Sequence record: MW021758.1
Strand: one strand, 5' to 3'
Length of the DNA: 64,000 nucleotides
Shown: piece by piece, positions 1 through 64,000 of the stretch
Layout of the letters: each line of letters starts with the position of its first letter
How positions within the stretch are numbered: the first letter of the stretch is position 1
Notes under the pieces: generated by a model
Told to the model about the DNA's origin: nothing
What the model saw: the letters and a program-made list of their open reading frames with translations, nothing else
Databases searched by the model: none
Program-made: the position numbers and the translations under genes

Positions 1-124
1 TTACGATATTGGCGACTTGCTCTGGATGTCTCCAGTAAGGGATGTCGCTACCCTTTCTCTTTTGCCCGATTGCAGAATGGGCAGCGATTGCGAACGTCTT
101 AGCAAACTCAATTAATTGTTCCAT
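1..124 (-). CDS. HD-domain phosphohydrolase (RelA/SpoT-HD / Mesh1-like), N-terminal part; runs off the window edge
   Basis: Not in ORF track. Manual translation from ATG at 124: MEQLIEFAKTFAIAAHSAIGQKRKGSDIPYWRHPEQVANIV. It matches the FA..AH.GQ.RK...PY..HP..VA signature of HD_4 hydrolases. Purine-rich RBS (AGAGAGG) upstream. Confidence 0.75.
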   Translation of the reverse strand, partial: MEQLIEFAKTFAIAAHSAIGQKRKGSDIPYWRHPEQVANIV

Positions 125-162
125 GTAACACCTCTCTATAGTAGTCGGCGATACGTTAAAAG

Positions 163-184
163 CGAGTAGGGTTTCCCCTACTCG
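163..184 (-). terminator. Rho-independent terminator
   Basis: cgagtaggg/ccctactcg stem with a T-tract on the minus strand, just after the stop of 193..1263. Confidence 0.7.
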
Positions 185-192
185 TCTATGTT

Positions 193-1263
193 TTAAAGTT
201 TAGAAGGGAAGGTCTTCAACTTCAGGCTACCGATGTCAACCTCAGTCATTTTGAAATGCTTGACTTTAGCGGGTTGGTAGTTTCCTTTTTCGTCACGAGC
301 AAAGAACGCCTCGTAACGCGTACCCATTTTATCCAGGAAGGCTGGAACCTTATCTGGATCTACAGCCAGTACAAAACTGTCGTACTTAGGCGCAGGTGAC
401 ATGATACCCGGCAGGTGAGAATGTACGTGACCTACGTAGAGCGGCGGGAGATGGATAGACGGAATGTAGATCATACCGTAGAGTTGTAAGATCTGGTGAG
501 CTAGCATCGGATCTTTTGCTTCTAACGATTTAACCAACGCATCAGTGGAGAGTTTACCTACCCATAACTCAGCAATTGCAGTCACCTGTTCCGCAGTAAG
601 GAAACAGACAGTACTACCGTATTCGGTATACTTAACGCCGTAGTAGTACTTAGTTGCCTGTTCAGCTAACCAGAGATCAACATCCGTCCCTTTAGGAATG
701 GCCGTATACTCCAGTTCCTCACCGCCAGACGGAAGTGGGATATACGGGGTCGTGTAGTAAGTCTTCTCCGCTTCATCCAGCGGGTCGTATGGGAACTTAA
801 CCGGAGTACGTTCCCCGAAACTTTGCCAGGTGCTGTAAGTATCGCTAGGATGGACTCTCGAACGATAGACCGCCAGCCACTCGTCGCCCTGTTTAACGAT
901 ATCGTAACCTTCGTAATAGGTTACATCCGACATCTGGTCGTACTTAACCTTACTTGGATCGATCTCTTCCAGTACGTCGAGTCGGTGACCGTTTTGTAAA
1001 AGATCACAAACGCGCAGTACAACGCGAACCAGGTTAGGGTTTGATTGCCATATGGCAGTGACCGCTGCGAGTAACGCAGGTTGGTCGGAGATGTGACCAC
1101 TCAGCTCGTGCAACGTAAAACGACTACTCAACAAATAAGAGTACTCCCCATCTGCTACGAGGAATAGGTCGATGAAACCTTCGGCAAAGTTAACCATCCA
1201 AGGGGTAAATCGCTTAGATTCATGGAAACCTTTTTTATATTTCTCTAATGTAGCAATGCTCAT
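193..1263 (-). CDS. hypothetical protein (356 aa)
   Basis: long ORF coupled to the upstream gene; no recognised motif. Confidence 0.75.
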   Translation of the reverse strand: MSIATLEKYKKGFHESKRFTPWMVNFAEGFIDLFLVADGEYSYLLSSRFTLHELSGHISDQPALLAAVTAIWQSNPNLVRVVLRVCDLLQNGHRLDVLEEIDPSKVKYDQMSDVTYYEGYDIVKQGDEWLAVYRSRVHPSDTYSTWQSFGERTPVKFPYDPLDEAEKTYYTTPYIPLPSGGEELEYTAIPKGTDVDLWLAEQATKYYYGVKYTEYGSTVCFLTAEQVTAIAELWVGKLSTDALVKSLEAKDPMLAHQILQLYGMIYIPSIHLPPLYVGHVHSHLPGIMSPAPKYDSFVLAVDPDKVPAFLDKMGTRYEAFFARDEKGNYQPAKVKHFKMTEVDIGSLKLKTFPSKL

Positions 1264-1721
1264 TTTAGACCCTTATTAGTACAGAATTTGAGAAAGGCTT
1301 TATGGTCATTTACCAAGAAGCCGACATGATCGATAGCTTTGGCGTAGAACGTAGAGCTAAACAACCCTACTTTCAACAATGGCCGCGAACCCGTGTAGAT
1401 CTGCCAGACATCGCTACGAGAGTGTCTAGACACACTGAGATTAGCAGCGCACCCGTGTTCGTAACCGATACCCTCTTTAATAACGCCTGCAGCCTTCAGT
1501 GCTCTGATGAAAACTGTAGGGTAAATGGGTTCGTTGTAATAGACCCAAAGGAGCTTAGGTTCTTGCCCAGGCTCTTTTAGGAATATTACCGCCATGCGTT
1601 TATCTAAGGTATCGGCCACGTCTTCAGATACGGCGAATTTAAAGACCTTTCCTTTTGCCCCTTCGTAACGGTAGCGAGTATAGAAGGATCTCCACATATC
1701 ACGATACGTTTCAAGGAACAT
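1260..1721 (-). CDS. hypothetical protein
   Basis: ORF track; start/stop overlaps with neighbours. Confidence 0.7.
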   Translation of the reverse strand: MFLETYRDMWRSFYTRYRYEGAKGKVFKFAVSEDVADTLDKRMAVIFLKEPGQEPKLLWVYYNEPIYPTVFIRALKAAGVIKEGIGYEHGCAANLSVSRHSRSDVWQIYTGSRPLLKVGLFSSTFYAKAIDHVGFLVNDHKAFLKFCTNKGLK

Positions 1722-1846
1722 CAGTAGACTTCCCCACCAGTAGAAAAGTAAAGGAGTAAGATCATCGAGATTAGTACCGGCAGCGCAATTACCGCAGCGG
1801 TTACTATCGAGTTAATCCACGAAATGAAGTTTTCTTTAGAATTCAT
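1721..1846 (-). CDS. 41-aa single-TM membrane peptide
   Basis: manual translation MNSKENFISWINSIVTAAVIALPVLISMILLLYFSTGGEVY; its stop overlaps the next ATG. Confidence 0.6.
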   Translation of the reverse strand: MNSKENFISWINSIVTAAVIALPVLISMILLLYFSTGGEVY

Positions 1847-1968
1847 TTAAGGCTACCGTTCATTTCCAGAAGGAACATCAATGCCGCAACCACTGCGGCT
1901 GGGATACAAACAACAAAGACCAAAACAATAATGATCTCTAATCGACGTTCCCAAACCTTACGCACCAT
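1843..1968 (-). CDS. 41-aa single-TM membrane peptide
   Basis: manual translation MVRKVWERRLEIIIVLVFVVCIPAAVVAALMFLLEMNGSLK; ATGA overlap with the next ORF. Confidence 0.6.
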   Translation of the reverse strand: MVRKVWERRLEIIIVLVFVVCIPAAVVAALMFLLEMNGSLK

Positions 1969-2509
1969 TGAAGATCCTCCGAGTAAAGTTACGTTCTTCA
2001 TCGACGGTAGTTACGCCGTGCGCAATAAGGATGCCCTGGATGTAACCTAACCAACGATGTTTCTTGGTATCGGACTGATCTTCATTAGAAGCCAACTCTT
2101 CTAACATCCAGACCAAATGACTACCTGTCATGGTAGGGTCTTCCAGATTAAGCGACATAGCCATGTCTTTATAACGCTTAACTAAAGACGGGAAGAAATC
2201 TGCAGGTTGGTAATCGATCGTTATCGTTTTATAGATATAATCCATCGGAGTAAAGTCGGTGTCCTCACTCAGCCAATCACGGTTAGTTGAGCGAAGATAA
2301 TCTTTATCCTCTTTCGTGTTCGCGTTAGCCACCAGGTTAACTGCGTGAGGGAAAGAAGAAGTTACCCCGTCCAGAATACGGAGGATAGACCCGGCGACCA
2401 TGACGCCCGCTTCTTCTTTTGTTTTTGCGATGCGGGAGCAATGTTGGACGTTTGCGTTAATTGCTACTTTCAATTCTTCGAGTAGCTGTTCTCTCGTTTT
2501 GTTAGCCAT
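1958..2509 (-). CDS. hypothetical phage protein (C-terminal HL.WM...KKHRWLGYIQG domain)
   Basis: start moved to ATG 2509 (MANKT, RBS CAGGAG) because the track start lies in a terminator; C-terminal motif recalled as common in phage proteins. Confidence 0.7.
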   Translation of the reverse strand: MANKTREQLLEELKVAINANVQHCSRIAKTKEEAGVMVAGSILRILDGVTSSFPHAVNLVANANTKEDKDYLRSTNRDWLSEDTDFTPMDYIYKTITIDYQPADFFPSLVKRYKDMAMSLNLEDPTMTGSHLVWMLEELASNEDQSDTKKHRWLGYIQGILIAHGVTTVDEERNFTRRIFNGA

Positions 2510-2533
2510 GGTGATCTCCTGACAAAAATAATA

Positions 2534-2549
2534 GAGGGCCGAAGCCCTC
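2534..2549 (-). terminator. terminator with cUUCGg loop
   Basis: gagggc-cgaa-gccctc with a T-tract on the minus strand. Confidence 0.7.
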
Positions 2550-2559
2550 ATGTTTTTAG

Positions 2560-3000
2560 TTACTTAGTGACGACATCGTAGCCGATGAGTTTTTCAATAG
2601 TTAGAACATTGTTCGACTCAAGTGAATGTGCGATCACAATAGCGCGTATACCTAGTCCAAATGGTACGTTATCGTCAACCATCTTTCTGAGGCGCTTGCT
2701 CGGTTCGATTACGAGATACGGCTCGTCTGCCTTAAGGTCGGCGTCTACCAAGATCCCGATGCTGTTAAACGTATCTTTTGCTTCGAGTCGCTTGAAGTAA
2801 TCGGCGACATCGACAAAGCCAGTCATGTCCGGGTGCCCAAACGTACCTACGACTTTACCGATGTTGTCCTTAGTGAACTTATCGATTACTTCTTCCGAAG
2901 CGTTATAGATCCGTCCGTCGATTTTAGACGGGACACCTAACTTACTTACGAAGATAGTAATGGTGCCATCTTCGTTAACTACGCGCGAATGTTCAGACAT
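2560..3000 (-). CDS. prohead-protease-fold (S80-like) paralog, probably degenerate
   Basis: GTFGHP, FGLGIRA and LIGYDVV resemble the G.GHP / FSIRS / TxD.V motifs of T4 gp21/phiKZ gp175-type proteases; catalytic Ser appears absent. Confidence 0.5.
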   Translation of the reverse strand: MSEHSRVVNEDGTITIFVSKLGVPSKIDGRIYNASEEVIDKFTKDNIGKVVGTFGHPDMTGFVDVADYFKRLEAKDTFNSIGILVDADLKADEPYLVIEPSKRLRKMVDDNVPFGLGIRAIVIAHSLESNNVLTIEKLIGYDVVTK

Positions 3001-3070
3001 TAACAGTACCACTCATCAGGCCAGGAGAAATGCGCATTATTCATAATACGTTCCCTTTAGGTTAAAAATA

Positions 3071-3094
3071 AGGGAGAGGAATTAACCCCTCCCT
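3071..3094 (-). terminator. Rho-independent terminator
   Basis: agggagagg-aattaa-cccctccct with A-rich flank on plus. Confidence 0.65.
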
Positions 3095-3098
3095 ACGC

Positions 3099-3347
3099 TT
3101 AGTTACTGATACAGATAACTGACACGATATAGACGTACAGCGAAACGTACTGGACGATAATAGCCCATTTGGCCTCGCGGTATTTACTAACGAAGAGTCC
3201 GACCGCTACAATGAAAGAAACGATCGAAGCGATAGGCGCGATCCAGAAAGGAACGACATCGTGAAAGTTAGGAACGGCGAGTGCCAAAGTTAACACCGTC
3301 AAACACGCCAGTGTAACGGCAATGGCAACCTTACACGCACTACTCAT
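3099..3347 (-). CDS. small multi-TM membrane protein
   Basis: three hydrophobic segments. Confidence 0.7.
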   Translation of the reverse strand: MSSACKVAIAVTLACLTVLTLALAVPNFHDVVPFWIAPIASIVSFIVAVGLFVSKYREAKWAIIVQYVSLYVYIVSVICISN

Positions 3348-3921
3348 ATTTCCCCTCCCGCCAATGTTTACGGCAGACAGCTACGTAGCTATCGTTACCC
3401 CCAATCTGAACCTGTGGGCCAGAACGCAGAACCTTACCCTCGCCATCCAAACGGAGAACGTGAGTAGATTTAGAACCGCACCAACAGATCGATTTGATTT
3501 CTACCAACTTGTCAGCCATTGCTAACAGTCGAGCAGATCCAGGGAACGCTTCGCCACGGAAGTCGTTACGTAGCCCATAGCAGAGCACTGGGATATCCAT
3601 AGCGTCTACGATGAAGGCTAACTGACTTACTTGAGCAGCAGTGAGGAATTGAGCCTCATCAACCAGGATACAATCCAGCTTTCCGTTTAACAAAATGTCG
3701 TTACGGATATAGCTTGGAAGATCCATCTCTTCACGGATGATGACAGCTTCAACGTGAAGGCCGATTCGACTGACGACTTCTTGCTCAGAGTCACGCGTAT
3801 CGATTGCAGGCTTCATTACCAGAGGACGCATACGACGTTCACGGTAGTTGTAGGCCGACTGAATAAGCGTGGTCGATTTCCCTGAGTTCATGGAAGCGTA
3901 GTAGAAGTAAAGATTTGACAT
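3340..3921 (-). CDS. tdk: thymidine kinase
   Basis: YASMNSGKST P-loop, ILVDEAQFL, CYGLRNDF, zinc-binding C.CG...VC. Confidence 0.95.
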   Translation of the reverse strand: MSNLYFYYASMNSGKSTTLIQSAYNYRERRMRPLVMKPAIDTRDSEQEVVSRIGLHVEAVIIREEMDLPSYIRNDILLNGKLDCILVDEAQFLTAAQVSQLAFIVDAMDIPVLCYGLRNDFRGEAFPGSARLLAMADKLVEIKSICWCGSKSTHVLRLDGEGKVLRSGPQVQIGGNDSYVAVCRKHWREGKYE

Positions 3922-3933
3922 CTAGCGATTCCT

Positions 3934-4233
3934 TTAAAGCGTGAATACCTCAAAGTACCAGGCCGTAATAACACAACCCAGAACCGATCCCAACGCACAC
4001 CAGATAACCGCGTTGGTGACCGAGGTAACGATCTTAGCACGGAGAATCCACAGTACTGCCAGATTCTCAATGATAATCGACGCAATGAAAATAAAGACCA
4101 GTTGGTTGTAAATGTCTTCAGGTTCAACCAAGAACTGGAAGTACCCAAAGACAACCACCACGAATTGCACGAGGTAGATTAAGTTCTCTACCGCCCCGCC
4201 ACGACGCGGGTATTTTTGGTCAGTCTTTAGCAT
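3934..4233 (-). CDS. small multi-TM membrane protein
   Basis: three hydrophobic segments; start uncertain (TTG). Confidence 0.6.
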   Translation of the reverse strand: MLKTDQKYPRRGGAVENLIYLVQFVVVVFGYFQFLVEPEDIYNQLVFIFIASIIIENLAVLWILRAKIVTSVTNAVIWCALGSVLGCVITAWYFEVFTL

Positions 4234-4549
4234 GGTGAATGCTCCGTCGTTTAGACTTGTTATCGACTCTCTCGTTCTCCATCGACGTAGTGATCCTGGC
4301 TACAACGTAACCGAGGAACGAAGTGAAGGGCAGGAAGCCGAGATGACTCCAGTCTTTAGTAATAGGTGCGATAACCACAAAACCAAAGATAGTCATAAGA
4401 CCAGCTGCGACCAACACCCAAGTCGTCGCTCTAGTCAACTGACCAATGACTTCAGAGTGACGAATCCCGATGAACGTGAAGGTTGACACCACGAAGAGAA
4501 CGAAGTAAAAGCCAGACAGGAAATTCTCAGAACGAATATACTCTATCAT
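4220..4549 (-). CDS. small multi-TM membrane protein
   Basis: three hydrophobic segments, basic C-terminus. Confidence 0.7.
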   Translation of the reverse strand: MIEYIRSENFLSGFYFVLFVVSTFTFIGIRHSEVIGQLTRATTWVLVAAGLMTIFGFVVIAPITKDWSHLGFLPFTSFLGYVVARITTSMENERVDNKSKRRSIHHAKD

Positions 4550-4550
4550 T

Positions 4551-4862
4551 TTAAATGTCCATGATGTAGAAAAGGATCGTTAATGAAACGGCGAATGAAA
4601 TACTTGGGATCATCGACAGGTAATCCAAGTACCCTTTCTCCAGCCACGCCTTGAGGCGATTCGTACTACGGAAGATACCGTAGCTATAAAGCATAATGCA
4701 AACGACTACTCCGGAGAAACCCAGCGTAGTAATAACCATGAGTGTATCTTCACTGAGGTCTTTGTAGATCACTGAGAAAATATAAGTAAGTGCAGCAGCA
4801 TAAATCGGAACAATCAACGTAAGTAAACGGGGCACAACGAATCTCCTTATTAGACAAAACAA
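4551..4862 (-). CDS. small multi-TM membrane protein
   Basis: three hydrophobic segments; start uncertain. Confidence 0.65.
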   Translation of the reverse strand: MFCLIRRFVVPRLLTLIVPIYAAALTYIFSVIYKDLSEDTLMVITTLGFSGVVVCIMLYSYGIFRSTNRLKAWLEKGYLDYLSMIPSISFAVSLTILFYIMDI

Positions 4863-4871
4863 AAAATAGAG

Positions 4872-4891
4872 GGCAGGGAACTACCCCTGCC
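4872..4891 (-). terminator. Rho-independent terminator
   Basis: ggcaggg-aactac-ccctgcc plus long T-tract on minus. Confidence 0.7.
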
Positions 4892-4902
4892 GAAGAACGA
4901 AC

Positions 4903-5019
4903 TTAATCGTCTTCATCCTCTACTTCTCCAACTTCCAGCTCTTCCTCTTCTTCGTCCAATTCCCCCGCAGCAGCAGAACAAAGAATAGCACCCATGATAA
5001 AGTCCAAGAAATCACCCAT
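4903..5019 (-). CDS. 38-aa peptide with hydrophobic N-half and highly acidic tail
   Basis: manual translation MGDFLDFIMGAILCSAAAGELDEEEEELEVGEVEDEDD; GGAG RBS; sits between an early-type promoter and a terminator. Confidence 0.7.
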   Translation of the reverse strand: MGDFLDFIMGAILCSAAAGELDEEEEELEVGEVEDEDD

Positions 5020-5052
5020 CTTTAAAAACTCCAATATGTTTTATTAAATGTT

Positions 5053-5072
5053 CATTCAAATAAGTGATATAG
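5053..5072 (-). promoter_or_regulatory. phiKZ-type early promoter (variant)
   Basis: minus CTATATCAC-N6-GAATG, one mismatch to the TATATTAC core. Confidence 0.6.
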
Positions 5073-5093
5073 TTCTGAAAAGAATTCGAATAA

Positions 5094-5117
5094 GGTAGAG
5101 AGCCGAAGCCCTCTACC
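5094..5117 (-). terminator. terminator with cUUCGg loop
   Basis: ggtagag-agccgaagcc-ctctacc after the phoH stop. Confidence 0.65.
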
Positions 5118-5123
5118 CAATGG

Positions 5124-5900
5124 TTACGAATAAATCTCCAGACCCAGCTGACAGATCGGTGAACGCACGCAGTCATCCTTAACGAACTTGATTACGGGAA
5201 TGTCAATATCCCGTTCTTCAATACGACGAATCAGATCAAGCAGACCTGAATCGTTTTTGTTTGGCAGATCGCACTGCTCAATGTCGCCATTGATAATTAC
5301 AGTGGAGTTCATGCCGATACGCGTAATGAAGAGACGCATCTGGTTGACAGTAACGTTCTGAGCTTCGTCCAGAATGACAACCGCATCATCGAATGTACGA
5401 CCACGCATATAAGCGAAAGGTGCAATCTCGACTTTCTCGATCATCGGTTTCAGGCAATACTCGAGGAAGCTATTACCCAGGCGTTTACGCAACACGTCGT
5501 AAACTGGACGGAAGAACGGGCGGAATTTTTCGGAGATGTCACCGGGCAAGAAACCCAGATCTTCTTCAGCAGTCAACACAGGACGCGTTACGATAATCCG
5601 ATCAGTCTCTTTTGCCAGAAGACGATCAGCTGCCCAGGCAGCGCAGATATAGGTTTTACCTGCACCAGCAGAGCCCGTAGACACGATGATGTTGCTTAGT
5701 TCTAAAGCGTTAAGGTATTGCGCTTGGTTATCGTTACGTGGCTCCAGAGGGCTTGTATCGCGCTTCTCTTTAGCCATGCCGATAACGTCGTGACCACCGG
5801 CAGTTGGGAACTCTACCAGATTATCAATGCCACGATTGTTTTGTCTTTTTGCTTTACGAACATCGCGACGTTTAACTGTCGCGGCTTTTTGACGACCCAT
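5124..5900 (-). CDS. phoH: PhoH-family ATPase
   Basis: GSAGAGKT, IIVTRP, LGFLPGD, YMRGRTF, ILDEAQN, GDIEQCD, VRS motifs; start set at MGRQK (RBS AAGGTGG). Confidence 0.95.
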   Translation of the reverse strand: MGRQKAATVKRRDVRKAKRQNNRGIDNLVEFPTAGGHDVIGMAKEKRDTSPLEPRNDNQAQYLNALELSNIIVSTGSAGAGKTYICAAWAADRLLAKETDRIIVTRPVLTAEEDLGFLPGDISEKFRPFFRPVYDVLRKRLGNSFLEYCLKPMIEKVEIAPFAYMRGRTFDDAVVILDEAQNVTVNQMRLFITRIGMNSTVIINGDIEQCDLPNKNDSGLLDLIRRIEERDIDIPVIKFVKDDCVRSPICQLGLEIYS

Positions 5901-5996
5901 CTGTACCACCTTAGCGGGAGATTAAGAGGTTTCTTAAACGGGGGAGTTCAGAAACGTTTCGCGTTCATAAAAAATAAAAGAGTAATACGTAAAATA

Positions 5997-6023
5997 ATCC
6001 CCTACCCGGATAGGTAGAGGGAT
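5997..6023 (-). terminator. Rho-independent terminator
   Basis: atcccctacc...ggtagagggat stem with T-tract. Confidence 0.6.
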
Positions 6024-6027
6024 CGGT

Positions 6028-6393
6028 TTAGTTCATGACAACCCAAGTACCTTTAGGAGCGTACTTGCGATAGAATTCTTTCTTGGCACCGTTACGAATC
6101 ATGGCTACGATGATGTTACCGTTCTCGGTTGTGATCTTGGCCATCAGCTCGAAGCCTGCATCGCATTGGAAGAAGCTAACGACGTAGACGAGGTTATCTT
6201 TATCGATACCGTTGTCATTGTACATCAGCGTACAGCGAGAGGTTTTATGGGTTTGCAGGTTTTTGACCCGAGCAGTAGTGTCGCCCACTACGAAATCGTA
6301 GTCAGGTGCGTCGCTCATGTGGATCAGACTTGCATTGGCAGAGAAAGATGCCAGGGACAGTACGGCTACGAATAACGCGATAACGAATTTCAT
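6028..6393 (-). CDS. exported protein, C-x22-C family paralog 1
   Basis: Sec signal ending ANA; two Cys 22 aa apart. Confidence 0.8.
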   Translation of the reverse strand: MKFVIALFVAVLSLASFSANASLIHMSDAPDYDFVVGDTTARVKNLQTHKTSRCTLMYNDNGIDKDNLVYVVSFFQCDAGFELMAKITTENGNIIVAMIRNGAKKEFYRKYAPKGTWVVMN

Positions 6394-6731
6394 TTGGTTG
6401 TTTCCTTATTGAAGTAGTTGCTGTAGTAAACTACATTGGTTGCCTTGTCACCGATGATAGCTTGCGTGAAAGGTTGGTTGTCGTAGGTCTTGTGGGCGAA
6501 CATTATGTTGGCGCCACAACTATAGAGTTTCAGTTGGTACTTTCCGTATTCTGAATCGAGTTCCCGGCTGGTCTTCTCTAACTCACAATACAGGGTCTGG
6601 TCGTCGTAATTAACGACTGAGGTTTTATCACCGATCACGGCATTAAAGTCAGTTCCCTCACTAAGGGTCGTGGTGTCAGCATATGCGCTAAAAGAAATCA
6701 AAGCCAGTAATACGATGATAAAACGGTTCAT
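6390..6731 (-). CDS. exported protein, C-x22-C family paralog 2
   Basis: Sec signal ending AYA; C-x22-C. Confidence 0.8.
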   Translation of the reverse strand: MNRFIIVLLALISFSAYADTTTLSEGTDFNAVIGDKTSVVNYDDQTLYCELEKTSRELDSEYGKYQLKLYSCGANIMFAHKTYDNQPFTQAIIGDKATNVVYYSNYFNKETTK

Positions 6732-6749
6732 GTCAAATTGCCTTATTGA

Positions 6750-7109
6750 TTAGTCGATGAGTTCAAGAGCAGCCAGCGGCAGTTCTTTGGTGTAGAGAGT
6801 ATCTTTGTACAGGAAGACGCTAACTTCTACAGTGTGACGTTCTTGGTTAGTGGTGAAGGTAGCCCACATCTTACCACCACAAAGGTAGTTAGCACCACGG
6901 TAAGTTGTACCATCACTTTCTTTACCCGTGATGTTTTCGTTGAAGGTACAACGAGTAACACCGCCGTGTGCGTCGTTCTTAATTTTCAGCAGGTTACCGC
7001 GAAGAGTAATCTCATTGCTGTAGTCATCGTACAGACGATAGTTGTTAGCATAAGCAGAACCAGCAAAAGTCAGAAGAGCGATAGCGAAGATAGCGTGGAT
7101 GAGTTTCAT
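6750..7109 (-). CDS. exported protein, C-x22-C family paralog 3
   Basis: Sec signal ending AYA; C-x22-C. Confidence 0.8.
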   Translation of the reverse strand: MKLIHAIFAIALLTFAGSAYANNYRLYDDYSNEITLRGNLLKIKNDAHGGVTRCTFNENITGKESDGTTYRGANYLCGGKMWATFTTNQERHTVEVSVFLYKDTLYTKELPLAALELID

Positions 7110-7148
7110 TTGGTTTTCCTAATTAAGATTGGGACAAGTGAGAATAAA

Positions 7149-7170
7149 CTAGGGGAACATGTCCCCCTAG
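7149..7170 (-). terminator. Rho-independent terminator
   Basis: ctagggga-acatg-tccccctag. Confidence 0.6.
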
Positions 7171-7179
7171 TAAAGTTTG

Positions 7180-7632
7180 TTAAGCAATTTTGCACTGAGC
7201 CATTTCACAACCGGCATATCTGGAAGTGACATAATGGAGAGCATCATTGTGATGTTTCCATGGCGCCGTAAAACCGTACCAGGAAGCCCCAACAGCGATT
7301 AACAGGTTACCCAACACTTCGCCTTGGGCATACTCTCCAAAGACGATTACGCGAGTTCCCAGTTCAGTTTCCAGGTTCACCAGGCCAGGTAAGTCCATGT
7401 AGGTTGTGAAGTCGTATTCGTTGGCCACCACTACGGCATATTTCTGTTCTTTTATTTCGAAGAATTTGAACGAGTTTTTATTAGCCTTGGCCAATTCAAA
7501 CGCTTCACCGAATTCGTTCCCAAGAATGCATTTTACAATTGCGGTCTGGAAAGGTGAATCAGACAGCGCGATGAAAGCATGACCTTCTACGTCTGACTTA
7601 ACGAATTTCTTGAGGTGTTGGATCGGGTTCAT
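7180..7632 (-). CDS. hypothetical protein
   Basis: ORF with RBS AAGGA, flanked by terminators. Confidence 0.7.
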   Translation of the reverse strand: MNPIQHLKKFVKSDVEGHAFIALSDSPFQTAIVKCILGNEFGEAFELAKANKNSFKFFEIKEQKYAVVVANEYDFTTYMDLPGLVNLETELGTRVIVFGEYAQGEVLGNLLIAVGASWYGFTAPWKHHNDALHYVTSRYAGCEMAQCKIA

Positions 7633-7678
7633 TGTTATTTCCTTTTTAAGTTTAAAGTGTTTGTATTTAGTTATTAAA

Positions 7679-7696
7679 GGAGGGGATTTCCCCTCC
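7679..7696 (-). terminator. Rho-independent terminator
   Basis: ggagggg-attt-cccctcc. Confidence 0.6.
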
Positions 7697-7707
7697 GTAT
7701 TTTTTGG

Positions 7708-8028
7708 TTATTTCTTCAGAACCGAATCAATGAAGTCCGGGTAGTCGTCTTTCTGATCGAAGATAGCGAACGTGATCAGTTCACTTTCCGGCTTGTTACG
7801 AATCCAGAGCTGCTTGCCGTTGCTGCATTTCCAGGCAGAGGTAGCATCTTTACTGATTACCAAAGCGCACTTGGTGACTTTACCATTCTGCTCGATTTCT
7901 GCTAACTTACCATCAATGGTGAATGTAACGCCCTTGTCGGTATGGTAGACGTTGCTTGCTTCCGCTTTAGGAAGGAAAGGTACAGTTGCAATAAGAACAG
8001 TAGTTAGTACGGTAATGATTGTTTTCAT
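7708..8028 (-). CDS. exported protein, same family (C-x13-C variant)
   Basis: signal ending AEA; IDGKLAEIEQ..VTKC aligns with the paralogs. Confidence 0.75.
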   Translation of the reverse strand: MKTIITVLTTVLIATVPFLPKAEASNVYHTDKGVTFTIDGKLAEIEQNGKVTKCALVISKDATSAWKCSNGKQLWIRNKPESELITFAIFDQKDDYPDFIDSVLKK

Positions 8029-8120
8029 TATTAGATCTCCATTTGTAAAATTTTAGGTATAAAGTATTGTTATGAGGAGAGCCTAAGAAACTTCCGATTC
8101 CCTAAGCTCCCCTTGTTGGT

Positions 8121-8639
8121 TTAACTGATGTTTAACCTCCGCTTTATCTTAGGTAGTAACCGAACGACTAGTGATTTAAAGCACATAACCAGAGTTGGAC
8201 GAGTTAGGTCGTCCAACTCTTTATGCTCGTGTTTCATGACTAAGTCGATAGTGATCAATCTACGTTCCTTAACCAGCATTATGTAGAATGAAATCAACGC
8301 TGAAAGTATTAGTAGAATAAGTGACTGTTTCGGGAAAGTGTAGATGATAGTACCTATTGCCAGAAGCTTCACAAAGTTGCTTTGGTAGGCTTTAGAGAAT
8401 AGGTTATAGAGAAACATGGATTTATCTACGATCTCCTCAGGGGACAGATCTTTGATGGTCATGGTTAAGTCGTCTAAATGTATTTTATTAAACAACTTTA
8501 ACTCAGGCTCCTCCCAAAAACGATCTAACGTGATACCTACCACGTAACACGCCCTCCCGCCCATGTCCTCCTTCATAGCCTTATCTACTCGGTAGTTGTT
8601 GATAACCCCAAGTAAATAGGACTTTACTCGCTTTAACAT
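8121..8639 (-). CDS. membrane protein
   Basis: hydrophobic hairpin in the C-terminal half. Confidence 0.7.
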   Translation of the reverse strand: MLKRVKSYLLGVINNYRVDKAMKEDMGGRACYVVGITLDRFWEEPELKLFNKIHLDDLTMTIKDLSPEEIVDKSMFLYNLFSKAYQSNFVKLLAIGTIIYTFPKQSLILLILSALISFYIMLVKERRLITIDLVMKHEHKELDDLTRPTLVMCFKSLVVRLLPKIKRRLNIS

Positions 8640-8685
8640 AAGCTTTCCCTTTTGTAATGTTTTGAAAAGAAGGCTTTACTATAGA

Positions 8686-8705
8686 CCTTCGCGCTGGTTA
8701 TATAG
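8686..8705 (-). promoter_or_regulatory. possible early promoter (variant)
   Basis: minus CTATATAAC-N6-GAAGG; one mismatch in the core. Confidence 0.4.
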
Positions 8706-8738
8706 ACACCAAAAAAATTGGAAATGGATATAATAGGA

Positions 8739-8766
8739 CTCTCCTAGGGAATGATCCCTAGGAGAG
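8739..8766 (-). terminator. Rho-independent terminator
   Basis: 12-bp perfect stem ctctcctaggga/tccctaggagag. Confidence 0.7.
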
Positions 8767-8777
8767 CTTCTGTGCGT

Positions 8778-9050
8778 TTATTTGCCAAAGACGTACTTGA
8801 CATCATGTTTGAAGTTTAAGATCGCTATGGACAGTATACCTTGCGGCATAAGCACGTATGAGAAGAACCCGTGGGCTTTATTTCCCTTGTAACGATCGTA
8901 GAGCCAAATACCAATAAAAGGAGTCACTCGAACAACGATGATCCACGGTAGCCAATGTAATGGCGATACCATCAGGGCAACGATGTAAAGAATATACATG
9001 ATTGCCACCACCCACGAAATGATAATACTCTTACTTGAAGGTTTCATCAC
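8778..9050 (-). CDS. small membrane protein
   Basis: hydrophobic segments. Confidence 0.65.
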   Translation of the reverse strand: MMKPSSKSIIISWVVAIMYILYIVALMVSPLHWLPWIIVVRVTPFIGIWLYDRYKGNKAHGFFSYVLMPQGILSIAILNFKHDVKYVFGK

Positions 9051-9442
9051 AATAGCACTTCCGTTATATTTCCCAGTTGATTACGGTAGACTCGCACTTT
9101 ACGTTTAACGCCTTCCTTGGCCTCTGAATAGACCAGTGAACCGCGGACGATGAGTAATGTACCCTTACCCTCGGCCTTGGCTTTGCTCAAGAAACTATTC
9201 ACCTTAGCCGAATCCATGAACGACCGTTTCTGATCTGTACCTTTGCGTAGCGTGCAGTAGAAGATGGATCGATAGTCGCTCTTTATCTCCACCCAAGGAT
9301 GTCCTATTGCGCGGAGAATATCCCGAGCGTCAGGTACAGGGTAATAGCTCACTAGCGTACGTAGATTGACTTCCCTGTCAACCTGTAGCACCTGTATCCC
9401 TTCCAGATCAAGGAGAGCTTTACTGGCGTACATCGAGCACAT
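9047..9442 (-). CDS. hypothetical protein
   Basis: ORF track, coupled to neighbours. Confidence 0.6.
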   Translation of the reverse strand: MCSMYASKALLDLEGIQVLQVDREVNLRTLVSYYPVPDARDILRAIGHPWVEIKSDYRSIFYCTLRKGTDQKRSFMDSAKVNSFLSKAKAEGKGTLLIVRGSLVYSEAKEGVKRKVRVYRNQLGNITEVLL

Positions 9443-9809
9443 CCTTAGCGTCCCAAATCCCTTCGTAAATGATCTCTCCTTTCGAATTTCTCCGATAGAT
9501 CAGATTAAAGGTGTCCGAGTCGTAGTAGTAAGTCAGATGAACGCTGTTAAAGTACTTGGCAGGAATGATCCAGCAGCTGTACCGCATCGTGTAGTATTTA
9601 CCTTCGAACTCGTCTACGTTATCAACCCGACTATCGTAAGTACAATTAACTCCGGAGTCAAAAGTTTTAACGTGGACTACGTCACCCGTGAATATAGCTT
9701 CGAAGATATAACCTTCACGGAACACGACCGGATCTTTTGCGTAGCTAAACGAGATGCTGAACGAAACCGCCAGCATCAACGCAACGACGCCGATGATCAA
9801 CTTCTTCAT
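9420..9809 (-). CDS. exported protein, C-x22-C family paralog 5
   Basis: signal ending SYA; FTGDVVHVKT..GVNC-x22-C. Confidence 0.8.
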   Translation of the reverse strand: MKKLIIGVVALMLAVSFSISFSYAKDPVVFREGYIFEAIFTGDVVHVKTFDSGVNCTYDSRVDNVDEFEGKYYTMRYSCWIIPAKYFNSVHLTYYYDSDTFNLIYRRNSKGEIIYEGIWDAKDVLDVRQ

Positions 9810-10201
9810 CAGAGTACTCCTTTCATTTCCTCCGTCTTAAAGTAGGCGAGGATATGTGGATGGAGCTCTTTGACCTTATGGGAAAGAGCGGTGAGTTTAT
9901 CCTCCACTCCAAGACCGGCCATCGCGTTGTAGTTATCATCGCTGAGTGACACGGTTGAAATGGAAGTTTTCATGGCGCCTGCATGAACGAACTTCATACC
10001 GACCTTACGGAAGATATGGTATTCTAGCAGCGGCCCGGTGATTACCAACAGACCAGAAAAGTCTGGACCTTTACGTTCCATGACGTAAGATTGATCGAAG
10101 GAGAGAACCGCAGTAATCTCCCGACCTTCGCCGAGTTGTTCACTCAGGCGCTTCTTTGTCTTGTCAGCGATCTGTGTTTCTGAGATAACGTATTCGATCA
10201 C
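9809..10201 (-). CDS. hypothetical protein
   Basis: coupled ORF. Confidence 0.7.
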   Translation of the reverse strand: MIEYVISETQIADKTKKRLSEQLGEGREITAVLSFDQSYVMERKGPDFSGLLVITGPLLEYHIFRKVGMKFVHAGAMKTSISTVSLSDDNYNAMAGLGVEDKLTALSHKVKELHPHILAYFKTEEMKGVL

Positions 10202-10632
10202 AGCGGATACCCCATTGGCAGTTGTAGCGTGACTTTACCGTAAGATTCGTAACCACGGCACTTTTTGATGGTAGCGTTGATGTAACTGAAGTTCTTGTCG
10301 TCAACATCAATGTAACGCGAGAACTCAACCAACGCGTCGGTGGAAACCAGAATAGCCATATCCAGATAGCTGTCGGTTTCCTCTGACTCGTAGAAGTAAA
10401 TCTTCTTCTCACCTTCTTCGCTTTCTAATTCAGCGGCGTCCTGCTCAAACATCTTAGCGAGGTAAGAACGTGATTTGGAAGTATCTTCCGGGGGAGTAAA
10501 GACAACGATATTGTAACCGTTACCAAACCACCCCTTCATCTCTTCCAGCGTCACTGAACCATCGGTAGTGATGAAAGACCGAGGACAACCGTTGAGGAAG
10601 TTACCGATCATCTCGAACATGGGTGAAAACAT
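10198..10632 (-). CDS. hypothetical protein
   Basis: coupled ORF. Confidence 0.7.
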   Translation of the reverse strand: MFSPMFEMIGNFLNGCPRSFITTDGSVTLEEMKGWFGNGYNIVVFTPPEDTSKSRSYLAKMFEQDAAELESEEGEKKIYFYESEETDSYLDMAILVSTDALVEFSRYIDVDDKNFSYINATIKKCRGYESYGKVTLQLPMGYPL

Positions 10633-11873
10633 TACGCTACCTCTTCGGAAAGTTTTGTTTTAAGTGTTTTGTAGAAGCCATCGAAATCACCGATGTTATC
10701 CAACATGATCTGTTGAAGTGCAGCGCCAGTGATTGTACCGTATGACTCATCATCAGAAATGCCACGGCCGTAATTAAGGATACTGAACTCATTAACTTCC
10801 CTGTAGGTCAGTGGTTTGATCTCGATGGAAAGATCAATACGACCTGGACGAATAAAGGTAGGATCCAACTCCTCTACGTGGTTAGACGTAATGAAGATGA
10901 TCTTATCGTCCAACGGCACTGGCCCGTCCAACGCGTTCAACATGGACTTCATGTCCACTTCGTTGATAGGCGGCTTATTGGATGCAGGGGAGTTTACTGG
11001 AGAGAAAGGATCAGGTTCCCGTTCAATCGCTAAGTCCTTAGACATTGGTTTGGCGTTAATGTCCTCGATAACCCCAATGTACCCCGGCCACAATCCGCGT
11101 AGATTGGCACCGATGTTGTAAGGATCACGACGTGGGTCGAATACCATGATATCCATCTTCAGATAACCGGCGATGCTACGGATCAATGACGTCTTACCCG
11201 TACCCGGCAAACCGTGGAGCAGGATAACTAACTTATACGGAATACCGCGATCGTAGTACCACTGACGGTTCTTCCTGAAGTTATCGATTGTAGTGATGAT
11301 CTTCGTTTTAGTCTCAGCATCGATAACTACTGTATCGAGATCACGACTAGGTATCTTAACCGAGGCACCTGCACCTTGTTCTGAAATATACGTGTGCGTA
11401 TTACGATCTGGCGAGCGAGATATCTCCGCAAAGAATTGATCGATGAGCGCATGGTTACGGGTAAAGAATCGGAATTCCATATCCATTGACCCATCATTAC
11501 GACCATTGCTCTGTACCATCTTCTTAGTGAACTTAACAGGCCTGCATTTATAGAAGAACCAATGAGTCCCCATCCCGGCAGACTGTTTGCCGTTACCCGT
11601 TACTGACGGCTGTACCGAACGTACGTAGCGAACCCACTTACTACTGGAGAACCACTCTTCAAAGTTAGAAAAGTGCGTATAGTTGAAGATTGTCTCCATG
11701 TTGATGCGTGTAGTGAGGTGGTGTAAGAAGAAGTTGAATAACTTAGATGGTAAGCCCTTCACCACCGCTGTAATCAACATCACCCCAGAGCCGCCAAACA
11801 ACACGCTAAGTAACATGTTGTCTTTTGCAATGTGGTTGAATTTCTCAAGCACAGTCATTATTGACTCTAACAT
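10632..11873 (-). CDS. BCS1-like membrane-anchored AAA+ ATPase
   Basis: N-terminal TM, GTHWFFYK (BCS1_N-like), Walker A GLPGTGKT, Walker B VIEDIN, LNALDG, TSNH, RPGRID. Confidence 0.85.
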   Translation of the reverse strand: MLESIMTVLEKFNHIAKDNMLLSVLFGGSGVMLITAVVKGLPSKLFNFFLHHLTTRINMETIFNYTHFSNFEEWFSSSKWVRYVRSVQPSVTGNGKQSAGMGTHWFFYKCRPVKFTKKMVQSNGRNDGSMDMEFRFFTRNHALIDQFFAEISRSPDRNTHTYISEQGAGASVKIPSRDLDTVVIDAETKTKIITTIDNFRKNRQWYYDRGIPYKLVILLHGLPGTGKTSLIRSIAGYLKMDIMVFDPRRDPYNIGANLRGLWPGYIGVIEDINAKPMSKDLAIEREPDPFSPVNSPASNKPPINEVDMKSMLNALDGPVPLDDKIIFITSNHVEELDPTFIRPGRIDLSIEIKPLTYREVNEFSILNYGRGISDDESYGTITGAALQQIMLDNIGDFDGFYKTLKTKLSEEVA

Positions 11874-11888
11874 TTCCCCGTTACCTTT

Positions 11889-12392
11889 TTAGAGAGCTGT
11901 AAAGCTCTTAGTGAATTCTTCAAGGGGACGACTGTAGGTCGTGCCGCTCTCGATATCCCGATAAGTCACAGTCTCTTTGTACTCGGGTTTGGTTACCTTC
12001 ATGTTACTTAAAGTAATAACCTGATAGATCTTACCCGAGTGGTGACGATAGAGACTGGCCGACTTAATTCCCGTTTCGATCTCGAAGATGATGATCTCCG
12101 GTTGATCGACAGTAGTAATCTTACTCAGATCAACTAACCAACGATCGTTGACGAAGAGCTCAATCCCTTCATTGTCATCAACGACAACAGGAGGGATCAT
12201 GGAGAAGGAAAGTAACTTACCCTCCATCTTGACTTCGACATCAGGGTTGGTCATCTCTACACCACTCGCCCATTTAGCGTAGACAATCGAGACAGTGGAT
12301 TCAGACACAACTGCATTGTGTTTAATTGGCAGTTGCTTACGTATCTGATTCATCCCACTGCCCTTACGGTAGGTGATGAGTGTTGTAATCAT
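11889..12392 (-). CDS. protein with C-terminal DUF1653-like domain
   Basis: YRHHSGKIYQV...VTYRD.....YSRPLEEF. Confidence 0.65.
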   Translation of the reverse strand: MITTLITYRKGSGMNQIRKQLPIKHNAVVSESTVSIVYAKWASGVEMTNPDVEVKMEGKLLSFSMIPPVVVDDNEGIELFVNDRWLVDLSKITTVDQPEIIIFEIETGIKSASLYRHHSGKIYQVITLSNMKVTKPEYKETVTYRDIESGTTYSRPLEEFTKSFTAL

Positions 12393-12841
12393 TTCAGTAA
12401 TACCCCAGCGAATTCTAATTCCACCCAGTCAGGCTGACGGAAGAAAACATCACGAGTAAAACCGCTCGCAAGGGTATCTGCCTTAAATGAGAACCGTAGG
12501 CCCAGGTCGCGATAACCTACCACCTGATCCAGGTGGAACGTAGAGTGGGAGTCTTCACGGTAGATGAAACCAGGCTTATTATCGCCCAAGTTAACCAGCG
12601 TTTCGCCAACTCGCCACTGCGCATCAACAATGCGAACCCGACGGAACTTCATTGCTTTGATCTCATCGGCCTGAATATGATCTTTCAGGAAAGCAATCCC
12701 GGCGTCTTTAGGAACTACGATGCGAATCGTCGCGTAAGAAGAAGGCTCCTTGATGATACGGATAAAGTCCTTAATCTCAGCACGAGTAACAGTACCTTCT
12801 TCAATCAACATGGATAACAAATAATCGCTAATACCTTTCAT
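12389..12841 (-). CDS. hypothetical protein
   Basis: ORF with RBS AAGGA. Confidence 0.7.
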   Translation of the reverse strand: MKGISDYLLSMLIEEGTVTRAEIKDFIRIIKEPSSYATIRIVVPKDAGIAFLKDHIQADEIKAMKFRRVRIVDAQWRVGETLVNLGDNKPGFIYREDSHSTFHLDQVVGYRDLGLRFSFKADTLASGFTRDVFFRQPDWVELEFAGVLLK

Positions 12842-12875
12842 GACATTTCCTTACTTAATTAAATGGGAGTATAAA

Positions 12876-12895
12876 GGGTAGGGATTTCCCTACCC
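12876..12895 (-). terminator. Rho-independent terminator
   Basis: gggtaggg-attt-ccctaccc. Confidence 0.7.
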
Positions 12896-12906
12896 GCTAT
12901 GATTAG

Positions 12907-13362
12907 TTATTTCCAGATCATGTCAAAAGTGATGATCTCGTGGAAGTCCCGGTTGGCTGCCTGCAGGTGGAAGTTGTTCACTGACTTGAGCTTCGCTTTC
13001 TTCAAGATAACGCGCGGAACGAACTTGAACGTCTGCTGCGTACCCGCCAGCGCCTTCAGGAAGGTTTTGTTAGTACAACCTTCCATCGGGGAGATCAGTG
13101 CGTAGATACCAGAAGGAGTACGGCGGAAATCGTGCAGATAAGCTACCGGGTTCTCTACGGTATCGTAACCGTTGTTTGGCAGCGGGGAATAGGAATACGG
13201 TTCTGCCAGCTTAGCAGAGCCTGCGTCCGGGTAAGGTAACCCGAATGCACACTGAATATGTTTGGCGTTCAGCAAGACCTGGTTAAAGGCCGTATAGCCG
13301 ATTTTGTTAACCAGATCGGAAGATGCGATGAAGACACGACGAGCAATAGTTTTATCGGACAT
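12907..13362 (-). CDS. hypothetical protein, possibly a second degenerate prohead-protease-fold paralog
   Basis: CAFGLP, ALISP, FKFVPRV, EIITFDM echo the motif order of 2560..3000. Confidence 0.5.
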   Translation of the reverse strand: MSDKTIARRVFIASSDLVNKIGYTAFNQVLLNAKHIQCAFGLPYPDAGSAKLAEPYSYSPLPNNGYDTVENPVAYLHDFRRTPSGIYALISPMEGCTNKTFLKALAGTQQTFKFVPRVILKKAKLKSVNNFHLQAANRDFHEIITFDMIWK

Positions 13363-13372
13363 TTGACTTTCC

Positions 13373-13813
13373 TTAACCTTTAACAGTTTGAATGATTTTA
13401 CTGACTTTGTTTACCGACTCTACAAAGAGAGCCTGGTTCATTACTACAGCCAATGCCGGCCACTCTACATCGATCTCGAGATACTGGAGCATCATCGGTT
13501 GATCCATGTATTCGTAGTAGGCAAGCATCAGCTTGTTAACTTCATCGTTATCCTTAACGACTACCATGCTACCAAAGTCCATCTGACCTTCTTCACGTAC
13601 GTTGAAGTAAGACAGGTTCTCCAGTAGTTCGAACTGCTTAACCATCTCTTCCAGAGAGAGGATATCGGTAACGCCTGATGTAATGACATTACCCTCTTTA
13701 TCGATCACTGGAACAAAACTGATGGTAGACTGTTCCGCATCAGAAGAAGTTACTTCAACGATCGTTCCCGTTGATTTCTCTCGCAGCAGGTCAAAAGTAA
13801 TTGGGAGGTACAT
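13373..13813 (-). CDS. hypothetical protein
   Basis: ORF track. Confidence 0.7.
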   Translation of the reverse strand: MYLPITFDLLREKSTGTIVEVTSSDAEQSTISFVPVIDKEGNVITSGVTDILSLEEMVKQFELLENLSYFNVREEGQMDFGSMVVVKDNDEVNKLMLAYYEYMDQPMMLQYLEIDVEWPALAVVMNQALFVESVNKVSKIIQTVKG

Positions 13814-13819
13814 GTTTTT

Positions 13820-14209
13820 CTACTCCGTAAGCAGTAAATCTTTTTCTTTGGTTTTGTCTTCGTCCTCAAAACCATCGATACGCATTAAACGATGTTCGGC
13901 AACCATCCCGTTACCAGTAAAACCACCGATTGTGATTTCACCTTTAGCAAAGATGGTACCGTACTTATCCGTGGTAAGTTTAGCGACCACGATGTCACCA
14001 AGAACTACCCAACTTCTAACATCCGGTATGAATGCCCCAGTTGATTTAATCGACTCCCCAGTACACGTAGTCACTCCTTCCAAAGAATAGAGACTCTCCC
14101 CATCAGGAACAAGTCCAACTACTCTTACTACCTTACCGACTTCGTTACGACCTTCTTCTTTGGTCTGGGAAATTATAACCGCCATACAACCAGGCTCAAT
14201 AGGTTTCAT
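13820..14209 (-). CDS. hypothetical phage protein (IEPGC.A.I family)
   Basis: ORF with strong GGAGG RBS. Confidence 0.7.
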   Translation of the reverse strand: MKPIEPGCMAVIISQTKEEGRNEVGKVVRVVGLVPDGESLYSLEGVTTCTGESIKSTGAFIPDVRSWVVLGDIVVAKLTTDKYGTIFAKGEITIGGFTGNGMVAEHRLMRIDGFEDEDKTKEKDLLLTE

Positions 14210-14217
14210 AACTCCTC

Positions 14218-14772
14218 CTAATTACAGCAACAATGCTTCTTTATCTGGGAGTGACTCAGCCAGATCCGATATTCGACGTCATCCATAGAGACACCCGTAC
14301 CGCGATGTATCGATCCGTCAAAACCTGAACGAATAAGTCTCGAGATGATATCAGGATTATCCAGGAACACATACGCAGGTAAAGCCACTTCCAGAAGAGA
14401 CGGGGTTCTCCCGATACACTCCAGAACGTAGTTACTACTCAACGCGCCTTCCCTTACGAACTCCTGATAAAGGTAAGTCCCTTTGACATATTCTTCGTGT
14501 TCTAAGATCAGCTTATAAACCTCGACCTTACTCATAACACGAAGGAGTTGTTTGAACTCGATGCCGGAGTAATCCTTATCGACAATGAAAGGGTTATTGA
14601 TCTCAATCGTCGCCGAGTAGACCGTAGGGCAATTACCCTTCAGGTCAGCGTTGTTTGGATTGTGGGCGTAATACTCAGCCGTTGCTTTATTACCAGCAAA
14701 GGTTATGGATGGATGAACTGATTCAGTGATAGGTGCTTTACGAACTAAGCCTCGATATACTTGATACTCCAT
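14218..14772 (-). CDS. ADP-ribosyltransferase-fold protein (ART-PolyVal-like)
   Basis: VYRG, ITFAG..ATAEYYA, VYSATIEINNPF, L..SGFDG.I, EY.IW....QIK follow the ART-PolyVal pattern; start moved to MEYQV because the track start crosses a terminator. Confidence 0.55.
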   Translation of the reverse strand: MEYQVYRGLVRKAPITESVHPSITFAGNKATAEYYAHNPNNADLKGNCPTVYSATIEINNPFIVDKDYSGIEFKQLLRVMSKVEVYKLILEHEEYVKGTYLYQEFVREGALSSNYVLECIGRTPSLLEVALPAYVFLDNPDIISRLIRSGFDGSIHRGTGVSMDDVEYRIWLSHSQIKKHCCCN

Positions 14773-14801
14773 AAAAGTTTCTCCGCTAAATTGGAATTCT
14801 A

Positions 14802-14821
14802 TCCTCAATAAAGTAATATAG
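14802..14821 (-). promoter_or_regulatory. phiKZ-type early promoter
   Basis: minus CTATATTAC-N6-GAGGA, exact TATATTAC core. Confidence 0.7.
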
Positions 14822-14856
14822 GCTTCAAAAAAGTTTAGATTCAAACAAAAAATAAA

Positions 14857-14875
14857 GGCGGGGAAAATCCCCGCC
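14857..14875 (-). terminator. Rho-independent terminator
   Basis: ggcgggga-aaa-tccccgcc with long T-tract. Confidence 0.75.
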
Positions 14876-14889
14876 GATATGAACAACGA

Positions 14890-16548
14890 TTAGTGATTAC
14901 CGATAAACGAGTAGCTCACTTTCTCGCCGTCTTTAGTAACGACTTCCGCGGTCAGCTGCGGGAAGTTGATCGGAGTAATACCTGTTACGCCGACTTTATC
15001 GGCCAGCGGTGTGCTGGAAGAGAACGCTTCAATAACGCGACGGGAACCGTGCAGCTCATGACGCATGTTCTCAGGGAACAAAGCGCTCTGGCTGTTACGG
15101 ATATCGTACGCACCTTTAAGCAAGAACACTGGGTCCTTCAGTGTACCGTACTCCATCTCTGGGTTAGCCCAGGTTTCAGGCGGAACCGTAATCCCAATGA
15201 CGTCGACACGTGGAGAATCGATACCGGCATACTCAGGATAGATTGACTGGCTATACTGGTAACCGGAAACGGTATTACGGCGGTCTTCGCGATCCCACTT
15301 CAGGATAGGGGGTGCATCGGCGAATTCGGCTTTCGTGTAGAACAGGAAGTTAAACACGCCGCGAGGATTGAACTTGAACTGGATAGAAGTAGCGTTAGGT
15401 ACGACTTTAGACATGAAGTCCAGAATCGAGATACGGCCACCTTCAACTGCCGCCTTCTCAGGTTGCGCATCCTTGGTTTTCACCTGGCTGAATACACCCT
15501 GGCGACCTTCTTCCTGCTTAGTTTCACCCGGTACCCAGAACAGGTACTGGATGTCTTCCAGCTTAGCAGCGGTACGGTGGAACGAACGATCCCAACCGTT
15601 CTTAGACACCAGCTCTTGTGCTTCATCGAGCTCACGTACTGTAGGCTCTTCAGTCGGCCGCTGATAGTTAACACCGTCAGTTTCACGGATATAACGAGTC
15701 AGTGCCAGATCCTCACCGCCTTCCACCAGGGCGTCGAACAACATGCCCAGGGATGTACCGACTACGTTAGTCTGATCTGGAGTCAGGGTATTAGCCCACA
15801 GCCAAACCAGTGCATCACGCTTACGGTTGTCTTTAATCGCATGGTACAGCTTAGCGTTATCGACGTACTGCTTGATGCGGTTACGATGGCGGTGATTGCG
15901 CAGAGCACCGTAGGTAGCCAGCGCTTTTGCATGAGACAGAATATCCAGAGACCAACGGTTCAGCGCATTGCGCATTACCAATACTTTCTCAGCCGCCGCA
16001 TTCTCTTCACCTGCGTAGTTAACTTTGACCGGGTTCAGAGGAATAGAACCCAGGGTACCGTGGAAGTGCAGCCACCGACCATCGTTAGGTACTGCAGTAT
16101 CGCTACCGCGGCTAAGTGTACGGTAACCATTAACCGGAGAACGCTCAACTGCACTCTGGAGCTTCAGAAGCAGGTTAGAGACTTCCACTGGCAGTTCGGC
16201 CAACTTACCAGTCTCGGTATTAAAAGCGACAGATGAAACTTCTCCGCCGGCACCGATGGTAACGAGATTGCCGTTAGCTTCCAACCAACGCTTACAGGTC
16301 CGGCAGGTCAGCTCTTTGCGATCCTGTTCACCGAAGGAGTCCAGGTAAATGTCGTACAGAGATTTGCTCGAGTTAGCGTGCGCCACGTTGACGCGGAAGA
16401 GTGGGAAGAACGAGCTTTCGCCGAAACGGAGGTTAGGTGCGCTACTGTTGAGTTTGATGTTTTCTTTTACTACTTCAACCAACAGGTCGAAGTCGAATTG
16501 AGATTTACCAGCTTCGTGTTCAGTACCTGCGTTTTGAATCTGTTCCAT
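14890..16548 (-). CDS. large hypothetical protein (552 aa, CxxC near N-terminus)
   Basis: long ORF; CRTC motif; no function assigned. Confidence 0.8.
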   Translation of the reverse strand: MEQIQNAGTEHEAGKSQFDFDLLVEVVKENIKLNSSAPNLRFGESSFFPLFRVNVAHANSSKSLYDIYLDSFGEQDRKELTCRTCKRWLEANGNLVTIGAGGEVSSVAFNTETGKLAELPVEVSNLLLKLQSAVERSPVNGYRTLSRGSDTAVPNDGRWLHFHGTLGSIPLNPVKVNYAGEENAAAEKVLVMRNALNRWSLDILSHAKALATYGALRNHRHRNRIKQYVDNAKLYHAIKDNRKRDALVWLWANTLTPDQTNVVGTSLGMLFDALVEGGEDLALTRYIRETDGVNYQRPTEEPTVRELDEAQELVSKNGWDRSFHRTAAKLEDIQYLFWVPGETKQEEGRQGVFSQVKTKDAQPEKAAVEGGRISILDFMSKVVPNATSIQFKFNPRGVFNFLFYTKAEFADAPPILKWDREDRRNTVSGYQYSQSIYPEYAGIDSPRVDVIGITVPPETWANPEMEYGTLKDPVFLLKGAYDIRNSQSALFPENMRHELHGSRRVIEAFSSSTPLADKVGVTGITPINFPQLTAEVVTKDGEKVSYSFIGNH

Positions 16549-16566
16549 TTATTATCTACCTTTCGA

Positions 16567-16656
16567 TTAAGAGTTTACGGGTTGGTTGCCGGTGAAGTCA
16601 GAGGGGTCTTCCTGCTGAAATGCTCCACGGTCTTCAGGTTCGTCGATCAGTAACAT
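16567..16656 (-). CDS. possible 29-aa acidic micro-ORF
   Basis: manual translation MLLIDEPEDRGAFQQEDPSDFTGNQPVNS fills the gap and overlaps the upstream stop. Confidence 0.35.
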   Translation of the reverse strand: MLLIDEPEDRGAFQQEDPSDFTGNQPVNS

Positions 16657-17033
16657 ATGCGTATCACGGTCCCCATTGATAAATAGTTGCTACGGTTGAC
16701 GGTAGCACAGAGTTCACCATCAATAACATCTATGGTCATGTGGGATGAACTAATGTAACCTAGTGCGACCAGGTCGCTGAATTTCGTAGAAATACAACTA
16801 ATGACAACGGTGGCATCTGGGTAGTTATTTCGATCGGAAAGAAACTTCATCCGTTCCGTTCCAACGGTATCGTCTACCATGAGGAAATGGAAACCGCTTT
16901 TCCCCAGGATGAACTCACCGGGTTTATTAGCCGCTTGAAGGATAGCGCTTTGGTTGGTGTTATATTCCAACAGGACTGCGCTGAGGGCCGGGGTAAGTGA
17001 CCCAGAATAGACCCGAACGATTTTGTCGCTCAT
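16647..17033 (-). CDS. hypothetical protein
   Basis: coupled ORF. Confidence 0.65.
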   Translation of the reverse strand: MSDKIVRVYSGSLTPALSAVLLEYNTNQSAILQAANKPGEFILGKSGFHFLMVDDTVGTERMKFLSDRNNYPDATVVISCISTKFSDLVALGYISSSHMTIDVIDGELCATVNRSNYLSMGTVIRICY

Positions 17034-17491
17034 TATTCAATCTCGAAAGTTTGAGAGACGCGAGAAGGCTGACGGATGTCTCGCACCAAGACTACCTCAA
17101 TTACCCCGTGGCCACGGAGGTACTCAATTGCCACATGTGCAACGAATACCATTTTTACAGGGAACCCGTAGTTCATGCGCTCAGGACCTAAATCCTCAGG
17201 CATCCTTACACTACCGGAACCGAATACGTGGACAGGCAATTCTGTAGCCCGAATCTCATGGAAGAGTGTTTCGAAGTCGACGTCGTTGTCGATCCAGACA
17301 CAACGGAACTGACCATCGACAATGATCGTGTTAGGGTTCTCTCGTGCCAGAGAGACGAAGTGACCTTTACCCGGATACAGTTTACCAAAACCAAACGCCA
17401 AATCGTTCGGGTTAGCAGAGAAGTGCAGGGTAATGTAACGTTTCACTTCTTTTTCGTAAGTACGGATGATATCTACTAACGTTGCAAGCAT
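17033..17491 (-). CDS. hypothetical protein
   Basis: ORF with GGAG RBS. Confidence 0.7.
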   Translation of the reverse strand: MLATLVDIIRTYEKEVKRYITLHFSANPNDLAFGFGKLYPGKGHFVSLARENPNTIIVDGQFRCVWIDNDVDFETLFHEIRATELPVHVFGSGSVRMPEDLGPERMNYGFPVKMVFVAHVAIEYLRGHGVIEVVLVRDIRQPSRVSQTFEIE

Positions 17492-17516
17492 GGTTATCTC
17501 CTAGGGCAGAATAGAA

Positions 17517-17542
17517 CCTTCCTCTATCTGAATAGAGGAAGG
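17517..17542 (-). terminator. Rho-independent terminator
   Basis: ccttcctctat-ctga-atagaggaagg. Confidence 0.6.
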
Positions 17543-17549
17543 CGTTAAA

Positions 17550-18515
17550 TTAAATTGTTAAAGTGATAACGTAAGCGCTATCGTCACCGTAGTAGTTGCG
17601 ATTAGACACCGTCATCTTACCCTTAGTTACCAACGGATCTAGCGCTTCCCAAAGGAAGGTGACGACTGCCCGAGGGTCATGAACACGGTAGATAAATTCA
17701 TGATCCATTTCGTCCAGCCGGAACGGAATTTCAACCTTATCCTTAGAACAACGGATTGCCCCTAAAGACAGGCCGGTACTAAGCACCAACTCTTCTAATC
17801 TCTCGTCCTTTCTGACAGTAATCATTCCGTCACGGCCAAGAGGGTTTTCTTTAACCGGCTCTTGGGAACTTACTGTGGTTTCCTGAACTTTCAGTAAGTG
17901 CTCTAAGACTGGCGCAAACCGATCAGCGAAATGGCTTTTAGCTAACCACGACTTAGCTGCATCGAAGTCGCGCGCGTAGTCGTCGAATCCCTTTAGCGTC
18001 AAGTCGACCGAATCCTTGACGTAGCTACGTTCCATCCCAATACAGAGATGGTCAAAAGAATCAGTAGCGTATGGGTTATTCAAGCTACTTACGTTAAGGG
18101 AGAATATCTGCTTAGCATGGGTTGGGTAATAACCGCGCTCAGCCATAAGTTGGTCAACTTTGTCCCTAAAGACTTGGTCTATACTCTTAACCTCATGACC
18201 GTTATTATTCAGCCATTCCCTTGCACCGTTATAGCCGTGTAAATCAACTGGGGTATTCCGGTAGGCAATATTGATCACCCCATTGTGCAGACGGAGAATA
18301 TTTGCCGACAAAGTACGAGTGAAGAATTCGTCACTCGATGTGATGACGTAGAGTAATTTATCTGCGCAATAGTCGATAACCTTATTGGTGTCTTCAACAA
18401 TAGTTATCATCTTAACAACACTGACGATTTCGTCAGCTGACACCTTAGATTCAGAAGTAGTGTCTTTTGGAGCTTCTTCGCTCTTAGCGAACCACTTCTT
18501 AAAGAAATTAATCAT
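17550..18515 (-). CDS. hypothetical protein (321 aa)
   Basis: long ORF. Confidence 0.75.
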   Translation of the reverse strand: MINFFKKWFAKSEEAPKDTTSESKVSADEIVSVVKMITIVEDTNKVIDYCADKLLYVITSSDEFFTRTLSANILRLHNGVINIAYRNTPVDLHGYNGAREWLNNNGHEVKSIDQVFRDKVDQLMAERGYYPTHAKQIFSLNVSSLNNPYATDSFDHLCIGMERSYVKDSVDLTLKGFDDYARDFDAAKSWLAKSHFADRFAPVLEHLLKVQETTVSSQEPVKENPLGRDGMITVRKDERLEELVLSTGLSLGAIRCSKDKVEIPFRLDEMDHEFIYRVHDPRAVVTFLWEALDPLVTKGKMTVSNRNYYGDDSAYVITLTI

Positions 18516-18844
18516 GCCATCTCCGCAAATTTAAGTGGGCGAATTTTCTTGCCACGGAATACCAGACCGTAATGGGTGTTCTCACGAAGAATGATGAAGT
18601 CACCATTTTCCTTGAACTCCTTACCATACTCTTCATTCGGTGCCGTGGTAAAGAGTAGGTTTTCCGTTGAGTCGTTAGCAACGGGTTTAGTCCTTTCTAC
18701 CTCACCGCAGTCCAAGCGCATGTCGTCGCAGTAGAAGTACATCTTACCGTCGCGTTGCACCAGGGTACCTTTCTTACCTTCGAACAACAGGGCATCGATA
18801 TATTCGATCGTATCCCGGTCGTAGGTACGGGTTGTTGCCTTCAT
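18512..18844 (-). CDS. hypothetical protein
   Basis: coupled ORF. Confidence 0.7.
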   Translation of the reverse strand: MKATTRTYDRDTIEYIDALLFEGKKGTLVQRDGKMYFYCDDMRLDCGEVERTKPVANDSTENLLFTTAPNEEYGKEFKENGDFIILRENTHYGLVFRGKKIRPLKFAEMA

Positions 18845-18863
18845 TCTTTTCTCCAGGGATTAT

Positions 18864-19388
18864 TTAAAGCGGACGACGGACACGTGTAAAGATTTTGAAT
18901 TGACCAACACCTTCAACGGTGCGGATATCTTCCAAAACAAAACCCGACTCAGTCAGCGTCTCTTTAGACTTAATAGACATTAGTTCTGCGATGACATCGT
19001 TCTTCAGGTAGACATTACCTTCGTACTCATTCTCTAATACGGTCAGATAGATCTTATCTACCGAGAGAATGTAACGGTTGTATAAACTAGGGCCTCCACA
19101 GATCACCAGCTCGTTGTAGTGGTGTTTCTTAGCAGCTTGAGTAGCGTCGTACAGGTCAGGTACTACCGTGGCACCAGGGACTTCTGGTTCGCTGCTGGCC
19201 ATCACCAGATTCAAACGACCAGGTAAAGGTTTACCGATGCCCATGTAGGTACGGTAGCCCATGAGAATGGCTTTGTGCCGAGTCTTGCGTTTGAACCACT
19301 GCATGTCGATAGGTTCGTTCCATGGCAAGGTATCATCCTTACCAACCAACATGTTTTTGTCCAGTGCTAAAATCATGCTTACGATCAT
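18864..19388 (-). CDS. folA: dihydrofolate reductase
   Basis: LPWNEPIDMQWFK, MGYRTY, KPLPGRLNLV, ICGGPSLY. Confidence 0.92.
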   Translation of the reverse strand: MIVSMILALDKNMLVGKDDTLPWNEPIDMQWFKRKTRHKAILMGYRTYMGIGKPLPGRLNLVMASSEPEVPGATVVPDLYDATQAAKKHHYNELVICGGPSLYNRYILSVDKIYLTVLENEYEGNVYLKNDVIAELMSIKSKETLTESGFVLEDIRTVEGVGQFKIFTRVRRPL

Positions 19389-19406
19389 TTTTCTTTTCCT
19401 TTTTAA

Positions 19407-19886
19407 TTAGCCGATGGTCTCTACAAAGTCACGAGCTGATTTCATTTCTTCCGGATATTGCTCGATGAATAACTCGGCTTCGAGGATATCCTTCATTGAC
19501 CAGTTTTGGGATTCCAGGATTGTAATGACGAACGCTTTGATTAACGGCGATTTATCATTGAGCCTTTCTTCAGTCGCCTCAGAGACTTCGATGATAGTCC
19601 GGTTAATGTTGCTGTACGGCGTTTTGTCTACCAGGAAGAAATGGTTGAGACTTTTATTAGCCTCTACGTAATATTTACTGTTGCTGTAAACTTTCTTAGG
19701 GTTACCTAAGGTTTTATTATTTATAGCGCCGCCGATATACAGACTGGCAATTTCCAGAACTGTATAAAGGGCGATTATTTTAAGGAAGTTGTAGAATGAG
19801 TCTCCCTCACTAAAGAAGTTGACGACCAATGCGGAGATCAGGATTAATAACCCAGATTTTACAGGATTCAAAAGCTTGCTGTTCAT
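19407..19886 (-). CDS. membrane protein
   Basis: two N-terminal TM segments. Confidence 0.7.
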   Translation of the reverse strand: MNSKLLNPVKSGLLILISALVVNFFSEGDSFYNFLKIIALYTVLEIASLYIGGAINNKTLGNPKKVYSNSKYYVEANKSLNHFFLVDKTPYSNINRTIIEVSEATEERLNDKSPLIKAFVITILESQNWSMKDILEAELFIEQYPEEMKSARDFVETIG

Positions 19887-19916
19887 GTTGTCCCTTACTA
19901 AACAAAGTGAATAATT

Positions 19917-19939
19917 CCCAGGGGAGTTATTCCCCTGGG
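19917..19939 (-). terminator. Rho-independent terminator
   Basis: cccagggga-gttat-tcccctggg. Confidence 0.65.
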
Positions 19940-19953
19940 CTATGACGTTTTAA

Positions 19954-20634
19954 TCAACCAATGCGATCAGGGAACCCGTGACCGTTGAGTTCCTGCGCTT
20001 CCGCCTCATCCTGTTTGAGGATGAAACGACTAACCGCAACCATCAGGCTCAGTAGCTCTTTAGCGGTAGTTACCTTGGCGATACCCCACGACTCATCGTC
20101 GTTGTCTTCATCGAACTGGAACGTATCCATGCCGACGTAGATGGGATCTACAAATGTTTCCAGGAACTCGGCCGATTCAGCGGAGAAACTGAAATCGCTT
20201 GCAATGATGTTCCGGCGCCAGATATCCATATTGACAATGAACGGAATCGATGCTTTCTCGACATCCGTCAGGTCTTCGAACTGAGAATATCCGGAGATGG
20301 CGTAGAAGACTTTGATCGCCGTTTTGGTAGCTTCGCGATAGTTCCCGGCTGCGTTCTCCATCTTGAACAGATAGTCCATGATGAATTTGTAATGGTCACT
20401 GGAAACCAGACGACAATACGTTTTGTAGTTGATACCCAGCAGACGCTCCCAATAATCAGATGAACGATATTGAGAAATTACGCGTTCCGGGCAATGTCCA
20501 GTCCAGCGGAATTCAGCTAACTGAGTAGCCAGCTCTGCGACCTTACGTGCATGTTCTACGGAATGGTCACCGAAGTAACGTTCGTAGTTTGCAATTTGAA
20601 GTTCTGATCGAATCTTCTTCTCTACAGTTTTCAT
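19954..20634 (-). CDS. hypothetical protein
   Basis: coupled ORF. Confidence 0.7.
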   Translation of the reverse strand: MKTVEKKIRSELQIANYERYFGDHSVEHARKVAELATQLAEFRWTGHCPERVISQYRSSDYWERLLGINYKTYCRLVSSDHYKFIMDYLFKMENAAGNYREATKTAIKVFYAISGYSQFEDLTDVEKASIPFIVNMDIWRRNIIASDFSFSAESAEFLETFVDPIYVGMDTFQFDEDNDDESWGIAKVTTAKELLSLMVAVSRFILKQDEAEAQELNGHGFPDRIG

Positions 20635-20918
20635 TAACGTTCATCCTCAATGGACTGTTTGCCGTTGCTGTGGTTACTGACTTCACTGATACCAATTCCG
20701 GATACGCCGATGTACTCTTTACCGGTACGTTGGTCCTTTATCCGGTAAACACCACGGCGATTACCGTAAGCCAGCTCATCTTTAAAGATGCCGACCTGAA
20801 CGACAGCGATACCATCCTTGGTAAACTCGGATGCAGGAACTACTGCCATTGTCTGAGTAGGGTCAGGGTTACAGGCAGTCAAGAATGCTAACGATAACAG
20901 AACTAAAATCTTCTTCAC
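20634..20918 (-). CDS. lipoprotein
   Basis: signal peptide with lipobox LTAC. Confidence 0.8.
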   Translation of the reverse strand: MKKILVLLSLAFLTACNPDPTQTMAVVPASEFTKDGIAVVQVGIFKDELAYGNRRGVYRIKDQRTGKEYIGVSGIGISEVSNHSNGKQSIEDER

Positions 20919-21199
20919 TTTATTTCTCCAGAGTTACGAATCACCTCGATGAACGGAGGTTGGTTATCTGCTGTGCAGAAAGCTGCATAGACACGTTCGT
21001 TCTTTTCGCTAGTCCCGGTGAAGATCTCCCCGCTATAACCTCTTGAGCAGTCCATGGTACGCTGCATCAAGTTAATGCCTTTGTAACCCATCGATTCGAT
21101 CTCCGATGCGATCTTGGCGTTTGCAGTGAGGTTTTGGTAATAACCAACAGCGGTGACAATGATAACCGGAATTGCGATAAAGAGAACTGACCTTGCCAT
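20915..21199 (-). CDS. membrane-anchored periplasmic protein
   Basis: N-terminal TM; two Cys. Confidence 0.7.
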   Translation of the reverse strand: MARSVLFIAIPVIIVTAVGYYQNLTANAKIASEIESMGYKGINLMQRTMDCSRGYSGEIFTGTSEKNERVYAAFCTADNQPPFIEVIRNSGEIK

Positions 21200-21228
21200 T
21201 TTAAGACCTTTGCCTATTTACGATTAAA

Positions 21229-21624
21229 TCAAGAAATCCAGGAGTATGTCAGATAATGAGTATCGAATGGGAAGTCGATGAGCTTAGACTTGATCATGGC
21301 GATAAACTCAACTCGCTCGGATTCAAGCAACCATCCGTCGCTATTCTCAACGTTCTCAAGTAGTAGTGCGACATCTTCCTTAGTCAATAAATAGTAGTCG
21401 CATTGGTTGGTAGCATCAAACAATCCCGCCATGGTATTTCTAACGTCGTGCCACTTGCGGTAATATTGAATCTCTTCTTTCTCCGGGTTATCGGACAAAC
21501 GAGGGTAATCTATCATGTAACTACAGCCATTTTCACTGAGTGCACCGAAACGTTCGTGTACTTCCACGACTTTGGGATCAACTGCACTTTTTGGTACTTT
21601 GCAAAAATCAATATCTAAACCCAT
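21229..21624 (-). CDS. hypothetical phage protein (MGLD...YYRKW family)
   Basis: start moved to MGLDIDF (RBS GAGG). Confidence 0.7.
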   Translation of the reverse strand: MGLDIDFCKVPKSAVDPKVVEVHERFGALSENGCSYMIDYPRLSDNPEKEEIQYYRKWHDVRNTMAGLFDATNQCDYYLLTKEDVALLLENVENSDGWLLESERVEFIAMIKSKLIDFPFDTHYLTYSWIS

Positions 21625-21640
21625 GCTATTATCCTCCACC

Positions 21641-22081
21641 CTAAGAAGGGAACTCGATTTCCACGTTACTGAAATTATAGTTCGACATCGCCAAGGTCGA
21701 TTCAATCAGCGCCTCTATGTCAGCGCTGTAGTATTGAACGATGTACTTGACTTTCTCATCATCAAAGCCGTACTTGACAATGAGACTTTCTTTATCGGGC
21801 TGGGATACGATAATTATCTCAACATCGAAAGTAATACCTTCGCGTTTGAAAGTATTACGACTCTTCGCCGTGAGTTCGTTTTTCTCCTCATTGACGGACA
21901 TTGTCCAATAAAGCGGATTGGACTTCTCATCGATGAGTTTCTTGGCCGACTCGTAGATATCAGTTACGTACCCAATAACTACCAGCGAGGCGTTTAGTTT
22001 TACCTTCTCGATAAACTCCTCATCCTTATCCACTTTAGGTGCCGGTTCGTTAGCTTTAATGTAGCGCGCTAAAAGGGTCAT
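21641..22081 (-). CDS. hypothetical protein
   Basis: GGAGG RBS. Confidence 0.7.
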   Translation of the reverse strand: MTLLARYIKANEPAPKVDKDEEFIEKVKLNASLVVIGYVTDIYESAKKLIDEKSNPLYWTMSVNEEKNELTAKSRNTFKREGITFDVEIIIVSQPDKESLIVKYGFDDEKVKYIVQYYSADIEALIESTLAMSNYNFSNVEIEFPS

Positions 22082-22096
22082 GTCTCCTCCTTGGAG

Positions 22097-22630
22097 TTAT
22101 TGATCGAAACCATAAACGATACGAACATCGCCATGCTCAGCAACTTCTTCACGTACAAAAGTGCCGAAGGTGCCTAACACCGAACTAAGCGTACTTTCCC
22201 AGGTAACCAGAACGCAATCGTAATCATCCACTTTATTCGCCGCAGCCATATGGACGGTTTTGCCCCAAGCGTTGCCTGAGTAGCTATCCAATTCACTTTT
22301 CCCGTCCCAGGTCAAGAATTCCTTACGGGAAAGATAACCGCGACGAGGAATGGTCTTACCCGAATCCATCAGAGCAATTAATTCAGAGCCCATAAACCAG
22401 TTACGAGCGTAGTCGTAATCCCACTCAAACTCAGATGAGAATAAAACCTCCGGCGCACCGTTGTGTTTAGAAAGGATAAAGCCTACCTCATCGGCCAGGT
22501 AATTTGATTTACCCCAACCAAATAGTTGGCTAAGCTCGCTACTTTTTAAAGGACCGAAGGAGCTGTAAGTATCAACCCAGGTCTTACCTTTCTTACATTG
22601 TGACTCTGCGTAAATATAAGTTCCCATCAT
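22097..22630 (-). CDS. hypothetical protein
   Basis: AAGGAG RBS; ends RIVYGFD. Confidence 0.7.
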   Translation of the reverse strand: MMGTYIYAESQCKKGKTWVDTYSSFGPLKSSELSQLFGWGKSNYLADEVGFILSKHNGAPEVLFSSEFEWDYDYARNWFMGSELIALMDSGKTIPRRGYLSRKEFLTWDGKSELDSYSGNAWGKTVHMAAANKVDDYDCVLVTWESTLSSVLGTFGTFVREEVAEHGDVRIVYGFDQ

Positions 22631-22643
22631 TTTCTCCTTAGAA

Positions 22644-23150
22644 TTATTGACGGATGGTTTTGTTCATGGCTTCGTTAGTGAAGTCGATCTTTGGCGTATC
22701 TACCATTACTGCGATATCCGGATAATGCAGTGTGAGGAGAGCTTCGAGTTGCTTGATAACTTCGGTACGATGCATAGCGCAGAAACATACACCGGAAGTA
22801 ATACGACTGTAATCTTCTTCGTTGTATTTGATTCTGAAGGTAACAGTAGAGTTAACTTCAATAGTACCGATGACAGTGTAACCCGCCACTTCTGCTTTGT
22901 AGCTGAAATAGGATTCGCCACCTTGGTTTGAGTGAACCGCCCATTTGTCAGCCAGGCAGGCTGTAGCGGAGATCGAAGCCAGGTCAGTAAACATGACTCC
23001 CATCGCACGTTCCACATCACCCATAACGGTATCGATAAACTTACCAACTTTACGATCTTCATCGCGACGGAATTCACTGATGGCTTCAGCGGTAGCTGGA
23101 GACTGGATGAAGTGTTTCAGAGCTTCTTTACGGGATTCTAGAGTAGTCAT
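22644..23150 (-). CDS. hypothetical early protein
   Basis: first ORF after an early promoter. Confidence 0.7.
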   Translation of the reverse strand: MTTLESRKEALKHFIQSPATAEAISEFRRDEDRKVGKFIDTVMGDVERAMGVMFTDLASISATACLADKWAVHSNQGGESYFSYKAEVAGYTVIGTIEVNSTVTFRIKYNEEDYSRITSGVCFCAMHRTEVIKQLEALLTLHYPDIAVMVDTPKIDFTNEAMNKTIRQ

Positions 23151-23184
23151 TTTAGTGTTCCTTATTTAGGTTAATTTGAACTGC

Positions 23185-23204
23185 TATTCAAAAAGGTAAT
23201 ATAG
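23185..23204 (-). promoter_or_regulatory. phiKZ-type early promoter
   Basis: minus CTATATTAC-N6-GAATA. Confidence 0.75.
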
Positions 23205-23215
23205 ACGTTAAATAG

Positions 23216-23242
23216 GTTGGAGTGGGGTTAACCACTCCAACT
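23216..23242 (-). terminator. Rho-independent terminator
   Basis: gttggagtgg...ccactccaac stem. Confidence 0.55.
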
Positions 23243-23420
23243 ATTCTCCCCACGGCTAACGGTTTGAGGGTTAGCTTCATACTACCATTAGACCCGTAAA
23301 AAATAATCAGACTCCGACCTGTTCTATGATGACTTATCTTAAACCGAAGGGTTAGCCATGTTGAAATACAACCCAAACAAAGATGCAAAAAGTTAGTTTT
23401 ACGATTTACTTAACGAGAGT

Positions 23421-23876
23421 TTAAAAATACCTCGTGCTAAGGTAACCGAATCTGACGTTACGTTTGGTGACCCTACTGAAATCCATGATTGCATCCATCT
23501 CAACTGCAAAATCAACGACGTCAAAGTAAGCGAGCGAGATGTAGTGGTGATGTACTGTACCTGACTTAGTGGGAAAACGGTAGTAGCAGCGAATGTAATC
23601 AGAGCTCTCCGTTAACTTGAATTCTTTCAACCTACCGTTGTCCCGCATCCGGGTAAATGCATCTAACGCCAGGTTGTAATAATAGTTACGAGTATGATTC
23701 TCACCGTACTTGTGGAACCGAGGATTGGCATCCAATCTCGTTGTGAACGTATAACAGTCCGTTCCTCTGTGGTCACGTAAATGCAGTGTCCAAAGTCGGA
23801 TATTCATCTCTAACTTACGTTGGTAATAATCCTTTTGAATCAAACGTTTTAACCATTCAAACATACATTGCTCCAA
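23421..23876 (-). CDS. hypothetical protein
   Basis: ORF track; start uncertain. Confidence 0.65.
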   Translation of the reverse strand: MEQCMFEWLKRLIQKDYYQRKLEMNIRLWTLHLRDHRGTDCYTFTTRLDANPRFHKYGENHTRNYYYNLALDAFTRMRDNGRLKEFKLTESSDYIRCYYRFPTKSGTVHHHYISLAYFDVVDFAVEMDAIMDFSRVTKRNVRFGYLSTRYF

Positions 23877-23885
23877 AAAATAAAA

Positions 23886-23907
23886 AGCTAGGGGAAAACC
23901 CCTAGCT
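23886..23907 (-). terminator. Rho-independent terminator
   Basis: agctagggg-aaaa-cccctagct plus long T-tract. Confidence 0.75.
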
Positions 23908-23915
23908 GTTATGAC

Positions 23916-24776
23916 TTATACTTCTTCGTCTTCTTCATCGGCGATAAACGCAGTGTACTGATCGAATACAACTTGACCCAGTGAAGTGAGTTCAACGGAA
24001 CCATGGTGCGGGTTACCGGCGTAACCGATCAGCGACAGGTCGAGAAGCGCATTGAACGTTTCTACCGGGGTATACTCGTACTCTTCACGATAGAGGGTGC
24101 CGTTCTCAGCTACGCGGATCAGTAGACTGGCGCCACCTTCAAGTTCACGAAGCATTTGGATCAGCTCAGGGACGGTATATACCATCTTAAGAGCATCGCC
24201 AGTACTTGGCAGGTCTTTGATCACTACCTTAGACCCAGTCGCCTTCAAGCGAGCTACAGCTGCCATGATGTCTGGTGTTTCACTGACAACTGACAGATCA
24301 TCGGACTGCAGGGTAGTTGAAACCCCGGCGCTTTCCAGTAAGCGATACAAGATAGCAGCGACCGATGTTTTACCGGCGCGTGCTTGACCAGTGATTTCGA
24401 TAGTCACTACTTTAGGATCGTGTCTAACGTAACGACGAGGGCTACTCATCAGTTCCTTCAGTTCATCAGTTGGTGCTGGTTCAGCTGAGATGGCGTTGAG
24501 CAGATTGTTCCAACCTTCTTCACCCAAGAGACGAGTGATCGTGTACGCCATGTTCCATCCACTTGGCGCAAAAGCAATGTGACCAGAACAGCTGTTACCG
24601 TCTTCGCACATTGTGAGAATCGGATTAATTGCATCCCTGACGTCTACGTCCTGCAGTTCGTATTTTTCCACCAGGGTATTGAAAGCCTTCTTGCGCCAGT
24701 CCTTATCGCCATGATCCACGATGATGGAAATTGGTTGGGCCGGGTTGTGGATATTGGTATCGATTCTGTATTTCAT
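23916..24776 (-). CDS. multidomain protein with central P-loop
   Basis: IEITGQARAGKTS Walker A; acidic C-terminus. Confidence 0.65.
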   Translation of the reverse strand: MKYRIDTNIHNPAQPISIIVDHGDKDWRKKAFNTLVEKYELQDVDVRDAINPILTMCEDGNSCSGHIAFAPSGWNMAYTITRLLGEEGWNNLLNAISAEPAPTDELKELMSSPRRYVRHDPKVVTIEITGQARAGKTSVAAILYRLLESAGVSTTLQSDDLSVVSETPDIMAAVARLKATGSKVVIKDLPSTGDALKMVYTVPELIQMLRELEGGASLLIRVAENGTLYREEYEYTPVETFNALLDLSLIGYAGNPHHGSVELTSLGQVVFDQYTAFIADEEDEEV

Positions 24777-24852
24777 TACACACTTCCTATTTTTTAGTAA
24801 GCGATGATCGCATCATAGTTCGGTCTGTTTGATAAACAGACTGTCGACCAGG

Positions 24853-25584
24853 TCAATATAATTTAATTTCGCCGTCAAATGAGAATTCCGGAATGCCTTC
24901 CGAGCGCATGAGCTCCCAGAACCCGCCGCCAATCGCTTTGACTTTAGTCGTGTTGACATCAGCATCGCCCCACTTCTGACGAAGCAACTCAAACATCTCT
25001 TCAACGGTGTGTTCTTTAACTACCGTGCCGATGCGCCAATTCTCGGTGCCGGTCTGGTAATATTCCCTTAACTTATCGAGATCTTCCAAATACTCTTCGA
25101 TAGGAGCACGTCCAAAGAACCCGGTGTTGAAGTACGGGTTATCTTTTTGGAAGTAGAGCTCGAAAGTACCTTTCACTTTGTAATCGGTGCTCAGAGCTTT
25201 ACGGTAGTGGTTCAGAGCACTGAGGAAATACTCAGCACCGTCTTCCGACATAGTGATGATTTTACCATCGTGTACACACGGACCGAAGTCTCTGTAAAAC
25301 GTGTCGAACAGTCTAGAGAACTCCGAAGAGACAATTGCTTGCGGGAACAACAATTGACCCTTGTAGAAGAAATACTGACGATCGGTACAATCGAGGACAC
25401 CGGTCATTTTAGTCAGAGTTTCCTCAGTAACGCCTTCACCATAACCGCCGGTTATTTTACCGGTAGCATCCAGAGTAATCAAACCGAAACCTAAGTCATG
25501 GCGAACTTGGTCGTAGCCCTTATTAATCTTAATACCTTGAACAACGGTATCCTGATTGAAACTAATATCGAATACTGCGCCCAT
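24853..25584 (-). CDS. hypothetical protein
   Basis: ORF with GGAG RBS. Confidence 0.7.
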   Translation of the reverse strand: MGAVFDISFNQDTVVQGIKINKGYDQVRHDLGFGLITLDATGKITGGYGEGVTEETLTKMTGVLDCTDRQYFFYKGQLLFPQAIVSSEFSRLFDTFYRDFGPCVHDGKIITMSEDGAEYFLSALNHYRKALSTDYKVKGTFELYFQKDNPYFNTGFFGRAPIEEYLEDLDKLREYYQTGTENWRIGTVVKEHTVEEMFELLRQKWGDADVNTTKVKAIGGGFWELMRSEGIPEFSFDGEIKLY

Positions 25585-25609
25585 AATGTACTCCCTATTA
25601 AGACAGTAA

Positions 25610-25634
25610 CCGTAGGGGCTAAATACCCCTACGG
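25610..25634 (-). terminator. Rho-independent terminator
   Basis: ccgtagggg-ctaaata-cccctacgg. Confidence 0.6.
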
Positions 25635-25644
25635 AATATGACAG

Positions 25645-26499
25645 TTAAACGGTGAAAGGATATTTGATCGGTGGATGAGCTGAGTAGTCTTCTAATACGA
25701 CAGACTCTTTGGTCAGCGTATCGATACCATCAATCCCCGCCAGAAGTAACCGAGGATCTAGCCACAGAGTAGCGTTGGATTCCATGACCGGACGTTTCAT
25801 TTCTTCAACGAACAGATCGTACTGGTTCTCGTAGACATGGACGTTGATCATGTGGTGAGTTACCTTACCAGGAACCAGGCCGGTCAGACGGGCAACCAGA
25901 TCCAGGAAGAAGTAACACTGCATCATGTTAGCCGGTAAGCCCAGCGGAACGTCCACTGAGCGACTGACTGAAGTCATGTGCAGTTTACCGTCGAAGATAG
26001 AGAAGGTATGCGTGTGCATACAGGGGCGCAGACAGCCGTAGTCGAATTCGCCTGGGTTCCAGAACGTCACGACTTCACCCCGGTCGTCAATGCCTTGTTT
26101 CAGGTTATTGATGACTTTCTTCAACTGATCGAAATGCTCACCAAATTGGTTAACCCAGTCCCTCATTTGGACGCCATAGATACGACCGAGGTCATCTTCA
26201 CCTTTACGGTTAGGGTTAGCTAACCACGATTTGTTTTCGTTAGCATTACCATCCCAGGTTTTGCTACCCAGTTCACGCAGATCGGCTGCGCTGTCTTTAC
26301 CCTGAAGATAACCGATGAACTCACCGAACGCGCCACGGTAAGGAACCTTACGCGTAGTGACCACCGGAACTTCACAGTTACCGACGTCATAGACGAACGT
26401 GTGGTTCAGTACAGTTTTACATTTAACGCCGGTACGTGGGTTCTCAATCCAAATACCTTCGTTGATGATGCGGTTACCTAAATCAGAATACTGCTGCAT
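25645..26499 (-). CDS. thyA: thymidylate synthase
   Basis: PVVTTRK, DLGRIYG.Q.R, LRPCM catalytic Cys, SRSVD.PLGLPAN, HVYENQ. Confidence 0.95.
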   Translation of the reverse strand: MQQYSDLGNRIINEGIWIENPRTGVKCKTVLNHTFVYDVGNCEVPVVTTRKVPYRGAFGEFIGYLQGKDSAADLRELGSKTWDGNANENKSWLANPNRKGEDDLGRIYGVQMRDWVNQFGEHFDQLKKVINNLKQGIDDRGEVVTFWNPGEFDYGCLRPCMHTHTFSIFDGKLHMTSVSRSVDVPLGLPANMMQCYFFLDLVARLTGLVPGKVTHHMINVHVYENQYDLFVEEMKRPVMESNATLWLDPRLLLAGIDGIDTLTKESVVLEDYSAHPPIKYPFTV

Positions 26500-26511
26500 C
26501 TCTTTCCCCTG

Positions 26512-26937
26512 TTAAATAACATCGGATAAAAATTGACCCGGCGCTAGCTCGATCTTTGTGACTAACGGGTGATTAAGCGCTTGGCACTCCCGAACCCACG
26601 ATTCGAAGTTATTGTCCAAAAGATTGATAAAACCTTCTGGCGATCCGCGAGACTTATAACGCTCGATGAAGTCCGCTTTTGCCTCTAGGCACGGATAAAC
26701 GAGAGTAAACGGAATCTCTGCCGAAATAAGTGCATCGCGAACGATCTCATGTGAAGACACAAAGACAAAGTCCAGCTCCCCTGAGTTTAATAGTTTCTGA
26801 ATATGGGAAATGTAATTACCAGGGAATAGGCTCTTATCGAACTTAGAGGAATCTGAGTCCGAGCAGTTTAACCCAGTGTTGAACAGGGTACTTTTACCTA
26901 CGCCAGGGAATCCGGAGATTACTTTACTTTTCATCAT
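26512..26937 (-). CDS. small P-loop NTPase/kinase-like protein
   Basis: VISGFPGVGKST. Confidence 0.7.
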   Translation of the reverse strand: MMKSKVISGFPGVGKSTLFNTGLNCSDSDSSKFDKSLFPGNYISHIQKLLNSGELDFVFVSSHEIVRDALISAEIPFTLVYPCLEAKADFIERYKSRGSPEGFINLLDNNFESWVRECQALNHPLVTKIELAPGQFLSDVI

Positions 26938-27203
26938 TTTGTACCTTTACATGGTGGTTCACATGCACACTGCTCCAGTTCGTAATCTGGACGCAGGTGC
27001 CATTTACACGGATACTCTCGCCAATCCTTATCCGAGTTATAACCCTCTTTCTTAGCCAACTTAATCGCGTTCTTCAGCGTGAGCCGATTAATGATTCTGA
27101 ACGGAACCGTTGTCTTAAAAGAAAGGAAAGAGAGTGTATGACTAGCTCGTTTAAACTTGGCGGGGGACTGATCCATAGCGGAGTAATAAGAGAGAGTACG
27201 CAT
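26934..27203 (-). CDS. hypothetical protein
   Basis: coupled ORF. Confidence 0.55.
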   Translation of the reverse strand: MRTLSYYSAMDQSPAKFKRASHTLSFLSFKTTVPFRIINRLTLKNAIKLAKKEGYNSDKDWREYPCKWHLRPDYELEQCACEPPCKGTK

Positions 27204-27204
27204 T

Positions 27205-27597
27205 CTATTTCTTCTCGACGTAGAAGAATACCCAGGTCTTGCTGTGGTCTACTTCATTAGCCAACTTCTTAATGGCGTTCATGAACTCCTGGTCGGCAAT
27301 AGCAGTAATACCGTTCGCTTCCAAATCGCCCAATGCTTTCAGTAAGTCTGGGTGAACAGCAAAACCATTTCCGTCCGGTATGGACGCATACGACTCGTTG
27401 TGGAATTTAGAATAGCAGTCCTGGATGAACAAAAGGAAATCTGGTGTTTTGGCCGTAGCTACCTCTTCGAAGCGATGGTAGAAAAGCTCATCGCTAATCA
27501 TCCCGGCATCGAACTCTTTCGAGATATTAATCCACTGACGAGTGATGTTATTCAGGTCAGGTTTAGGTAGAGTAGCTAATTTCAATACAAGGCTCAT
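27205..27597 (-). CDS. hypothetical protein
   Basis: GAGG RBS. Confidence 0.7.
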   Translation of the reverse strand: MSLVLKLATLPKPDLNNITRQWINISKEFDAGMISDELFYHRFEEVATAKTPDFLLFIQDCYSKFHNESYASIPDGNGFAVHPDLLKALGDLEANGITAIADQEFMNAIKKLANEVDHSKTWVFFYVEKK

Positions 27598-27659
27598 TTA
27601 ACTTACCTCGGTTAATTAAGTTAACTATAAATAGTGTTCGGTACGTACAAAAAAATAAA

Positions 27660-27681
27660 GCCAGGGGAATTAACCCCTGGC
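27660..27681 (-). terminator. Rho-independent terminator
   Basis: gccagggg-aattaa-cccctggc plus T-tract. Confidence 0.75.
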
Positions 27682-27689
27682 CCTGGCTG

Positions 27690-28268
27690 TTACCAGATGA
27701 AGATGTAGTGTTCGTTCTCGATATCGGAGATACCGGCCATAGCGGCACCAACTGCCTCTTGAAGACATCCCAGGAAGACCATTGGGTGTTTGCCTGGATT
27801 GTTACAGGCACGCTTCACACCCCTTCTGAAGTCGTCTACAGTACACATGTCATGAATGACGTGGAACGTTGCCAACTTAAATTGTTCTGGAGAAAGCATT
27901 GATTTCAACTTAGCGATCTCAGAGCTGTAACCAACGATGATAGTACGTTTGCTGTACTGGAGTAAGTCAACTGTCCTTTCCAGACTAAGGTCGGTATCAT
28001 GGCTATAGTTGTAAGTAGTTACAACAAATGCATCCTCTACAACCGGACAGCATTCGCCATGAACCATACCATCAATTATCGGACCTGCCGATGAATAGCT
28101 GCCATCATCGTTTATCGTGACACGGAACTCGACTCCGTCGATAACATCGCCGTTATTTATTTTTACCCCGGTGCGAGTATGGTGAGGAATACCATAACGC
28201 CAGTGCAGGTAAAAGTTGTTAGTGCCACGATGAATTGGTTTAGGGTGGAGCTTGGTTTTGTCAAACAT
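27690..28268 (-). CDS. hypothetical protein
   Basis: AAGGA RBS. Confidence 0.7.
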   Translation of the reverse strand: MFDKTKLHPKPIHRGTNNFYLHWRYGIPHHTRTGVKINNGDVIDGVEFRVTINDDGSYSSAGPIIDGMVHGECCPVVEDAFVVTTYNYSHDTDLSLERTVDLLQYSKRTIIVGYSSEIAKLKSMLSPEQFKLATFHVIHDMCTVDDFRRGVKRACNNPGKHPMVFLGCLQEAVGAAMAGISDIENEHYIFIW

Positions 28269-28316
28269 TATGGTATTCCTTATAAGTTATTCAGGTTTCT
28301 TAGATTTAACTAGGGT

Positions 28317-29198
28317 TTATAATTTATCTTTTAAGCGATAAATATATTTCCAGTCTACATTAGGGTATTTCTTTTCAAACTCAGGTATGAATTGGGTCAG
28401 GTAATCTGATCGATGCTCTCTGAAAGTAAAACCCTTTTCAATAAGTGAAAAAATAGAGAGTTCATCAATACCAAAACGACGGATAAGTTCGCACAACTTA
28501 TCCTCCCCGTCTGAAGTAAGCCAGCCTGGAGCAGATCCCCCATGTTCCTCCCATCCTAAGTCCCCTAACGAATGAAATACCCAGTAATAAACACCGTCAG
28601 AAAGATTCATTGGATCCGAACCTTGGCGCTGCTCATAGGTTTTCGACCAACTATCGTTAGGTAATTCCATGTTACGAATGATCCCAGGAACTACCAACGC
28701 ACGGAGTAAGAAGTAGTCGATTTTGTCCTGAACATTCTCGAACGAATCGGCTTTACTGACTACGTGCGTAATCACAGGAGTAGGTTCCTGGTCTTCTTCA
28801 TCTACGGTCTGATCATAATGCGCTCGGATGATCAGAACTAACAACTTACCAAACGGGGTTAATTTTAATTTATCATCAAGTGCTTTATGCCGAATTGCAG
28901 TTTGGATAAAGTATTCCAACCCGCCAGCGTAACCAATGTAATCGATCGTTTCCTGATCGCTATCGATTGAGACTATTTGATCTACCCAAAATCGGTCCAC
29001 CTCATCAGGCAGACCGCAGCCGCAAAACCCCAAGCGTTCAAATGCTAAGTAGTCGCGTACAGAACCTAATTCTGTTTCCACGCCATTGAGTACGATTAAT
29101 GAATCTTCCCCCATGGCTTCAGTAATTGACAACTCTGGGGTTTCCCAAAGCGGAATTAAAACATCCGGGGTACCGTAATTAACTTTAATACTTTCCAC
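28317..29198 (-). CDS. hypothetical protein with FCGCG and EHG...WLT motifs
   Basis: LGFCGCGLP and WEEHGGSAPGWLT motifs; function unknown. Confidence 0.7.
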   Translation of the reverse strand: MESIKVNYGTPDVLIPLWETPELSITEAMGEDSLIVLNGVETELGSVRDYLAFERLGFCGCGLPDEVDRFWVDQIVSIDSDQETIDYIGYAGGLEYFIQTAIRHKALDDKLKLTPFGKLLVLIIRAHYDQTVDEEDQEPTPVITHVVSKADSFENVQDKIDYFLLRALVVPGIIRNMELPNDSWSKTYEQRQGSDPMNLSDGVYYWVFHSLGDLGWEEHGGSAPGWLTSDGEDKLCELIRRFGIDELSIFSLIEKGFTFREHRSDYLTQFIPEFEKKYPNVDWKYIYRLKDKL

Positions 29199-29207
29199 TC
29201 CATTTCC

Positions 29208-29615
29208 TTACTTGTTAGGGTTATGGCGACCGATATATTCGCCGTACCAATACCCGTCATCTTTCAAAGATAGTTTGTAATAAAACGACCGACACCACCC
29301 ACGATACCCGTAATGACTTTCCGGGTAGCGAGTGTGTTTACCGTTAATATCACGAGATATCTTAGACGGGATGTAGAAGTTGCCACCGGCTTTAATCCTC
29401 GTGAGTAGACCCGTCCCTAACTTGAAACGAAACTCGTTAGTCCACTCGTCGAAATAGAAATTAATGCTATCAAACTCTTCTTCAAACGACGCCAAGAATT
29501 CAGGGGATAACATACAGGTCCCCTGTTTAGCGCTGATACGGAGGAACGGTACTGGTTCTTTCCGTTCCTTTTTGACCGGTGGTGACTTTACCTTCACGAC
29601 GTTAACAAAAGCCAT
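29208..29615 (-). CDS. hypothetical protein
   Basis: ORF track. Confidence 0.65.
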   Translation of the reverse strand: MAFVNVVKVKSPPVKKERKEPVPFLRISAKQGTCMLSPEFLASFEEEFDSINFYFDEWTNEFRFKLGTGLLTRIKAGGNFYIPSKISRDINGKHTRYPESHYGYRGWCRSFYYKLSLKDDGYWYGEYIGRHNPNK

Positions 29616-29886
29616 TTGTCATCCCCGTATCCATGTATTTGCCCATGACTACGACGTCAGCGTTACGACCGTATTGTTTAACCGCACTACGCGTTTTCGT
29701 CTTAGCCTTATAACCGGTCTTCAGACGCTCGTAGAGCGATTTAAGTTGACGGACAGACATTCGGTCCAGTTTACGTTTTGGAACGCCCCAGTCCATTACC
29801 AGGTGCTCTACGTAGATATCCCGAGTATTAGACTTGTAGTCTTTGAACTCGAAGGATACGGAGAAAGTGTTGCTATAAGTTGCCAT
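29602..29886 (-). CDS. hypothetical protein
   Basis: coupled ORF. Confidence 0.6.
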   Translation of the reverse strand: MATYSNTFSVSFEFKDYKSNTRDIYVEHLVMDWGVPKRKLDRMSVRQLKSLYERLKTGYKAKTKTRSAVKQYGRNADVVVMGKYMDTGMTNGFC

Positions 29887-29894
29887 TCTTTACC

Positions 29895-30377
29895 TCAACG
29901 GAATCCGGTGATTTTCAACAGAGCCGATACCGGTAACTCGGAAACATCCTGAGTGGAATCTAATCCGAGATAGTTATTAACGACTGCAGTAGGAGTACGC
30001 TCGACTTTGACGTTTACGATACCGCGTTGTAACCCCACCGATACCCTTACTGCAATCTGCCCGTATTTCAGAGTTTGGACAGTGATACGTTGCGTATGGA
30101 TACCAGAGGCGTGAGTAACTGAGTTAAACACGACAGGAACCATGGCACCTAAAGAGTGCCCGTCTACGATAATGTTATCGATGACGATCTCTTCAAGTTC
30201 TCTAAAGTTGGTTAAACGGAATAGCTTATGGACGCAATTAGGAGCGACCATGATGGCTACTGTATCTTTTGTCCCAGGTGGAATCGTGTCAACTAATTCC
30301 CGAACAGCGGTAATTTTATCGCTATCCGACATAGTGGAGTTAGTCAGAACCTGTAAGATCTGTTTCTTAATACTCAT
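29895..30377 (-). CDS. hypothetical protein
   Basis: coupled ORF. Confidence 0.7.
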   Translation of the reverse strand: MSIKKQILQVLTNSTMSDSDKITAVRELVDTIPPGTKDTVAIMVAPNCVHKLFRLTNFRELEEIVIDNIIVDGHSLGAMVPVVFNSVTHASGIHTQRITVQTLKYGQIAVRVSVGLQRGIVNVKVERTPTAVVNNYLGLDSTQDVSELPVSALLKITGFR

Positions 30378-30853
30378 GATCCAGTATACGCCTCTAACTT
30401 CATGATGATAGATTGGATGTTGGAGATAAACAGCTCTTTCGCCATTTTGTTCTGTTCAACATCATTGCCCATTACAGTACCGCGAATGGTGAAGGTTGGG
30501 ATGGTGAACTCCAACATATCTTCAGTCATGATGTAATCTTCATCCTCATGCCAAGGAGCCACCATCAGACCGTATTCGAACTTGAGAATACCAGAGACGA
30601 AGATCTCGTCCATGATCTCATCGGCGTATCGACCAGGTGCATCTCCGTTCTTCACGCCAAAGGTAATGTAGGGCTGACTCCCTGGGCGGTCAGGGTGGCC
30701 GATGCATGACCACAACGGAATTACCTGAGGGATGTTATTAAGCTCTTCCAGTAGTTCCGGTAACCCGGCGTCAGCACCTTTAAACCCCTCTTTCTTCCAC
30801 TTACGGAAACGTTCAATCGCCAGAGAATATTCGTGATGTTTCAAACCTTTCAT
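30374..30853 (-). CDS. hypothetical protein with LN.I...SC.GH motif (weakly TYW3-like)
   Basis: LNNIPQVIPLWSCIGHP...YITF. Confidence 0.55.
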   Translation of the reverse strand: MKGLKHHEYSLAIERFRKWKKEGFKGADAGLPELLEELNNIPQVIPLWSCIGHPDRPGSQPYITFGVKNGDAPGRYADEIMDEIFVSGILKFEYGLMVAPWHEDEDYIMTEDMLEFTIPTFTIRGTVMGNDVEQNKMAKELFISNIQSIIMKLEAYTGS

Positions 30854-31203
30854 TACTGGGTACTCCGATCAATGAGGACGCGATCTACGCTGCGATGGAA
30901 ACGAATAGGTGCAACGATAGAACCGTCGTGACTAATGAGCATCCCCTGGACGTAGCTTTCATCAGCCCAGGAGATATAAACGGGAACGACAATGGAAGTA
31001 GGCTCCAATGGTTTTATTTTGTCGTTGAATGCAATTGCAGCTGCGTAGACTTCGCGATTACTAGTGCAGCCTGAGCCTGGATTGTAGACGAACAACCAAT
31101 TCTCTTGGTCTTCTTCTTTGTTATCCATAGCGAGCAGGATACGATCCCCTTCCTTTACAGACATCAGTCCATCTTCAATCTTAGTTACATCAGTAGTTTT
31201 CAT
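30853..31203 (-). CDS. hypothetical protein
   Basis: coupled ORF. Confidence 0.7.
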   Translation of the reverse strand: MKTTDVTKIEDGLMSVKEGDRILLAMDNKEEDQENWLFVYNPGSGCTSNREVYAAAIAFNDKIKPLEPTSIVVPVYISWADESYVQGMLISHDGSIVAPIRFHRSVDRVLIDRSTQ

Positions 31204-31255
31204 TCTTCAACTCCCCTTACTTTAATCAAAAAGAAATCACTAGAGCGTAAAATAA

Positions 31256-31279
31256 GCGAGAGGGAATTAACCCTCTCGC
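31256..31279 (-). terminator. Rho-independent terminator
   Basis: gcgagaggg-aattaa-ccctctcgc. Confidence 0.7.
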
Positions 31280-31285
31280 CTGTGT

Positions 31286-31525
31286 TTACGAATTGTACTT
31301 GAGATCAACTGCTTCCTTCAGACCAGTAGCTTCTGCACCCAGCGCTTTACGTTTGACAGCACAGATAGCTTCCAGTTCTTCCAGATTGAAATACCCGTCC
31401 AACTGAACTTGCGTGCTGTCGCCGTCAAGGTAGTTGATCCACTCACTAGTGCCGTCAATGAGTTCATGAGCGGTTTCGAGGATACGTTGTTCCTCTTCTT
31501 CCTTGGTAATAACTTTCAGACCCAT
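31286..31525 (-). CDS. hypothetical protein
   Basis: AGGAG RBS. Confidence 0.7.
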   Translation of the reverse strand: MGLKVITKEEEEQRILETAHELIDGTSEWINYLDGDSTQVQLDGYFNLEELEAICAVKRKALGAEATGLKEAVDLKYNS

Positions 31526-31529
31526 CGGA

Positions 31530-31919
31530 TTACTCCTGGATACGGTAAATTGAAATGTGGCTATTGATTTTCGGCAAATCAGCGTATTTCCAAATTACCG
31601 GATGGAAGGTAGCGAAACGCTTCTGTTCCATGACAACGTACATGTTACTACCACGGATACCGCATAAACGTTCCTCTAAGGCGAGAGGTATCGTTCCAAG
31701 TGCCACGTGGATCAGACGCTTCATCATTTCTTCGCAGCCCGTACAAGAGCTAATGAAGGCCTTAACTTCGATGAAGATCTTTTCACTGGAAACCAGGATA
31801 GTATCGCCCTTATTGCGATTCAACGCCTTAAGGATATCCAGGGAAGTTTTGAACGCCACTGCCTCAATATCAGCGAAGTTAGCTATTTCGCTGGTGTGTT
31901 TGACTTTCTTAACAGCCAT
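31530..31919 (-). CDS. hypothetical protein
   Basis: GGAG RBS. Confidence 0.7.
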   Translation of the reverse strand: MAVKKVKHTSEIANFADIEAVAFKTSLDILKALNRNKGDTILVSSEKIFIEVKAFISSCTGCEEMMKRLIHVALGTIPLALEERLCGIRGSNMYVVMEQKRFATFHPVIWKYADLPKINSHISIYRIQE

Positions 31920-31932
31920 CGTGTAGCTCCAG

Positions 31933-32256
31933 TTAGGCTGACAGCAGGTTTTTCGGAGAGAGCTTGTAAGACTGAGTAACAGGCTCAGCGCTACCGATCA
32001 ATACCGGACGGATTGTGATACTGTCCTGCGTTTTAGCATGGACTTCATGCGCCGAGAACTTAACGCCTTTCCGGTTGAACGGGTCGTGCGTTTTGTTGTC
32101 AGCAATAGCCAACAGATCCAGGTCAGACTCTTTGCGAGTAGAGTCGGTAAAGAAAGCGCGGTATTCGCCATTGTTCTCTACGGAGAGGATAAAGCGATCA
32201 CCAGTTTTCAGACCTTTGAAGCCCTTCGGAACAGGGATCAGTTTTACACCTTTCAT
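31933..32256 (-). CDS. hypothetical protein
   Basis: GAGG RBS. Confidence 0.7.
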   Translation of the reverse strand: MKGVKLIPVPKGFKGLKTGDRFILSVENNGEYRAFFTDSTRKESDLDLLAIADNKTHDPFNRKGVKFSAHEVHAKTQDSITIRPVLIGSAEPVTQSYKLSPKNLLSA

Positions 32257-32285
32257 TTAAAAGCCTCTTAATTCAGAAAGATTGG

Positions 32286-32636
32286 TTAGATGATAAATGC
32301 GACCAAGAACAAAGAGATCGCTACCATGAAACCGTTGATGTAGAATAACTTGAAGTTCGGGAAACCAGACTTATCCCGGACGAGGTAGTAGAAGAAGATT
32401 GCCAGAATCCACCATGGACTAAACAGATGTTTGCGGCGGATAGCTCTTCGTAACTCCCAATAATCGATTCCCTGCGTGAACACAGCGGCCACGAGGAAGA
32501 ACCCTAGGGCAAACCAGAAGTTGCCCGTTAAAACAACGTAGAACGGAAACAGGAGCGGCATAACGATTGCCATGAACAACGCCTGCACCGTATCTACGTG
32601 TAACTCACGACTCGAGTTCAGGAGTACTTTGCTCAT
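32286..32636 (-). CDS. small multi-TM membrane protein
   Basis: four hydrophobic segments. Confidence 0.7.
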   Translation of the reverse strand: MSKVLLNSSRELHVDTVQALFMAIVMPLLFPFYVVLTGNFWFALGFFLVAAVFTQGIDYWELRRAIRRKHLFSPWWILAIFFYYLVRDKSGFPNFKLFYINGFMVAISLFLVAFII

Positions 32637-32754
32637 TCTTCTTCACCTTACGTTTAGATGCCCAGTTAACAACGTAGTGAGTGCCGCGAATGGCCAACGT
32701 ACTTGCGACTTTAATGACGACGGCCTTACCCATCGATATCAGAAACTTTTCCAT
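32605..32754 (-). CDS. 49-aa hypothetical peptide
   Basis: manual translation MEKFLISMGKAVVIKVASTLAIRGTHYVVNWASKRKVKKNEQSTPELES; AAGGA RBS. Confidence 0.5.
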   Translation of the reverse strand: MEKFLISMGKAVVIKVASTLAIRGTHYVVNWASKRKVKKNEQSTPELES

Positions 32755-32857
32755 CTTTCTTTTCCTTAGACGAAATCTTTTGTACCCCGCCGATTACCAT
32801 ATTGGCGAGAATTGAGAAGAATACAATTTTTGAAACTAATTCCAATAGTGGCCCCAT
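32726..32857 (-). CDS. 43-aa single-TM peptide
   Basis: manual translation MGPLLELVSKIVFFSILANMVIGGVQKISSKEKKDGKVSDIDG; strong GGAGG RBS. Confidence 0.6.
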   Translation of the reverse strand: MGPLLELVSKIVFFSILANMVIGGVQKISSKEKKDGKVSDIDG

Positions 32858-32935
32858 TTGGAACCTCCTGGGTTAGTTGAGGGATTTAACGAACTTGACA
32901 ATACCCGAAATACCTTCTGAGTTATTCAGAGTATG

Positions 32936-33340
32936 TCATACGCCATGTTCGTCGAAACGAATTTGTAGCGCAATGATCGGGTAGCGATTACCGCCGTTAT
33001 CTTCCAGAACGACACGCATTTCTTTAATGGTGTCGCTCTTATTACTGGCAATTTTAAGCGGGATTGCCAGGCCGTTGAAATAATCCTGACGAAGATGTTT
33101 TACTCGGCGATCGATGTACCAAGGGTCGACAGGAACCTTGTAAACCATTTTGGCTTTACGGGACTTATCCGTGTAGTCGTTAAGGATAATGTCCGGAGTT
33201 CCGCCGATCGCGTACGATAAGTTCTTAAGTTCCGCACAGGGGAACACGAAGACTCCCAAAGTGCTGGCGAGAGATTGCCCTAGAACTGAGTCACCGAAAC
33301 TAAAGTGATTTCCCTCGCCATTTACTTCGAAACTGACCAT
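32936..33340 (-). CDS. hypothetical protein
   Basis: ORF track. Confidence 0.6.
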   Translation of the reverse strand: MVSFEVNGEGNHFSFGDSVLGQSLASTLGVFVFPCAELKNLSYAIGGTPDIILNDYTDKSRKAKMVYKVPVDPWYIDRRVKHLRQDYFNGLAIPLKIASNKSDTIKEMRVVLEDNGGNRYPIIALQIRFDEHGV

Positions 33341-33355
33341 ATGTCTTTATCCTTA

Positions 33356-33826
33356 TTAGTAAAGGTTTTCGGAGAACAGCTCGCCTTCGCTAGATACGCG
33401 GTTGCGAATCTGACCGGCATGTAATGCGATGGTCCAAGCTTCTTCACGAGTCCAGTAATTACGGAACTGGTCGATGAACCCCTGGTTGTCGCCATAGGCA
33501 TGACCAAGATCCAAACCCAACTCCCGATAACGTTCTACGTGTTCAACCATCAACGGATCGTAATGCCGAGCCGATGCAATGACGATCACTTCACCATTTT
33601 CCGGATAGAAGCGGTTAGCGGCGGAAACGATTCTGCGCTGATGGACACCGGAGTACCCTTCGTACTCTATACGCTGGATACAGACTTCAGGAAGATGGGC
33701 TAATTTACATAACCCCTTATCCAGATTTTCCTTTTCCTTATTCTCCATGGCTCGTTTACCAAAGTCAATCGAGTACTGAAGAGATTCCTCAATTGTAGGG
33801 AACTCAAGTCCAACTTGTTCTTTCAT
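33356..33826 (-). CDS. conserved hypothetical phage protein
   Basis: IVSAANR...ARHYD...QGFIDQ...TREEA...A...GQI pattern recalled as common in phages. Confidence 0.7.
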   Translation of the reverse strand: MKEQVGLEFPTIEESLQYSIDFGKRAMENKEKENLDKGLCKLAHLPEVCIQRIEYEGYSGVHQRRIVSAANRFYPENGEVIVIASARHYDPLMVEHVERYRELGLDLGHAYGDNQGFIDQFRNYWTREEAWTIALHAGQIRNRVSSEGELFSENLY

Positions 33827-34308
33827 TCCTTTCCGCCTTTAATAACAGAGAATGGATTTGGACGCTCTTTGCGCTCGATACTACGCCCCATAGGGACATA
33901 GTTATTGATCTTACTGAGCTCGGAGGTCGGCACAGTTTCGCTTTTATCCAACGCGCCCAACTCGGTGGCGGGTTCGTTATCGACCCATTGAACCGGATGA
34001 GGTAACGGGAGAATACCTAGCTCCGGGTTATTCGGCGCAGCCATGAATGCGATATGATTCCAACTAAGGAAGTCGGTCAGAGGAACACCGCCGAAGCTGG
34101 CCTTGAAATTGATCCCGGTAGCTTCCACGCGCATCTCGGGGCAAGCACGGCCGGAGATGTTCAGTACCAGGTAGTCTTTATTGACATACGGTAACAAACG
34201 AGGGTTTTTGATCCCCTCTTTCATAACGAACATGTGAACACGGCCATCGCCGTTTTCTGACAGGTAAGAGTAATAAGCGTTGAAGACATATTGGTTAACA
34301 CAGATCAT
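33823..34308 (-). CDS. sspB: SspB-like ClpXP adaptor
   Basis: Y...AYY..L.EN, LVLNISGRAC, I.FKASFGGVP...W..I core; C-terminal RPNPFSVIK resembles the ClpX-binding tail. Confidence 0.8.
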   Translation of the reverse strand: MICVNQYVFNAYYSYLSENGDGRVHMFVMKEGIKNPRLLPYVNKDYLVLNISGRACPEMRVEATGINFKASFGGVPLTDFLSWNHIAFMAAPNNPELGILPLPHPVQWVDNEPATELGALDKSETVPTSELSKINNYVPMGRSIERKERPNPFSVIKGGKE

Positions 34309-34323
34309 GACGGTTCCTTCTAA

Positions 34324-34728
34324 TTAAAGGCTGTTGAATTTACGGGCATCGAAGTAGAATTTAATCTGCTGCCACCAACTACCTTGGTTAGTGTTAATGG
34401 CGGCTTCGTAACGTACCCAGGCGGCGTTAGCATCGCGACGAATATGGCGACTATAAGTGACCAATGCGATTCTGTTCGGATCTTTCTTAATGGCGAGTAG
34501 AACCAACTCGTACAGGAAGACTTTGGACAGATACGCAATACGGCGAGCACGGATTTTATTTTTTGGGTTAGTGAATTCCTTTTCACCGAAATGAGACCAG
34601 GTAAAGCGAGACAGCTTTCCTTCTAATAAATGAAGGTAGTCTTCTCGATCTTTGTTGTCATTCAGACAATTGAATTCGGCACGAGCTTGAGCCACTAAAC
34701 CAGAGAAGCTACTTTTCATTAATTTCAT
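34324..34728 (-). CDS. hypothetical early protein
   Basis: first ORF after an early promoter. Confidence 0.7.
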   Translation of the reverse strand: MKLMKSSFSGLVAQARAEFNCLNDNKDREDYLHLLEGKLSRFTWSHFGEKEFTNPKNKIRARRIAYLSKVFLYELVLLAIKKDPNRIALVTYSRHIRRDANAAWVRYEAAINTNQGSWWQQIKFYFDARKFNSL

Positions 34729-34768
34729 CTATCGATTCCTTAAAAGTGGTTAATTAGGATTTGTATCC

Positions 34769-34788
34769 TATTCAAATAAGTAATATAG
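34769..34788 (-). promoter_or_regulatory. phiKZ-type early promoter
   Basis: minus CTATATTAC-N6-GAATA. Confidence 0.75.
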
Positions 34789-34791
34789 CTG

Positions 34792-35292
34792 TCAAATAGA
34801 TTCGAAATCGTACTCTGTCTTGAGAGTTTCCCAGAAACAGACTAGAGCGGAACCATTAGAAGCATCCTGAACTTTATACTCACCAATCCATGTGGGTACA
34901 CCGTTATCCCAAGTTGCTTTACCAAATACGTAATAGTGCGTAAACGGGAGCTTATTCTTTTTGAATGCTTCGAGCTGCCTAGGGTAGGCTTCAATCTTAG
35001 CCCGGTTCCCTTCGTGAATGACCTTGAGGAAATTGTCATCATGAACAGTGGCGTACTGCTGACCTTGTCGTTTGGCTTCGTAACCCCAAAGTCCTCTTAG
35101 TTCTTCGTGTTGGTATCCCGTCTTTGCAAAATACCAAAGTGCTTCCATGGATTCGAACCGTCCCAGAGTAGGGTGTTCGAAAGGGGTTCTGCTGAAATGG
35201 GACAGGAACTTCCCGAGCATACATCTGGACTTGGAGTAGATGTTGATGTGGGTGATTCCGTCTTGGTTGGGGTCGAGAATAATGTCTGCCAT
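34792..35292 (-). CDS. NADAR-superfamily protein (T4 gp30.3-like)
   Basis: LSHFSRTPF..GRFESMEALW..AK..LRGLWGYEAKRQG parallels the recalled T4 gp30.3 LSNF..PF..F..LEGF..K..GLSG.AA..G pattern. Confidence 0.6.
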   Translation of the reverse strand: MADIILDPNQDGITHINIYSKSRCMLGKFLSHFSRTPFEHPTLGRFESMEALWYFAKTGYQHEELRGLWGYEAKRQGQQYATVHDDNFLKVIHEGNRAKIEAYPRQLEAFKKNKLPFTHYYVFGKATWDNGVPTWIGEYKVQDASNGSALVCFWETLKTEYDFESI

Positions 35293-35675
35293 AATGGTTC
35301 CTTATTAGTGTCTCTTGGACGGAAGTCTGTAAAGTAAGCAATGGCGAATATAGCCGCCAGTGCAGCGAAGTACATCGAATGCCTCCTGTCACGCATAGCC
35401 GCTAGGCGTTGCTTCTCTTTTAACTTGTACTCGGAGTCATCTATACTTTCTAGGATAGCATTAACGTTTACCGAAGTTAGCCACTCAGCCTTAGCAATGG
35501 CTCCTTCCGATGTTCGGTGAACAACAAAGTTGGGGTTACCCATTTCATCAACGAGTTTACCGTTCATGGAGCGACAAAGGGGTAAATCATTTATCGTCAT
35601 AATTGACCCGTTTGCATTTACAACGACAAAACCTTTATCGTGAGGTTTAACGTAAAAGAATTTACCGCTGGGCAT
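35097..35675 (-). CDS. single-TM membrane protein with Ser/Thr/Pro-rich tail overlapping the next gene
   Basis: TM YFAALAAIFAIAYF; last 196 nt overlap 34792..35292. Confidence 0.55.
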   Translation of the reverse strand: MPSGKFFYVKPHDKGFVVVNANGSIMTINDLPLCRSMNGKLVDEMGNPNFVVHRTSEGAIAKAEWLTSVNVNAILESIDDSEYKLKEKQRLAAMRDRRHSMYFAALAAIFAIAYFTDFRPRDTNKEPLWQTLFSTPTKTESPTSTSTPSPDVCSGSSCPISAEPLSNTLLWDGSNPWKHFGILQRRDTNTKN

Positions 35676-35700
35676 TATAATACCTTCCGATGTAAAATAA

Positions 35701-35724
35701 GGTGAGAGGAATTACCCTCTCACC
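35701..35724 (-). terminator. Rho-independent terminator
   Basis: ggtgagagg-aattac-cctctcacc. Confidence 0.7.
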
Positions 35725-35737
35725 GCTATGACGCTTA

Positions 35738-36880
35738 TTAGCTACCGAATGTGGCGGAAAGAGGTTTCTTACCGTAGTGGCGAATGTAGATGTTGTAGAT
35801 GGTAGTTTCGTCCATCGTGTTCAGGAACATCTCCACAGCGTTGCCGGTATAGCCACGGACGATCTCTTTGAAATGGGCAACAGTATAGATCATCGAACGC
35901 TGGCGGATAGTGTTATCCAGAATGCGTTTCAGTTCTTCGTAGCCGCCCAGGTCAGTCTTGACAACGTCGTTCTTTTTGGCGTCGTACAGGTCCACGGTGT
36001 GTTTGACAACGATCGCGTCAATCAGATCCGCCTTACTCATGGTTGCCGGATCAACTACCTGATTGGTGTACGAACCCAGTTTACCGATTTGTTCCGCCTG
36101 TGGATGTTCAGGAGAGATCAGTTTCTTGGCAGCCTCTACCGCGTCTTTGTAGTGACGACTGTAGATGGCCTGGACGTGTTCGCCTGGCAGTTCTTTCAGC
36201 GCCATGCGGACTTCTACACCAGGGTATTTCGCGATCAGCTTTTTGAACTCTACCTGGATCTTACCTACCCAGCCTTCGCTCAGGAAATACTTGAACGTAG
36301 CGACCAGCTCACCGCGCGGCAGTGCCATTGCATCTTTCAATGCGTACGGGCCTTTCTTTACCAGGGCGTCGGAGTGAAAGTCAACGATAGCGTCGATCAC
36401 TTCTTCAACCGATTTGGTTGCTACGCCAGTGGAGCCGAAACCGCCTTCACCGCGCTCAGTAGTTTCACTGAACTCTTCCACTACTTTAAAGGTAGGACGA
36501 ACTACCGGTACGAACATCAGCTGAGCAATACGATCACCCGGCTGGATGCGGATTTGTTTGTCGGCGAAGTTACGGTTCCAGATAGGAGCCTGTACCTGGC
36601 CTTGGAAATCGGAGTCGATCAGACCCAGAGTGTTACCCAGGATCACGCCTTCTTTAGAACCCAGACCAGAACGTGGCATCAGGATTGCTGCGACTTCGGC
36701 GTCGTTCAGGTGGAATGCGATACCCAGAGGAATCATCTTGACTTCACCTGGGTTAATAACGATTTCGGTATCGACACACGCCAATACATCGATTGCTGCA
36801 GCACCGGAGGTTTTGTAGTCAGGGATTGCCCACTCGCTGGATTTATAACGCGGGTCGATCAGTTTGAGTTCTACGTTCAC
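35738..36880 (-). CDS. dut: trimeric dUTPase with duplicated C-terminal domain
   Basis: motifs AAIDV, MPRSGLG, GLIDSDFQG, DRIAQL, RGEGGFGSTG; start set at GTG 36880 (RBS AAGGA) because the track start crosses a terminator; about 230-aa extension. Confidence 0.9.
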   Translation of the reverse strand: MNVELKLIDPRYKSSEWAIPDYKTSGAAAIDVLACVDTEIVINPGEVKMIPLGIAFHLNDAEVAAILMPRSGLGSKEGVILGNTLGLIDSDFQGQVQAPIWNRNFADKQIRIQPGDRIAQLMFVPVVRPTFKVVEEFSETTERGEGGFGSTGVATKSVEEVIDAIVDFHSDALVKKGPYALKDAMALPRGELVATFKYFLSEGWVGKIQVEFKKLIAKYPGVEVRMALKELPGEHVQAIYSRHYKDAVEAAKKLISPEHPQAEQIGKLGSYTNQVVDPATMSKADLIDAIVVKHTVDLYDAKKNDVVKTDLGGYEELKRILDNTIRQRSMIYTVAHFKEIVRGYTGNAVEMFLNTMDETTIYNIYIRHYGKKPLSATFGS

Positions 36881-36946
36881 AGGTGTTTCCTTCAATGGGG
36901 TTAATTTGAGTACTTCTTCAAATAATTCCAAAGAGGCGTAAAAAAA

Positions 36947-36970
36947 GGAGGAGAGCCGAAGCTCTCCTCC
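36947..36970 (-). terminator. terminator with cUUCGg loop
   Basis: 10-bp stem ggaggagagc/gctctcctcc plus T7 tract. Confidence 0.85.
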
Positions 36971-37037
36971 CAATATGGATTAACCATCAGAACTCAAAAA
37001 CGTTTACGAAGCATCGATGTTACAGACGCTCATATAA

Positions 37038-39104
37038 TCACTGTTGAGCTCGTTGGCTCGAGGTGTAGATGAACTTGTACGGATCACTCAATCCATACTG
37101 GCCCATCTTACCTACCGGGGTATCGTACAGGTAGATGTTACCGTTACCGATAGACGCTAAGGTAAATGCACCATCGCGCTGAGTCAGTTTAGACGAGAAC
37201 ACCAACGTCATCGCCCGACCGTAACGACTCGTATCCGGGTGACCTGAAGTAATCAGTGCACCGTTCAATACATCGTTAATCGTACTTTGACCCACAGTCA
37301 ACGAGTAGTTGGCTGTTGCGGTATTTGTACCATAATCCAGGATAGGGCGACCGAAGCAGTTGGAGTAGACGTTCTTACAACGTGTACCGACTGTACCGGC
37401 GATAGCTAGCGTCGTTGAGCCCATGAATGGATCGATAGTACCATTCCACTCAAAGGTGTTACTTGACTCACTGAAGCGGGACTTGATGCCCAGACCAGGA
37501 GACTGACGATCCAGATCGTAGTAGGTTGCGTTACTGGCGTTAGCCGTGAACTTACAACCTTCAGTCTGAACAGTCGAACCGTAACCACTTAAACCGCGAC
37601 CCGCTGAGTTTTTAAACTCGCAGTTCACTGCGTAGAAGTTAGGAACTTTGTCAACACTGGTCGCTTCAACTACTACGCCGTTGATACTATCGACGATGAT
37701 CAGGTTCTCCAGGTAAACCTGTGAGTTACCTTTTACACTGATCACTGGGTTGGCTGAGATAACAACCAACTTATTATCCGGTGCACGATCATCCAACGTA
37801 TGGACGTAGACCTTCCCTTCTTCGAGGTAGTAGCTACCTTTAGTTGTGGCTGCAGCACTAATGGATGCTACGGCAGTCAACTGAGTAGCACGGCCAGACG
37901 TACCAGCTGCGATGTAGTCAGCAACACCGCCCACTTTATCAGTCAGGGTTGCAACGTATACATTGTCTTGCCCTGGTGACTTAGTCCACGCACTTACCTT
38001 ACATGCACCGCTCAGGGTGACCTTGTTCGTACCGGAAGTAACGATATCCAGTGAACGGTCTTCGATTGGTGCACTTGGGCCTTCTCCGCTCTTGAACGAA
38101 GAACCGTCTTTGATGACGATAGTCCGTGCCAGCGGGGTACGAGTGATCGCTGCGTTGAAGCTCTTGTACGGGGACTGTTCGGTACCCTGGCCGTTCAGGT
38201 CATTACCGTTTACAGAGTCGACGTAGTAGACAACACCAGAACGTGCCCGTTTAACTTTAATCGAATAGTTCGGATTGAAGTCTGGGCCGTTATCGTCGAA
38301 CGTCGCTTTGATCTGTGCCAGGTTCCCGATTGTTTCGAAGATCGGTGGTAACTGAGGAGAGATACGAAGCAACTTACCATTACGGTCGTAGCTAGTCTCA
38401 TCGCTCGGGCCAACAACTTCTAACAGGGAACCCTCACGGAAGCGAACCTTCACCGGACTCTGGGTAGGTAATGTCATTACTTCGTTGAACTTACCGTCAG
38501 CCCCCAGAGAAAGAGCCATGGCGCTCGTAGCCGGGAGATAATCGATAGCGTTACCGATGACAACCTTTTTGTCTACGCGTCGGTTAGAGCCAGAGATACG
38601 CAGAGTTTTGCCGTCACTGGAATACTCCGTACTTACGTTACGAATCCACTTACGAATGGATGCGGTGTCAGAGAAGTAAACCGTCAACTGACCTTTGATG
38701 ATAAGTGCGTTAGGCGCAGCACGAACCGTCACCATTGCCACAGTACTGCTCAGCAACACCGGAGTTACTGGTTCAACGATGATGTCGGTATCATCTAACT
38801 GAGTACCGTATTCTTCGTTGATACGTTTGATCAAGTCAGACGTAGTCAGAATATTACCTGCGGCAGTAAAGATGAGCGGTACGGAGAAGATACCCGAGAA
38901 CTCTACTTTGTTGTACTCGATAACCTTGGAGTCACGATAAGGCGAATCCTCCAAGGCGACCATGGTGACTTTCGTATCGTAGTCGGGGTGATCGTTAGCG
39001 GTTGGTCCGATGAAGTATACGTCATTAGGAGAAATGAACGTACCTTTGTCCTGGTTAATTACGCTAACTAACAGAACCTTACTTTGTTGGGAGTAATTAC
39101 TCAT
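37038..39104 (-). CDS. tail fibre/RBP with phiKZ-type virion N-terminal domain and beta-helix-like body
   Basis: N-terminus (LVSVIN..YDTKVTM..Y.K..L...IN..YG..L...DI) recalled as a phiKZ-type tail-protein domain; YYVDSVNGND..G....PYKS motif. Confidence 0.7.
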   Translation of the reverse strand: MSNYSQQSKVLLVSVINQDKGTFISPNDVYFIGPTANDHPDYDTKVTMVALEDSPYRDSKVIEYNKVEFSGIFSVPLIFTAAGNILTTSDLIKRINEEYGTQLDDTDIIVEPVTPVLLSSTVAMVTVRAAPNALIIKGQLTVYFSDTASIRKWIRNVSTEYSSDGKTLRISGSNRRVDKKVVIGNAIDYLPATSAMALSLGADGKFNEVMTLPTQSPVKVRFREGSLLEVVGPSDETSYDRNGKLLRISPQLPPIFETIGNLAQIKATFDDNGPDFNPNYSIKVKRARSGVVYYVDSVNGNDLNGQGTEQSPYKSFNAAITRTPLARTIVIKDGSSFKSGEGPSAPIEDRSLDIVTSGTNKVTLSGACKVSAWTKSPGQDNVYVATLTDKVGGVADYIAAGTSGRATQLTAVASISAAATTKGSYYLEEGKVYVHTLDDRAPDNKLVVISANPVISVKGNSQVYLENLIIVDSINGVVVEATSVDKVPNFYAVNCEFKNSAGRGLSGYGSTVQTEGCKFTANASNATYYDLDRQSPGLGIKSRFSESSNTFEWNGTIDPFMGSTTLAIAGTVGTRCKNVYSNCFGRPILDYGTNTATANYSLTVGQSTINDVLNGALITSGHPDTSRYGRAMTLVFSSKLTQRDGAFTLASIGNGNIYLYDTPVGKMGQYGLSDPYKFIYTSSQRAQQ

Positions 39105-39114
39105 ATTGGTTCAC

Positions 39115-41166
39115 TTACCCTTTCTTAGTGTAAATAAAACGATACGGCGTTTCGCGCTGGTAGCAGGGACGTGCACCTACTAACGTGTTGTGCAAGAACG
39201 CTTGACCTTTGCCTTTCGGATAGATAGACAAAGCGCTGCTGTCCATAGTGCAGCTCCAGTAATGTGCAACTGCTGCACGCACTGAGTTCAGGCCGTTAGT
39301 GTACGCGGCCGCATCTGGGTTATTCCACCGAGATTTAAACGTAGTCAAACTCAGGTTGAGCGAGTAGGTATTGTCACCGGTGTCCTGAACGAAGTTACCT
39401 TCGCAATCAGAATAGCTACCGCCAATACGCATGATAGTTACGTTACCGGAGATACCTGAACCTACGCCCTGACCAGTGCCGTCGAAACCGCACTGCTTAA
39501 CAACTGCGCCGATTTCAACAACCCAAGGTTTGATACCCATGGTTGGAGTTACGCGGTCTGAGTTATAACGGAAACCGCCGCGCTGACACCACTGAGCAGT
39601 ACAGCCCTGAGTAACAACGTTAGTACCCCAGCTGTTAAGGCCGGCATCAGTCCAGCTCCAGCCGAAGTCGCAGTTCTTAGCGTACAGATACCCGACTACT
39701 TTAGCCTGAGTGATTTCAGTCTGGAAGCCACGGTAAGTGTACTGGAACTGAAGGTTTTCCATGTAAACAGTAGACCCGTTCTCGGTACGACCAGAGTTAC
39801 TTGCCATGATACCCAGAACTTTGTCATCTGGTTGACGATCGTCAAACAAGTGAACGTAAGTACGACCAGACACGTTGTCGAAGTAATAGGTAGACTGGTT
39901 GATACGGCAGTCGTCCAGCGTCTTAGCAGCGGTCATACGGACTGGGCCAGCGGCCAGCGTTACGTTGTTCATGTCAACGAAGGCAGCCAAACGGATACGG
40001 TCGGTATACCACATGGACTCACTTTGCTGTTTCCAGGTGAGGTCGTTTACGGTCGCCGTGAAGATAGGCTTTTTAGGGCCGAAGCCGATGACGTCCAGAG
40101 AACGGTTATTAACTGAACTCGTCCAGCCGTTGTTGGCATCGTAATAAACATCCGTCCCTTTGACCATGATGATACGGGCAGCAGGTGTTGCCATCAATGC
40201 ACGGTTAAACGACTTGAATGCTTTACCCTCCGACTGACCATCATTCTGATCGTTACCTGCTACGTTATCAACGTAGTAAGTCAAACCAGAAGTTGCCTTG
40301 CGCTTACCTACGTCGTAGTCAGTGCTGTAGGTAATGTTCCCATTACTGTACGATTTGAGGATACGTACATCTTCGTGGATGTTGTCCATGAAGGAAGGGA
40401 GATCCGGCATGATATCCAGAAGAATACCGTTTTCATCGTAGCTTGTTTCGCCACGGTTACCAACGATCTCTTTCATCACGCCGTTATTGAAGTGCGCAAC
40501 CAACGTACCGTTTACCGGGTAGCTTTCGAAAGCACGGTATTGGCGGTCAGTATCGATGCTCACGGCTTTGATCCGGCTATTGAGAGTAATAGTCTGAATC
40601 GGGCCAGCGAATCGGATATCGGTATCAGGGAAGTTATAGCTGTTACCCATGAAGGTAACTGCGCCGAAGTCACGAGAGAACTGATAATGAGGACGTTCAA
40701 ACCAATCGGCTACCAGAGCGCTATCACCCAGATAGATGTCAGTCTTACCGATGTAACCGTAACTGTTCGGGTTAGCTTCGATCTGAACGTGACGAATACC
40801 AGTCGCTACATCGTCAGGACGATACGGGCCATCAACGATATCTGCAGCGGTCAGACCGAGGCGATACTTAGCGTTGATAGAAGGAAGTAAACCAGCCAGG
40901 CGAGAAGGTGCTTGGTTCTCTAAGGCGGCGTAAGGACGTTCCAGCAAATGGTTCAGATGGAGACGGGAATAATAAGTAGTTACCGGAATGTCATTGCTAT
41001 CACCTGCGTTAGGCGAAGCAGTAACTTCCGTATTCAGACCGTTCAACACGAAGTTGTTTACAACCGGCCCTGACAACGCGATAGTTTTATCGGTAAAGTT
41101 AGTTCCGTTAGCTTCATTGATGAGGTCAATCGCAATGAGTTTAGCGTCTTTGGTTAAGTCAACCAT
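39115..41166 (-). CDS. tail fibre/RBP, paralog of 37038..39104
   Basis: same N-terminal domain; shared ETSYDxNG.LL.I.P.LP and YYVDNVAGND motifs. Confidence 0.7.
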   Translation of the reverse strand: MVDLTKDAKLIAIDLINEANGTNFTDKTIALSGPVVNNFVLNGLNTEVTASPNAGDSNDIPVTTYYSRLHLNHLLERPYAALENQAPSRLAGLLPSINAKYRLGLTAADIVDGPYRPDDVATGIRHVQIEANPNSYGYIGKTDIYLGDSALVADWFERPHYQFSRDFGAVTFMGNSYNFPDTDIRFAGPIQTITLNSRIKAVSIDTDRQYRAFESYPVNGTLVAHFNNGVMKEIVGNRGETSYDENGILLDIMPDLPSFMDNIHEDVRILKSYSNGNITYSTDYDVGKRKATSGLTYYVDNVAGNDQNDGQSEGKAFKSFNRALMATPAARIIMVKGTDVYYDANNGWTSSVNNRSLDVIGFGPKKPIFTATVNDLTWKQQSESMWYTDRIRLAAFVDMNNVTLAAGPVRMTAAKTLDDCRINQSTYYFDNVSGRTYVHLFDDRQPDDKVLGIMASNSGRTENGSTVYMENLQFQYTYRGFQTEITQAKVVGYLYAKNCDFGWSWTDAGLNSWGTNVVTQGCTAQWCQRGGFRYNSDRVTPTMGIKPWVVEIGAVVKQCGFDGTGQGVGSGISGNVTIMRIGGSYSDCEGNFVQDTGDNTYSLNLSLTTFKSRWNNPDAAAYTNGLNSVRAAVAHYWSCTMDSSALSIYPKGKGQAFLHNTLVGARPCYQRETPYRFIYTKKG

Positions 41167-41216
41167 GGCAAGTTTCCTTCTCCTGTAACATGCTCAGGAA
41201 TGGGGTTTTATAAGGT

Positions 41217-41227
41217 GTCATAGTAAG
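41217..41227 (-). promoter_or_regulatory. putative late promoter (TATG)
   Basis: CTTACTATGAC about 50 nt upstream of the 41166 start. Confidence 0.4.
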
Positions 41228-41265
41228 CGAGCTAGTGTCAAAAAATAAAAGGCAGGTACAAATAA

Positions 41266-41303
41266 CTAGAGCGGAGTGCCCATAAAGGACACTTCCGCTC
41301 TAG
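41266..41303 (-). terminator. Rho-independent terminator
   Basis: ctagagcgga...tccgctctag stem. Confidence 0.6.
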
Positions 41304-41306
41304 CAC

Positions 41307-41627
41307 TCACTTGACGAAACGATTATAAACTGCACGAATATCATCTTCCGTGAAGAACATGTATATCGGCGTATCTTGTTCTACTTTGAACATGATCCGA
41401 TATTTGTCTTCGTAAAACTTACCGTAGACTTTAACGTAGCGGCCATCGACCACATCGGCGCCAGCGCCACCCGATAATCCCATCTCACGGTGCATTAAAG
41501 TACAAAGTGTATCAAAGTCGTAAGGGATGACTTTAATGTACACATGGTAGATTGCTGTCTCAAGATTACGCTGCCATCTTTCAAACAGCTTCGCCATCGC
41601 TTGGTCAGTAGTTTCCGGCTTTGTCAT
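41307..41627 (-). CDS. hypothetical protein
   Basis: ORF track. Confidence 0.65.
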   Translation of the reverse strand: MTKPETTDQAMAKLFERWQRNLETAIYHVYIKVIPYDFDTLCTLMHREMGLSGGAGADVVDGRYVKVYGKFYEDKYRIMFKVEQDTPIYMFFTEDDIRAVYNRFVK

Positions 41628-41838
41628 GGGCGTGTTCCATTTTAGTTGGTTTTACTTGCATACCAACCGCAACGATCAACGCGCCCATCCAGATAAAGAC
41701 CATAATAGCGCAGGCCACGTTACCGAAAATATACCAGGCACTAACCTGATGGAACGCGTCGTAGATACAGTAACCTACAACTGCCCAGCCGATTACCAAA
41801 ATGATTGCTGCAATGATGTAAAATGCTTTACGGGTCAT
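41605..41838 (-). CDS. two-TM membrane protein
   Basis: two hydrophobic helices. Confidence 0.7.
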   Translation of the reverse strand: MTRKAFYIIAAIILVIGWAVVGYCIYDAFHQVSAWYIFGNVACAIMVFIWMGALIVAVGMQVKPTKMEHAHDKAGNY

Positions 41839-41850
41839 CTTTTTGATTCC

Positions 41851-42012
41851 TCAATAAATAAGCTTTGTACGCCTTTCTAAGCGCGCAATTGTTTTAGATG
41901 ACATCTTGTCCATGTCATCCGGGTTGAGTGCAACAGAGTCCTTTATAGGCGCGCTTGGCGTTGCGTTTAACTTCTTACTTTCGATCCTTTTTATTCTACT
42001 CTTACTGGCCAT
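41851..42012 (-). CDS. 53-aa basic peptide
   Basis: manual translation MASKSRIKRIESKKLNATPSAPIKDSVALNPDDMDKMSSKTIARLERRTKLIY; GAGG RBS; stop abuts the next RBS. Confidence 0.6.
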   Translation of the reverse strand: MASKSRIKRIESKKLNATPSAPIKDSVALNPDDMDKMSSKTIARLERRTKLIY

Positions 42013-42042
42013 TAGGTACCTCTCAATAATGATGTCAGGTTC

Positions 42043-42080
42043 AATTCATAATGAGAATGTAATCTCATATCTTATGAATT
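42043..42080. promoter_or_regulatory. imperfect palindrome carrying divergent TATG elements
   Basis: AATTCATAA...TTATGAATT outer and TGAGA/TCTCA inner arms between divergent genes. Confidence 0.5.
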
Positions 42081-42114
42081 ACCCAAAATTAAAATTTCCA
42101 TTAAGGTCAGATCA

Positions 42115-42318
42115 ATGAATCAGTTAGTAGTAGAAACTGCACGTAAAATTGAAAACATTACTCCGTCCAAAACTAGCCGTGAACTTACGGTTCTCCATTT
42201 CGAAGGTGGCTCTAAAGAGTCATTTATGAAATGGTTCATGGAAAAACATCAGCCTAAGGTTGGTGACTTCTTGGTTAAGGATACCCAAGGTTTTACTCAG
42301 GTAGTCAATAGCCTCTAA
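42115..42318 (+). CDS. small hypothetical protein; only plus-strand gene
   Basis: AAGG RBS, followed by a hairpin; W..KH.P.VG..LV..DG motif recalled from small phage proteins. Confidence 0.6.
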   Translation: MNQLVVETARKIENITPSKTSRELTVLHFEGGSKESFMKWFMEKHQPKVGDFLVKDTQGFTQVVNSL

Positions 42319-42329
42319 GTCGACATAAA

Positions 42330-42353
42330 GGAGAGTAGCCGCGGCTACTCTCC
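42330..42353. terminator. hairpin between convergent genes
   Basis: ggagagtagcc-gc-ggctactctcc. Confidence 0.65.
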
Positions 42354-42361
42354 CTATGCTG

Positions 42362-42568
42362 TTACATCGGTACAAATTCTTCTTGTACCCAACCGAAAGG
42401 TACAACATGAGACAACACGCCTTTCAGCTGTTCCTCATGCGTCAAGTCTTCCCATGGAGGTGTGCGGTCGCTGAGCAATTCAATCGCTTCCAGCGCCAGT
42501 GGCAGATTCTCGTCAGGCACTAAAGAAAGCGCCTCATGGATAGACTCAACAAAAATAGAACGTCCCAT
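42362..42568 (-). CDS. hypothetical protein
   Basis: ORF track. Confidence 0.6.
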   Translation of the reverse strand: MGRSIFVESIHEALSLVPDENLPLALEAIELLSDRTPPWEDLTHEEQLKGVLSHVVPFGWVQEEFVPM

Positions 42569-42632
42569 AGTCTATTAGCTCCCTAAGCTACAACGGATAT
42601 AATGTCCATAGTAACCAAGGGAGCGTAAGACT

Positions 42633-43214
42633 TTAGAACACGGTGATCATATCGTTCTTAGCGTCGTAGCGTGCGTTTACCATGGTAACGTCACCATCGG
42701 TTTTGTACACGTTAATGACCCAGGTGTATTTGCCTGGTTTGCTGTCGAACTCAGCGTGATCGCATTTAACGCCTTCCAGGAAGAATGACTCAGTTTGTTC
42801 GTTGATGATTTCACAAGTGCGGGTTGCAATTGCTTCGTCTTCGTTAGGCTCAGTGGCCAGGCCCAGAACCATCAATACTGCCAGAACACCGACAACATAA
42901 CCGATGATGCCTTTGAAGTTATGGAAGCCGCCGTTACGGGTACGGATAACACGAACGATACCCCAGCCGATAGGAGAGAGCAGCATATTCAGCCAGACGG
43001 TAGTTGGTTTGTAACCGGCAGCTTTTACTTCTTCGTTATCGCAATGCGCCAGGTTAACGTTGACGACCATGAGAACAACCCAAGCGATCAGGTTGACGGT
43101 ATCGTTTTCGGATATGCCAACGATGGTTGCGAAGACAGCGAAGGCTGCAACGGTGTAGTAGAAGAAGCGGTTAGAAACAGTTTTGTTGTTTGGAGTATTG
43201 ATGATAGTAGACAT
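42633..43214 (-). CDS. multi-TM membrane protein with C-terminal periplasmic domain
   Basis: four hydrophobic segments, then a Cys pair. Confidence 0.7.
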   Translation of the reverse strand: MSTIINTPNNKTVSNRFFYYTVAAFAVFATIVGISENDTVNLIAWVVLMVVNVNLAHCDNEEVKAAGYKPTTVWLNMLLSPIGWGIVRVIRTRNGGFHNFKGIIGYVVGVLAVLMVLGLATEPNEDEAIATRTCEIINEQTESFFLEGVKCDHAEFDSKPGKYTWVINVYKTDGDVTMVNARYDAKNDMITVF

Positions 43215-43269
43215 TTTTAATTCCTTGTTAATTGAGTTTGGTTTAGAGAGTTTAACTGGTTATTAACGA

Positions 43270-43626
43270 TTAATCTTCGCGAACTTTAACGCCCACAAAA
43301 CCTGTGACTGTTCCGGCTGCCGTTTTTCGCGATAAGGCCTTTTCTTCTTCCTCTTTGACTAAAGCGTCAAAGTTAGCTTTGTCGTCAATCTTTACCCGAT
43401 ACTCTTCATCAGACAAGCTTTCTGCTTCGTAGAGGTAAGATTTAACGAAACGCTCCAAGTAGGTATCTGGTTCAACTGTACTAAGTTGGAGCTTGAGTTC
43501 TTCGATACGTTCGGCTCGCGTATGCGGATACGGGAGTTTGGTGCCAGCTTCCCGTTGGGCCTCTAATACTACTGGATGGTGTTTGGAACTGTAATAAGCT
43601 TGCGAATGACGGATATTGTTGCTCAT
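43270..43626 (-). CDS. KLPYPHTR-motif protein A
   Basis: start moved to MSNNI (AGGAG RBS); paralog of 43661..43915. Confidence 0.7.
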   Translation of the reverse strand: MSNNIRHSQAYYSSKHHPVVLEAQREAGTKLPYPHTRAERIEELKLQLSTVEPDTYLERFVKSYLYEAESLSDEEYRVKIDDKANFDALVKEEEEKALSRKTAAGTVTGFVGVKVRED

Positions 43627-43660
43627 GGTATTCTCCTGAAAGGTTTTAGGAATTGGTTTA

Positions 43661-43915
43661 TTAATGCGAGAGGTATTTGTGTTCGTACTCGATCCTGCTC
43701 TGGTACTGCTCATCGGTAATCGCCAATAAATCGAATATTTTACAACCGATGAACTGCCTCAGAGTATAATCGTTCCCAGCTTCATCTGCCATAGCTCGAA
43801 GTTCATGGTATCGCTCTATACGAGTATGGGGGTAAGGAAGTTTGGTTTTTATTTTACCGGGTGCTTCCCAGATAGTCGTTTTCTGATTAGGTCTGGGATG
43901 GTTTTTAAGATCCAT
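43661..43915 (-). CDS. KLPYPHTR-motif protein B
   Basis: AGGAG RBS; shares KLPYPHTR.ER..EL...DE.Y. Confidence 0.7.
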   Translation of the reverse strand: MDLKNHPRPNQKTTIWEAPGKIKTKLPYPHTRIERYHELRAMADEAGNDYTLRQFIGCKIFDLLAITDEQYQSRIEYEHKYLSH

Positions 43916-43923
43916 GACATCTC

Positions 43924-44127
43924 CTATTTGGATTCTGTCAGTTTACGATAAGTGCACTGGAAGCAAATCTCGTTACCGGTCAAAGGCACAGTGGCGAGAC
44001 GGTCGTGAACCTCGCCACAATGGGCGCAGTTACATTTAATTGTGCGACTGATATCAATGCCGCGTTTAAGATAAGTATTAGCCAGCATGTTGTAGGCGTC
44101 GTTAAATGACATAGCTTGAGTTTGCAA
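43924..44127 (-). CDS. small zinc-finger-like protein
   Basis: CAHC...CFQC; AAGGAG RBS before TTG. Confidence 0.6.
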   Translation of the reverse strand: MQTQAMSFNDAYNMLANTYLKRGIDISRTIKCNCAHCGEVHDRLATVPLTGNEICFQCTYRKLTESK

Positions 44128-44158
44128 GTGTTGCTCCTTTTTATTAAAATGGAAAATA

Positions 44159-44184
44159 GAGCAGGGGAAATTAATCCCCTGCTC
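44159..44184 (-). terminator. hairpin/terminator
   Basis: gagcagggga-aattaa-tcccctgctc. Confidence 0.65.
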
Positions 44185-44269
44185 GTATAATGTTTTGGTC
44201 TAGCTTTTTCCGGAAGGTTGACCTAACACTGTTAAGTTAAAGTGAATGAATATGGTTGTCTTATTTCCT

Positions 44270-44289
44270 TATTCACACGGGGTATATAG
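44270..44289 (-). promoter_or_regulatory. early-type promoter (variant)
   Basis: minus CTATATACC-N6-GAATA; same spacing as the consensus copies. Confidence 0.5.
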
Positions 44290-44317
44290 ATCTCAAATTA
44301 TTTGGAAATGGCCAAAA

Positions 44318-46135
44318 CTACATTGAGCTGTTAAAGTAGTTGTGGTAAAGGTTCCGGATACTTACCCCGTTAGGTGTTCCATCGGAAGCTGCTTCAAACT
44401 GAGACATGTTAATCCTGAACTCCATGTGAGTAGCCCAACGTGGTTTAATCGGCCAACGGAAAGTATAGGCCGAAGTAGAGACTGCTGGCTGGAAGTCGGG
44501 GTTCTGTGTCAGAGTTTGCTGACCAAGCATTGTCGCCTGAACTCGCTTCACTACTCGGTAGCCACGAGTGTCACCTTCCACTCGAGTCCAGAACCACGTA
44601 ACGAATGCGTTGAAGTTGGCAGGAGTATGTTTCACTTTATAATCGAAGTTAATTACCGGTACTTCTAAATCCTTTACTGGGAAGAGCATACCCGGCTGTT
44701 CATTCGACTTAGCTAATGCTACGAAAGTAACAGTACCATCTCCGTTAGCTACAACTTGACGACTAGGCGATTTCAAACGAGTACGTGAGGGATCAGTGCC
44801 ATCGAATTCACCCACTGTCCAGAAATCGGGTAAGGTTACATCGTTCATGGTTGGGTCGATCAGTAATGAGGCTTCCGTACGTTTGGACGTAATGTTAGCG
44901 GGTACGTTAGGTGTATTCCCGTTACCATTAGTCTTGACCTTCATCTCGAAATCACGAGAACCCCATGCCTTACTAAACCGCGCACCGTAAACGTAAGTAT
45001 CGAGGATCGCCGCTGCTGCGCCAGAGCTACCAAAGTTAAACCAGTAGTCATGCACCGTAGCCGCATTATCGTTAAGTAAGATAATACCGTCGCGAATAAC
45101 TACGTAAGTGGAATCTCCGCCTAAACGGAATACCGAGTTACCGGAGTTAGGTCGGTTGGCATTACCCCATTCAAAGTGACAGCTATTGAAGTTGATTTGA
45201 CCAGATACCCGGAATAATGGAACCGCAGCATCATTCTCCCCGCTATAGTCGAAACTACAGTTATGGAAGTAGAAACCACCACCCGTATCCATATCCATGA
45301 ATCGGTACATATCTCCGAATACGCAGTTATGGTAGTTCATGTTTTCGCCGAAGTTACTGGCGTTAGCTTTGGTGTGGATTGCAACACCACCACCGAAACG
45401 ACACCCGGTCCAGCTATACATGTACGCATTCGAACCGTAAGAAACGGTACGGTCAAATCCAGTGATTGTCACGTTCTCGAAGTTTACCCCTGCAATGTTA
45501 CCGCGAGCAAAGGAACAATCGAACCCTACGTTAGTTCCCTTAGCTACCCCGCCTGCTCCTGCAAAGATACCGCCCCGGAAATAGGTACGTGGGGAAACGA
45601 TGACGCGTTTAGGTCCGACATCTTTAGATGCAGAGAACTGCACTGCAACGGCTGGGTTAGTCGTCCAGATGAATTTACAATCTTCGAAGTTATAGTCGGC
45701 GTAAGTAACGTCGATGTTCAACGTAGAAGCCAACTTGTAGGTTGGGCCGGTTGCTCTGACCAATACAGGGTAGTCTAAGTTTAATTTAACCAGACAAGCC
45801 TGTAGACGAGTCATAGCGAACGCGAAGTCTGTATCTGGGGAAGTGATCCACCAATCAACAAAGAACTCGTTAGGTTCGTGCTGACGAATCAGAACACCAG
45901 TACCTGCTCCCGGTTTAATAAAGTAACCGCCGTCATCTGGATAATCGGCGATGTTGAGATCTGCGTAGTAACGGAACACGCCACCTTTTTGGTTACGCGC
46001 TGTACCGTTATCGATCGGAGCACCGACCATTTCAAATAACTGACCATCTGCTTGAGGTACAACTGCACGTAATGCAGTGACATTCTCTACAGGGTAAGTC
46101 CTGGTGTTCTCTGCCCCAATGCCAATGATTGCCAT
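44318..46135 (-). CDS. anchorless tailspike/putative depolymerase
   Basis: starts directly with the tailspike head motif (VENVTALR..GG.F..DDGG); parallel beta-helix-type repeats. Confidence 0.75.
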   Translation of the reverse strand: MAIIGIGAENTRTYPVENVTALRAVVPQADGQLFEMVGAPIDNGTARNQKGGVFRYYADLNIADYPDDGGYFIKPGAGTGVLIRQHEPNEFFVDWWITSPDTDFAFAMTRLQACLVKLNLDYPVLVRATGPTYKLASTLNIDVTYADYNFEDCKFIWTTNPAVAVQFSASKDVGPKRVIVSPRTYFRGGIFAGAGGVAKGTNVGFDCSFARGNIAGVNFENVTITGFDRTVSYGSNAYMYSWTGCRFGGGVAIHTKANASNFGENMNYHNCVFGDMYRFMDMDTGGGFYFHNCSFDYSGENDAAVPLFRVSGQINFNSCHFEWGNANRPNSGNSVFRLGGDSTYVVIRDGIILLNDNAATVHDYWFNFGSSGAAAAILDTYVYGARFSKAWGSRDFEMKVKTNGNGNTPNVPANITSKRTEASLLIDPTMNDVTLPDFWTVGEFDGTDPSRTRLKSPSRQVVANGDGTVTFVALAKSNEQPGMLFPVKDLEVPVINFDYKVKHTPANFNAFVTWFWTRVEGDTRGYRVVKRVQATMLGQQTLTQNPDFQPAVSTSAYTFRWPIKPRWATHMEFRINMSQFEAASDGTPNGVSIRNLYHNYFNSSM

Positions 46136-46165
46136 GTGTTTAGTCCTATTTTAAGGCTGTAGATA

Positions 46166-46176
46166 TTCATAGGAAT
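46166..46176 (-). promoter_or_regulatory. late promoter (TATG)
   Basis: ATTCCTATGAA directly after a terminator. Confidence 0.6.
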
Positions 46177-46209
46177 ACGATGGCCGGAGTAGATCCGGGC
46201 CATCGTATT
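46174..46209 (-). terminator. terminator
   Basis: 12-bp stem aatacgatggcc/ggccatcgtatt. Confidence 0.65.
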
Positions 46210-46213
46210 TATC

Positions 46214-48715
46214 TTACGCTGTAGTTTCAGTTACTGCTTTCCATGCGCCAGATACAACCTTATAAATTGTACCAGTAGATATATCGTAAGTACGTACACC
46301 GTAACCCGATACAACGGTAGGAACAACCCAGTTAGCAGTTGTCCACGCAACGCAATCTTGAGAGATACGCCACGCACCGGTATTGGTTTTGCCGCTATCA
46401 AATACGAAACGGTTGAAGAACGTTTTATCGGCATCCAAGTTAATACCTGTGCCAGAAATCGTTACATCATTCATGTTTGCATTAGACAACCAAACACGAG
46501 CGTTATTACCCAACGTAAACGGAGAAGCAACCGTTGAGTCGATAACTCTAAGATTAACTACACCGTTCAAGGTTTGCATTACTGAACCTTCGCGGATAAT
46601 AACTTGCGTAGCTGCGGTAGCATTAATTGCACCGGTCGACCAGCTAGAGTTAGAAACTAAAATTGTACCGGTAGAACTGGTAGCGATGTTAGTCCCATTC
46701 GCCTCAGAGTCGATGAATTCAAGACTAGCTTTATTGTCCATGATGACGTTCATGTTAATGCGACTAGACTCAAAGCGTACTCCTTCACCCGCACCCGTAA
46801 TAGTAAAGTCTTTAGTCGAAATAAGTGAGCAATCTCGGAAAATGACTTTCGACGTATCTGACTTAACGGCGTCGTTTATTTTACAGTGTTCGAACGTATG
46901 GCGCATCCGGTTAAGGATGGTGCCGAAGTTATCGAACGTGATATTCAGTAAACCGTTGAACGTACAGTTACTAAACATCGCAGGTGTCCCAACATTGGTC
47001 ACGCCGCCAACGCGAAGATTACTCAGACCTATCCAAGTGGCGCTGGACATCAACGTTAAATCTCCGTTGATCGTCCCTGACAAAATAGGGGAGCTAGGAT
47101 CCACAAGTATTGCGTTGTTACAAACCAGCGCGGTAGTCGCAGTCCTGGCGTTGGCCAGTGTACGGAATTCGTTACAGGTAACAGATGCGATAGTACCAGC
47201 GCCACTTGGACCTGGATCGCCTGAGATAACTGCAACGTTCGCGCCATCCCGGCCAGAAGCGATGTTGTCGCAACTACAAGTGACCGAAGAACCAATGGTC
47301 AATACTGGTTTAACAGTAGATGCTTTGTCGAAAGTAGCGAAACTGACATCACCTAAGTGCCCGCCAATTGAAGAGAAGTAGCACGAAGTGTACCCGTAAC
47401 CATTTCGTGATTCAATCCCGATAGGATTACTCGGAGTTGCCGTAGTGGACAAGATTGCCTCATCGTGAATACGGACAACGTTGGTTTTACTACCAGCAAT
47501 CAACCACGACTTCTCACGGCAGTTATGCGCCATTACTGCCAAGAATGTATTGGCGTTAGATTCATCGCGACTAGACGTACTGTCAGCTTTCCATGCACCA
47601 ACTTCTAATGCAAAGGCGCTTTGGTTCCCAGACCACATTACTCGAATGTCACCCATTACGTTATCGTAAGAGTCAGCGAAATGGATAGCGCGGCCATTGA
47701 AGTTAGTTGCCATCATGAAGTTAAAACGAGAACCCGATGCAATCATCAAGATACCGTTAAGAACAACATTAGGGTTATATCCGTCCATGTTGAACAGATT
47801 CAACTTATCGATGACAAGGTTACCATACGTTGTACCGAAGAACTTACCGTCCGTACCCCACTTACAATTAAGTGCAGTGATGCAGTATGGAGTAGTTCCG
47901 CCCATTGGCACTGTTCCGGTGGCAGCAAACGTATTACCCCGAACCAGGATGTTAAACTGACCGTTCAGATATTTAAGTCCGGTGATATCCCATGTTTTGG
48001 TGATGAAATAACCCCAACGTGGATAACCGTCGTTTCCTGGGTCGTTCTGGAACGTAGCACTGGAAACTAACGGACAGCCTTTGTCACCGGCTCGTTTAGT
48101 CGCAGCCTGCAGTTTATCCGTGACGTCGTAATAAACTTCTTTCCCGGCTTCACGAGAAGAGATTTTAATCCCGTAGTCTAAGAGGTTAACTTCGTTAGCG
48201 GATCGTTCCCAATACCAGGATTCATTAACGGAAATAAGGTGACCGCCATCGTCAACTACAGCCCCTTTCTTGGCGATGAACCAACCGCCGCCTGTAGTTA
48301 CAGTTTCGTCGTAACTAATAACGTAGACCGGCTCTCCCTCTAACGTAGGGGTACGATTACGTAATGCAGCTATTGTCTTAACGGGGATTCTTCCCTTAGC
48401 TGTTAAATGAAAAACCGCATTACCTTCACCATCAATAACCTGACTCGCTCCGGATGGGAGACGTACGTATTCTGCTACGGAGTATTTGTTATCGCTGGTG
48501 TAAACAAGGAAAGTATTACCCACTTCAGTGTCTTTAATGCCGTCAGCCAAAGTTGAGTAAGCATTGTCGTAGTTAGCCCAGCTTCTGAAATCAGATAGAG
48601 TAAAGCGTTCTGTTTCAATTGCGGTGTCTGAGCTACTGACAACAGGTAATAAACTGGACTCTTTGAGTTTTGCACCTTTAGGCAACTCGCTGATTTTAGT
48701 TTGATTGTTGTTCAT
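46214..48715 (-). CDS. tailspike/putative depolymerase with KISELP anchor
   Basis: anchor + head domain (IAALR..GGGWF..DDGG..YWER) + beta-helix; start set at MNNNQ. Confidence 0.8.
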   Translation of the reverse strand: MNNNQTKISELPKGAKLKESSLLPVVSSSDTAIETERFTLSDFRSWANYDNAYSTLADGIKDTEVGNTFLVYTSDNKYSVAEYVRLPSGASQVIDGEGNAVFHLTAKGRIPVKTIAALRNRTPTLEGEPVYVISYDETVTTGGGWFIAKKGAVVDDGGHLISVNESWYWERSANEVNLLDYGIKISSREAGKEVYYDVTDKLQAATKRAGDKGCPLVSSATFQNDPGNDGYPRWGYFITKTWDITGLKYLNGQFNILVRGNTFAATGTVPMGGTTPYCITALNCKWGTDGKFFGTTYGNLVIDKLNLFNMDGYNPNVVLNGILMIASGSRFNFMMATNFNGRAIHFADSYDNVMGDIRVMWSGNQSAFALEVGAWKADSTSSRDESNANTFLAVMAHNCREKSWLIAGSKTNVVRIHDEAILSTTATPSNPIGIESRNGYGYTSCYFSSIGGHLGDVSFATFDKASTVKPVLTIGSSVTCSCDNIASGRDGANVAVISGDPGPSGAGTIASVTCNEFRTLANARTATTALVCNNAILVDPSSPILSGTINGDLTLMSSATWIGLSNLRVGGVTNVGTPAMFSNCTFNGLLNITFDNFGTILNRMRHTFEHCKINDAVKSDTSKVIFRDCSLISTKDFTITGAGEGVRFESSRINMNVIMDNKASLEFIDSEANGTNIATSSTGTILVSNSSWSTGAINATAATQVIIREGSVMQTLNGVVNLRVIDSTVASPFTLGNNARVWLSNANMNDVTISGTGINLDADKTFFNRFVFDSGKTNTGAWRISQDCVAWTTANWVVPTVVSGYGVRTYDISTGTIYKVVSGAWKAVTETTA

Positions 48716-48745
48716 TATACTGGACCTTTTGATTACGCTCGAAAT

Positions 48746-48756
48746 CTCATAGAAAC
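48746..48756 (-). promoter_or_regulatory. late promoter (TATG)
   Basis: GTTTCTATGAG. Confidence 0.5.
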
Positions 48757-48766
48757 ACGACATAAA

Positions 48767-48794
48767 CCCCTTGGCAGCGTTAGTACTGCCAAAG
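48767..48794 (-). terminator. terminator
   Basis: ttggcag/ctgccaa stem. Confidence 0.55.
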
Positions 48795-48803
48795 GTGTCT
48801 ATA

Positions 48804-50993
48804 TTAGCCTTTAGTTACTACAGTGGCAGGATCGGACACGTAACGCCAGTTAGTCCCATCGGAATAGATCAGTTGGTCTTTAGGCGTTTTCGCTGTATCC
48901 GTACAGGTAACAATCGCACGCTTAGCCAAAGATGCCCCTGGTAAGTTAGCGAACGTATATTCTTTCGCCACCACGCCGTTAGCTAAGGTACCAACGAATG
49001 CAAACGGAACCCATTTACCGGCGGCGTCTTTAACCCAAGAGATAGGAGTGCCGTCAGGTGCGTTGGCAACCACGTTCTTGTTAACCCAGATAGAACCGTT
49101 TGGACGAGTGCCGTTAGGCGCTTGTTCCGCAGGGGCGTTATTTGAGTAAACCTGGTTCATCACTGCGCCAGATGGACGGAAGTCAATACCCCATTTGGTA
49201 TCAACGCTCAACGTACCATCAATAACTGTACCGATTACTGCGCCGCCACCGCCAGAGGCGTTGAAGGAGAAGTTACCTTTACAGTGTCCGCCGGTAACAC
49301 GAACGTTCTTCACGTAGTTAGTGAAGTTATCGAAGATACAGTTGTTGAAGTTGATATCCGGGAAAGAGCCATCGTTGTTCATGACGACGTCTTTCATCAT
49401 GGTGTTGGAAATCAGTCCAGTATAAGACGGGTAAGACCAGGTCAGGTTACCAAGACGGCAGTTGTCGATCCATACCCGAGAAGACGGGCCAAAGTAGCAG
49501 TCGGTCAACCAGCTATTGGTGATAGTCATGGCAAACTCACGGTTGGCAGAGGCTAAACAAATACCGCCCCCTCGCGTTGTGTTCGTGATCATGACCACAC
49601 CGTAACCACCGGCGTAAACGAAACGTTCGGTTTCAGAAGACTGCATCTGATCCAGCATGACTTCGGACGAACTGGAGCCATCTACTTGGATAAACACACG
49701 ACCCGCTTTCTCAGGACTGGTGTCCATGACAAAGTTAGGATCGTAGAGTTTAAACTTACTCATCGGGCCGTTACGCTGCTCGCAGTGAATCTTGGAGATC
49801 CACAGGCCAATACCACCACGATAGTAGACAGTAGGGGAACAGTTGTTAGCTTCCCACTGACCGCCTTGGAAACGCAGCATGTTAGATGCATCGCCTGACT
49901 TACTGGAGATGATGTGGATCGGTGCGAATTGCGTCTTGCTCAAGTTGACCAGATCAGCGTAAACGCCGTAGTCCCCTGAGGTACGACCACAGATTTGAAC
50001 TTCCAGGAAGTTGAAGTAACCATCCTGAACTTGGTCGAGGAGTAGGCCAGCGCCTTTGAAGTTCTCGATCTTAAGGCTATCAATCTCAGGGTAACCTACG
50101 TTACGCATGTAGAGGCCGTGTAGGACTTTACCGCCACCCAAGATAGAGAATCCCTTCAGAACTACACCTGAGTAAGTGAAGTCAGTAGGATTGTCTACAG
50201 TAATGCTCAGAACTGCAGTGGTATCGTCATTAAAGTCACCACCCATCCATTGCAAAATGGCACGACCAGTATGGGCACCATCTGCGTACAAAGCAAACCC
50301 TTTGTTAGCTTTGATTACGATTGGCGTACGGATACCAAAGTATTGACTCGGTACCTTGATCGGTTGTAAAGAACGAGAGTATTGGATGTTCTGGATGAAC
50401 GGACCGTTATCCGCTACCGAGTTATCGCAACCACCATCCCACAGAGTCAACGCACGCAGATCCTGACGATACCATACGGTATTCTCATCAACACGAATCG
50501 TGGTGTAACCACCGTCGTCGGGTACGGTCGTATTAACCGCAGATACAAAGCGGCCGCCGCCATTCATTTTACCGGTGTAATACTCGGTGACCTCAACAAT
50601 TTCGTTAGGGTTCTTTGGCTTAGTGGTACGCAGGGTAGCCATGTTAGGAATGACACGATAAGATGCCATACCTTTTGGAGTCAGGTGGACTACAGGAGTT
50701 CCCGCTTCATCCAGAACCTGGCCAGCACCGCTGGCGCCACGAAGGTACTCAGCTACCGCAGTTTTGTCTGGCCCAGTGAATACGAAGAACACCTCGCCTT
50801 GTACCGTATCAGGAATAGCTTCGGCTAAGGTATTGTACGCGTTCTCGTAGTTCAGTCCCTTACGAAGCTGCGCTACGGTAAACTTCTCAGTTATTCCACC
50901 TGCTGTCTTAGCCGTTGCCAATGGCAGTAGGCTGCTTTCCCTTACTTTAGAACCACCAGGTAGTTCCGTAATCTTAGCGCTGTAATCGCTCAT
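48804..50993 (-). CDS. tailspike/putative depolymerase with KITELP anchor
   Basis: anchor + head + beta-helix; C-terminal IYSDGTNWRYV motif. Confidence 0.8.
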   Translation of the reverse strand: MSDYSAKITELPGGSKVRESSLLPLATAKTAGGITEKFTVAQLRKGLNYENAYNTLAEAIPDTVQGEVFFVFTGPDKTAVAEYLRGASGAGQVLDEAGTPVVHLTPKGMASYRVIPNMATLRTTKPKNPNEIVEVTEYYTGKMNGGGRFVSAVNTTVPDDGGYTTIRVDENTVWYRQDLRALTLWDGGCDNSVADNGPFIQNIQYSRSLQPIKVPSQYFGIRTPIVIKANKGFALYADGAHTGRAILQWMGGDFNDDTTAVLSITVDNPTDFTYSGVVLKGFSILGGGKVLHGLYMRNVGYPEIDSLKIENFKGAGLLLDQVQDGYFNFLEVQICGRTSGDYGVYADLVNLSKTQFAPIHIISSKSGDASNMLRFQGGQWEANNCSPTVYYRGGIGLWISKIHCEQRNGPMSKFKLYDPNFVMDTSPEKAGRVFIQVDGSSSSEVMLDQMQSSETERFVYAGGYGVVMITNTTRGGGICLASANREFAMTITNSWLTDCYFGPSSRVWIDNCRLGNLTWSYPSYTGLISNTMMKDVVMNNDGSFPDINFNNCIFDNFTNYVKNVRVTGGHCKGNFSFNASGGGGAVIGTVIDGTLSVDTKWGIDFRPSGAVMNQVYSNNAPAEQAPNGTRPNGSIWVNKNVVANAPDGTPISWVKDAAGKWVPFAFVGTLANGVVAKEYTFANLPGASLAKRAIVTCTDTAKTPKDQLIYSDGTNWRYVSDPATVVTKG

Positions 50994-51005
50994 TTTAATA
51001 CCTTA

Positions 51006-53201
51006 TTAAACAGGGTTACCGTTGCCATCAACCCAAACAGCTGGGTTAGCAGATTTGAGATAAATTGGTTTACCTAATGTGGTGTCGAAGAAGTAATAGC
51101 CAATGGCAGTTACCGCTGGTCGTACGCTACCTGCTGAACTGAACTTAGGGACAGGTTCAATTTGAGATCTGATCTCTAACCAGTCAACACCTAATACGTG
51201 GTTGGTACCTTCGGCATTAGAGGCAGTGATGCGTATCCAGCCCAGGATAGTGTAGGTGCCCTGGGTTGCCTGGGTACCGATACCGGGGTTAGTCAACATC
51301 GCTTTATCGCCGCGAATCCATCCACCGCCTGCGGTAGGGAGATTATCCGTGTACATAGTGCGACGGACATTGGTGATGAACGTGTTGATGTTACGAGATG
51401 GACCATCGATACGACAACCTTCTTCAACTAGTGCAAAACCGGTTAACCAACGATACCCTTCTAACGAAGCGTTAAGGATTTGAGTACCGTTAGTGATTAA
51501 CAACTGACCGGTAGTACTGATACCTGTAATGCCGCGGTTCTGTTGACCAGTAGCATCGAAGTAACAAGCATCTACAGTCAACGACGCATTGCTATCGGTA
51601 ATGATAGCTACTGCTGCACGTTGCTGTTTGTCCAAGCCGTAAGAGTAGATCTTACTGTTACTGATGACCGTGTCGTTACCCGTACGAATAGCGTCGCGGT
51701 CGTAGTTATTCATGGTAACCGAATCCAAGATGACTCGTGCATACGGAGACACGCGTTGGAAGTAGTTGAAACAACCGTTAGCTGGTGCAGTCAACCCGTT
51801 CAGGTTATTACCGTTACCCGTGAACTTACCGTTACGAATAACTAACTGGCCACTAAAGTTCTGAGCGTAGATAGGGTTAACGCAAATGTCCATGTCGCAA
51901 CCTGTGAAGCGAATGGAATCGGCGCTACCTGCATAACGCTCACCTCTCAGGAAGATACCCTTACTGTACCCGAATGCAAAGATACGTTGTACTTCAGCAA
52001 AGTCAACACGACCAAAGTGGAACGCCTCACCATTCTCATGAATCCACTGTTTCAGAGATTGTGCGTAGTCCTGATCGGAGTTCAGGTACATGTTGTAGTT
52101 CCAATGGATATCGGAAATACGAGGGATGTCCAGAACACGGTCAAGTGAGATACCACGATAGATAGGAGCGCCGTTAATATCTTTCATCGTGATATACGAT
52201 GCGGAACCTTCGTCGTTACCGCCGATCTTAAATCCGTAGTAAGCGTTACCTACGTTTATTCCCGTGAAAGAAGAATAAAATCCAGCACCGACAAAAATAG
52301 GTCCGTAACGCACAATCGGCTTAGCATTGATGTCTTTTGTTTGTTTCGGGTAGTTGAAGACAAGTCCGGAGATTCGGTTTTTACTTTTGACAAGGAACTG
52401 TCCGGTTGTTTCGATTTCGTGAGTGATTTCAAAGTAAGCTCTCCCACCGTTAGCCACAGTAAGATCAACACCTACTGGAATTTCAATCCCTGCTACCGCT
52501 AGACTCATTTGAGCCCCATCACGGAATACAACAGGACGTTTCAAGTTAACCGCCTGAGCAATGGCTTGTTTCAACGTAGTGGATACGTCATTACCTGAAC
52601 CATTCACGTAACCGAACCACTCTGGGTTAATGCCTTCGTCGACATTAATACGGCGCCAGTGGAAACCGTCCCCTGCCGCAACAATACCGTTGTCGTCAGC
52701 TCCCGTAGACAGATTGCCTTGGAAACGACCACCGCCGTAAGTGGAGCCCTCGTTCCAACCCAGAAGTTCTACAATAGCACCTTCGAAAGGAGGTTTGATT
52801 TCACGCAGTCGTGCAAAGGAACTTACGTGACCGATCATGGTAAGTCCTAACTCACCGCGAATGAAGTCCAGCGCTTTAGCGGTTTGTCCTTTAAAAGGAT
52901 TACCCTGCGCATCTTGGACGATCTCTGCTGCACCATTACTGTTAAGGTACGCGTAGACTTCTAACTGGGTTTCATCGACGTATACGTGGAAGATCTGTCC
53001 TGGGATAGTGTTGGCTAAACCTTCCTGTACGGTTAGGAAAGCGTTGGCGTAATTGAGCTGATCACGTAGGGCACTTAACTTTATTTTACGTGTTTGTTTA
53101 TCGCCCATGTCATCGTTAGTGAACGGGATGATATCGTTGTCGTTAATACGATTAGGATCGTCTAACTGACTAATCTTAATACCGCTGAAATTATCGGCCA
53201 T
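51006..53201 (-). CDS. tailspike/putative depolymerase with KISQL anchor
   Basis: anchor + head + beta-helix; C-terminal FFDTTLGKPIY...WVDGNG. Confidence 0.8.
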   Translation of the reverse strand: MADNFSGIKISQLDDPNRINDNDIIPFTNDDMGDKQTRKIKLSALRDQLNYANAFLTVQEGLANTIPGQIFHVYVDETQLEVYAYLNSNGAAEIVQDAQGNPFKGQTAKALDFIRGELGLTMIGHVSSFARLREIKPPFEGAIVELLGWNEGSTYGGGRFQGNLSTGADDNGIVAAGDGFHWRRINVDEGINPEWFGYVNGSGNDVSTTLKQAIAQAVNLKRPVVFRDGAQMSLAVAGIEIPVGVDLTVANGGRAYFEITHEIETTGQFLVKSKNRISGLVFNYPKQTKDINAKPIVRYGPIFVGAGFYSSFTGINVGNAYYGFKIGGNDEGSASYITMKDINGAPIYRGISLDRVLDIPRISDIHWNYNMYLNSDQDYAQSLKQWIHENGEAFHFGRVDFAEVQRIFAFGYSKGIFLRGERYAGSADSIRFTGCDMDICVNPIYAQNFSGQLVIRNGKFTGNGNNLNGLTAPANGCFNYFQRVSPYARVILDSVTMNNYDRDAIRTGNDTVISNSKIYSYGLDKQQRAAVAIITDSNASLTVDACYFDATGQQNRGITGISTTGQLLITNGTQILNASLEGYRWLTGFALVEEGCRIDGPSRNINTFITNVRRTMYTDNLPTAGGGWIRGDKAMLTNPGIGTQATQGTYTILGWIRITASNAEGTNHVLGVDWLEIRSQIEPVPKFSSAGSVRPAVTAIGYYFFDTTLGKPIYLKSANPAVWVDGNGNPV

Positions 53202-53231
53202 TGGTTTGCACCTAGTATAAGAGAGTAATGT

Positions 53232-53270
53232 TTCATAGGAACAAAATAGGAGGAGGGTTTCCCCTCCTCC
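53232..53270 (-). promoter_or_regulatory. terminator + late promoter module (repeat copy B1)
   Basis: ttcataggaac-aaaata-g-gaggagggtttcccctcctc. Confidence 0.7.
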
Positions 53271-53273
53271 GTT

Positions 53274-56200
53274 CTATGCTGTAAATTTAACCACAGGTAC
53301 CCAAGTGGATACAGAAGTAGTGGGATCTAGCTTAGAGCAGTAGTAAACTAAGCCATCTCCATCTGCTGTCGGGCCCAATCTTTCACACATCGTACCTACC
53401 GGAATCCCGTTTGGAGTAACCCAACCCGTTACTGTCCCGTAACATACGCATTGCCCAGTGAAACGGGGGCCGTCGTTTTTGATATTACTAATTGCTACGT
53501 TACCAGAGAATCTACATGATGAGAACCATAAATTCTTAGAGTTGATTGTAGCGTTTACTCCGTCGATTATTGTATTTCCCGTAATCAAGCAGTTGTTGAA
53601 CTTAGCTCTTTCGGGAGTTGCTGAACTATTTAACGAAATTGAAGCGATGGTACAATCGTTGAAATAGTTGTATCCGGTACACAACCCATTAACTCCGCCG
53701 TTGAAAGTACAATTGGTGAAATTAGTAGTAGCAGTTGAGTTTGGTGTCGCCACGTACGGTAGGGTAAACGTAACAGAATCGAAATTACCGTAACTGGCCC
53801 CTAGGTTACGGATACGACCAAAGGATACCTTATGCGCAGACTCCCAGATAAATGCAGTGTCTTTAACCAAGATATTTCCAATGTTTATCCTGGCGCTAGG
53901 TTCTGCATGATAAACGTCGGTAGATAGTGCGCCGATGTAACCATACATATTCGATCCGCCAAACGTACTAGTTATCGATTTAGCTGCGCTTGATGAAGAG
54001 GTGGCTATACTGGATGATAAATCAAGTACAAGACGAGTATGACTACCTACGTCGAGGGCATCTTTATCACCGTAGTACGTTTTACCGTTACTTCTACGAT
54101 AGTCGTTAACAGTTAAGTCACCTACAGTCCCTGCAACCAAATAGAACTGATGGTTAAGGTAAGTTAATCCGGACTTCGTACTTCCGGTATAACCGTCATC
54201 GGTTACCAACGTAGCGGTTGCTTCAATGTGGACACGCTCGATGTTGTGCTTAGAACCGTTAATCGAGACGCCCTTATGATACGCATCATGACAGAGAATG
54301 TTACTAACTGTTATTGAGTTAGTCTCGTCTCCATTGCCTCTCCAGTACTGAGAGTAGGTCGTCTCGTTACCGCAGCGTTCGGTCACCAACCCAGCGAATA
54401 CCGAGTCGTACACTGGACCAAACTGGTAACCAGCCCCATCGAATGCGCGCGCGGAAATCCTGCCGACATTACCACCAGTGAATTTAAAGAAAATACCGCT
54501 CATTGGCGATGCGCGTTTAGAAACGTCCTCTACGTGAATATCGGCTATATTAGGCCACCCACTGATGTCCTTATAATCGGTATCTGGATTACCCCAACAT
54601 AACACGTAACTGCCGCTAGTTTTATCGAACTTGTCAGATGCAACGTAAATACGAATACTATCTCCGACTATGTTCATAATCCCGGTCATTACTAACATTT
54701 TAGTCGTGTAGTAACCCTCGTTGATCTTTGAACATGGGAAGAATATAGAGTACCCTAAGCGTTTAGCGGCTGCGATCGCGTTAGCTAAGGCTACCGTACT
54801 ATCAGTACCCTTCAAAGTTATCCTCCCGTAATCGCCGATAGCCCCAAAGTGTTCTACGTTAACACGTTTGTCCTGAACTTGACGAAGCCAGCTGTAACCG
54901 TTACCGGTAATCGCCATACCACCATCATCAGGAGCTGTAATCAACGTCCCGATGAAATTACCGCCCCCTATTCCTTTACCTGCCACGTAGCTCTTAAGTT
55001 CTATCTGATCCCCTTCTTTAGCAGGACCTACCATTCGAAGTTCTTCGACAAAATCCACTGAACGATTAGGGTAACTTACGCCGGCATATACGGCTGCATC
55101 AAACGGGCGGAACGTAGGGCCTTGGTAAGAGTTCATTACGAGCTTACCGGTGATCTGAGGACGAGCCACGCTCGGGCCGAACATATCGACGTCGCCCCAG
55201 TTCAAGGTCATGGTTCCGTCACCTTTAATGACGAATGGAGCCGCGACACCTTGTTTGTACTGGAAGGAAAGACGTTTGATTACCGGACGAGCATTATTCT
55301 CAACAACCAATGCAGTACCGAAGTTACGACGGAACTCCAGTTCATCGATGACGGAATCGCTCTCGATGAGCATTACCGGACTTGTACTTGCTGAAGTCGT
55401 AGCCGCCAGAATCATTTTACCGATACGGGCGTTCTTACGCAGAGAAACCGTATAACCGCCCTGAAGGTTGTTCAAGGATTGGATATAGAACGATTTCAGA
55501 TACAGACCATCGGTGTTGATGTAAACGTCGTTGTTAATCGTAGAGGCGCCGAGGAAGTCGATTGCGTCCACGATAACTTTAGTAATCTGGGAGTTAGGAC
55601 CATCTGTTGCCGAGAACAGAGTAGATCCTGCCAGGTTGGTTTTGCTCATGATCCGAATCTTACCGATCGAACCATTCGCACAGTTACCGTTGATCCCTAC
55701 ACCGACGTGTACTTTGTTAAAGTGCAGGTTACCGATGGTGAAGTTCTTAGCGCCAATCCACAAAGCAGCCGCTTGGTTAGCGTACTGGAAGTTATCTTCG
55801 TAGATAGAACCCAGGTTCATGTCACCGGAAACTGTTACACCGTCGCCCTGGATGTTCAGACCAGCGCAACCGAAGTATTGGCAACTGATGTTGGAGATCT
55901 GGATGTTTTGAGAACCAGCCCCATCTGCGCCACATGACACAATGCAACCTGGGAGAGCCGTAGCGCCGTCTTCGTTGTTTTTGTCAATACAGCCTGCGTA
56001 GACGATATCGACGTTGTGAGCTTTACCTGAACCACCTTTAAGGATGATCGCGTCACCAGAACACCAACCGACCGAGCTGTTAGTGATTTCGTTATACCCT
56101 GGATCGTAGCAAGAGAACATTGCTGTACGAAGGTCGTCGCCGAAGCAGTTGTTCACGTAGGCTTCACCAAAACCACGCAGGGCGTTAGACCAACCGTAGA

Positions 56201-57128
56201 AGTTACAGTTCTCAACTACACCGTAACTAATGCACAAAGCATCGCACTGGTTAACATCGTTCCACTTAGAGTTCTTAGTGGCAGGGCCCTGGAGATTTAA
56301 GTTGAAGAAGCTACGGAACTTCGTGTAACGTTGAGTAACACCATTGGCGTCAATCTCGTTAATCAAACCACGGGATTTATCGGAATACTTGATCCAAGCT
56401 CCGTTGCCGTCGATGAACTGTTGCCATTTGATTGACTTCAGGACAAGAGTACGGTTTGCGATATAAGTAGCACTACCATCGAACTGGACATCTAAGCCGG
56501 AGTTCAACGCTCCTTCAATAGCAGCGGAGTCGTCTTTATCTGGAGTACCGTAAGCACCGAACATTTCCGGAGTGACGAAGTTAGTGTTACGTACCCAGTA
56601 GTAGTTACTCCCGTCACCAGCTACCATACCGCCATCGTCGGCGCGTTTACCGTAATAACCAATAAACTCACCACCACCTTTATTAAGGCCTTTATAATAG
56701 CTACTGAGATAAATGCTAACACCCTCTTTTAATGGGCGGGTGTTACGGAGTTCATCAAAGCTGCCTACGGTGGCCCCGACAGCCAGACTGCCTACAATAC
56801 CCATACGCGTTGGGTAATAGATGACTCCTTCTTTGGGATCTTGGACTGGGGTAGCGGCACCGCCAATGTTCTGGTATTCGTTGGCGAATACTCTGGTGCC
56901 ATCAGAGTAGACGAAGAACGTATCGCCTAGCTTAGTGGCATCGACACCGTCCTTAATAGTTTCGTAGGCGTTTGACAAATCGAAGTAACTCCGCATTTCG
57001 CGGAAGTTAACTTTACCCGTCATCTTAGCGCCTTGACTACGCCCTACCGCAGGGAGAACAGAGTTGGAATCGAAGTGGTCTAACTTCGGCAACTCGGTAA
57101 TGCGCAATTGTAAATCGTTATCTGACAT
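53274..57128 (-). CDS. tandem double tailspike (anchor + two head/beta-helix modules)
   Basis: head motif occurs twice (SFDELR..KGGGEF..DDGG and VEELR..GGGNF..DDGG); start set at MSDND. Confidence 0.8.
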   Translation of the reverse strand: MSDNDLQLRITELPKLDHFDSNSVLPAVGRSQGAKMTGKVNFREMRSYFDLSNAYETIKDGVDATKLGDTFFVYSDGTRVFANEYQNIGGAATPVQDPKEGVIYYPTRMGIVGSLAVGATVGSFDELRNTRPLKEGVSIYLSSYYKGLNKGGGEFIGYYGKRADDGGMVAGDGSNYYWVRNTNFVTPEMFGAYGTPDKDDSAAIEGALNSGLDVQFDGSATYIANRTLVLKSIKWQQFIDGNGAWIKYSDKSRGLINEIDANGVTQRYTKFRSFFNLNLQGPATKNSKWNDVNQCDALCISYGVVENCNFYGWSNALRGFGEAYVNNCFGDDLRTAMFSCYDPGYNEITNSSVGWCSGDAIILKGGSGKAHNVDIVYAGCIDKNNEDGATALPGCIVSCGADGAGSQNIQISNISCQYFGCAGLNIQGDGVTVSGDMNLGSIYEDNFQYANQAAALWIGAKNFTIGNLHFNKVHVGVGINGNCANGSIGKIRIMSKTNLAGSTLFSATDGPNSQITKVIVDAIDFLGASTINNDVYINTDGLYLKSFYIQSLNNLQGGYTVSLRKNARIGKMILAATTSASTSPVMLIESDSVIDELEFRRNFGTALVVENNARPVIKRLSFQYKQGVAAPFVIKGDGTMTLNWGDVDMFGPSVARPQITGKLVMNSYQGPTFRPFDAAVYAGVSYPNRSVDFVEELRMVGPAKEGDQIELKSYVAGKGIGGGNFIGTLITAPDDGGMAITGNGYSWLRQVQDKRVNVEHFGAIGDYGRITLKGTDSTVALANAIAAAKRLGYSIFFPCSKINEGYYTTKMLVMTGIMNIVGDSIRIYVASDKFDKTSGSYVLCWGNPDTDYKDISGWPNIADIHVEDVSKRASPMSGIFFKFTGGNVGRISARAFDGAGYQFGPVYDSVFAGLVTERCGNETTYSQYWRGNGDETNSITVSNILCHDAYHKGVSINGSKHNIERVHIEATATLVTDDGYTGSTKSGLTYLNHQFYLVAGTVGDLTVNDYRRSNGKTYYGDKDALDVGSHTRLVLDLSSSIATSSSSAAKSITSTFGGSNMYGYIGALSTDVYHAEPSARINIGNILVKDTAFIWESAHKVSFGRIRNLGASYGNFDSVTFTLPYVATPNSTATTNFTNCTFNGGVNGLCTGYNYFNDCTIASISLNSSATPERAKFNNCLITGNTIIDGVNATINSKNLWFSSCRFSGNVAISNIKNDGPRFTGQCVCYGTVTGWVTPNGIPVGTMCERLGPTADGDGLVYYCSKLDPTTSVSTWVPVVKFTA

Positions 57129-57158
57129 GGACGTGAGCCTCATGGTATTGTGTAAATA

Positions 57159-57200
57159 TTCATAGGAACCCAAAATAAAAGAGGAGGGTTTCCCCTCCTC
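57159..57200 (-). promoter_or_regulatory. terminator + late promoter module (repeat copy B2)
   Basis: ttcataggaac-ccaaaataaaa-gaggagggtttcccctcctc; 20 nt identical to 53250..53269. Confidence 0.7.
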
Positions 57201-57205
57201 TGGTT

Positions 57206-59218
57206 TTAGGAAACGATGGAGACTGCGCGCCAGGTACCAGGGCTACCTGCTGTAACGCATCGCCAGTGAGTAACTCCGCCTGCAGTGGGTGCAGTATTCC
57301 AACACAAATCACCTACTCTGAATGATCCAGTAGTCGGGGCACTTGTACCAACTACCTGTTTGAACGTAGGTGTTACCCAACGGACTCCGTTACTTGTTTG
57401 AGTAAACGTACCAAGGACTTTGTTATTACCCCACATCCCACCACCGGAACCATAGTTAGCATCCCCAGTTATATAACATCCATCCATGAACACATTAGTC
57501 GTATCGTCGGCAATAGTTACATTGGCACCGAAATAGCAACTTCTGATAGTCATCCGAAGATCAGCTCCGGCATGGGTCGTTGTGAAGTCACCGACGAAAG
57601 TACATTTATCAAACCAGATATCTGAGTTAGGGTACGCCAACGTAACTGGTTGAGAAAAGTTACAGTACTCGAACTTAGTGAAACGTTTACGAGCCAGACC
57701 TGGGATAGAGTAGAAACTTATCCCGTGGAATTCGGCGCGGCTAGTCACGTCGTTTAGCATCGTGTACACAATACCTGGGGAGCACCGTACATCGCGAAGA
57801 TATAGCTCCCCGTAGTTGTGTTGGATCCCCTGGTATTCGGCAATACCACCGCCATTGATTTTAGTTACACCCTGTTGCATCTTAAGGAAGTAAGGTGTAG
57901 GTGCACCTTTGATGTCCCAGTTAGCGTTAAACTCAACATGGCAGTTATTGATGTAGTTCTCGATACCCCAGTTAAGATCCATCACTGGGCAAACGTGGTT
58001 GTCTTCAAATTGACAGTCGTTAAAACGAAGGTAGTTACAGAAGTCATTGGATATAGTACTGACTGCAACGATAGGCGACTCTACCGTTTTAGTCATGTCG
58101 AAGGTATCGACGTTAGAGGTACGATCTCCCGACGTACGACCGCAATCCCATACGTTAAAGAAGTTGAAATCGCTATCCTGACTTTTATCGAGATAAAGAC
58201 CAGCTCCGTTGAAACGCTCTACGTTAACGTAGCTGAACAGAGACTGATATTGGTATTGAAGGTATATACCGCGGCAAGTACTCATGTTACCTAACAGCTG
58301 AATATTACTTATTTCAATCCCAGCGAAACCTGCCTCCATGGCATTGGTAGTGGGGTTACGGCCTGGGAAGTGAAGAGCTCCGTAGGTTTCGTAACCTGGC
58401 CCGATCTGAACGGAGATTGTAGTTGAGTCTTTGACGCCACAACCGCGAAGTTTAATCCCACAGTTAGTCTGGAATACGATCGGGGTACGAATTACAATTG
58501 GGTTAGCGTTACTTCCCTGAGGAAGCATCAGTATCTTTTTACGGGATGCATCGGCCGCTTTCTTCAGTGCAATGGCGTTATCTGCCTGAGAATAATGCAC
58601 ACCCCACCACTCGGCATGGTTGGTAGATGTATCAACGATAACGCGTTTCCAACGGGCTCCTCCCGGAGTAACTGCCACTGTACCGGAGTTATCTGCTGCA
58701 TTTTTATCCGATACGTCATGGAAGAATTCTCCGCCGCCGTAGTTAGCGCCTTCTCGATATCCGCTGAGTAAAACTCGCTGGCCAGGGAAGGTAGGTTCTG
58801 TTGCTCGTAACTCATCGAATGATTTGATCTGACCAATCAATCCGAACCCGACACTAGAACGTATTTGTTCAAGATGTTTAACAAGTTCTTTGGTTGGTTC
58901 CCTGAGCGGATTCCCTGACATATCGAGAACCGGGGATGCAATCCCACCCATGTTCACGTAACGGTAAACGAACTCTTTCGAGTCATCAACGAATACGTAA
59001 AACTGTTGATCTTTAACGGTTGCTGCAATAGCTGCGTTCAAGTCAGAGAATGCGTTACCGTAATCCATCAGCTTACGCAATTCGCTGACAGTGATACGTT
59101 GAGTCTCTAACTTATCTGCTCCCGTTATACGAGATGCCGCGAAGATATCGCTATCGTTAATCCCAGTCCCGGTAGGTTCGGGTAACTGAGATATTTTAAC
59201 TGGTGATTTATCGGCCAT
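57206..59218 (-). CDS. tailspike/putative depolymerase with KISQLP anchor
   Basis: anchor + head + beta-helix; C-terminal GD..WN..P..GG...WRCVTAG.PGTW. Confidence 0.8.
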   Translation of the reverse strand: MADKSPVKISQLPEPTGTGINDSDIFAASRITGADKLETQRITVSELRKLMDYGNAFSDLNAAIAATVKDQQFYVFVDDSKEFVYRYVNMGGIASPVLDMSGNPLREPTKELVKHLEQIRSSVGFGLIGQIKSFDELRATEPTFPGQRVLLSGYREGANYGGGEFFHDVSDKNAADNSGTVAVTPGGARWKRVIVDTSTNHAEWWGVHYSQADNAIALKKAADASRKKILMLPQGSNANPIVIRTPIVFQTNCGIKLRGCGVKDSTTISVQIGPGYETYGALHFPGRNPTTNAMEAGFAGIEISNIQLLGNMSTCRGIYLQYQYQSLFSYVNVERFNGAGLYLDKSQDSDFNFFNVWDCGRTSGDRTSNVDTFDMTKTVESPIVAVSTISNDFCNYLRFNDCQFEDNHVCPVMDLNWGIENYINNCHVEFNANWDIKGAPTPYFLKMQQGVTKINGGGIAEYQGIQHNYGELYLRDVRCSPGIVYTMLNDVTSRAEFHGISFYSIPGLARKRFTKFEYCNFSQPVTLAYPNSDIWFDKCTFVGDFTTTHAGADLRMTIRSCYFGANVTIADDTTNVFMDGCYITGDANYGSGGGMWGNNKVLGTFTQTSNGVRWVTPTFKQVVGTSAPTTGSFRVGDLCWNTAPTAGGVTHWRCVTAGSPGTWRAVSIVS

Positions 59219-59258
59219 TGTATACTTATCCTGATTGTTTTAGGAAACTGTCATATGA

Positions 59259-59293
59259 ACAAACATAGGCCAGGGAAACCCCTGGCCGTATGA
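59259..59293. repeat. 35-nt direct repeat copy A1 (terminator hairpin)
   Basis: acaaacataggccagggaaacccctggccgtatga, identical to 61466..61500; TATG element at 59251..59260. Confidence 0.9.
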
Positions 59294-61426
59294 CTAGATG
59301 ATATTGTTCTGGGTAATAGTAGACCCTTGACCAACCTGTACTTTACCCGTAGTACCCGCTCCAAGACGACTATTGGCGATTAATACGTTTACGTTATTAG
59401 CATCGGATGTAATATCGTAAAGTGGTTTATTCGCATTAGCCGAAGACGATACTCCGCTGAGGATACTGTTACGTACACCCAGTAACCGGATCGGATAAAA
59501 TGCAGATGGAGTTTTAACTCCCGCATCATTGATGTTGAACTTGATATTACTTTCAACAACGCCGTTCAATGTCATACCGTGTTCAGGGACGTTCACCAAC
59601 TTAACATCTAAGTTAGAGTAACGACAGCCAACTGCTTCCAGCGCGTCCTGTGCAGGCGACTCAACGTAGAGGTCTAAGTCCATGTTGTTACAGTTAGAGA
59701 AAGTACAGCCGCGGCGTTGAGCATTGATCAAACGGATACTGCCCGTAATCCGATTACTGTCGGTAATAACCACCCCGTTGAGTGTCTTGGTCGTGGAGAC
59801 ATTATCCGCCACCAAATCAACTTTACCCGAGGAAGACGTAATCGTAATAGCGGAGCCAGCGGCATCTGTAACACGACCGGTCATTTGGAAGTTGGTGCAG
59901 TTGGTAATCTCAATCGTGGTTACGTTACCGGTGCTCTGGGTAAGGATAACGTTATCCAACAGAACCGGTTGGTAAAGATCACGAATACCTATCACGGTGC
60001 GAAGCGTATTTACAAATACGTTTCCGATAGCCTTGATACCTTTAATCAAATCACCTGCTGCGATGAAGTCTGGGTTAACCGTACCGAAACCAAAACCGCC
60101 ATAACAGTTAATGAAATAGTTGTTGAGGTAAGTACCGTTACTAGCTTCGTCAGCGTTCTTGGTATCTTCAGCGTTATTCGCAATACCCGCGCCTTTCTTA
60201 CCATTACCGATATTGATGAAGCGACAGCTTTTGATCAAGGTATCACGACCTTTGTTGACGATACCGTCTCCGTAGAAGGTTCCGTCTCGGTGAGCTACCT
60301 GGGCGCTATTGACAACATCACATTCAACAAACTCATTACGGAGACAACCGCCGCGTACAGTAACCGAGTCTTCACCTGCGTTAATGAAAGTACAGCGGAT
60401 AAACTGGTTATCGGTGGAGTTATTCTGCAGCCCCAAGTTATCGAACTTACCGTTCTTGAATGTCACGTTAGTAAAGACGCAATTCGTCCAGTTGTCTAAC
60501 GTGTTCTCGCCAAACTCAAAGCCTAATGCACCCGTAGTATCGACATAGTTGACGTCAATAGTCAGGTCTTTAAAGATAGCTCCAGTTACGGCAGTACTTC
60601 CGTTTGCGCGGTCGTTATCAACGCCAGCGGCTGTAGTCGGAGAAGAGATAAACGGAATTCGGTTACCTGTCCCTCTGAATACGATAGAAGCACCGTTACC
60701 AATCCAGCCGGCTTTAGAATAATGTTTTACCGGGGATGAGTAATAATAGGTTTTACCTGGGGAGAGGGTAATAGGGCCTACTTGTGCTTTCTGAGATGCA
60801 CGCATTGCTTCAGTATCGTCTACTTGACCGCCACCGAAATCTTCGAGCGTAAAGGCAGTCTTGTTCCGCTTCCAATAAAAGCCATCACCTGAGGCAGTAG
60901 TACCGCCATCATCGTTAGCTGTCCCTGCGTACCCCACAAATTCCCCGGATCCCAAAGAGCTACCAGAGAAATACCCAGCCAGGATAACACGTTGGCCTGT
61001 GTAGGTAGGTTTGATAGAACGCAGCGCGGAGAAATTGTCAACCTTACCAATGATATCGTAACCGGACGTCTCAGAGATAGCAGTTACGTTCAGCATGGAA
61101 AGATAAGTAGGGAAGCGGCGTTGTTTGCCATCGGAACCAATGACGGGCGATGCCTGGTTACGAACTCTCATGTACTGAAGAACGGAGAACTTAGCCGCGG
61201 TGTCGTAAACAAAGAACATCTCGTTATCGTCTACGGAAGCTAAACCTTCGGCGATAGTGTTAGCTGCGTTACTGAAGTAGACACCCTCACGAATATCGTA
61301 GAGAGAAGCTACGCTAGTTTGATCCAACTTAGTGTCGTTGGTATTGATGATAAACTGATCGTTCTCCATAACTTCCTTTTTAGGTAAGTCGGAGATCTTA
61401 GTAAATTTCATTGGGGAGACTGGCAT
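59294..61426 (-). CDS. tailspike/putative depolymerase with KISDLP anchor
   Basis: anchor + head + pectate-lyase-like beta-helix; start set at MPVSP. Confidence 0.8.
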   Translation of the reverse strand: MPVSPMKFTKISDLPKKEVMENDQFIINTNDTKLDQTSVASLYDIREGVYFSNAANTIAEGLASVDDNEMFFVYDTAAKFSVLQYMRVRNQASPVIGSDGKQRRFPTYLSMLNVTAISETSGYDIIGKVDNFSALRSIKPTYTGQRVILAGYFSGSSLGSGEFVGYAGTANDDGGTTASGDGFYWKRNKTAFTLEDFGGGQVDDTEAMRASQKAQVGPITLSPGKTYYYSSPVKHYSKAGWIGNGASIVFRGTGNRIPFISSPTTAAGVDNDRANGSTAVTGAIFKDLTIDVNYVDTTGALGFEFGENTLDNWTNCVFTNVTFKNGKFDNLGLQNNSTDNQFIRCTFINAGEDSVTVRGGCLRNEFVECDVVNSAQVAHRDGTFYGDGIVNKGRDTLIKSCRFINIGNGKKGAGIANNAEDTKNADEASNGTYLNNYFINCYGGFGFGTVNPDFIAAGDLIKGIKAIGNVFVNTLRTVIGIRDLYQPVLLDNVILTQSTGNVTTIEITNCTNFQMTGRVTDAAGSAITITSSSGKVDLVADNVSTTKTLNGVVITDSNRITGSIRLINAQRRGCTFSNCNNMDLDLYVESPAQDALEAVGCRYSNLDVKLVNVPEHGMTLNGVVESNIKFNINDAGVKTPSAFYPIRLLGVRNSILSGVSSSANANKPLYDITSDANNVNVLIANSRLGAGTTGKVQVGQGSTITQNNII

Positions 61427-61453
61427 GTCATGGCCCTTTTCCAATTGAGTTAT

Positions 61454-61464
61454 TTCATAGGAAC
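61454..61464 (-). promoter_or_regulatory. late promoter (TATG)
   Basis: GTTCCTATGAA. Confidence 0.65.
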
Positions 61465-61465
61465 G

Positions 61466-61500
61466 ACAAACATAGGCCAGGGAAACCCCTGGCCGTATGA
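61466..61500. repeat. 35-nt direct repeat copy A2 (terminator hairpin)
   Basis: identical to 59259..59293. Confidence 0.9.
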
Positions 61501-61503
61501 TCG

Positions 61504-63924
61504 TTAAATGTTAGGCATCTCAAAACATTCTAGTGTAACAACTGCGTTAGTCAACGTCACTGTAGCAGCAGTCGTGTTAACAAATCGAATCGTTACTTCC
61601 CCATCCTTGGTGCAATCGCACTGAATCATTACACCATTACGATTGACCGAACACCAAACTTTACCGACGGCCCAGGTACCTTTAACTTTTGAATCTTGTG
61701 CCACGATCACCGCAGTCCCGTTGGCCGGTACCGATTGAGTAAACGTATTAGACTTGACGTAATACGGAGTGAACTCAACAGCGGCCTTTTTACCAGTTTC
61801 ATCGATAACTACGTAAGTACTCGCTCCTCCCTCTGGGGCAACTAAGGAAATGCGATCGCCCTTTTTGTAGTTAACCAGGGAAGATAAAGTCGAGTCGTAC
61901 ATGTAGTCGTTGTTACCAAACTCAGCCCTACTCAACCCTAAGGACCTGATAGAGTCAGCACCGATGGTAAAGTTACATACCGAAGGGGCCTTGGTAATAT
62001 AAATATTATCTCGGAACATGGAATGACCGTAAGGTAGCCCGGAAGTGACGAACGCCAGAACACCGTACGTACTCGCTGTATCGATGTTGTTGTTAGTGAA
62101 GATCATATTCTTAGTTGCTGACATCCGAATATGACCCATATTGGTATCCTTCACTAAGTTGTTACTGAAGGTCACCGATTCAGATAATTTTATCCATACC
62201 GAGTTAGCGCCTGGGGAAGTAAACGGAGATCCGATAAATTGGTTAGCGTTAATTAACGCGTTCCCGGAGGCCATGATAGCTACTCTACCATTGACTACTG
62301 TATTCCCAGTTACAGTACCGGTACCGATGTCTAACGATGGGAAATCGCCATTAGTCTTGTAGCCGGCATTCTCAATTACGTTACCTGTTACACTAACATA
62401 ATCTACCGTAATGCCACGGTTTGAACGGAACCCGATACCAACCTCGCCAATATCCTTTAGGATGTTGCCACTTACTGAGAAACGTAATACTGGGTTAAGT
62501 GCAGGGTTATTGAATGGCGTGGTATCAATAACTAAACCGAATCGCGTGACGCCAGTAATGATGTTACCTTGGATAACCGCGCTGGTTAAGTTATTGAACG
62601 CTATACCATAGCTCAAATTACGACAGGTATTACGAGAAACGACTAATCCGTCCATCGTGGTACTAGATCCGCCGGCACCGTTAATATTTTCGTCATTAAG
62701 AGTTATACCACCGCCGCGTTGACCGACAGCGGCAACTGGATCGATCAGACCATCATAAACGAAGTTATCTACTATCTGACCATCGTGGCACTCGATGTTA
62801 CCCGTCTTCATTAAAATCCCATCTCCGTGATGGTGGAAGACGTGGTTACCTCTGACAATAAAGTTACGGCTGCTACGGATGGCAATACCTTCTTCGCCTA
62901 ATTCGTGCGTTTTGTTGTTTTCAATCAGGACTCGGTCGGAGTTACTTACCGAGATAGCGTCGGTTTGTAACGAGATATCGTTGTCCCGAATAGTCAAGTC
63001 TTTTACCCGAGTCAACTGGATAGCAGTTGCGCCCTTACTCCACATAGTAGCCGGTTTATCGACAGCCCTGCTGATAATCAACCCTTGAATAAGAAGTGAC
63101 TCTAAGTCTGATCCGGTGAATAATATCAGAGTAAGGTCTTGGGAGTCAATAAAGATTTCCCCTGGACCGATGATGGATGTAAAGCTTGTCAACTCAAAAG
63201 ACTTATTTACCCTGTAGTTTCTAGTCAACTTAACAATGATGTTATTATCACTTTTTCCGTTGAGCTTACAAAACGCCAAAGCATTGTCTATCGAGTCATT
63301 ATCTACATTTACGCCATCACCGACTGCGCCGAACATCTCTAAGTTTATTTCATTACCTAACAGACGTTTCCATGAGTAATTACCATTACTGACAGATGCG
63401 ACCGTACCACCGTCATCGACTGAGTAGGTTAGCGAGGATATAAATGCACCCCCGCCTAAATGGCTACCGGAATGAAATCCGTTGAGGTAAACTACCTGAC
63501 CCTCTTTAGTAGGTACTAAATTACGCAATGAATCGTAGGAGTCTACTCGTCCAACAACTCCGAAACCAAACGGGCCGCCTAGGTCACCTATAGTCTTAAG
63601 TGCGATACCCGTGCCCTCTATAATCTGTTTCCCGTCTTCACCAACAACAGGACTGGCGACGTCGTTTATTTTCAAATACCGAGCAACTGTTAACTTATCT
63701 GCATCGTTATAGACGTAGAAAGAGTCGCCGTTATTAGTAATATCTAATCCTTCTTCGATACTGTTGAATGCGTCATTGAACAATATTGCAGAACGAATAT
63801 TGGTAATATCAGCCTGTCTGGTAATCGGCAAACCTCGCGTGGTTGTATTATTCAGCGGGATAGCATCACTTTCCCGTACAACAGTAGCCTTACCGAGCTC
63901 AGATATTTTAACCTGATCAACCAT
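61504..63924 (-). CDS. tailspike/putative depolymerase with KISEL anchor
   Basis: anchor + head + right-handed beta-helix (I.GN...N repeats). Confidence 0.8.
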   Translation of the reverse strand: MVDQVKISELGKATVVRESDAIPLNNTTTRGLPITRQADITNIRSAILFNDAFNSIEEGLDITNNGDSFYVYNDADKLTVARYLKINDVASPVVGEDGKQIIEGTGIALKTIGDLGGPFGFGVVGRVDSYDSLRNLVPTKEGQVVYLNGFHSGSHLGGGAFISSLTYSVDDGGTVASVSNGNYSWKRLLGNEINLEMFGAVGDGVNVDNDSIDNALAFCKLNGKSDNNIIVKLTRNYRVNKSFELTSFTSIIGPGEIFIDSQDLTLILFTGSDLESLLIQGLIISRAVDKPATMWSKGATAIQLTRVKDLTIRDNDISLQTDAISVSNSDRVLIENNKTHELGEEGIAIRSSRNFIVRGNHVFHHHGDGILMKTGNIECHDGQIVDNFVYDGLIDPVAAVGQRGGGITLNDENINGAGGSSTTMDGLVVSRNTCRNLSYGIAFNNLTSAVIQGNIITGVTRFGLVIDTTPFNNPALNPVLRFSVSGNILKDIGEVGIGFRSNRGITVDYVSVTGNVIENAGYKTNGDFPSLDIGTGTVTGNTVVNGRVAIMASGNALINANQFIGSPFTSPGANSVWIKLSESVTFSNNLVKDTNMGHIRMSATKNMIFTNNNIDTASTYGVLAFVTSGLPYGHSMFRDNIYITKAPSVCNFTIGADSIRSLGLSRAEFGNNDYMYDSTLSSLVNYKKGDRISLVAPEGGASTYVVIDETGKKAAVEFTPYYVKSNTFTQSVPANGTAVIVAQDSKVKGTWAVGKVWCSVNRNGVMIQCDCTKDGEVTIRFVNTTAATVTLTNAVVTLECFEMPNI

Positions 63925-63953
63925 TTTATTTACCTTACAAAGTCTGTTTAGAT

Positions 63954-63965
63954 TTCATAGGAAAC
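63954..63965 (-). promoter_or_regulatory. late promoter (TATG)
   Basis: GTTTCCTATGAA. Confidence 0.65.
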
Positions 63966-63971
63966 GATATA

Positions 63972-63995
63972 AGGAGAGGGCCGAAGCCCTCTCCT
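63972..63995 (-). terminator. terminator with cUUCGg loop
   Basis: aggagagggc-cgaa-gccctctcct. Confidence 0.75.
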
Positions 63996-64000
63996 CTATT

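What the first reader, a model, noticed from the sequence alone, without database searches (positions are those of the whole stretch)
37038..63924. Ten-gene receptor-binding arsenal with three attachment architectures in a phiKZ-like phage
Seen: two genes have a phiKZ-type virion N-terminal domain (37038, 39115). Seven share an N-terminal anchor of about 110 aa, (K/R)I(S/T)xL...NA(F/Y)...F.V(Y/F)...Y...A..V (46214, 48804, 51006, 53274, 57206, 59294, 61504). One has no anchor (44318). Together they carry about 11 beta-helix-type modules, and a terminator at the window edge suggests the array continues. Established: branched multi-depolymerase systems are known in RaK2/K64-1-type and CBA120-type phages. 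Inference: a distinct hyper-branched adsorption apparatus in which many spikes dock via a common anchor to a shared scaffold, implying a broad capsule/O-antigen range.
Basis: partly seen in the sequence, partly recalled or inferred. Interest (0 to 1): 0.7.

Follow-up and report, generated by a model that had tools for sequence, protein, structure and literature searches.

The report
Multi-spike host-binding gene array, Serratia jumbo phage
A giant phiKZ-like Serratia phage carries about fourteen sugar-degrading tail-spike genes, ten sharing one N-terminal attachment domain; this is real but is the Serratia counterpart of the multi-spike system already published for Klebsiella phage phiKp24.

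Summary
The window is the last 64 kb of Serratia phage vB_SmaM_Yaphecito (Moabitevirus, Chimalliviridae). All ten genes lie on the minus strand.

- **gp311 and gp312:** they start with the first ~150 residues of DUF7941, which I identify as the phiKZ gp127 family (baseplate outer periphery), followed by a beta-helix glycosidase.
- **Seven genes (gp323-gp329):** they share a ~110-aa N-terminal anchor, directly followed by a beta-helix "cap".
- **gp322:** it starts at the cap, with no anchor.
- **gp326:**

The array does continue. gp1, across the record ends, is an eighth anchored gene. gp224 and gp225, 8 kb before the window, make ten. With the unrelated fibre gene gp48, that is about 14 receptor-binding candidates.

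The locus is syntenic with, and homologous to, the published "hyperbranched tail fibre" cluster of Klebsiella phage phiKp24 (14 fibres, 11 with shown depolymerase activity).

The anchor has no curated Pfam family among those checked and no PDB fold match. It occurs in 132 protein clusters, almost always at the extreme N-terminus. Where it docks is unknown.

Relatives differ by cassette swaps, some just after the anchor or cap and others taking most or all of the gene.

Verdict: a new member of a known kind, of moderate interest.

The parts
37038..39104 (-). gp311, 688 aa. N-terminal half of a phiKZ gp127-like domain (DUF7941, residues 1-147), followed by a spike body that is a paralogue of gp312.
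   Evidence: Pfam DUF7941 E 2e-19. phrog_30606 matches full length, with tail fibre and hydrolase PHROGs over residues 269-601. 27% identical to gp312 over the full length.
39115..41166 (-). gp312, 683 aa. gp127-like N-terminal domain plus a right-handed beta-helix glycosidase-like body.
   Evidence: Pfam DUF7941 E 1e-18. AF2 model pLDDT 76, mostly >=90 per 10-residue block over residues ~280-560, with a repeating strand pattern. Foldseek matches beta-helix glycoside hydrolases (5mqp E 9e-7, XylC 3vst) and phage tailspikes. The N-domain matches phiKZ 9xqd_0 with target-normalised TM 0.54 and probability 1.0.
41307..44127 (.). Nine small ORFs (gp313-gp321, 53-193 aa; one on the plus strand) between the DUF7941 spikes and the rest of the array. 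Function unknown.
   Evidence: Annotated as hypothetical. No PHROG hit. A block of small ORFs sits at the same place in phiKp24, Moabite and Totoro.
44318..46135 (-). gp322, 605 aa. An anchorless spike that begins directly with the beta-helix cap.
   Evidence: Cap HMM residues 1-128, E 2e-27. Aligns to gp1 residues 110-556. Only a 78-nt gap lies upstream, so there is no split anchor. Cap-bearing spikes without an anchor also occur in phiKp24 and in contig L012.
46214..48715 (-). gp323, 833 aa (the longest ORF runs to 48763). Anchor at 48374-48715, then cap and spike body. The whole gene is replaced in phage Moabite.
   Evidence: Anchor HMM E 9e-43. Cap at residues 118-239. Block 46176-48740 has no DNA match in Moabite.
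48804..50993 (-). gp324, 729 aa. Anchor at 50649-50993, then cap and spike body. Probably co-transcribed with gp325 (12-nt gap, no hairpin or motif).
   Evidence: Anchor HMM E 4e-41. Cap at residues 107-231. phrog_27731 matches full length. Upstream sequence.
51006..53201 (-). gp325, 731 aa. Anchor at 52851-53201, then cap and spike body.
   Evidence: Anchor HMM E 3e-44. Cap at residues 114-231. EPS-depolymerase and tail-spike PHROGs.
53274..57173 (-). gp326, 1299-aa ORF (likely start 57128, giving 1284 aa). Anchor at 56781-57128, then two spike modules in tandem, each with its own cap. The part after the second cap is swapped in Moabite and ParM-25.
   Evidence: Anchor HMM E 3e-41. Caps at residues 122-252 and 704-808. 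Two PDB matches to the start of spike beta-helices, at 135-210 and 706-781. PHROG families hit in two stretches. Block 53268-55008 is replaced in relatives. Five homologous clusters also have two caps.
57206..59218 (-). gp327, 670 aa. Anchor at 58862-59218, then cap and spike body. Everything after about residue 97 is swapped in Moabite.
   Evidence: Anchor HMM E 3e-41. The cap matches CBA120 TSP2, WceF and Klebsiella depolymerases in PDB. Block 57217-58927 is replaced. AF2 anchor model pLDDT 77.
59294..61426 (-). gp328, 710 aa (the longest ORF runs to 61444). Anchor at 61076-61426, then cap and spike body.
   Evidence: Anchor HMM E 2e-41. Cap at residues 123-244. phrog_24409.
61504..63924 (-). 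gp329, 806 aa. Anchor at 63580-63924, cap, then beta-helix. Replaced from about residue 35 onward in ParM-25 and Totoro.
   Evidence: Pfam Beta_helix E 1e-19, NosD and GH28. PDB depolymerase 7lzj E 6e-13. Block 61427-63820 is replaced.
63971..63996 (-). GC-rich hairpin (11-bp stem) in the 76-nt spacer between gp1 (outside the window) and gp329. The motif TCCTATGA follows at 63955-63962. It is one of seven such hairpin-plus-motif units that frame the spike genes.

Best explanation
The region is most of the receptor-binding gene set of a Chimalliviridae (phiKZ-like) jumbo phage of Serratia. It is homologous to the 'hyperbranched tail fibre' set of Klebsiella phage phiKp24.

**Spike build.** Each gene encodes a tail spike made of an N-terminal attachment module and one or two right-handed beta-helix modules. 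The beta-helix modules are of the kind that bind and cleave surface polysaccharide (capsule, O-antigen or exopolysaccharide).

**Three attachment modes in the window.**
1. gp311 and gp312 carry the N-terminal half of a phiKZ gp127-like baseplate-periphery protein. They are probably built into the outer baseplate platform, together with the free gp127-like proteins gp57 (full length) and gp2 (188 aa, adjacent to the array).
2. Seven window genes, plus gp1, gp224 and gp225 elsewhere in the genome, carry a clade-specific ~110-aa anchor, followed by a short helix and then the beta-helix cap.
3. gp322 starts at the cap and has no anchor.

**Inferred docking.** I infer that each paralogous anchor fixes its spike to its own site on a conserved, non-variable part of the tail apparatus. 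Every virion would then display many different enzymes at once.

**Expression and variation.** Most genes form their own hairpin-plus-promoter-like unit. Relatives differ by swaps: of everything downstream of the anchor or cap (gp327, gp326), of all but the first ~35 residues (gp329), or of the whole gene (gp323). This changes the enzyme set without disturbing attachment.

**Shown versus inferred.** Shown: the domain anatomy, the homologies, the synteny and the mosaic blocks. Inferred: presence in virions, enzymatic activity, and one site per anchor (that last step about 40% likely).
For: **Identity and family.** The window is 100% identical to MW021758.1. Both genera are in Chimalliviridae.

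**Spike nature.**
- Pfam Beta_helix hits for gp329 and tail spike/EPS depolymerase PHROGs.
- PDB sequence matches of the caps to CBA120 TSP2, WceF and Klebsiella depolymerases.
- The gp312 model matches beta-helix glycosidases and tailspikes.

**The gp127 link.**
- Pfam DUF7941 hits: gp57 E 8e-81; gp311 and gp312.
- PDB 9xqd_0 PHIKZ127: E 0.0044 with gp57 alone and 5e-6 with a profile.
- Structural match to the same chain, target-normalised TM 0.54.
- In phiKZ, gp127 sits in the baseplate's outer 'star lobe' (PMC13250141).

**The anchor as an independent N-terminal module.**
- Ten paralogues per genome.
- 132 clusters among 1.84 billion representatives, nearly all starting at residues 1-9.
- It is combined with cap-type and other C-terminal modules.
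- Orthologous anchors are 91-100% identical among most Moabitevirus phages (66% in Totoro), whereas paralogues are 21-47% identical.

**Homology with phiKp24.** The anchor occurs in 7 genes of the syntenic phiKp24 locus. The phiKp24 fibres form a large structure around the baseplate, and 11 of 14 are active depolymerases (PMC9700779; 10.1101/2025.09.09.675204).

**Swaps.** DNA blocks 46176-48740, 53268-55008, 57217-58927 and 61427-63820 are replaced in relatives, while the flanks stay 92-99.7% identical.

**Anchors do not co-vary with neighbours.** Their sequence does not change when the variable bodies of neighbouring spikes are swapped. This argues for docking on conserved parts.

**Expression units.** Hairpins plus the motif TYCTATGA: 6 of the 7 matches in the whole 64-kb window lie just upstream (about 10-50 nt) of the likely array start codons.
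Against: - No virion proteomics, micrographs or enzyme data for any Moabitevirus phage were found in the searchable literature.
- The docking partner is unidentified. No protein has detectable internal repeats, and no ten-member partner family exists.
- The anchor model is a monomer of moderate confidence (pLDDT 77; the first 40 residues about 60). It has no solved structural relative, so its role as an attachment domain rests on position, conservation and analogy.
- In ParM-25 and Totoro the gene at the gp329 position has an anchor only 33% identical to gp329's. This fits one-site-per-anchor only loosely, although it still groups with gp329 in the tree.
- gp311 and gp312 have no sequence match in PDB.
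- The gp127-like N-domain of the gp312 model has low confidence over residues 32-66.
Confidence: 0.65

Rival explanations
1. Hetero-oligomeric anchor bundles. The paralogous anchors bind each other and do not dock separately on a scaffold. [quoted passage not shown]
For: The phiKZ atlas reports twelve attachment sites, each holding six gp131-like N-domains from four paralogues plus a six-helix bundle (PMC13250141). Yaphecito belongs to the same family. Each anchor model ends in a helix at residues 110-118. No repeated scaffold or matching partner family was found.
Against: No detectable sequence or fold similarity between the anchor and any phiKZ chain in PDB. Array size varies among relatives (four anchored genes in Totoro's main array, six in L011), which a fixed-stoichiometry bundle tolerates less easily.
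Confidence: 0.25
2. Hierarchical branching, as modelled for phiKp24. One or two primary fibres attach to the baseplate and carry T4 gp10-like docking domains, to which secondary and tertiary spikes bind through their N-termini.
For: This is the published model for the homologous phiKp24 set, based on HHpred hits to T4 gp10-like folds in gp306 and gp301 (PMC9700779). In the wider family, 8 clusters have 120-200 extra residues between anchor and cap. There is a weak partial BFVD similarity of the anchor to a protein named for the TSP1/Gp66 N-terminal domain (E 5e-3, 70 columns).
Against: In Yaphecito every anchored protein goes from anchor to cap within residues 105-123, so none has room for an inserted branch domain. 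The phiKp24 'primary' gp306 and 'secondary' gp301 carry the same anchor as the 'tertiary' ones, which the length-based hierarchy did not take into account. No Pfam Tail_spike_N or gp10-like family hit was found, and no PDB fold match to CBA120 or G7C spikes.
Confidence: 0.15
3. Alternative occupancy. All anchors compete for the same few sites, so individual virions carry different random subsets of spikes.
For: There is one shared domain family. Array size varies between relatives without visible change in the other loci compared.
Against: Paralogous anchors are as diverged within a genome (mean 29%) as between genera (mean 30%), while orthologues are mostly 91-100% identical within the genus. 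That pattern suggests specialised interfaces, not equivalent ones.
Confidence: 0.12
4. Some of the proteins, above all the anchorless gp322, are not virion parts. They would be free enzymes released at lysis that strip polysaccharide around the plaque.
For: gp322 lacks both N-terminal attachment domains. Soluble phage depolymerases are known (general knowledge, not checked here).
Against: An anchorless spike is conserved at the same place in phiKp24, where the paper counts it among the fibres. gp322 sits inside the structural array with the same hairpin-plus-motif unit.
Confidence: 0.15

Closest known systems
Hyperbranched tail-fibre system of Klebsiella jumbo phage phiKp24 (vB_KpM_FBKp24, Maaswegvirus, Chimalliviridae); Ouyang et al. 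2022, PMC9700779
   Same: - The locus plan is the same: two DUF7941 spikes, small ORFs, an anchorless spike, a run of spikes with the same N-terminal anchor (7 in the phiKp24 locus), a 188-203-aa DUF7941 protein, the prohead protease and vRNAP.
- The total is about 14 candidate fibres in both.
- gp312 is 41% and gp2 is 70% identical to their phiKp24 counterparts.
   Different: - Host: Serratia (one relative was isolated on Pectobacterium) versus Klebsiella.
- Anchors are only 18-40% identical between the genera, and the spike bodies are mostly unrelated.
- No Yaphecito protein has an insertion between anchor and cap.
- One Yaphecito spike, gp326, has two modules in tandem.
- The paper did not describe the shared anchor or the gp127 link. 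It ranked fibres by N-terminal length.
phiKZ baseplate outer periphery: gp127 and the gp131-paralogue fibre base (PMC13250141; PDB 9xqd)
   Same: - Same virus family.
- gp57, gp2 and the N-termini of gp311 and gp312 belong to the gp127 family.
- The principle is shared: paralogous N-terminal domains fix different distal domains to the baseplate periphery.
   Different: - phiKZ has twelve fibres ending in beta-propellers. It has no beta-helix spikes and no gp127-spike fusions.
- The ~110-aa anchor shows no detectable relation to gp131-type N-domains.
Branched tailspike complexes of CBA120 (TSP1-4) and G7C (gp63.1/gp66)
   Same: - The logic is the same: a conserved N-terminal attachment part and a variable beta-helix enzyme.
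- The caps match the start of the CBA120 TSP2 beta-helix in sequence (5w6p, E 4e-10).
   Different: - No Tail_spike_N or T4 gp10-like domain was detected.
- The anchor model has no PDB match.
- There is only a weak partial BFVD hit to a TSP1/Gp66-N-named protein.
- Four spikes there, about fourteen here.
RaK2 / phiK64-1 type multi-depolymerase jumbo phages of Klebsiella
   Same: Many depolymerase-like spikes encoded in one jumbo myophage. One PDB fold hit of gp312 is a K64-1 depolymerase (9k4a, E 2.6e-3).
   Different: The phage lineage is unrelated. The anchor is absent from them: tblastn finds it only in Moabitevirus and phiKp24-like phages among 50,697 phage records.

Membership tests
phiKp24-type hyperbranched tail-fibre system | Syntenic locus: DUF7941 spikes, small ORFs, anchorless spike, run of spikes, small DUF7941 protein, prohead protease, vRNAP | tested here: met
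   Gene order in L003 (phiKp24) versus the window plus L002. The same plan appears in metagenomic contigs L011 and L012.
phiKp24-type hyperbranched tail-fibre system | Homologous fibre proteins (shared N-terminal domains) | tested here: met
   The anchor HMM hits 7 phiKp24 proteins with E 6e-21 to 8e-32, and the DUF7941 HMM hits 3. tblastn gives E 2e-11. Foldseek BFVD matches phiKp24 fibres at E 4e-10.
phiKp24-type hyperbranched tail-fibre system | Ten or more beta-helix depolymerase-like fibres per genome | tested here: met
   There are 13 spike-type genes (gp311, gp312, gp322-329, gp1, gp224, gp225) plus the fibre gene gp48. The beta-helix was modelled only for gp312; for the others it is inferred from cap and family matches.
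phiKp24-type hyperbranched tail-fibre system | Primary fibres with long N-terminal parts holding T4 gp10-like docking domains (the paper's model) | tested here: inconclusive
   No anchored Yaphecito protein has extra residues between anchor and cap, and no gp10-like family hit was found. HHpred-grade profile comparison against T4 gp10 could not be run.
phiKp24-type hyperbranched tail-fibre system | Bushy fibre mass at the baseplate by EM; enzymatic activity on polysaccharide | not testable with these tools
   No micrographs, proteomics or enzyme data for Moabitevirus were found in the papers searched.
phiKZ gp127 family (Pfam DUF7941) | Significant match to the family profile | tested here: met
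   gp311 70.6 bits and gp312 68.3 bits against a cut-off of 27, N-terminal half of the profile only. gp57 matches the full profile at E 8e-81, and gp2 at E 2.5e-11.
phiKZ gp127 family (Pfam DUF7941) | Homology to phiKZ gp127 itself | tested here: met
   gp57 versus PDB 9xqd_0 PHIKZ127: E 0.0044, running to the C-terminus of both proteins. Profile A5: E 5.1e-6 over 68-277 / 70-290. The gp312 model against 9xqd_0: probability 1.0, target-normalised TM 0.54, 165 columns.
phiKZ gp127 family (Pfam DUF7941) | Location in the baseplate outer periphery | not testable with these tools
   Known for phiKZ only (PMC13250141).
CBA120/G7C-type branched tailspikes (TSP1/Gp66 N-terminal domain docking on T4 gp10-like domains) | TSP1/Gp66-type N-terminal domain in the attaching spikes | tested here: not met
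   No Pfam hit even at E up to 10 for the seven anchors. No PDB fold match at E <= 0.1. Only weak partial BFVD similarity (E 5e-3, query-normalised TM 0.35).
RaK2/K64-1-type multi-depolymerase system | Homologous attachment domains | tested here: not met
   tblastn with the anchor finds 23 records, all Moabitevirus or phiKp24-like.
Right-handed parallel beta-helix tailspikes/depolymerases | Beta-helix fold or family match in the body of the protein | tested here: met
   Pfam Beta_helix, NosD and GH28 for gp329. PF27114 Phage_tail_beta is on record for gp327 and its relatives. PDB matches of the caps. gp312 model and its fold matches. Catalytic residues were not examined.

The most novel reading that the evidence does not exclude
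The ~110-aa anchor may be a previously undescribed attachment module of one Chimalliviridae clade. In this reading, up to ten diverged paralogous anchors per genome fix different spikes to a phiKZ-type 'star-lobe' platform that includes gp127-like proteins (gp2, gp57, and the N-termini of gp311 and gp312). They would do so either one per site or as mixed bundles. That would be a mode of multi-spike assembly different from the T4 gp10/TSP-type branching assumed so far, including for phiKp24.
Probability: 0.3. Interest if true: 0.6.

Novelty: new member of a known kind. Interest (0 to 1): 0.35.

Why it matters
**What it extends.** The phiKp24-type multi-spike apparatus is not a Klebsiella curiosity. 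It is a conserved trait of a Chimalliviridae clade that also infects Serratia, with one close relative isolated on Pectobacterium. The same locus plan appears in uncultured contigs of 82 and 264 kb.

**Handles for the open structural question.** How a phiKZ-type baseplate carries more than ten different spikes is unresolved. Three points here bear on it:
- a sharply delimited anchor domain with no curated Pfam family among those checked and no solved relative;
- the identification of DUF7941 as the phiKZ gp127 family, which ties two spikes and two small conserved proteins to a baseplate position now known at near-atomic level;
- mapped swap boundaries that show which parts are structural and which are exchangeable.

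**Annotation.** It explains the inconsistent product names in public records, such as 'exopolysaccharide biosynthesis protein', 'head binding protein', 'neck protein' and 'amylovoran biosynthesis protein'.

Tried and rejected
**Searches that gave nothing.**
- **PDB sequence searches:** gp311, gp312, gp322 and gp48 gave no relevant match (none for the first three, two chance-level hits for gp48).
- **Anchor fold search against PDB:** no match (best E 0.17, TM about 0.2).
- **Pfam scan of the seven anchors at E up to 10:** chance hits only.
- **First word-index protein search with the anchor:** only 5 close relatives. The full HMMER scan was needed.
- **Nine small ORFs between gp312 and gp322:** no PHROG hit.
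- **Pfam scan of P0130 and P0131** (proteins carrying partial or repeated anchor motifs): no family.

**Looking for a docking scaffold.** Self-BLAST of all 84 ORFs of 350 aa or more found no internal repeats. All-against-all BLAST found no other large paralogue family: only a 3-member family and a few pairs.

**Hits rejected.**
- P0111, a 1657-aa repetitive protein with 12 partial matches, is a spurious hit.
- The sigma-70 promoter scan gave fewer sites than the shuffles and was ignored.

**Ideas considered and set aside.**
- That DUF7941 equals the gp131-type fibre N-domain of phiKZ. The only phiKZ chain hit is gp127.
- That gp322 is a split gene whose anchor lies upstream. The upstream gap is only 78 nt.

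Full report
**Source.** The window is identical to positions 211555-275554, the last 64 kb, of Serratia phage vB_SmaM_Yaphecito (MW021758.1, 275,554 bp).
- The genus Moabitevirus is now placed in Chimalliviridae, the phiKZ-like nucleus-forming family. So is Maaswegvirus, the genus of Klebsiella phage phiKp24.
- The record annotates virion and non-virion multisubunit RNA polymerase genes and a tubulin-like gene. gp226 matches Pfam phiKZ_IP, an internal-head-protein family.
- A published tree groups the shell and tubulin proteins of phiKp24 with those of Moabitevirus phage 2050HW.
- 'phiKZ-like' is therefore correct.

**Observation.** All ten ORFs are present at the stated coordinates, all on the minus strand.
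- gp311 and gp312 match Pfam DUF7941 over residues 1-147.
- The seven named genes share an N-terminal domain. Alignment A2 has 12 invariant columns among the seven. An HMM built from it scores each at E 1e-41 to 1e-44 over about 110 residues.
- Similarity continues to about residue 190-230. That second stretch is a separate module, which I call the cap.
- The cap matches the first turns of the beta-helix in solved spikes and relatives: CBA120 TSP2, Pantoea WceF and Klebsiella depolymerases. It also tracks the newer Pfam family PF27114 'Phage_tail_beta', which the precomputed tables list.
- gp322 begins at the cap.
- gp326 has two caps, at 122-252 and 704-808.
- The hairpin at the window edge is real.

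**Beyond the window.**
- The record is opened exactly at the stop codon of gp1. gp1 is a 738-aa gene with the same anchor, and in Moabite it is contiguous with the gp329 orthologue.
- Next to gp1 lies gp2, a 188-aa DUF7941 protein.
- Two more anchored genes, gp224 and gp225, lie about 8 kb before the window.
- gp48 is an unrelated fibre-type protein.
- The genome thus has ten anchored genes and about fourteen receptor-binding candidates.
- DUF7941 has four members: gp311, gp312, gp2 and gp57.

**What DUF7941 is.**
- gp57 covers the whole Pfam profile (E 8e-81). It matches chain 0 of PDB 9xqd, PHIKZ127, as far as the C-terminal residues of both proteins (E 0.0044).
- A profile of gp57 relatives raises the match to E 5e-6.
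- The AlphaFold2 model of gp312 has mean pLDDT 76, mostly >=90 per 10-residue block over residues ~280-560. It matches right-handed beta-helix glycoside hydrolases and phage tailspikes. Its N-terminal domain matches 9xqd_0 with probability 1.0 and a TM-score of 0.54 normalised to the target.
- In the phiKZ structural atlas, gp127 is a component of each 'star lobe' of the baseplate's outer periphery.
- gp311 and gp312 therefore look like baseplate-periphery proteins whose C-terminal half has been replaced by an enzyme-like beta-helix.
- gp2 is 70% identical to its phiKp24 counterpart, the highest value in that syntenic block. The others are 38-62%, and the prohead protease is 61%.

**The anchor.**
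- tblastn finds it only in Moabitevirus and phiKp24-like Klebsiella jumbo phages among 50,697 phage records, at 4-8 places per genome.
- A full HMMER scan of 1.84 billion representatives finds 132 clusters. In nearly all of them the match starts at residues 1-9 of a 570-1350-aa protein.
- The anchor is joined to cap-type spikes. It is also joined to proteins without a cap, one of which carries a Peptidase_S74 domain.
- No family in the Pfam copy used matches it, and anchor-bearing, cap-less P0060 has no precomputed Pfam hit either.
- The model has pLDDT 77: about 60 for residues 1-40 and 81-88 for residues 41-119. It shows a small alpha/beta unit followed by a helix at 110-118.
- It has no match among solved structures.
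- In BFVD it matches its own family. More weakly, over 50-78 columns, it matches N-termini of other phage spikes, one of them named for the TSP1/Gp66 N-terminal domain.
- Within a genome the anchors are 21-47% identical. That is as diverged as between the two genera (18-40%). Orthologues are 91-100% identical among most Moabitevirus phages (66% in Totoro).
- A neighbour-joining tree shows some cross-genus groupings, but not clean one-to-one orthology.

**Relation to the known system.**
- The phiKp24 locus has the same plan. It holds seven genes with the anchor and three with DUF7941.
- That set was published as 'hyperbranched tail fibers', with fourteen predicted depolymerase fibres and a near-spherical fibre mass seen by cryo-ET. 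The attachment model was derived in silico from N-terminal length and HHpred hits to T4 gp10-like folds.
- A later preprint reports activity for 11 of the 14, covering 13 capsule types.
- The paper's 'primary' gp306 and 'secondary' gp301 carry the same anchor as its third-tier fibres. The model does not use that point.
- In Yaphecito no anchored protein has extra sequence between anchor and cap. In the wider family eight clusters do.
- Two uncultured contigs (264 kb and 82 kb) show the same plan, with six and five anchored genes next to a 188-aa DUF7941 gene.

**Variation among relatives.** Against Moabite, ParM-25 and Totoro, the array consists of conserved stretches (92-99.7% DNA identity for the first two) interrupted by four replaced blocks:

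| Block (window coordinates) | What is replaced | Replaced in |
|---|---|---|
| 46176-48740 | the whole of gp323 | Moabite |
| 53268-55008 | the part of gp326 after its second cap | Moabite, ParM-25 |
| 57217-58927 | gp327 after about residue 97 | Moabite |
| 61427-63820 | gp329 after about residue 35 | ParM-25, Totoro |

- The anchors of the other genes stay unchanged when neighbouring spike bodies are swapped. This argues against docking on variable spike bodies.
- Totoro has a reduced main array of four anchored genes. One is a two-cap chimera of a gp327-like N-terminal part and most of a gp324-like gene. A short remnant ORF stands in place of the gp323 and gp322 counterparts.
- Fusion between paralogues is therefore a likely origin of two-module spikes such as gp326.

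**Expression signals.**
- Upstream of gp322, gp323, gp325, gp326, gp327, gp328 and gp329 there is a GC-rich hairpin, followed 5-15 nt later by T(C/T)CTATGA. gp327 has a one-base variant.
- Six of the seven exact matches in the whole window, on both strands, lie just upstream (about 10-50 nt) of the likely array start codons.
- gp324 and gp311 follow their upstream genes after 12 and 10 nt, without such a unit.
- I read these as terminator plus late-promoter-like units. The resemblance to phiKZ late promoters is from memory and was not checked.

**Mechanism and its limits.**
- The best-supported reading is a virion-borne set of many different polysaccharide-degrading spikes. Each is fixed by a conserved N-terminal module and is exchangeable downstream of it.
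- Presence in virions and enzyme activity are inferred from homology with phiKp24. No such data for Moabitevirus were found.
- Where the anchor docks is open. I found no internally repeated protein and no partner family of matching size.
- One site per anchor on the conserved platform, mixed anchor bundles as in the phiKZ gp131 paralogues, hierarchical branching, and competition for shared sites all remain possible. I rank them in that order.

**Novelty.**
- The arsenal is annotated piecemeal in public records, and its Klebsiella homologue is published. This is a new member of a known kind.
- I did not find three points in the papers read: the delimitation of the anchor family, the DUF7941-gp127 link, and the cassette and fusion pattern.

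Noticed in passing
window 46167-46174, 48747-48754, 53233-53240, 57160-57167, 61455-61462, 63955-63962 (minus strand), with hairpins at 48768-48795, 53249-53270, 57180-57201, 59268-59287, 61475-61494, 63971-63996: Most spike genes (all but gp324 and gp311) are preceded by a GC-rich hairpin and, 5-15 nt later, by the motif TYCTATGA. Six of the seven matches in the 64-kb window are at these places. The hairpins before gp327 and gp328 are identical 20-mers. They look like terminator plus late-promoter units, and could also serve as recombination points.
   Followed up: partly
window 53274-57173 (gp326): One spike has two beta-helix modules in tandem behind a single anchor. Five other clusters in the family show the same two-cap build. 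The promoter-like motif lies inside the first 15 codons of the longest ORF, so the real start is probably 57128 (1284 aa).
   Followed up: partly
L010 (Serratia phage Totoro) about 25600-36240: The main array is reduced to four anchored genes. One is a two-cap chimera of two paralogues, and a short remnant ORF stands where two Yaphecito genes would be. This shows that paralogue recombination reshapes the array.
   Followed up: partly
L009 (Pectobacterium phage vB_ParM-25) 25240-29328: An intact 1362-aa ORF, the gp326 counterpart, has no CDS in the public record, so this is an annotation gap. Within the compared array, this phage, isolated on Pectobacterium, differs from Yaphecito in only two replaced blocks. 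One is shared with Moabite and the other with Totoro.
   Followed up: partly
L002 2323-2889 (gp2, outside the window): This 188-aa DUF7941 protein next to the array is 70% identical to its phiKp24 counterpart, the most conserved protein of the syntenic block. It is found beside the array in all seven loci examined, and is a candidate platform or adaptor protein.
   Followed up: partly
proteins P0130 and P0131: P0130 (950 aa) carries four matches (E<=1e-3) to the second half of the anchor, spaced about 60-190 residues apart. P0131 has the two halves of the anchor separated by a coiled-coil-like insert. The anchor may be built from two older sub-motifs.
   Followed up: partly
window 41307-44127: Nine small ORFs (53-193 aa) lie between the two spike groups. 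None matches any PHROG, and a comparable block is present in phiKp24.
   Followed up: partly
L004 22607-26199 (gp47 and gp48, outside the window): A pair of paralogous virion proteins. gp48 (742 aa) matches many 'virion structural/tail fibre' PHROGs through its first ~250 residues. It may be the phiKZ-style fibre of this phage, but it has no PDB sequence match.
   Followed up: partly
public records of the ten genes: Product names disagree between records for the same proteins: tail fiber, head binding protein, exopolysaccharide or amylovoran biosynthesis protein, pectin lyase, neck protein, bifunctional tail protein.
   Followed up: no
window 1-37000: The rest of the window holds mostly small hypothetical genes, plus thymidine kinase, dihydrofolate reductase, PhoH-like, AAA ATPase and PLxRFG-domain genes according to the record. 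I did not examine it.
   Followed up: no

Follow-up and report, generated by a model that had tools for sequence, protein, structure and literature searches.

What does it mean that a phage tailspike gene is bracketed by two copies of a perfect 35-nt direct repeat? The question arises from a 64,000-nt stretch of record MW021758.1, here called the window, which comes from the Serratia jumbo phage Yaphecito, a phiKZ-like member of Moabitevirus. A sequence-only reading of the window had taken the repeats as the borders of an exchangeable receptor-binding cassette, with simple reuse of a terminator as the alternative. Our analysis favors an ordinary regulatory element with a small and tidy evolutionary story: the 35-mer is a terminator, and the copy upstream of the bracketed gene is likely a local, lineage-specific copy of the terminator downstream of it, probably made by short-patch conversion. 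The idea of an excision cassette fits the geometry of the locus and is otherwise without support.

The repeat lies within an array of seven tailspike paralogues, all on the minus strand, which have an N-terminal module of ~200 aa in common and unrelated bodies. The bracketed gene, gene B (59294..61426, minus strand), encodes a 710-aa tailspike/depolymerase-like protein with the shared N-terminal anchor module. The N-terminus of gene B matches PHROG tail and EPS-depolymerase families, residues 74-198 match the N-terminal parts of depolymerase chains in the PDB, and the protein matches PF27114 (Phage_tail_beta), while its body gave no Pfam match; gene B thus carries an N-terminal particle-anchor module as in known tailspikes. 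Upstream of it lies gene A (61504..63924, minus strand), an 806-aa tailspike allele with a polygalacturonase-like beta-helix body that matches Pfam Beta_helix, NosD and GH28 as well as phrog_27156 (tail spike). Downstream of the first repeat copy lie gene C (57206..59218, minus strand), which encodes a 670-aa tailspike-like protein, and gene D (53274..57128, minus strand), which encodes a 1284-aa tail fibre/tailspike protein. Proteins A, B and C have only their N-terminal ~180-240 aa in common, with 27-39% identity there and unrelated bodies, in agreement with the earlier observation that the tailspikes flanking the repeat are highly diverged.

The identical 35-mers reported earlier at 59259-59293 and 61466-61500 are indeed exact matches, and they are the only two exact sites in the window; even with up to three mismatches there is no third copy, and none of 100 shuffled sequences matched this. 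The pair is the longest exact repeat of any type in the 64 kb, the runners-up being a 24-nt palindrome and a 20-nt direct repeat. Chance or convergence can be ruled out, given the outcome of the shuffles and an identity that spans the loop and the flanks of the element. An assembly artefact can likewise be dismissed, as the two-copy state is common to three independently assembled genomes. The possibility that the 35-mer is simply a common terminator used throughout the genome, which the sequence-only reading had named as an outcome that would count against its proposal, does not hold either: the 35-mer occupies two places in the complete genomes of Yaphecito, Moabite and Haymo and one in the other relatives, and the other hairpin families in the window are only 70-94% alike.

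Both copies are placed with precision relative to the genes. The copy at 59259-59293 (minus strand) directly abuts the TAG stop codon of gene B, with 0 nt in between, as the earlier reading had it. The copy at 61466-61500 (minus strand) begins 3 nt past the TAA stop codon of gene A and lies 39 nt upstream of the gene B ATG and 2 nt upstream of the promoter-like motif TTCCTATGAA (61463-61454), which bears out the earlier placement just before a TATG promoter, with the correction that the genes run on the minus strand. The 35-mer thus extends exactly from a stop codon to the start of a promoter motif.

On the coding strand, in the same sense orientation as genes A and B, the 35-mer folds into a hairpin of eight GC-rich pairs (12 including an extension) with a 4-nt loop, followed by the tail TATGTTTGT. 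In the first copy, the stem spans 59287-59268 and is lengthened to 12 bp with one bulge before the U-rich tail. The predicted fold has a minimum free energy of -20.2 kcal/mol (z -4.3) and accounts for 92% of the ensemble. The U-tail is imperfect (UAUGUUUGU), and it satisfies the rule of our terminator scan (at least 5 T in 8), giving the element a terminator-like score; a search of Rfam returned no known RNA family for the hairpin. Because the hairpin is followed by a U-rich tail, sits 0 or 3 nt from a stop codon and ends just before a TATG-type motif, we read the 35-mer as a hairpin of the intrinsic-terminator type at the end of a tailspike transcription unit, where, by analogy with phiKZ, it would terminate transcription. 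Of the earlier proposals, the reuse of a terminator comes closest to the truth because the repeat covers exactly a terminator; our refinement is that the second copy appears to come locally from the neighboring junction and is no generic terminator.

The motif that follows the repeat recurs along the array. TTCCTATGAA has five exact copies in the window, all intergenic, on the minus strand and within the tailspike array, and TTCNTATGA occurs six times, always on the minus strand and always in the ~10% of the sequence outside ORFs. For gene B, the motif lies at 61454..61463 (minus strand), with the G of TATG at 61456 and the ATG 30 nt on. Gene C has the variant TTCATATGAC at 59250..59259 (minus strand), with the G of TATG at 59252 and the ATG 34 nt on; it shares one base with the first repeat copy, the last base of that copy, and is conserved in Totoro and in the uncultured relative L088. 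Gene A has TTCCTATGAA at 63954..63963 (minus strand), preceded by a hairpin at 63971-63996 that comes after the upstream neck/tail gene. Across all six units, the G of TATG lies at 63956, 61456, 59252, 57161, 53234 and 46168, and the leader from it to the ATG measures 30-34 nt. In phiKZ, the late promoter is TATG with the G as position +1 (Yakunina et al. 2015, PMC4666361). Ahead of six array genes, a TATG embedded in an exact 10-mer has the form of such a phiKZ-type late promoter motif, and phiKZ/EL-like RNA polymerase subunits are annotated in the records of relatives. We infer by analogy that these motifs may be active as promoters and be used by the phage polymerase.

Comparison of nine genomes (Yaphecito, Moabite, Haymo, Kodama, 2050HW, BUCT660, ParM-25, Totoro and L088) separates the histories of the two copies. 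The copy at the junction between genes B and C is unchanged in seven genomes, and the B-C module is 100% identical between genomes whose flanking genes are ~93% identical. In Totoro (73-78% nucleotide identity), the B-C hairpin keeps its stem and tail while the 4-nt loop is replaced by one of 10 nt. In L088 (73-77% nucleotide identity), the hairpin persists although the slot-B gene has another body, and it shows one compensatory double change from C-G to G-C and has lost the bulge. By contrast with this wide distribution, the copy at the A-B junction is present only in Yaphecito, Moabite and Haymo among the genomes compared. At the corresponding spot, L088 has an unrelated 10-bp hairpin after an 806-aa-type gene A (56% identity over the full length), and the promoter and leader 3' of that hairpin resemble the Yaphecito A-B spacer; the A-B leaders of Yaphecito and L088 are 72% identical and non-orthologous leaders 63-67%, a modest gap for sequences of ~40 nt. 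These patterns indicate that the B-C copy is the slot terminator native to that junction and kept across the genus.

The other junctions behave similarly. The terminator hairpins after gene C (57180..57201, minus strand) and after gene D (53249..53270, minus strand) are near-twins, with an exact core of 20 nt and 24 of 27 positions identical, and together they bracket gene D as a second near-twin terminator pair. The hairpin after gene C is identical behind two unrelated C alleles, and that after gene D has variants between two D alleles, including a compensatory change from an A-T to a C-G pair. Structure is thus conserved over sequence in the junction hairpins, in a small sample with one compensatory pair per hairpin. 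Judged from these alignments, each array junction appears to have its own hairpin, conserved genus-wide even beside a replaced gene body. Because the B-C module is so strongly constrained (100% against ~93% in its flanking genes), the identity of the two 35-mers is no proof of a very recent event.

The genes between these junctions are far from static, and array bodies have been replaced, fused and lost among the relatives. Slot A holds an unrelated 754-aa allele in Kodama, 2050HW, BUCT660, ParM-25 and Totoro. In Kodama-type phages, no promoter-like motif and only a weak hairpin separate the slot-A gene from gene B, and the two genes would be expected to share one transcript there. A reading of the 754-aa allele as the ancestral state does not stand, as the most distant genome, L088, carries the 806-aa type; both slot-A types are old. 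Between the Moabite and the Kodama/2050HW lineages, the segment 61427..63820 (minus strand), comprising the gene A body and the whole A-B spacer with the second repeat copy, has no nucleotide homology, and blastn breakpoints fall at 61426 and 63821 in four genomes. Moabite and Haymo carry another body in gene C, heterologous up to the stop codon, and these two genomes together with 2050HW and ParM-25 have a different C-terminal half of gene D; the C and D replacements stop either at the stop codon or within the hairpin. BUCT660 has a deletion in coding DNA via an 11-nt microhomology, and the array of Totoro is shortened. Divergence between Yaphecito and Kodama jumps in the 5' part of gene B (60989..61426, minus strand), which contains 38 of the 73 mismatches counted over 16.4 kb and marks the crossover of a Kodama mosaic that is 2050HW-like on the right and Yaphecito-like on the left. 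The density of SNPs rejects a Kodama breakpoint at the gene B ATG and places the crossover in coding DNA inside gene B; a small cassette is rejected as well, the mosaic being a single crossover between large blocks. Altogether, the crossovers, deletions and replacements of the array map to coding DNA or to borders between a stop codon and its hairpin, and in none of the nine related genomes does an indel or replacement breakpoint fall inside the 35-mer.

How, then, did the A-B junction come to carry the terminator of its neighbor? In our model, the array would be a row of self-contained minus-strand units, each with a promoter-like motif, a gene and a hairpin right after the stop codon, and the B-C terminator would have been copied once, in the Moabite lineage, to the adjacent A-B junction. 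There, downstream of the stop codon of the 806-aa gene A and ahead of the gene B promoter, the copied 35-mer may have displaced another hairpin. The likeliest route would be short-patch ectopic gene conversion from one neighboring junction module to the other, possibly guided by the flanks that both modules have in common, namely TCATA on the 5' side and the U-rich tail and promoter motif on the 3' side. The confinement of the A-B 35-mer to the Moabite species together with the different hairpin in L088 points to such a local copying of the terminator. Alternatively, an unsampled relative might have passed the 806-aa A allele to the Moabite lineage by homologous recombination with the hairpin already downstream, so that the duplication would have taken place earlier or in another genome. 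Mosaicism is pervasive across these genomes, the heterologous block 61427-63820 suggests that the A body and the A-B spacer travel as one piece, and the presence of the 806-aa type in L088 shows that this type is old. However, such an import merely shifts the copying to an unseen genome, in which a copy of the B-C terminator at the A-B junction is still needed; the sole other genome with the 806-aa A type has a different hairpin there, and no donor was found in phage, IMG/VR, metagenome or protein collections. We therefore regard import as unlikely.

The proposal that recombination between the 35-mers excises gene B, leaving a deletion and a circle of ~2.2 kb, or duplicates it, making gene B an exchangeable receptor-binding cassette, deserves a hearing on its geometry. 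A crossover between the copies would indeed remove one complete promoter-gene-terminator unit and leave both neighbors intact, as had been claimed. Moreover, gene loss and fusion are real in this array, where the BUCT660 deletion needed no more than its short microhomology; the PeSL cassettes of T4-type phages behave in this way and form mini-circles (PMC2839356); and an ectopic conversion, if that is how the second copy came about, would mean at least one past interaction between the two junctions. Thus a 35-bp direct repeat could in principle delete gene B. Yet slot B is filled in 9/9 genomes and gene B, which is found in eight of them and matched in L088 only across the N-terminal ~190 aa, is more stable than any other member of the array. 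The indels with breakpoints in the repeat that the proposal had led one to look for are absent from the alignment of the nine genomes, the sole nearby crossover that can be placed lies ~40-480 nt away within gene B, and the repeat is confined to a single species-level lineage and so cannot be a general mechanism of the array. Searches beyond these genomes give the same picture. Exact-protein look-ups returned Moabite-like contexts only, including two more contigs with the exact A protein and Moabite-like neighbors; an IMG/VR search for loci related to proteins A and B yielded nothing new; scans of metagenome and IMG/VR sequences for the hairpin with a variable loop gave 72 plus 4 loci, with only 2050HW related to the window; and no locus of the junction type appeared in searches of IMG/VR or metagenome contigs. 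Modularity as such holds for the array, whose bodies are replaced, fused and lost, and none of the nine genomes has lost gene B from its slot or duplicated it. The genomes compared give no evolutionary sign that deletion of gene B mattered, and we consider the excision cassette quite improbable. A dedicated recombinase site, resembling an integron attC, or the end of a small mobile element is highly implausible. Hairpin repeats around a single gene look superficially like an integron cassette, but there are two copies only, in one lineage only, with no matches to the 35-mer beyond Moabitevirus genomes, no matching Rfam family, no terminal inverted repeats or target duplications beyond the hairpin and no recombinase gene among the annotated neighbors. 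In addition, the orthologous hairpins accept a loop swap and a compensatory stem change, which fits a structural terminator and not a sequence-specific site.

The local copying of a terminator, which we prefer, is a mostly ordinary finding because the comparative evidence lends no support to a repeat-driven loss of gene B. Its value lies in what it reveals around the repeat. It provides a transcription-unit map of the seven-gene tailspike array, with a candidate 10-mer late promoter, slot-specific terminators and leaders of 30-34 nt; it shows how the array evolves, by replacement of bodies between a conserved N-terminal anchor and a stop-codon/hairpin border; and it draws attention to junction modules whose conservation exceeds that of the genes on either side. 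It is tempting to speculate, although we think it unlikely, that these modules serve as recombination anchors of the array in nucleus-forming jumbo phages, a PeSL-like system resting on late promoters of the phage itself. The 35-mer pair would then be a fresh trace of recombination from module to module, and gene B would stand poised in the Moabite species to be lost precisely or released as a circle. Should the repeat in fact promote the loss of gene B, a PeSL-like mechanism would operate in a very different group of phages.

The locus can be set beside four known systems. Like the intrinsic terminators of phage late operons, the 35-mer places a GC-rich stem-loop and then a U-rich tail directly behind a stop codon on the coding strand, and in its family compensatory change maintains the stem whereas the loop can change freely. 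It differs in that the polymerase of Yaphecito is presumably a phiKZ-type non-virion RNA polymerase, the U-tract is interrupted, and an exact 35-nt duplication at adjacent junctions is unusual within the window. Similarly, the array motif has the TATG core of phiKZ late promoters upstream of late structural genes, whereas it forms a longer exact 10-mer, TTCCTATGAA, that in the window is confined to the tailspike array. Arrays of multiple tailspikes with a conserved N-terminal anchor and exchangeable bodies are found in Klebsiella jumbo phages with many depolymerases, in the TSP clusters of Ackermannviridae and in the tail-gene cassettes of SP6/K1-5. The Yaphecito paralogues resemble these in their shared N-terminal module and in the swapping of bodies between close relatives; what matters here, in contrast, are the non-coding modules at the junctions, of which our literature search found no description for this genus.

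Finally, the PeSLs (promoter-early stem-loops) are mobile regulatory cassettes of T4-type phages (Arbiol et al. 2010, PMC2839356; Comeau et al. 2014, PMC4122927). Between relatives of Yaphecito, unlike in the PeSL systems, no indel breakpoint lies in the repeat, and many dispersed copies, as PeSLs have, are not seen, the 35-mer having at most two per genome and one further near-twin pair being present. PeSLs form one dispersed family with sigma-70-like early promoters and are associated with small ORFans, whereas the Yaphecito junctions each have their own hairpin and a promoter of the late TATG type and separate genes for large structural tailspikes. Nevertheless, both systems place composites of a stem-loop terminator and a promoter between the genes of a plastic region, as with the hairpin and TTCCTATGAA-type motif at six junctions of the array, and in both, direct repeats of modules flank single genes and boundaries of replaced segments coincide with modules, in the array at the ends of the C and D bodies but not at the Kodama crossover or the BUCT660 deletion.

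The exact 35-nt direct repeat that brackets tailspike gene B is probably best explained as a terminator hairpin of which the neighbouring junction received a local copy in a single species-level lineage. Positions 57000-64000 of the window are the end of the Serratia phage vB_SmaM_Yaphecito record MW021758.1 (100% identity; 275.5 kb; genus Moabitevirus), and records of its relatives annotate virion RNA polymerase subunits of phiKZ/EL-like type as well as a prohead protease like that of phiKZ. In the array part of the window the minus strand carries every long ORF, and seven large genes follow in a row from 63924 down to 46214, all on this strand: A (61504-63924, the 806-aa type), B (59294-61426), C (57206-59218), D (53274-57128), E (51006-53201), F (48804-50993), and G (46214-48763). 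Their products have a common N-terminal module of ~180-240 aa (27-43% identity) and unrelated bodies, which bears out the high divergence of the flanking tailspikes described in the sequence-only reading. For this module, the hits were PHROGs for tail, tailspike, and EPS-depolymerase proteins, PF27114, and solved depolymerases in their N-terminal part. Gene A gave hits to Beta_helix, NosD, and GH28, and no Pfam family matched the body of B. Regarding A to G as a tailspike array is justified.

Six junctions (neck-A, A-B, B-C, C-D, D-E, and G-H) have a common layout of stop codon, GC-rich hairpin, U-rich tail, 10-mer, leader, and ATG. The 10-mer is TTCCTATGAA, with the variant TTCATATGAC at B-C; TTCCTATGAA has five exact matches in the window and six if one variable position is allowed, and all six lie on the minus strand, within the array, and in the ~10% of the window that no ORF covers. 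In 6/6 units, the G of the TATG in the 10-mer lies 30-34 nt upstream of the ATG. In phiKZ, TATG with the G as +1 defines the late promoters, and the non-virion polymerase requires this motif for transcription (PMC4666361). By analogy, we infer that the six 10-mers are late promoters of the tailspike genes. Elsewhere in the window, a 37-nt direct-repeat family with four intergenic copies (5054-5090, 23186-23222, 34770-34806, and 44271-44307) may be another promoter class, and an exact 24-nt palindrome lies near 42330.

The 35-mer occurs exactly twice in the window, at 59259-59293 (B-C) and 61466-61500 (A-B), confirming the repeat as first noticed, and no other exact repeat in the 64 kb is as long; no third copy was found in the window at up to three mismatches, and none in 100 shuffles. 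On the coding (minus) strand, it starts 0 nt past the TAG of B and 3 nt past the TAA of A. Because it covers exactly the interval between stop codon and promoter motif, the repeated unit is the terminator alone. Its predicted fold (-20.2 kcal/mol, 92% of the ensemble, z -4.3) is a 12-bp stem, interrupted by one bulge and closed by a 4-nt loop, with a U-rich tail behind it. Both copies scored as terminator-like in a consensus scan, and at the level of sequence the element qualifies as an intrinsic terminator; no Rfam family matched the region. Gene D is enclosed in the same manner by a second pair of near-twin hairpins (53249-53270 and 57180-57201; 20-nt exact core, 24/27 identical).

We compared Yaphecito with eight other genomes, of which Moabite, Haymo, Kodama, 2050HW, BUCT660, ParM-25, and Totoro came from a phage collection. 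The eighth, L088, is a 99.7-kb Logan contig (SRR22103703) reached via a full-length relative of protein A (56% identical). In nucleotide sequence, the neck and protease genes of Kodama and 2050HW are 93-99% identical to those of Moabite; the values are 78-87% for Totoro and 73-77% for the Moabitevirus-like L088, the array of which has an unchanged slot order, orthologous hairpins at the junctions, and other bodies in slots B and C. ParM-25, a phage reported on Pectobacterium aroidearum, shares 97-98% identity with Serratia phage 2050HW over much of the tailspike array. In the 2050HW record, three array genes (slots A, F, and G) are each annotated as two pieces, and all three are whole in near-identical phages.

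The B-C copy is unchanged across all 114 nt compared in seven genomes, the flanking genes of which differ by up to ~7%. In Totoro, stem, tail, and promoter motif are kept and the loop is different and longer. In L088, the B-C hairpin lies directly 3' of the slot-B stop codon although the gene body is unrelated to B (the products match only in the first ~190 aa), and the stem lacks the bulge and shows a single compensatory change, C-G to G-C. The B-C hairpin is therefore a property of the junction, not of the gene body, and is under structural selection. Similarly, one and the same hairpin lies behind two unrelated C alleles, the hairpin variants of two D alleles differ by a compensatory A-T to C-G pair, and the other L088 junctions have orthologous hairpins with changed loops.

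The A-B copy is confined to Yaphecito, Moabite, and Haymo among the nine genomes, and these three genomes contain no 35-mer beyond A-B and B-C. Kodama, 2050HW, BUCT660, ParM-25, and Totoro have an unrelated 754-aa allele in slot A, followed by a 41-nt A-B spacer (16428-16468 in the Kodama locus L002) whose hairpin is weak (z -0.85) and which, in all five, has no TATG motif. In these phages, transcription of gene B probably runs on from the upstream gene, so that the expression layout would differ between the lineages. Nucleotide homology between the two lineages breaks off at 61426 and returns at 63821, and the A-B copy therefore sits within a heterologous block. In L088, slot A is also of the 806-aa type, with a different 10-bp hairpin behind it; the promoter motif and leader after it are 72% identical to those of the window A-B spacer, compared with 63-67% for non-orthologous leaders, a likeness that is suggestive but not strong. 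The window spacer thus looks chimeric, with a hairpin half identical to B-C and a promoter-leader half of the A-B kind. The simplest account would be that the neighbouring junction's terminator was copied over the A-B hairpin alone. Flanks common to both modules, TCATA 5' of the stem and the U-rich tail and promoter motif 3' of it, could have guided a short conversion tract. Less probably, an already modified spacer may have been imported together with the A allele.

The sequence-only reading had proposed that recombination between the two copies would excise or duplicate gene B as an exchangeable cassette. The geometry for precise deletion of one unit and the modularity of the array stand, but the comparative record lends no support to the pair as a working device: relatives show no indels at the repeat, slot B is filled in 9/9 genomes, and the gene neighbourhood is Moabite-like on two further contigs that encode the exact A protein. 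A genome-wide common terminator is rejected by the genome-wide copy count, with at most two copies in the compared genomes. Recombination is recorded elsewhere in the array. Between Yaphecito and Kodama, 38/73 mismatches of 16.4 kb are concentrated in 60989-61426, which places a Kodama crossover within the 5' part of gene B; it connects two large blocks, not a small cassette, with ~100% Yaphecito-like sequence to its left and at least 14 kb of 2050HW-like sequence to its right. BUCT660 has no equivalent of 47850-51822 (~4 kb of the array); its deletion junction is an 11-nt microhomology within coding sequence that is paralogous between genes G and E, leaving an in-frame G/E chimera (CDS 5196-8201 of its locus L005) and no gene F. 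The much shorter array of Totoro (10156-13971 of its locus L008) lacks D and E equivalents and contains a single 978-aa gene with a C-type N-terminus and an F-like body. Body replacements in C and D terminate at the stop codon or inside the hairpin. The array tolerates rearrangement. Part of the Yaphecito neck-like gene at the other end of the record (L089, positions 1-2217) is ~100% identical to Kodama and 2050HW and 87-90% to Moabite, and is a further recombination patch adjoining the array.

The PeSL cassettes of T4-type phages consist of a stem-loop terminator joined to a promoter; they border genes in plastic regions and, besides mediating shuffling, give rise to mini-circles (PMC2839356). 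The whole junction module described here resembles a PeSL in layout. However, its promoter class differs, each junction has its own hairpin whereas PeSLs are one dispersed family, and none of the nine genomes has a breakpoint in the 35-mer. We therefore do not class the junction module as a PeSL, and what the two have in common is their layout.
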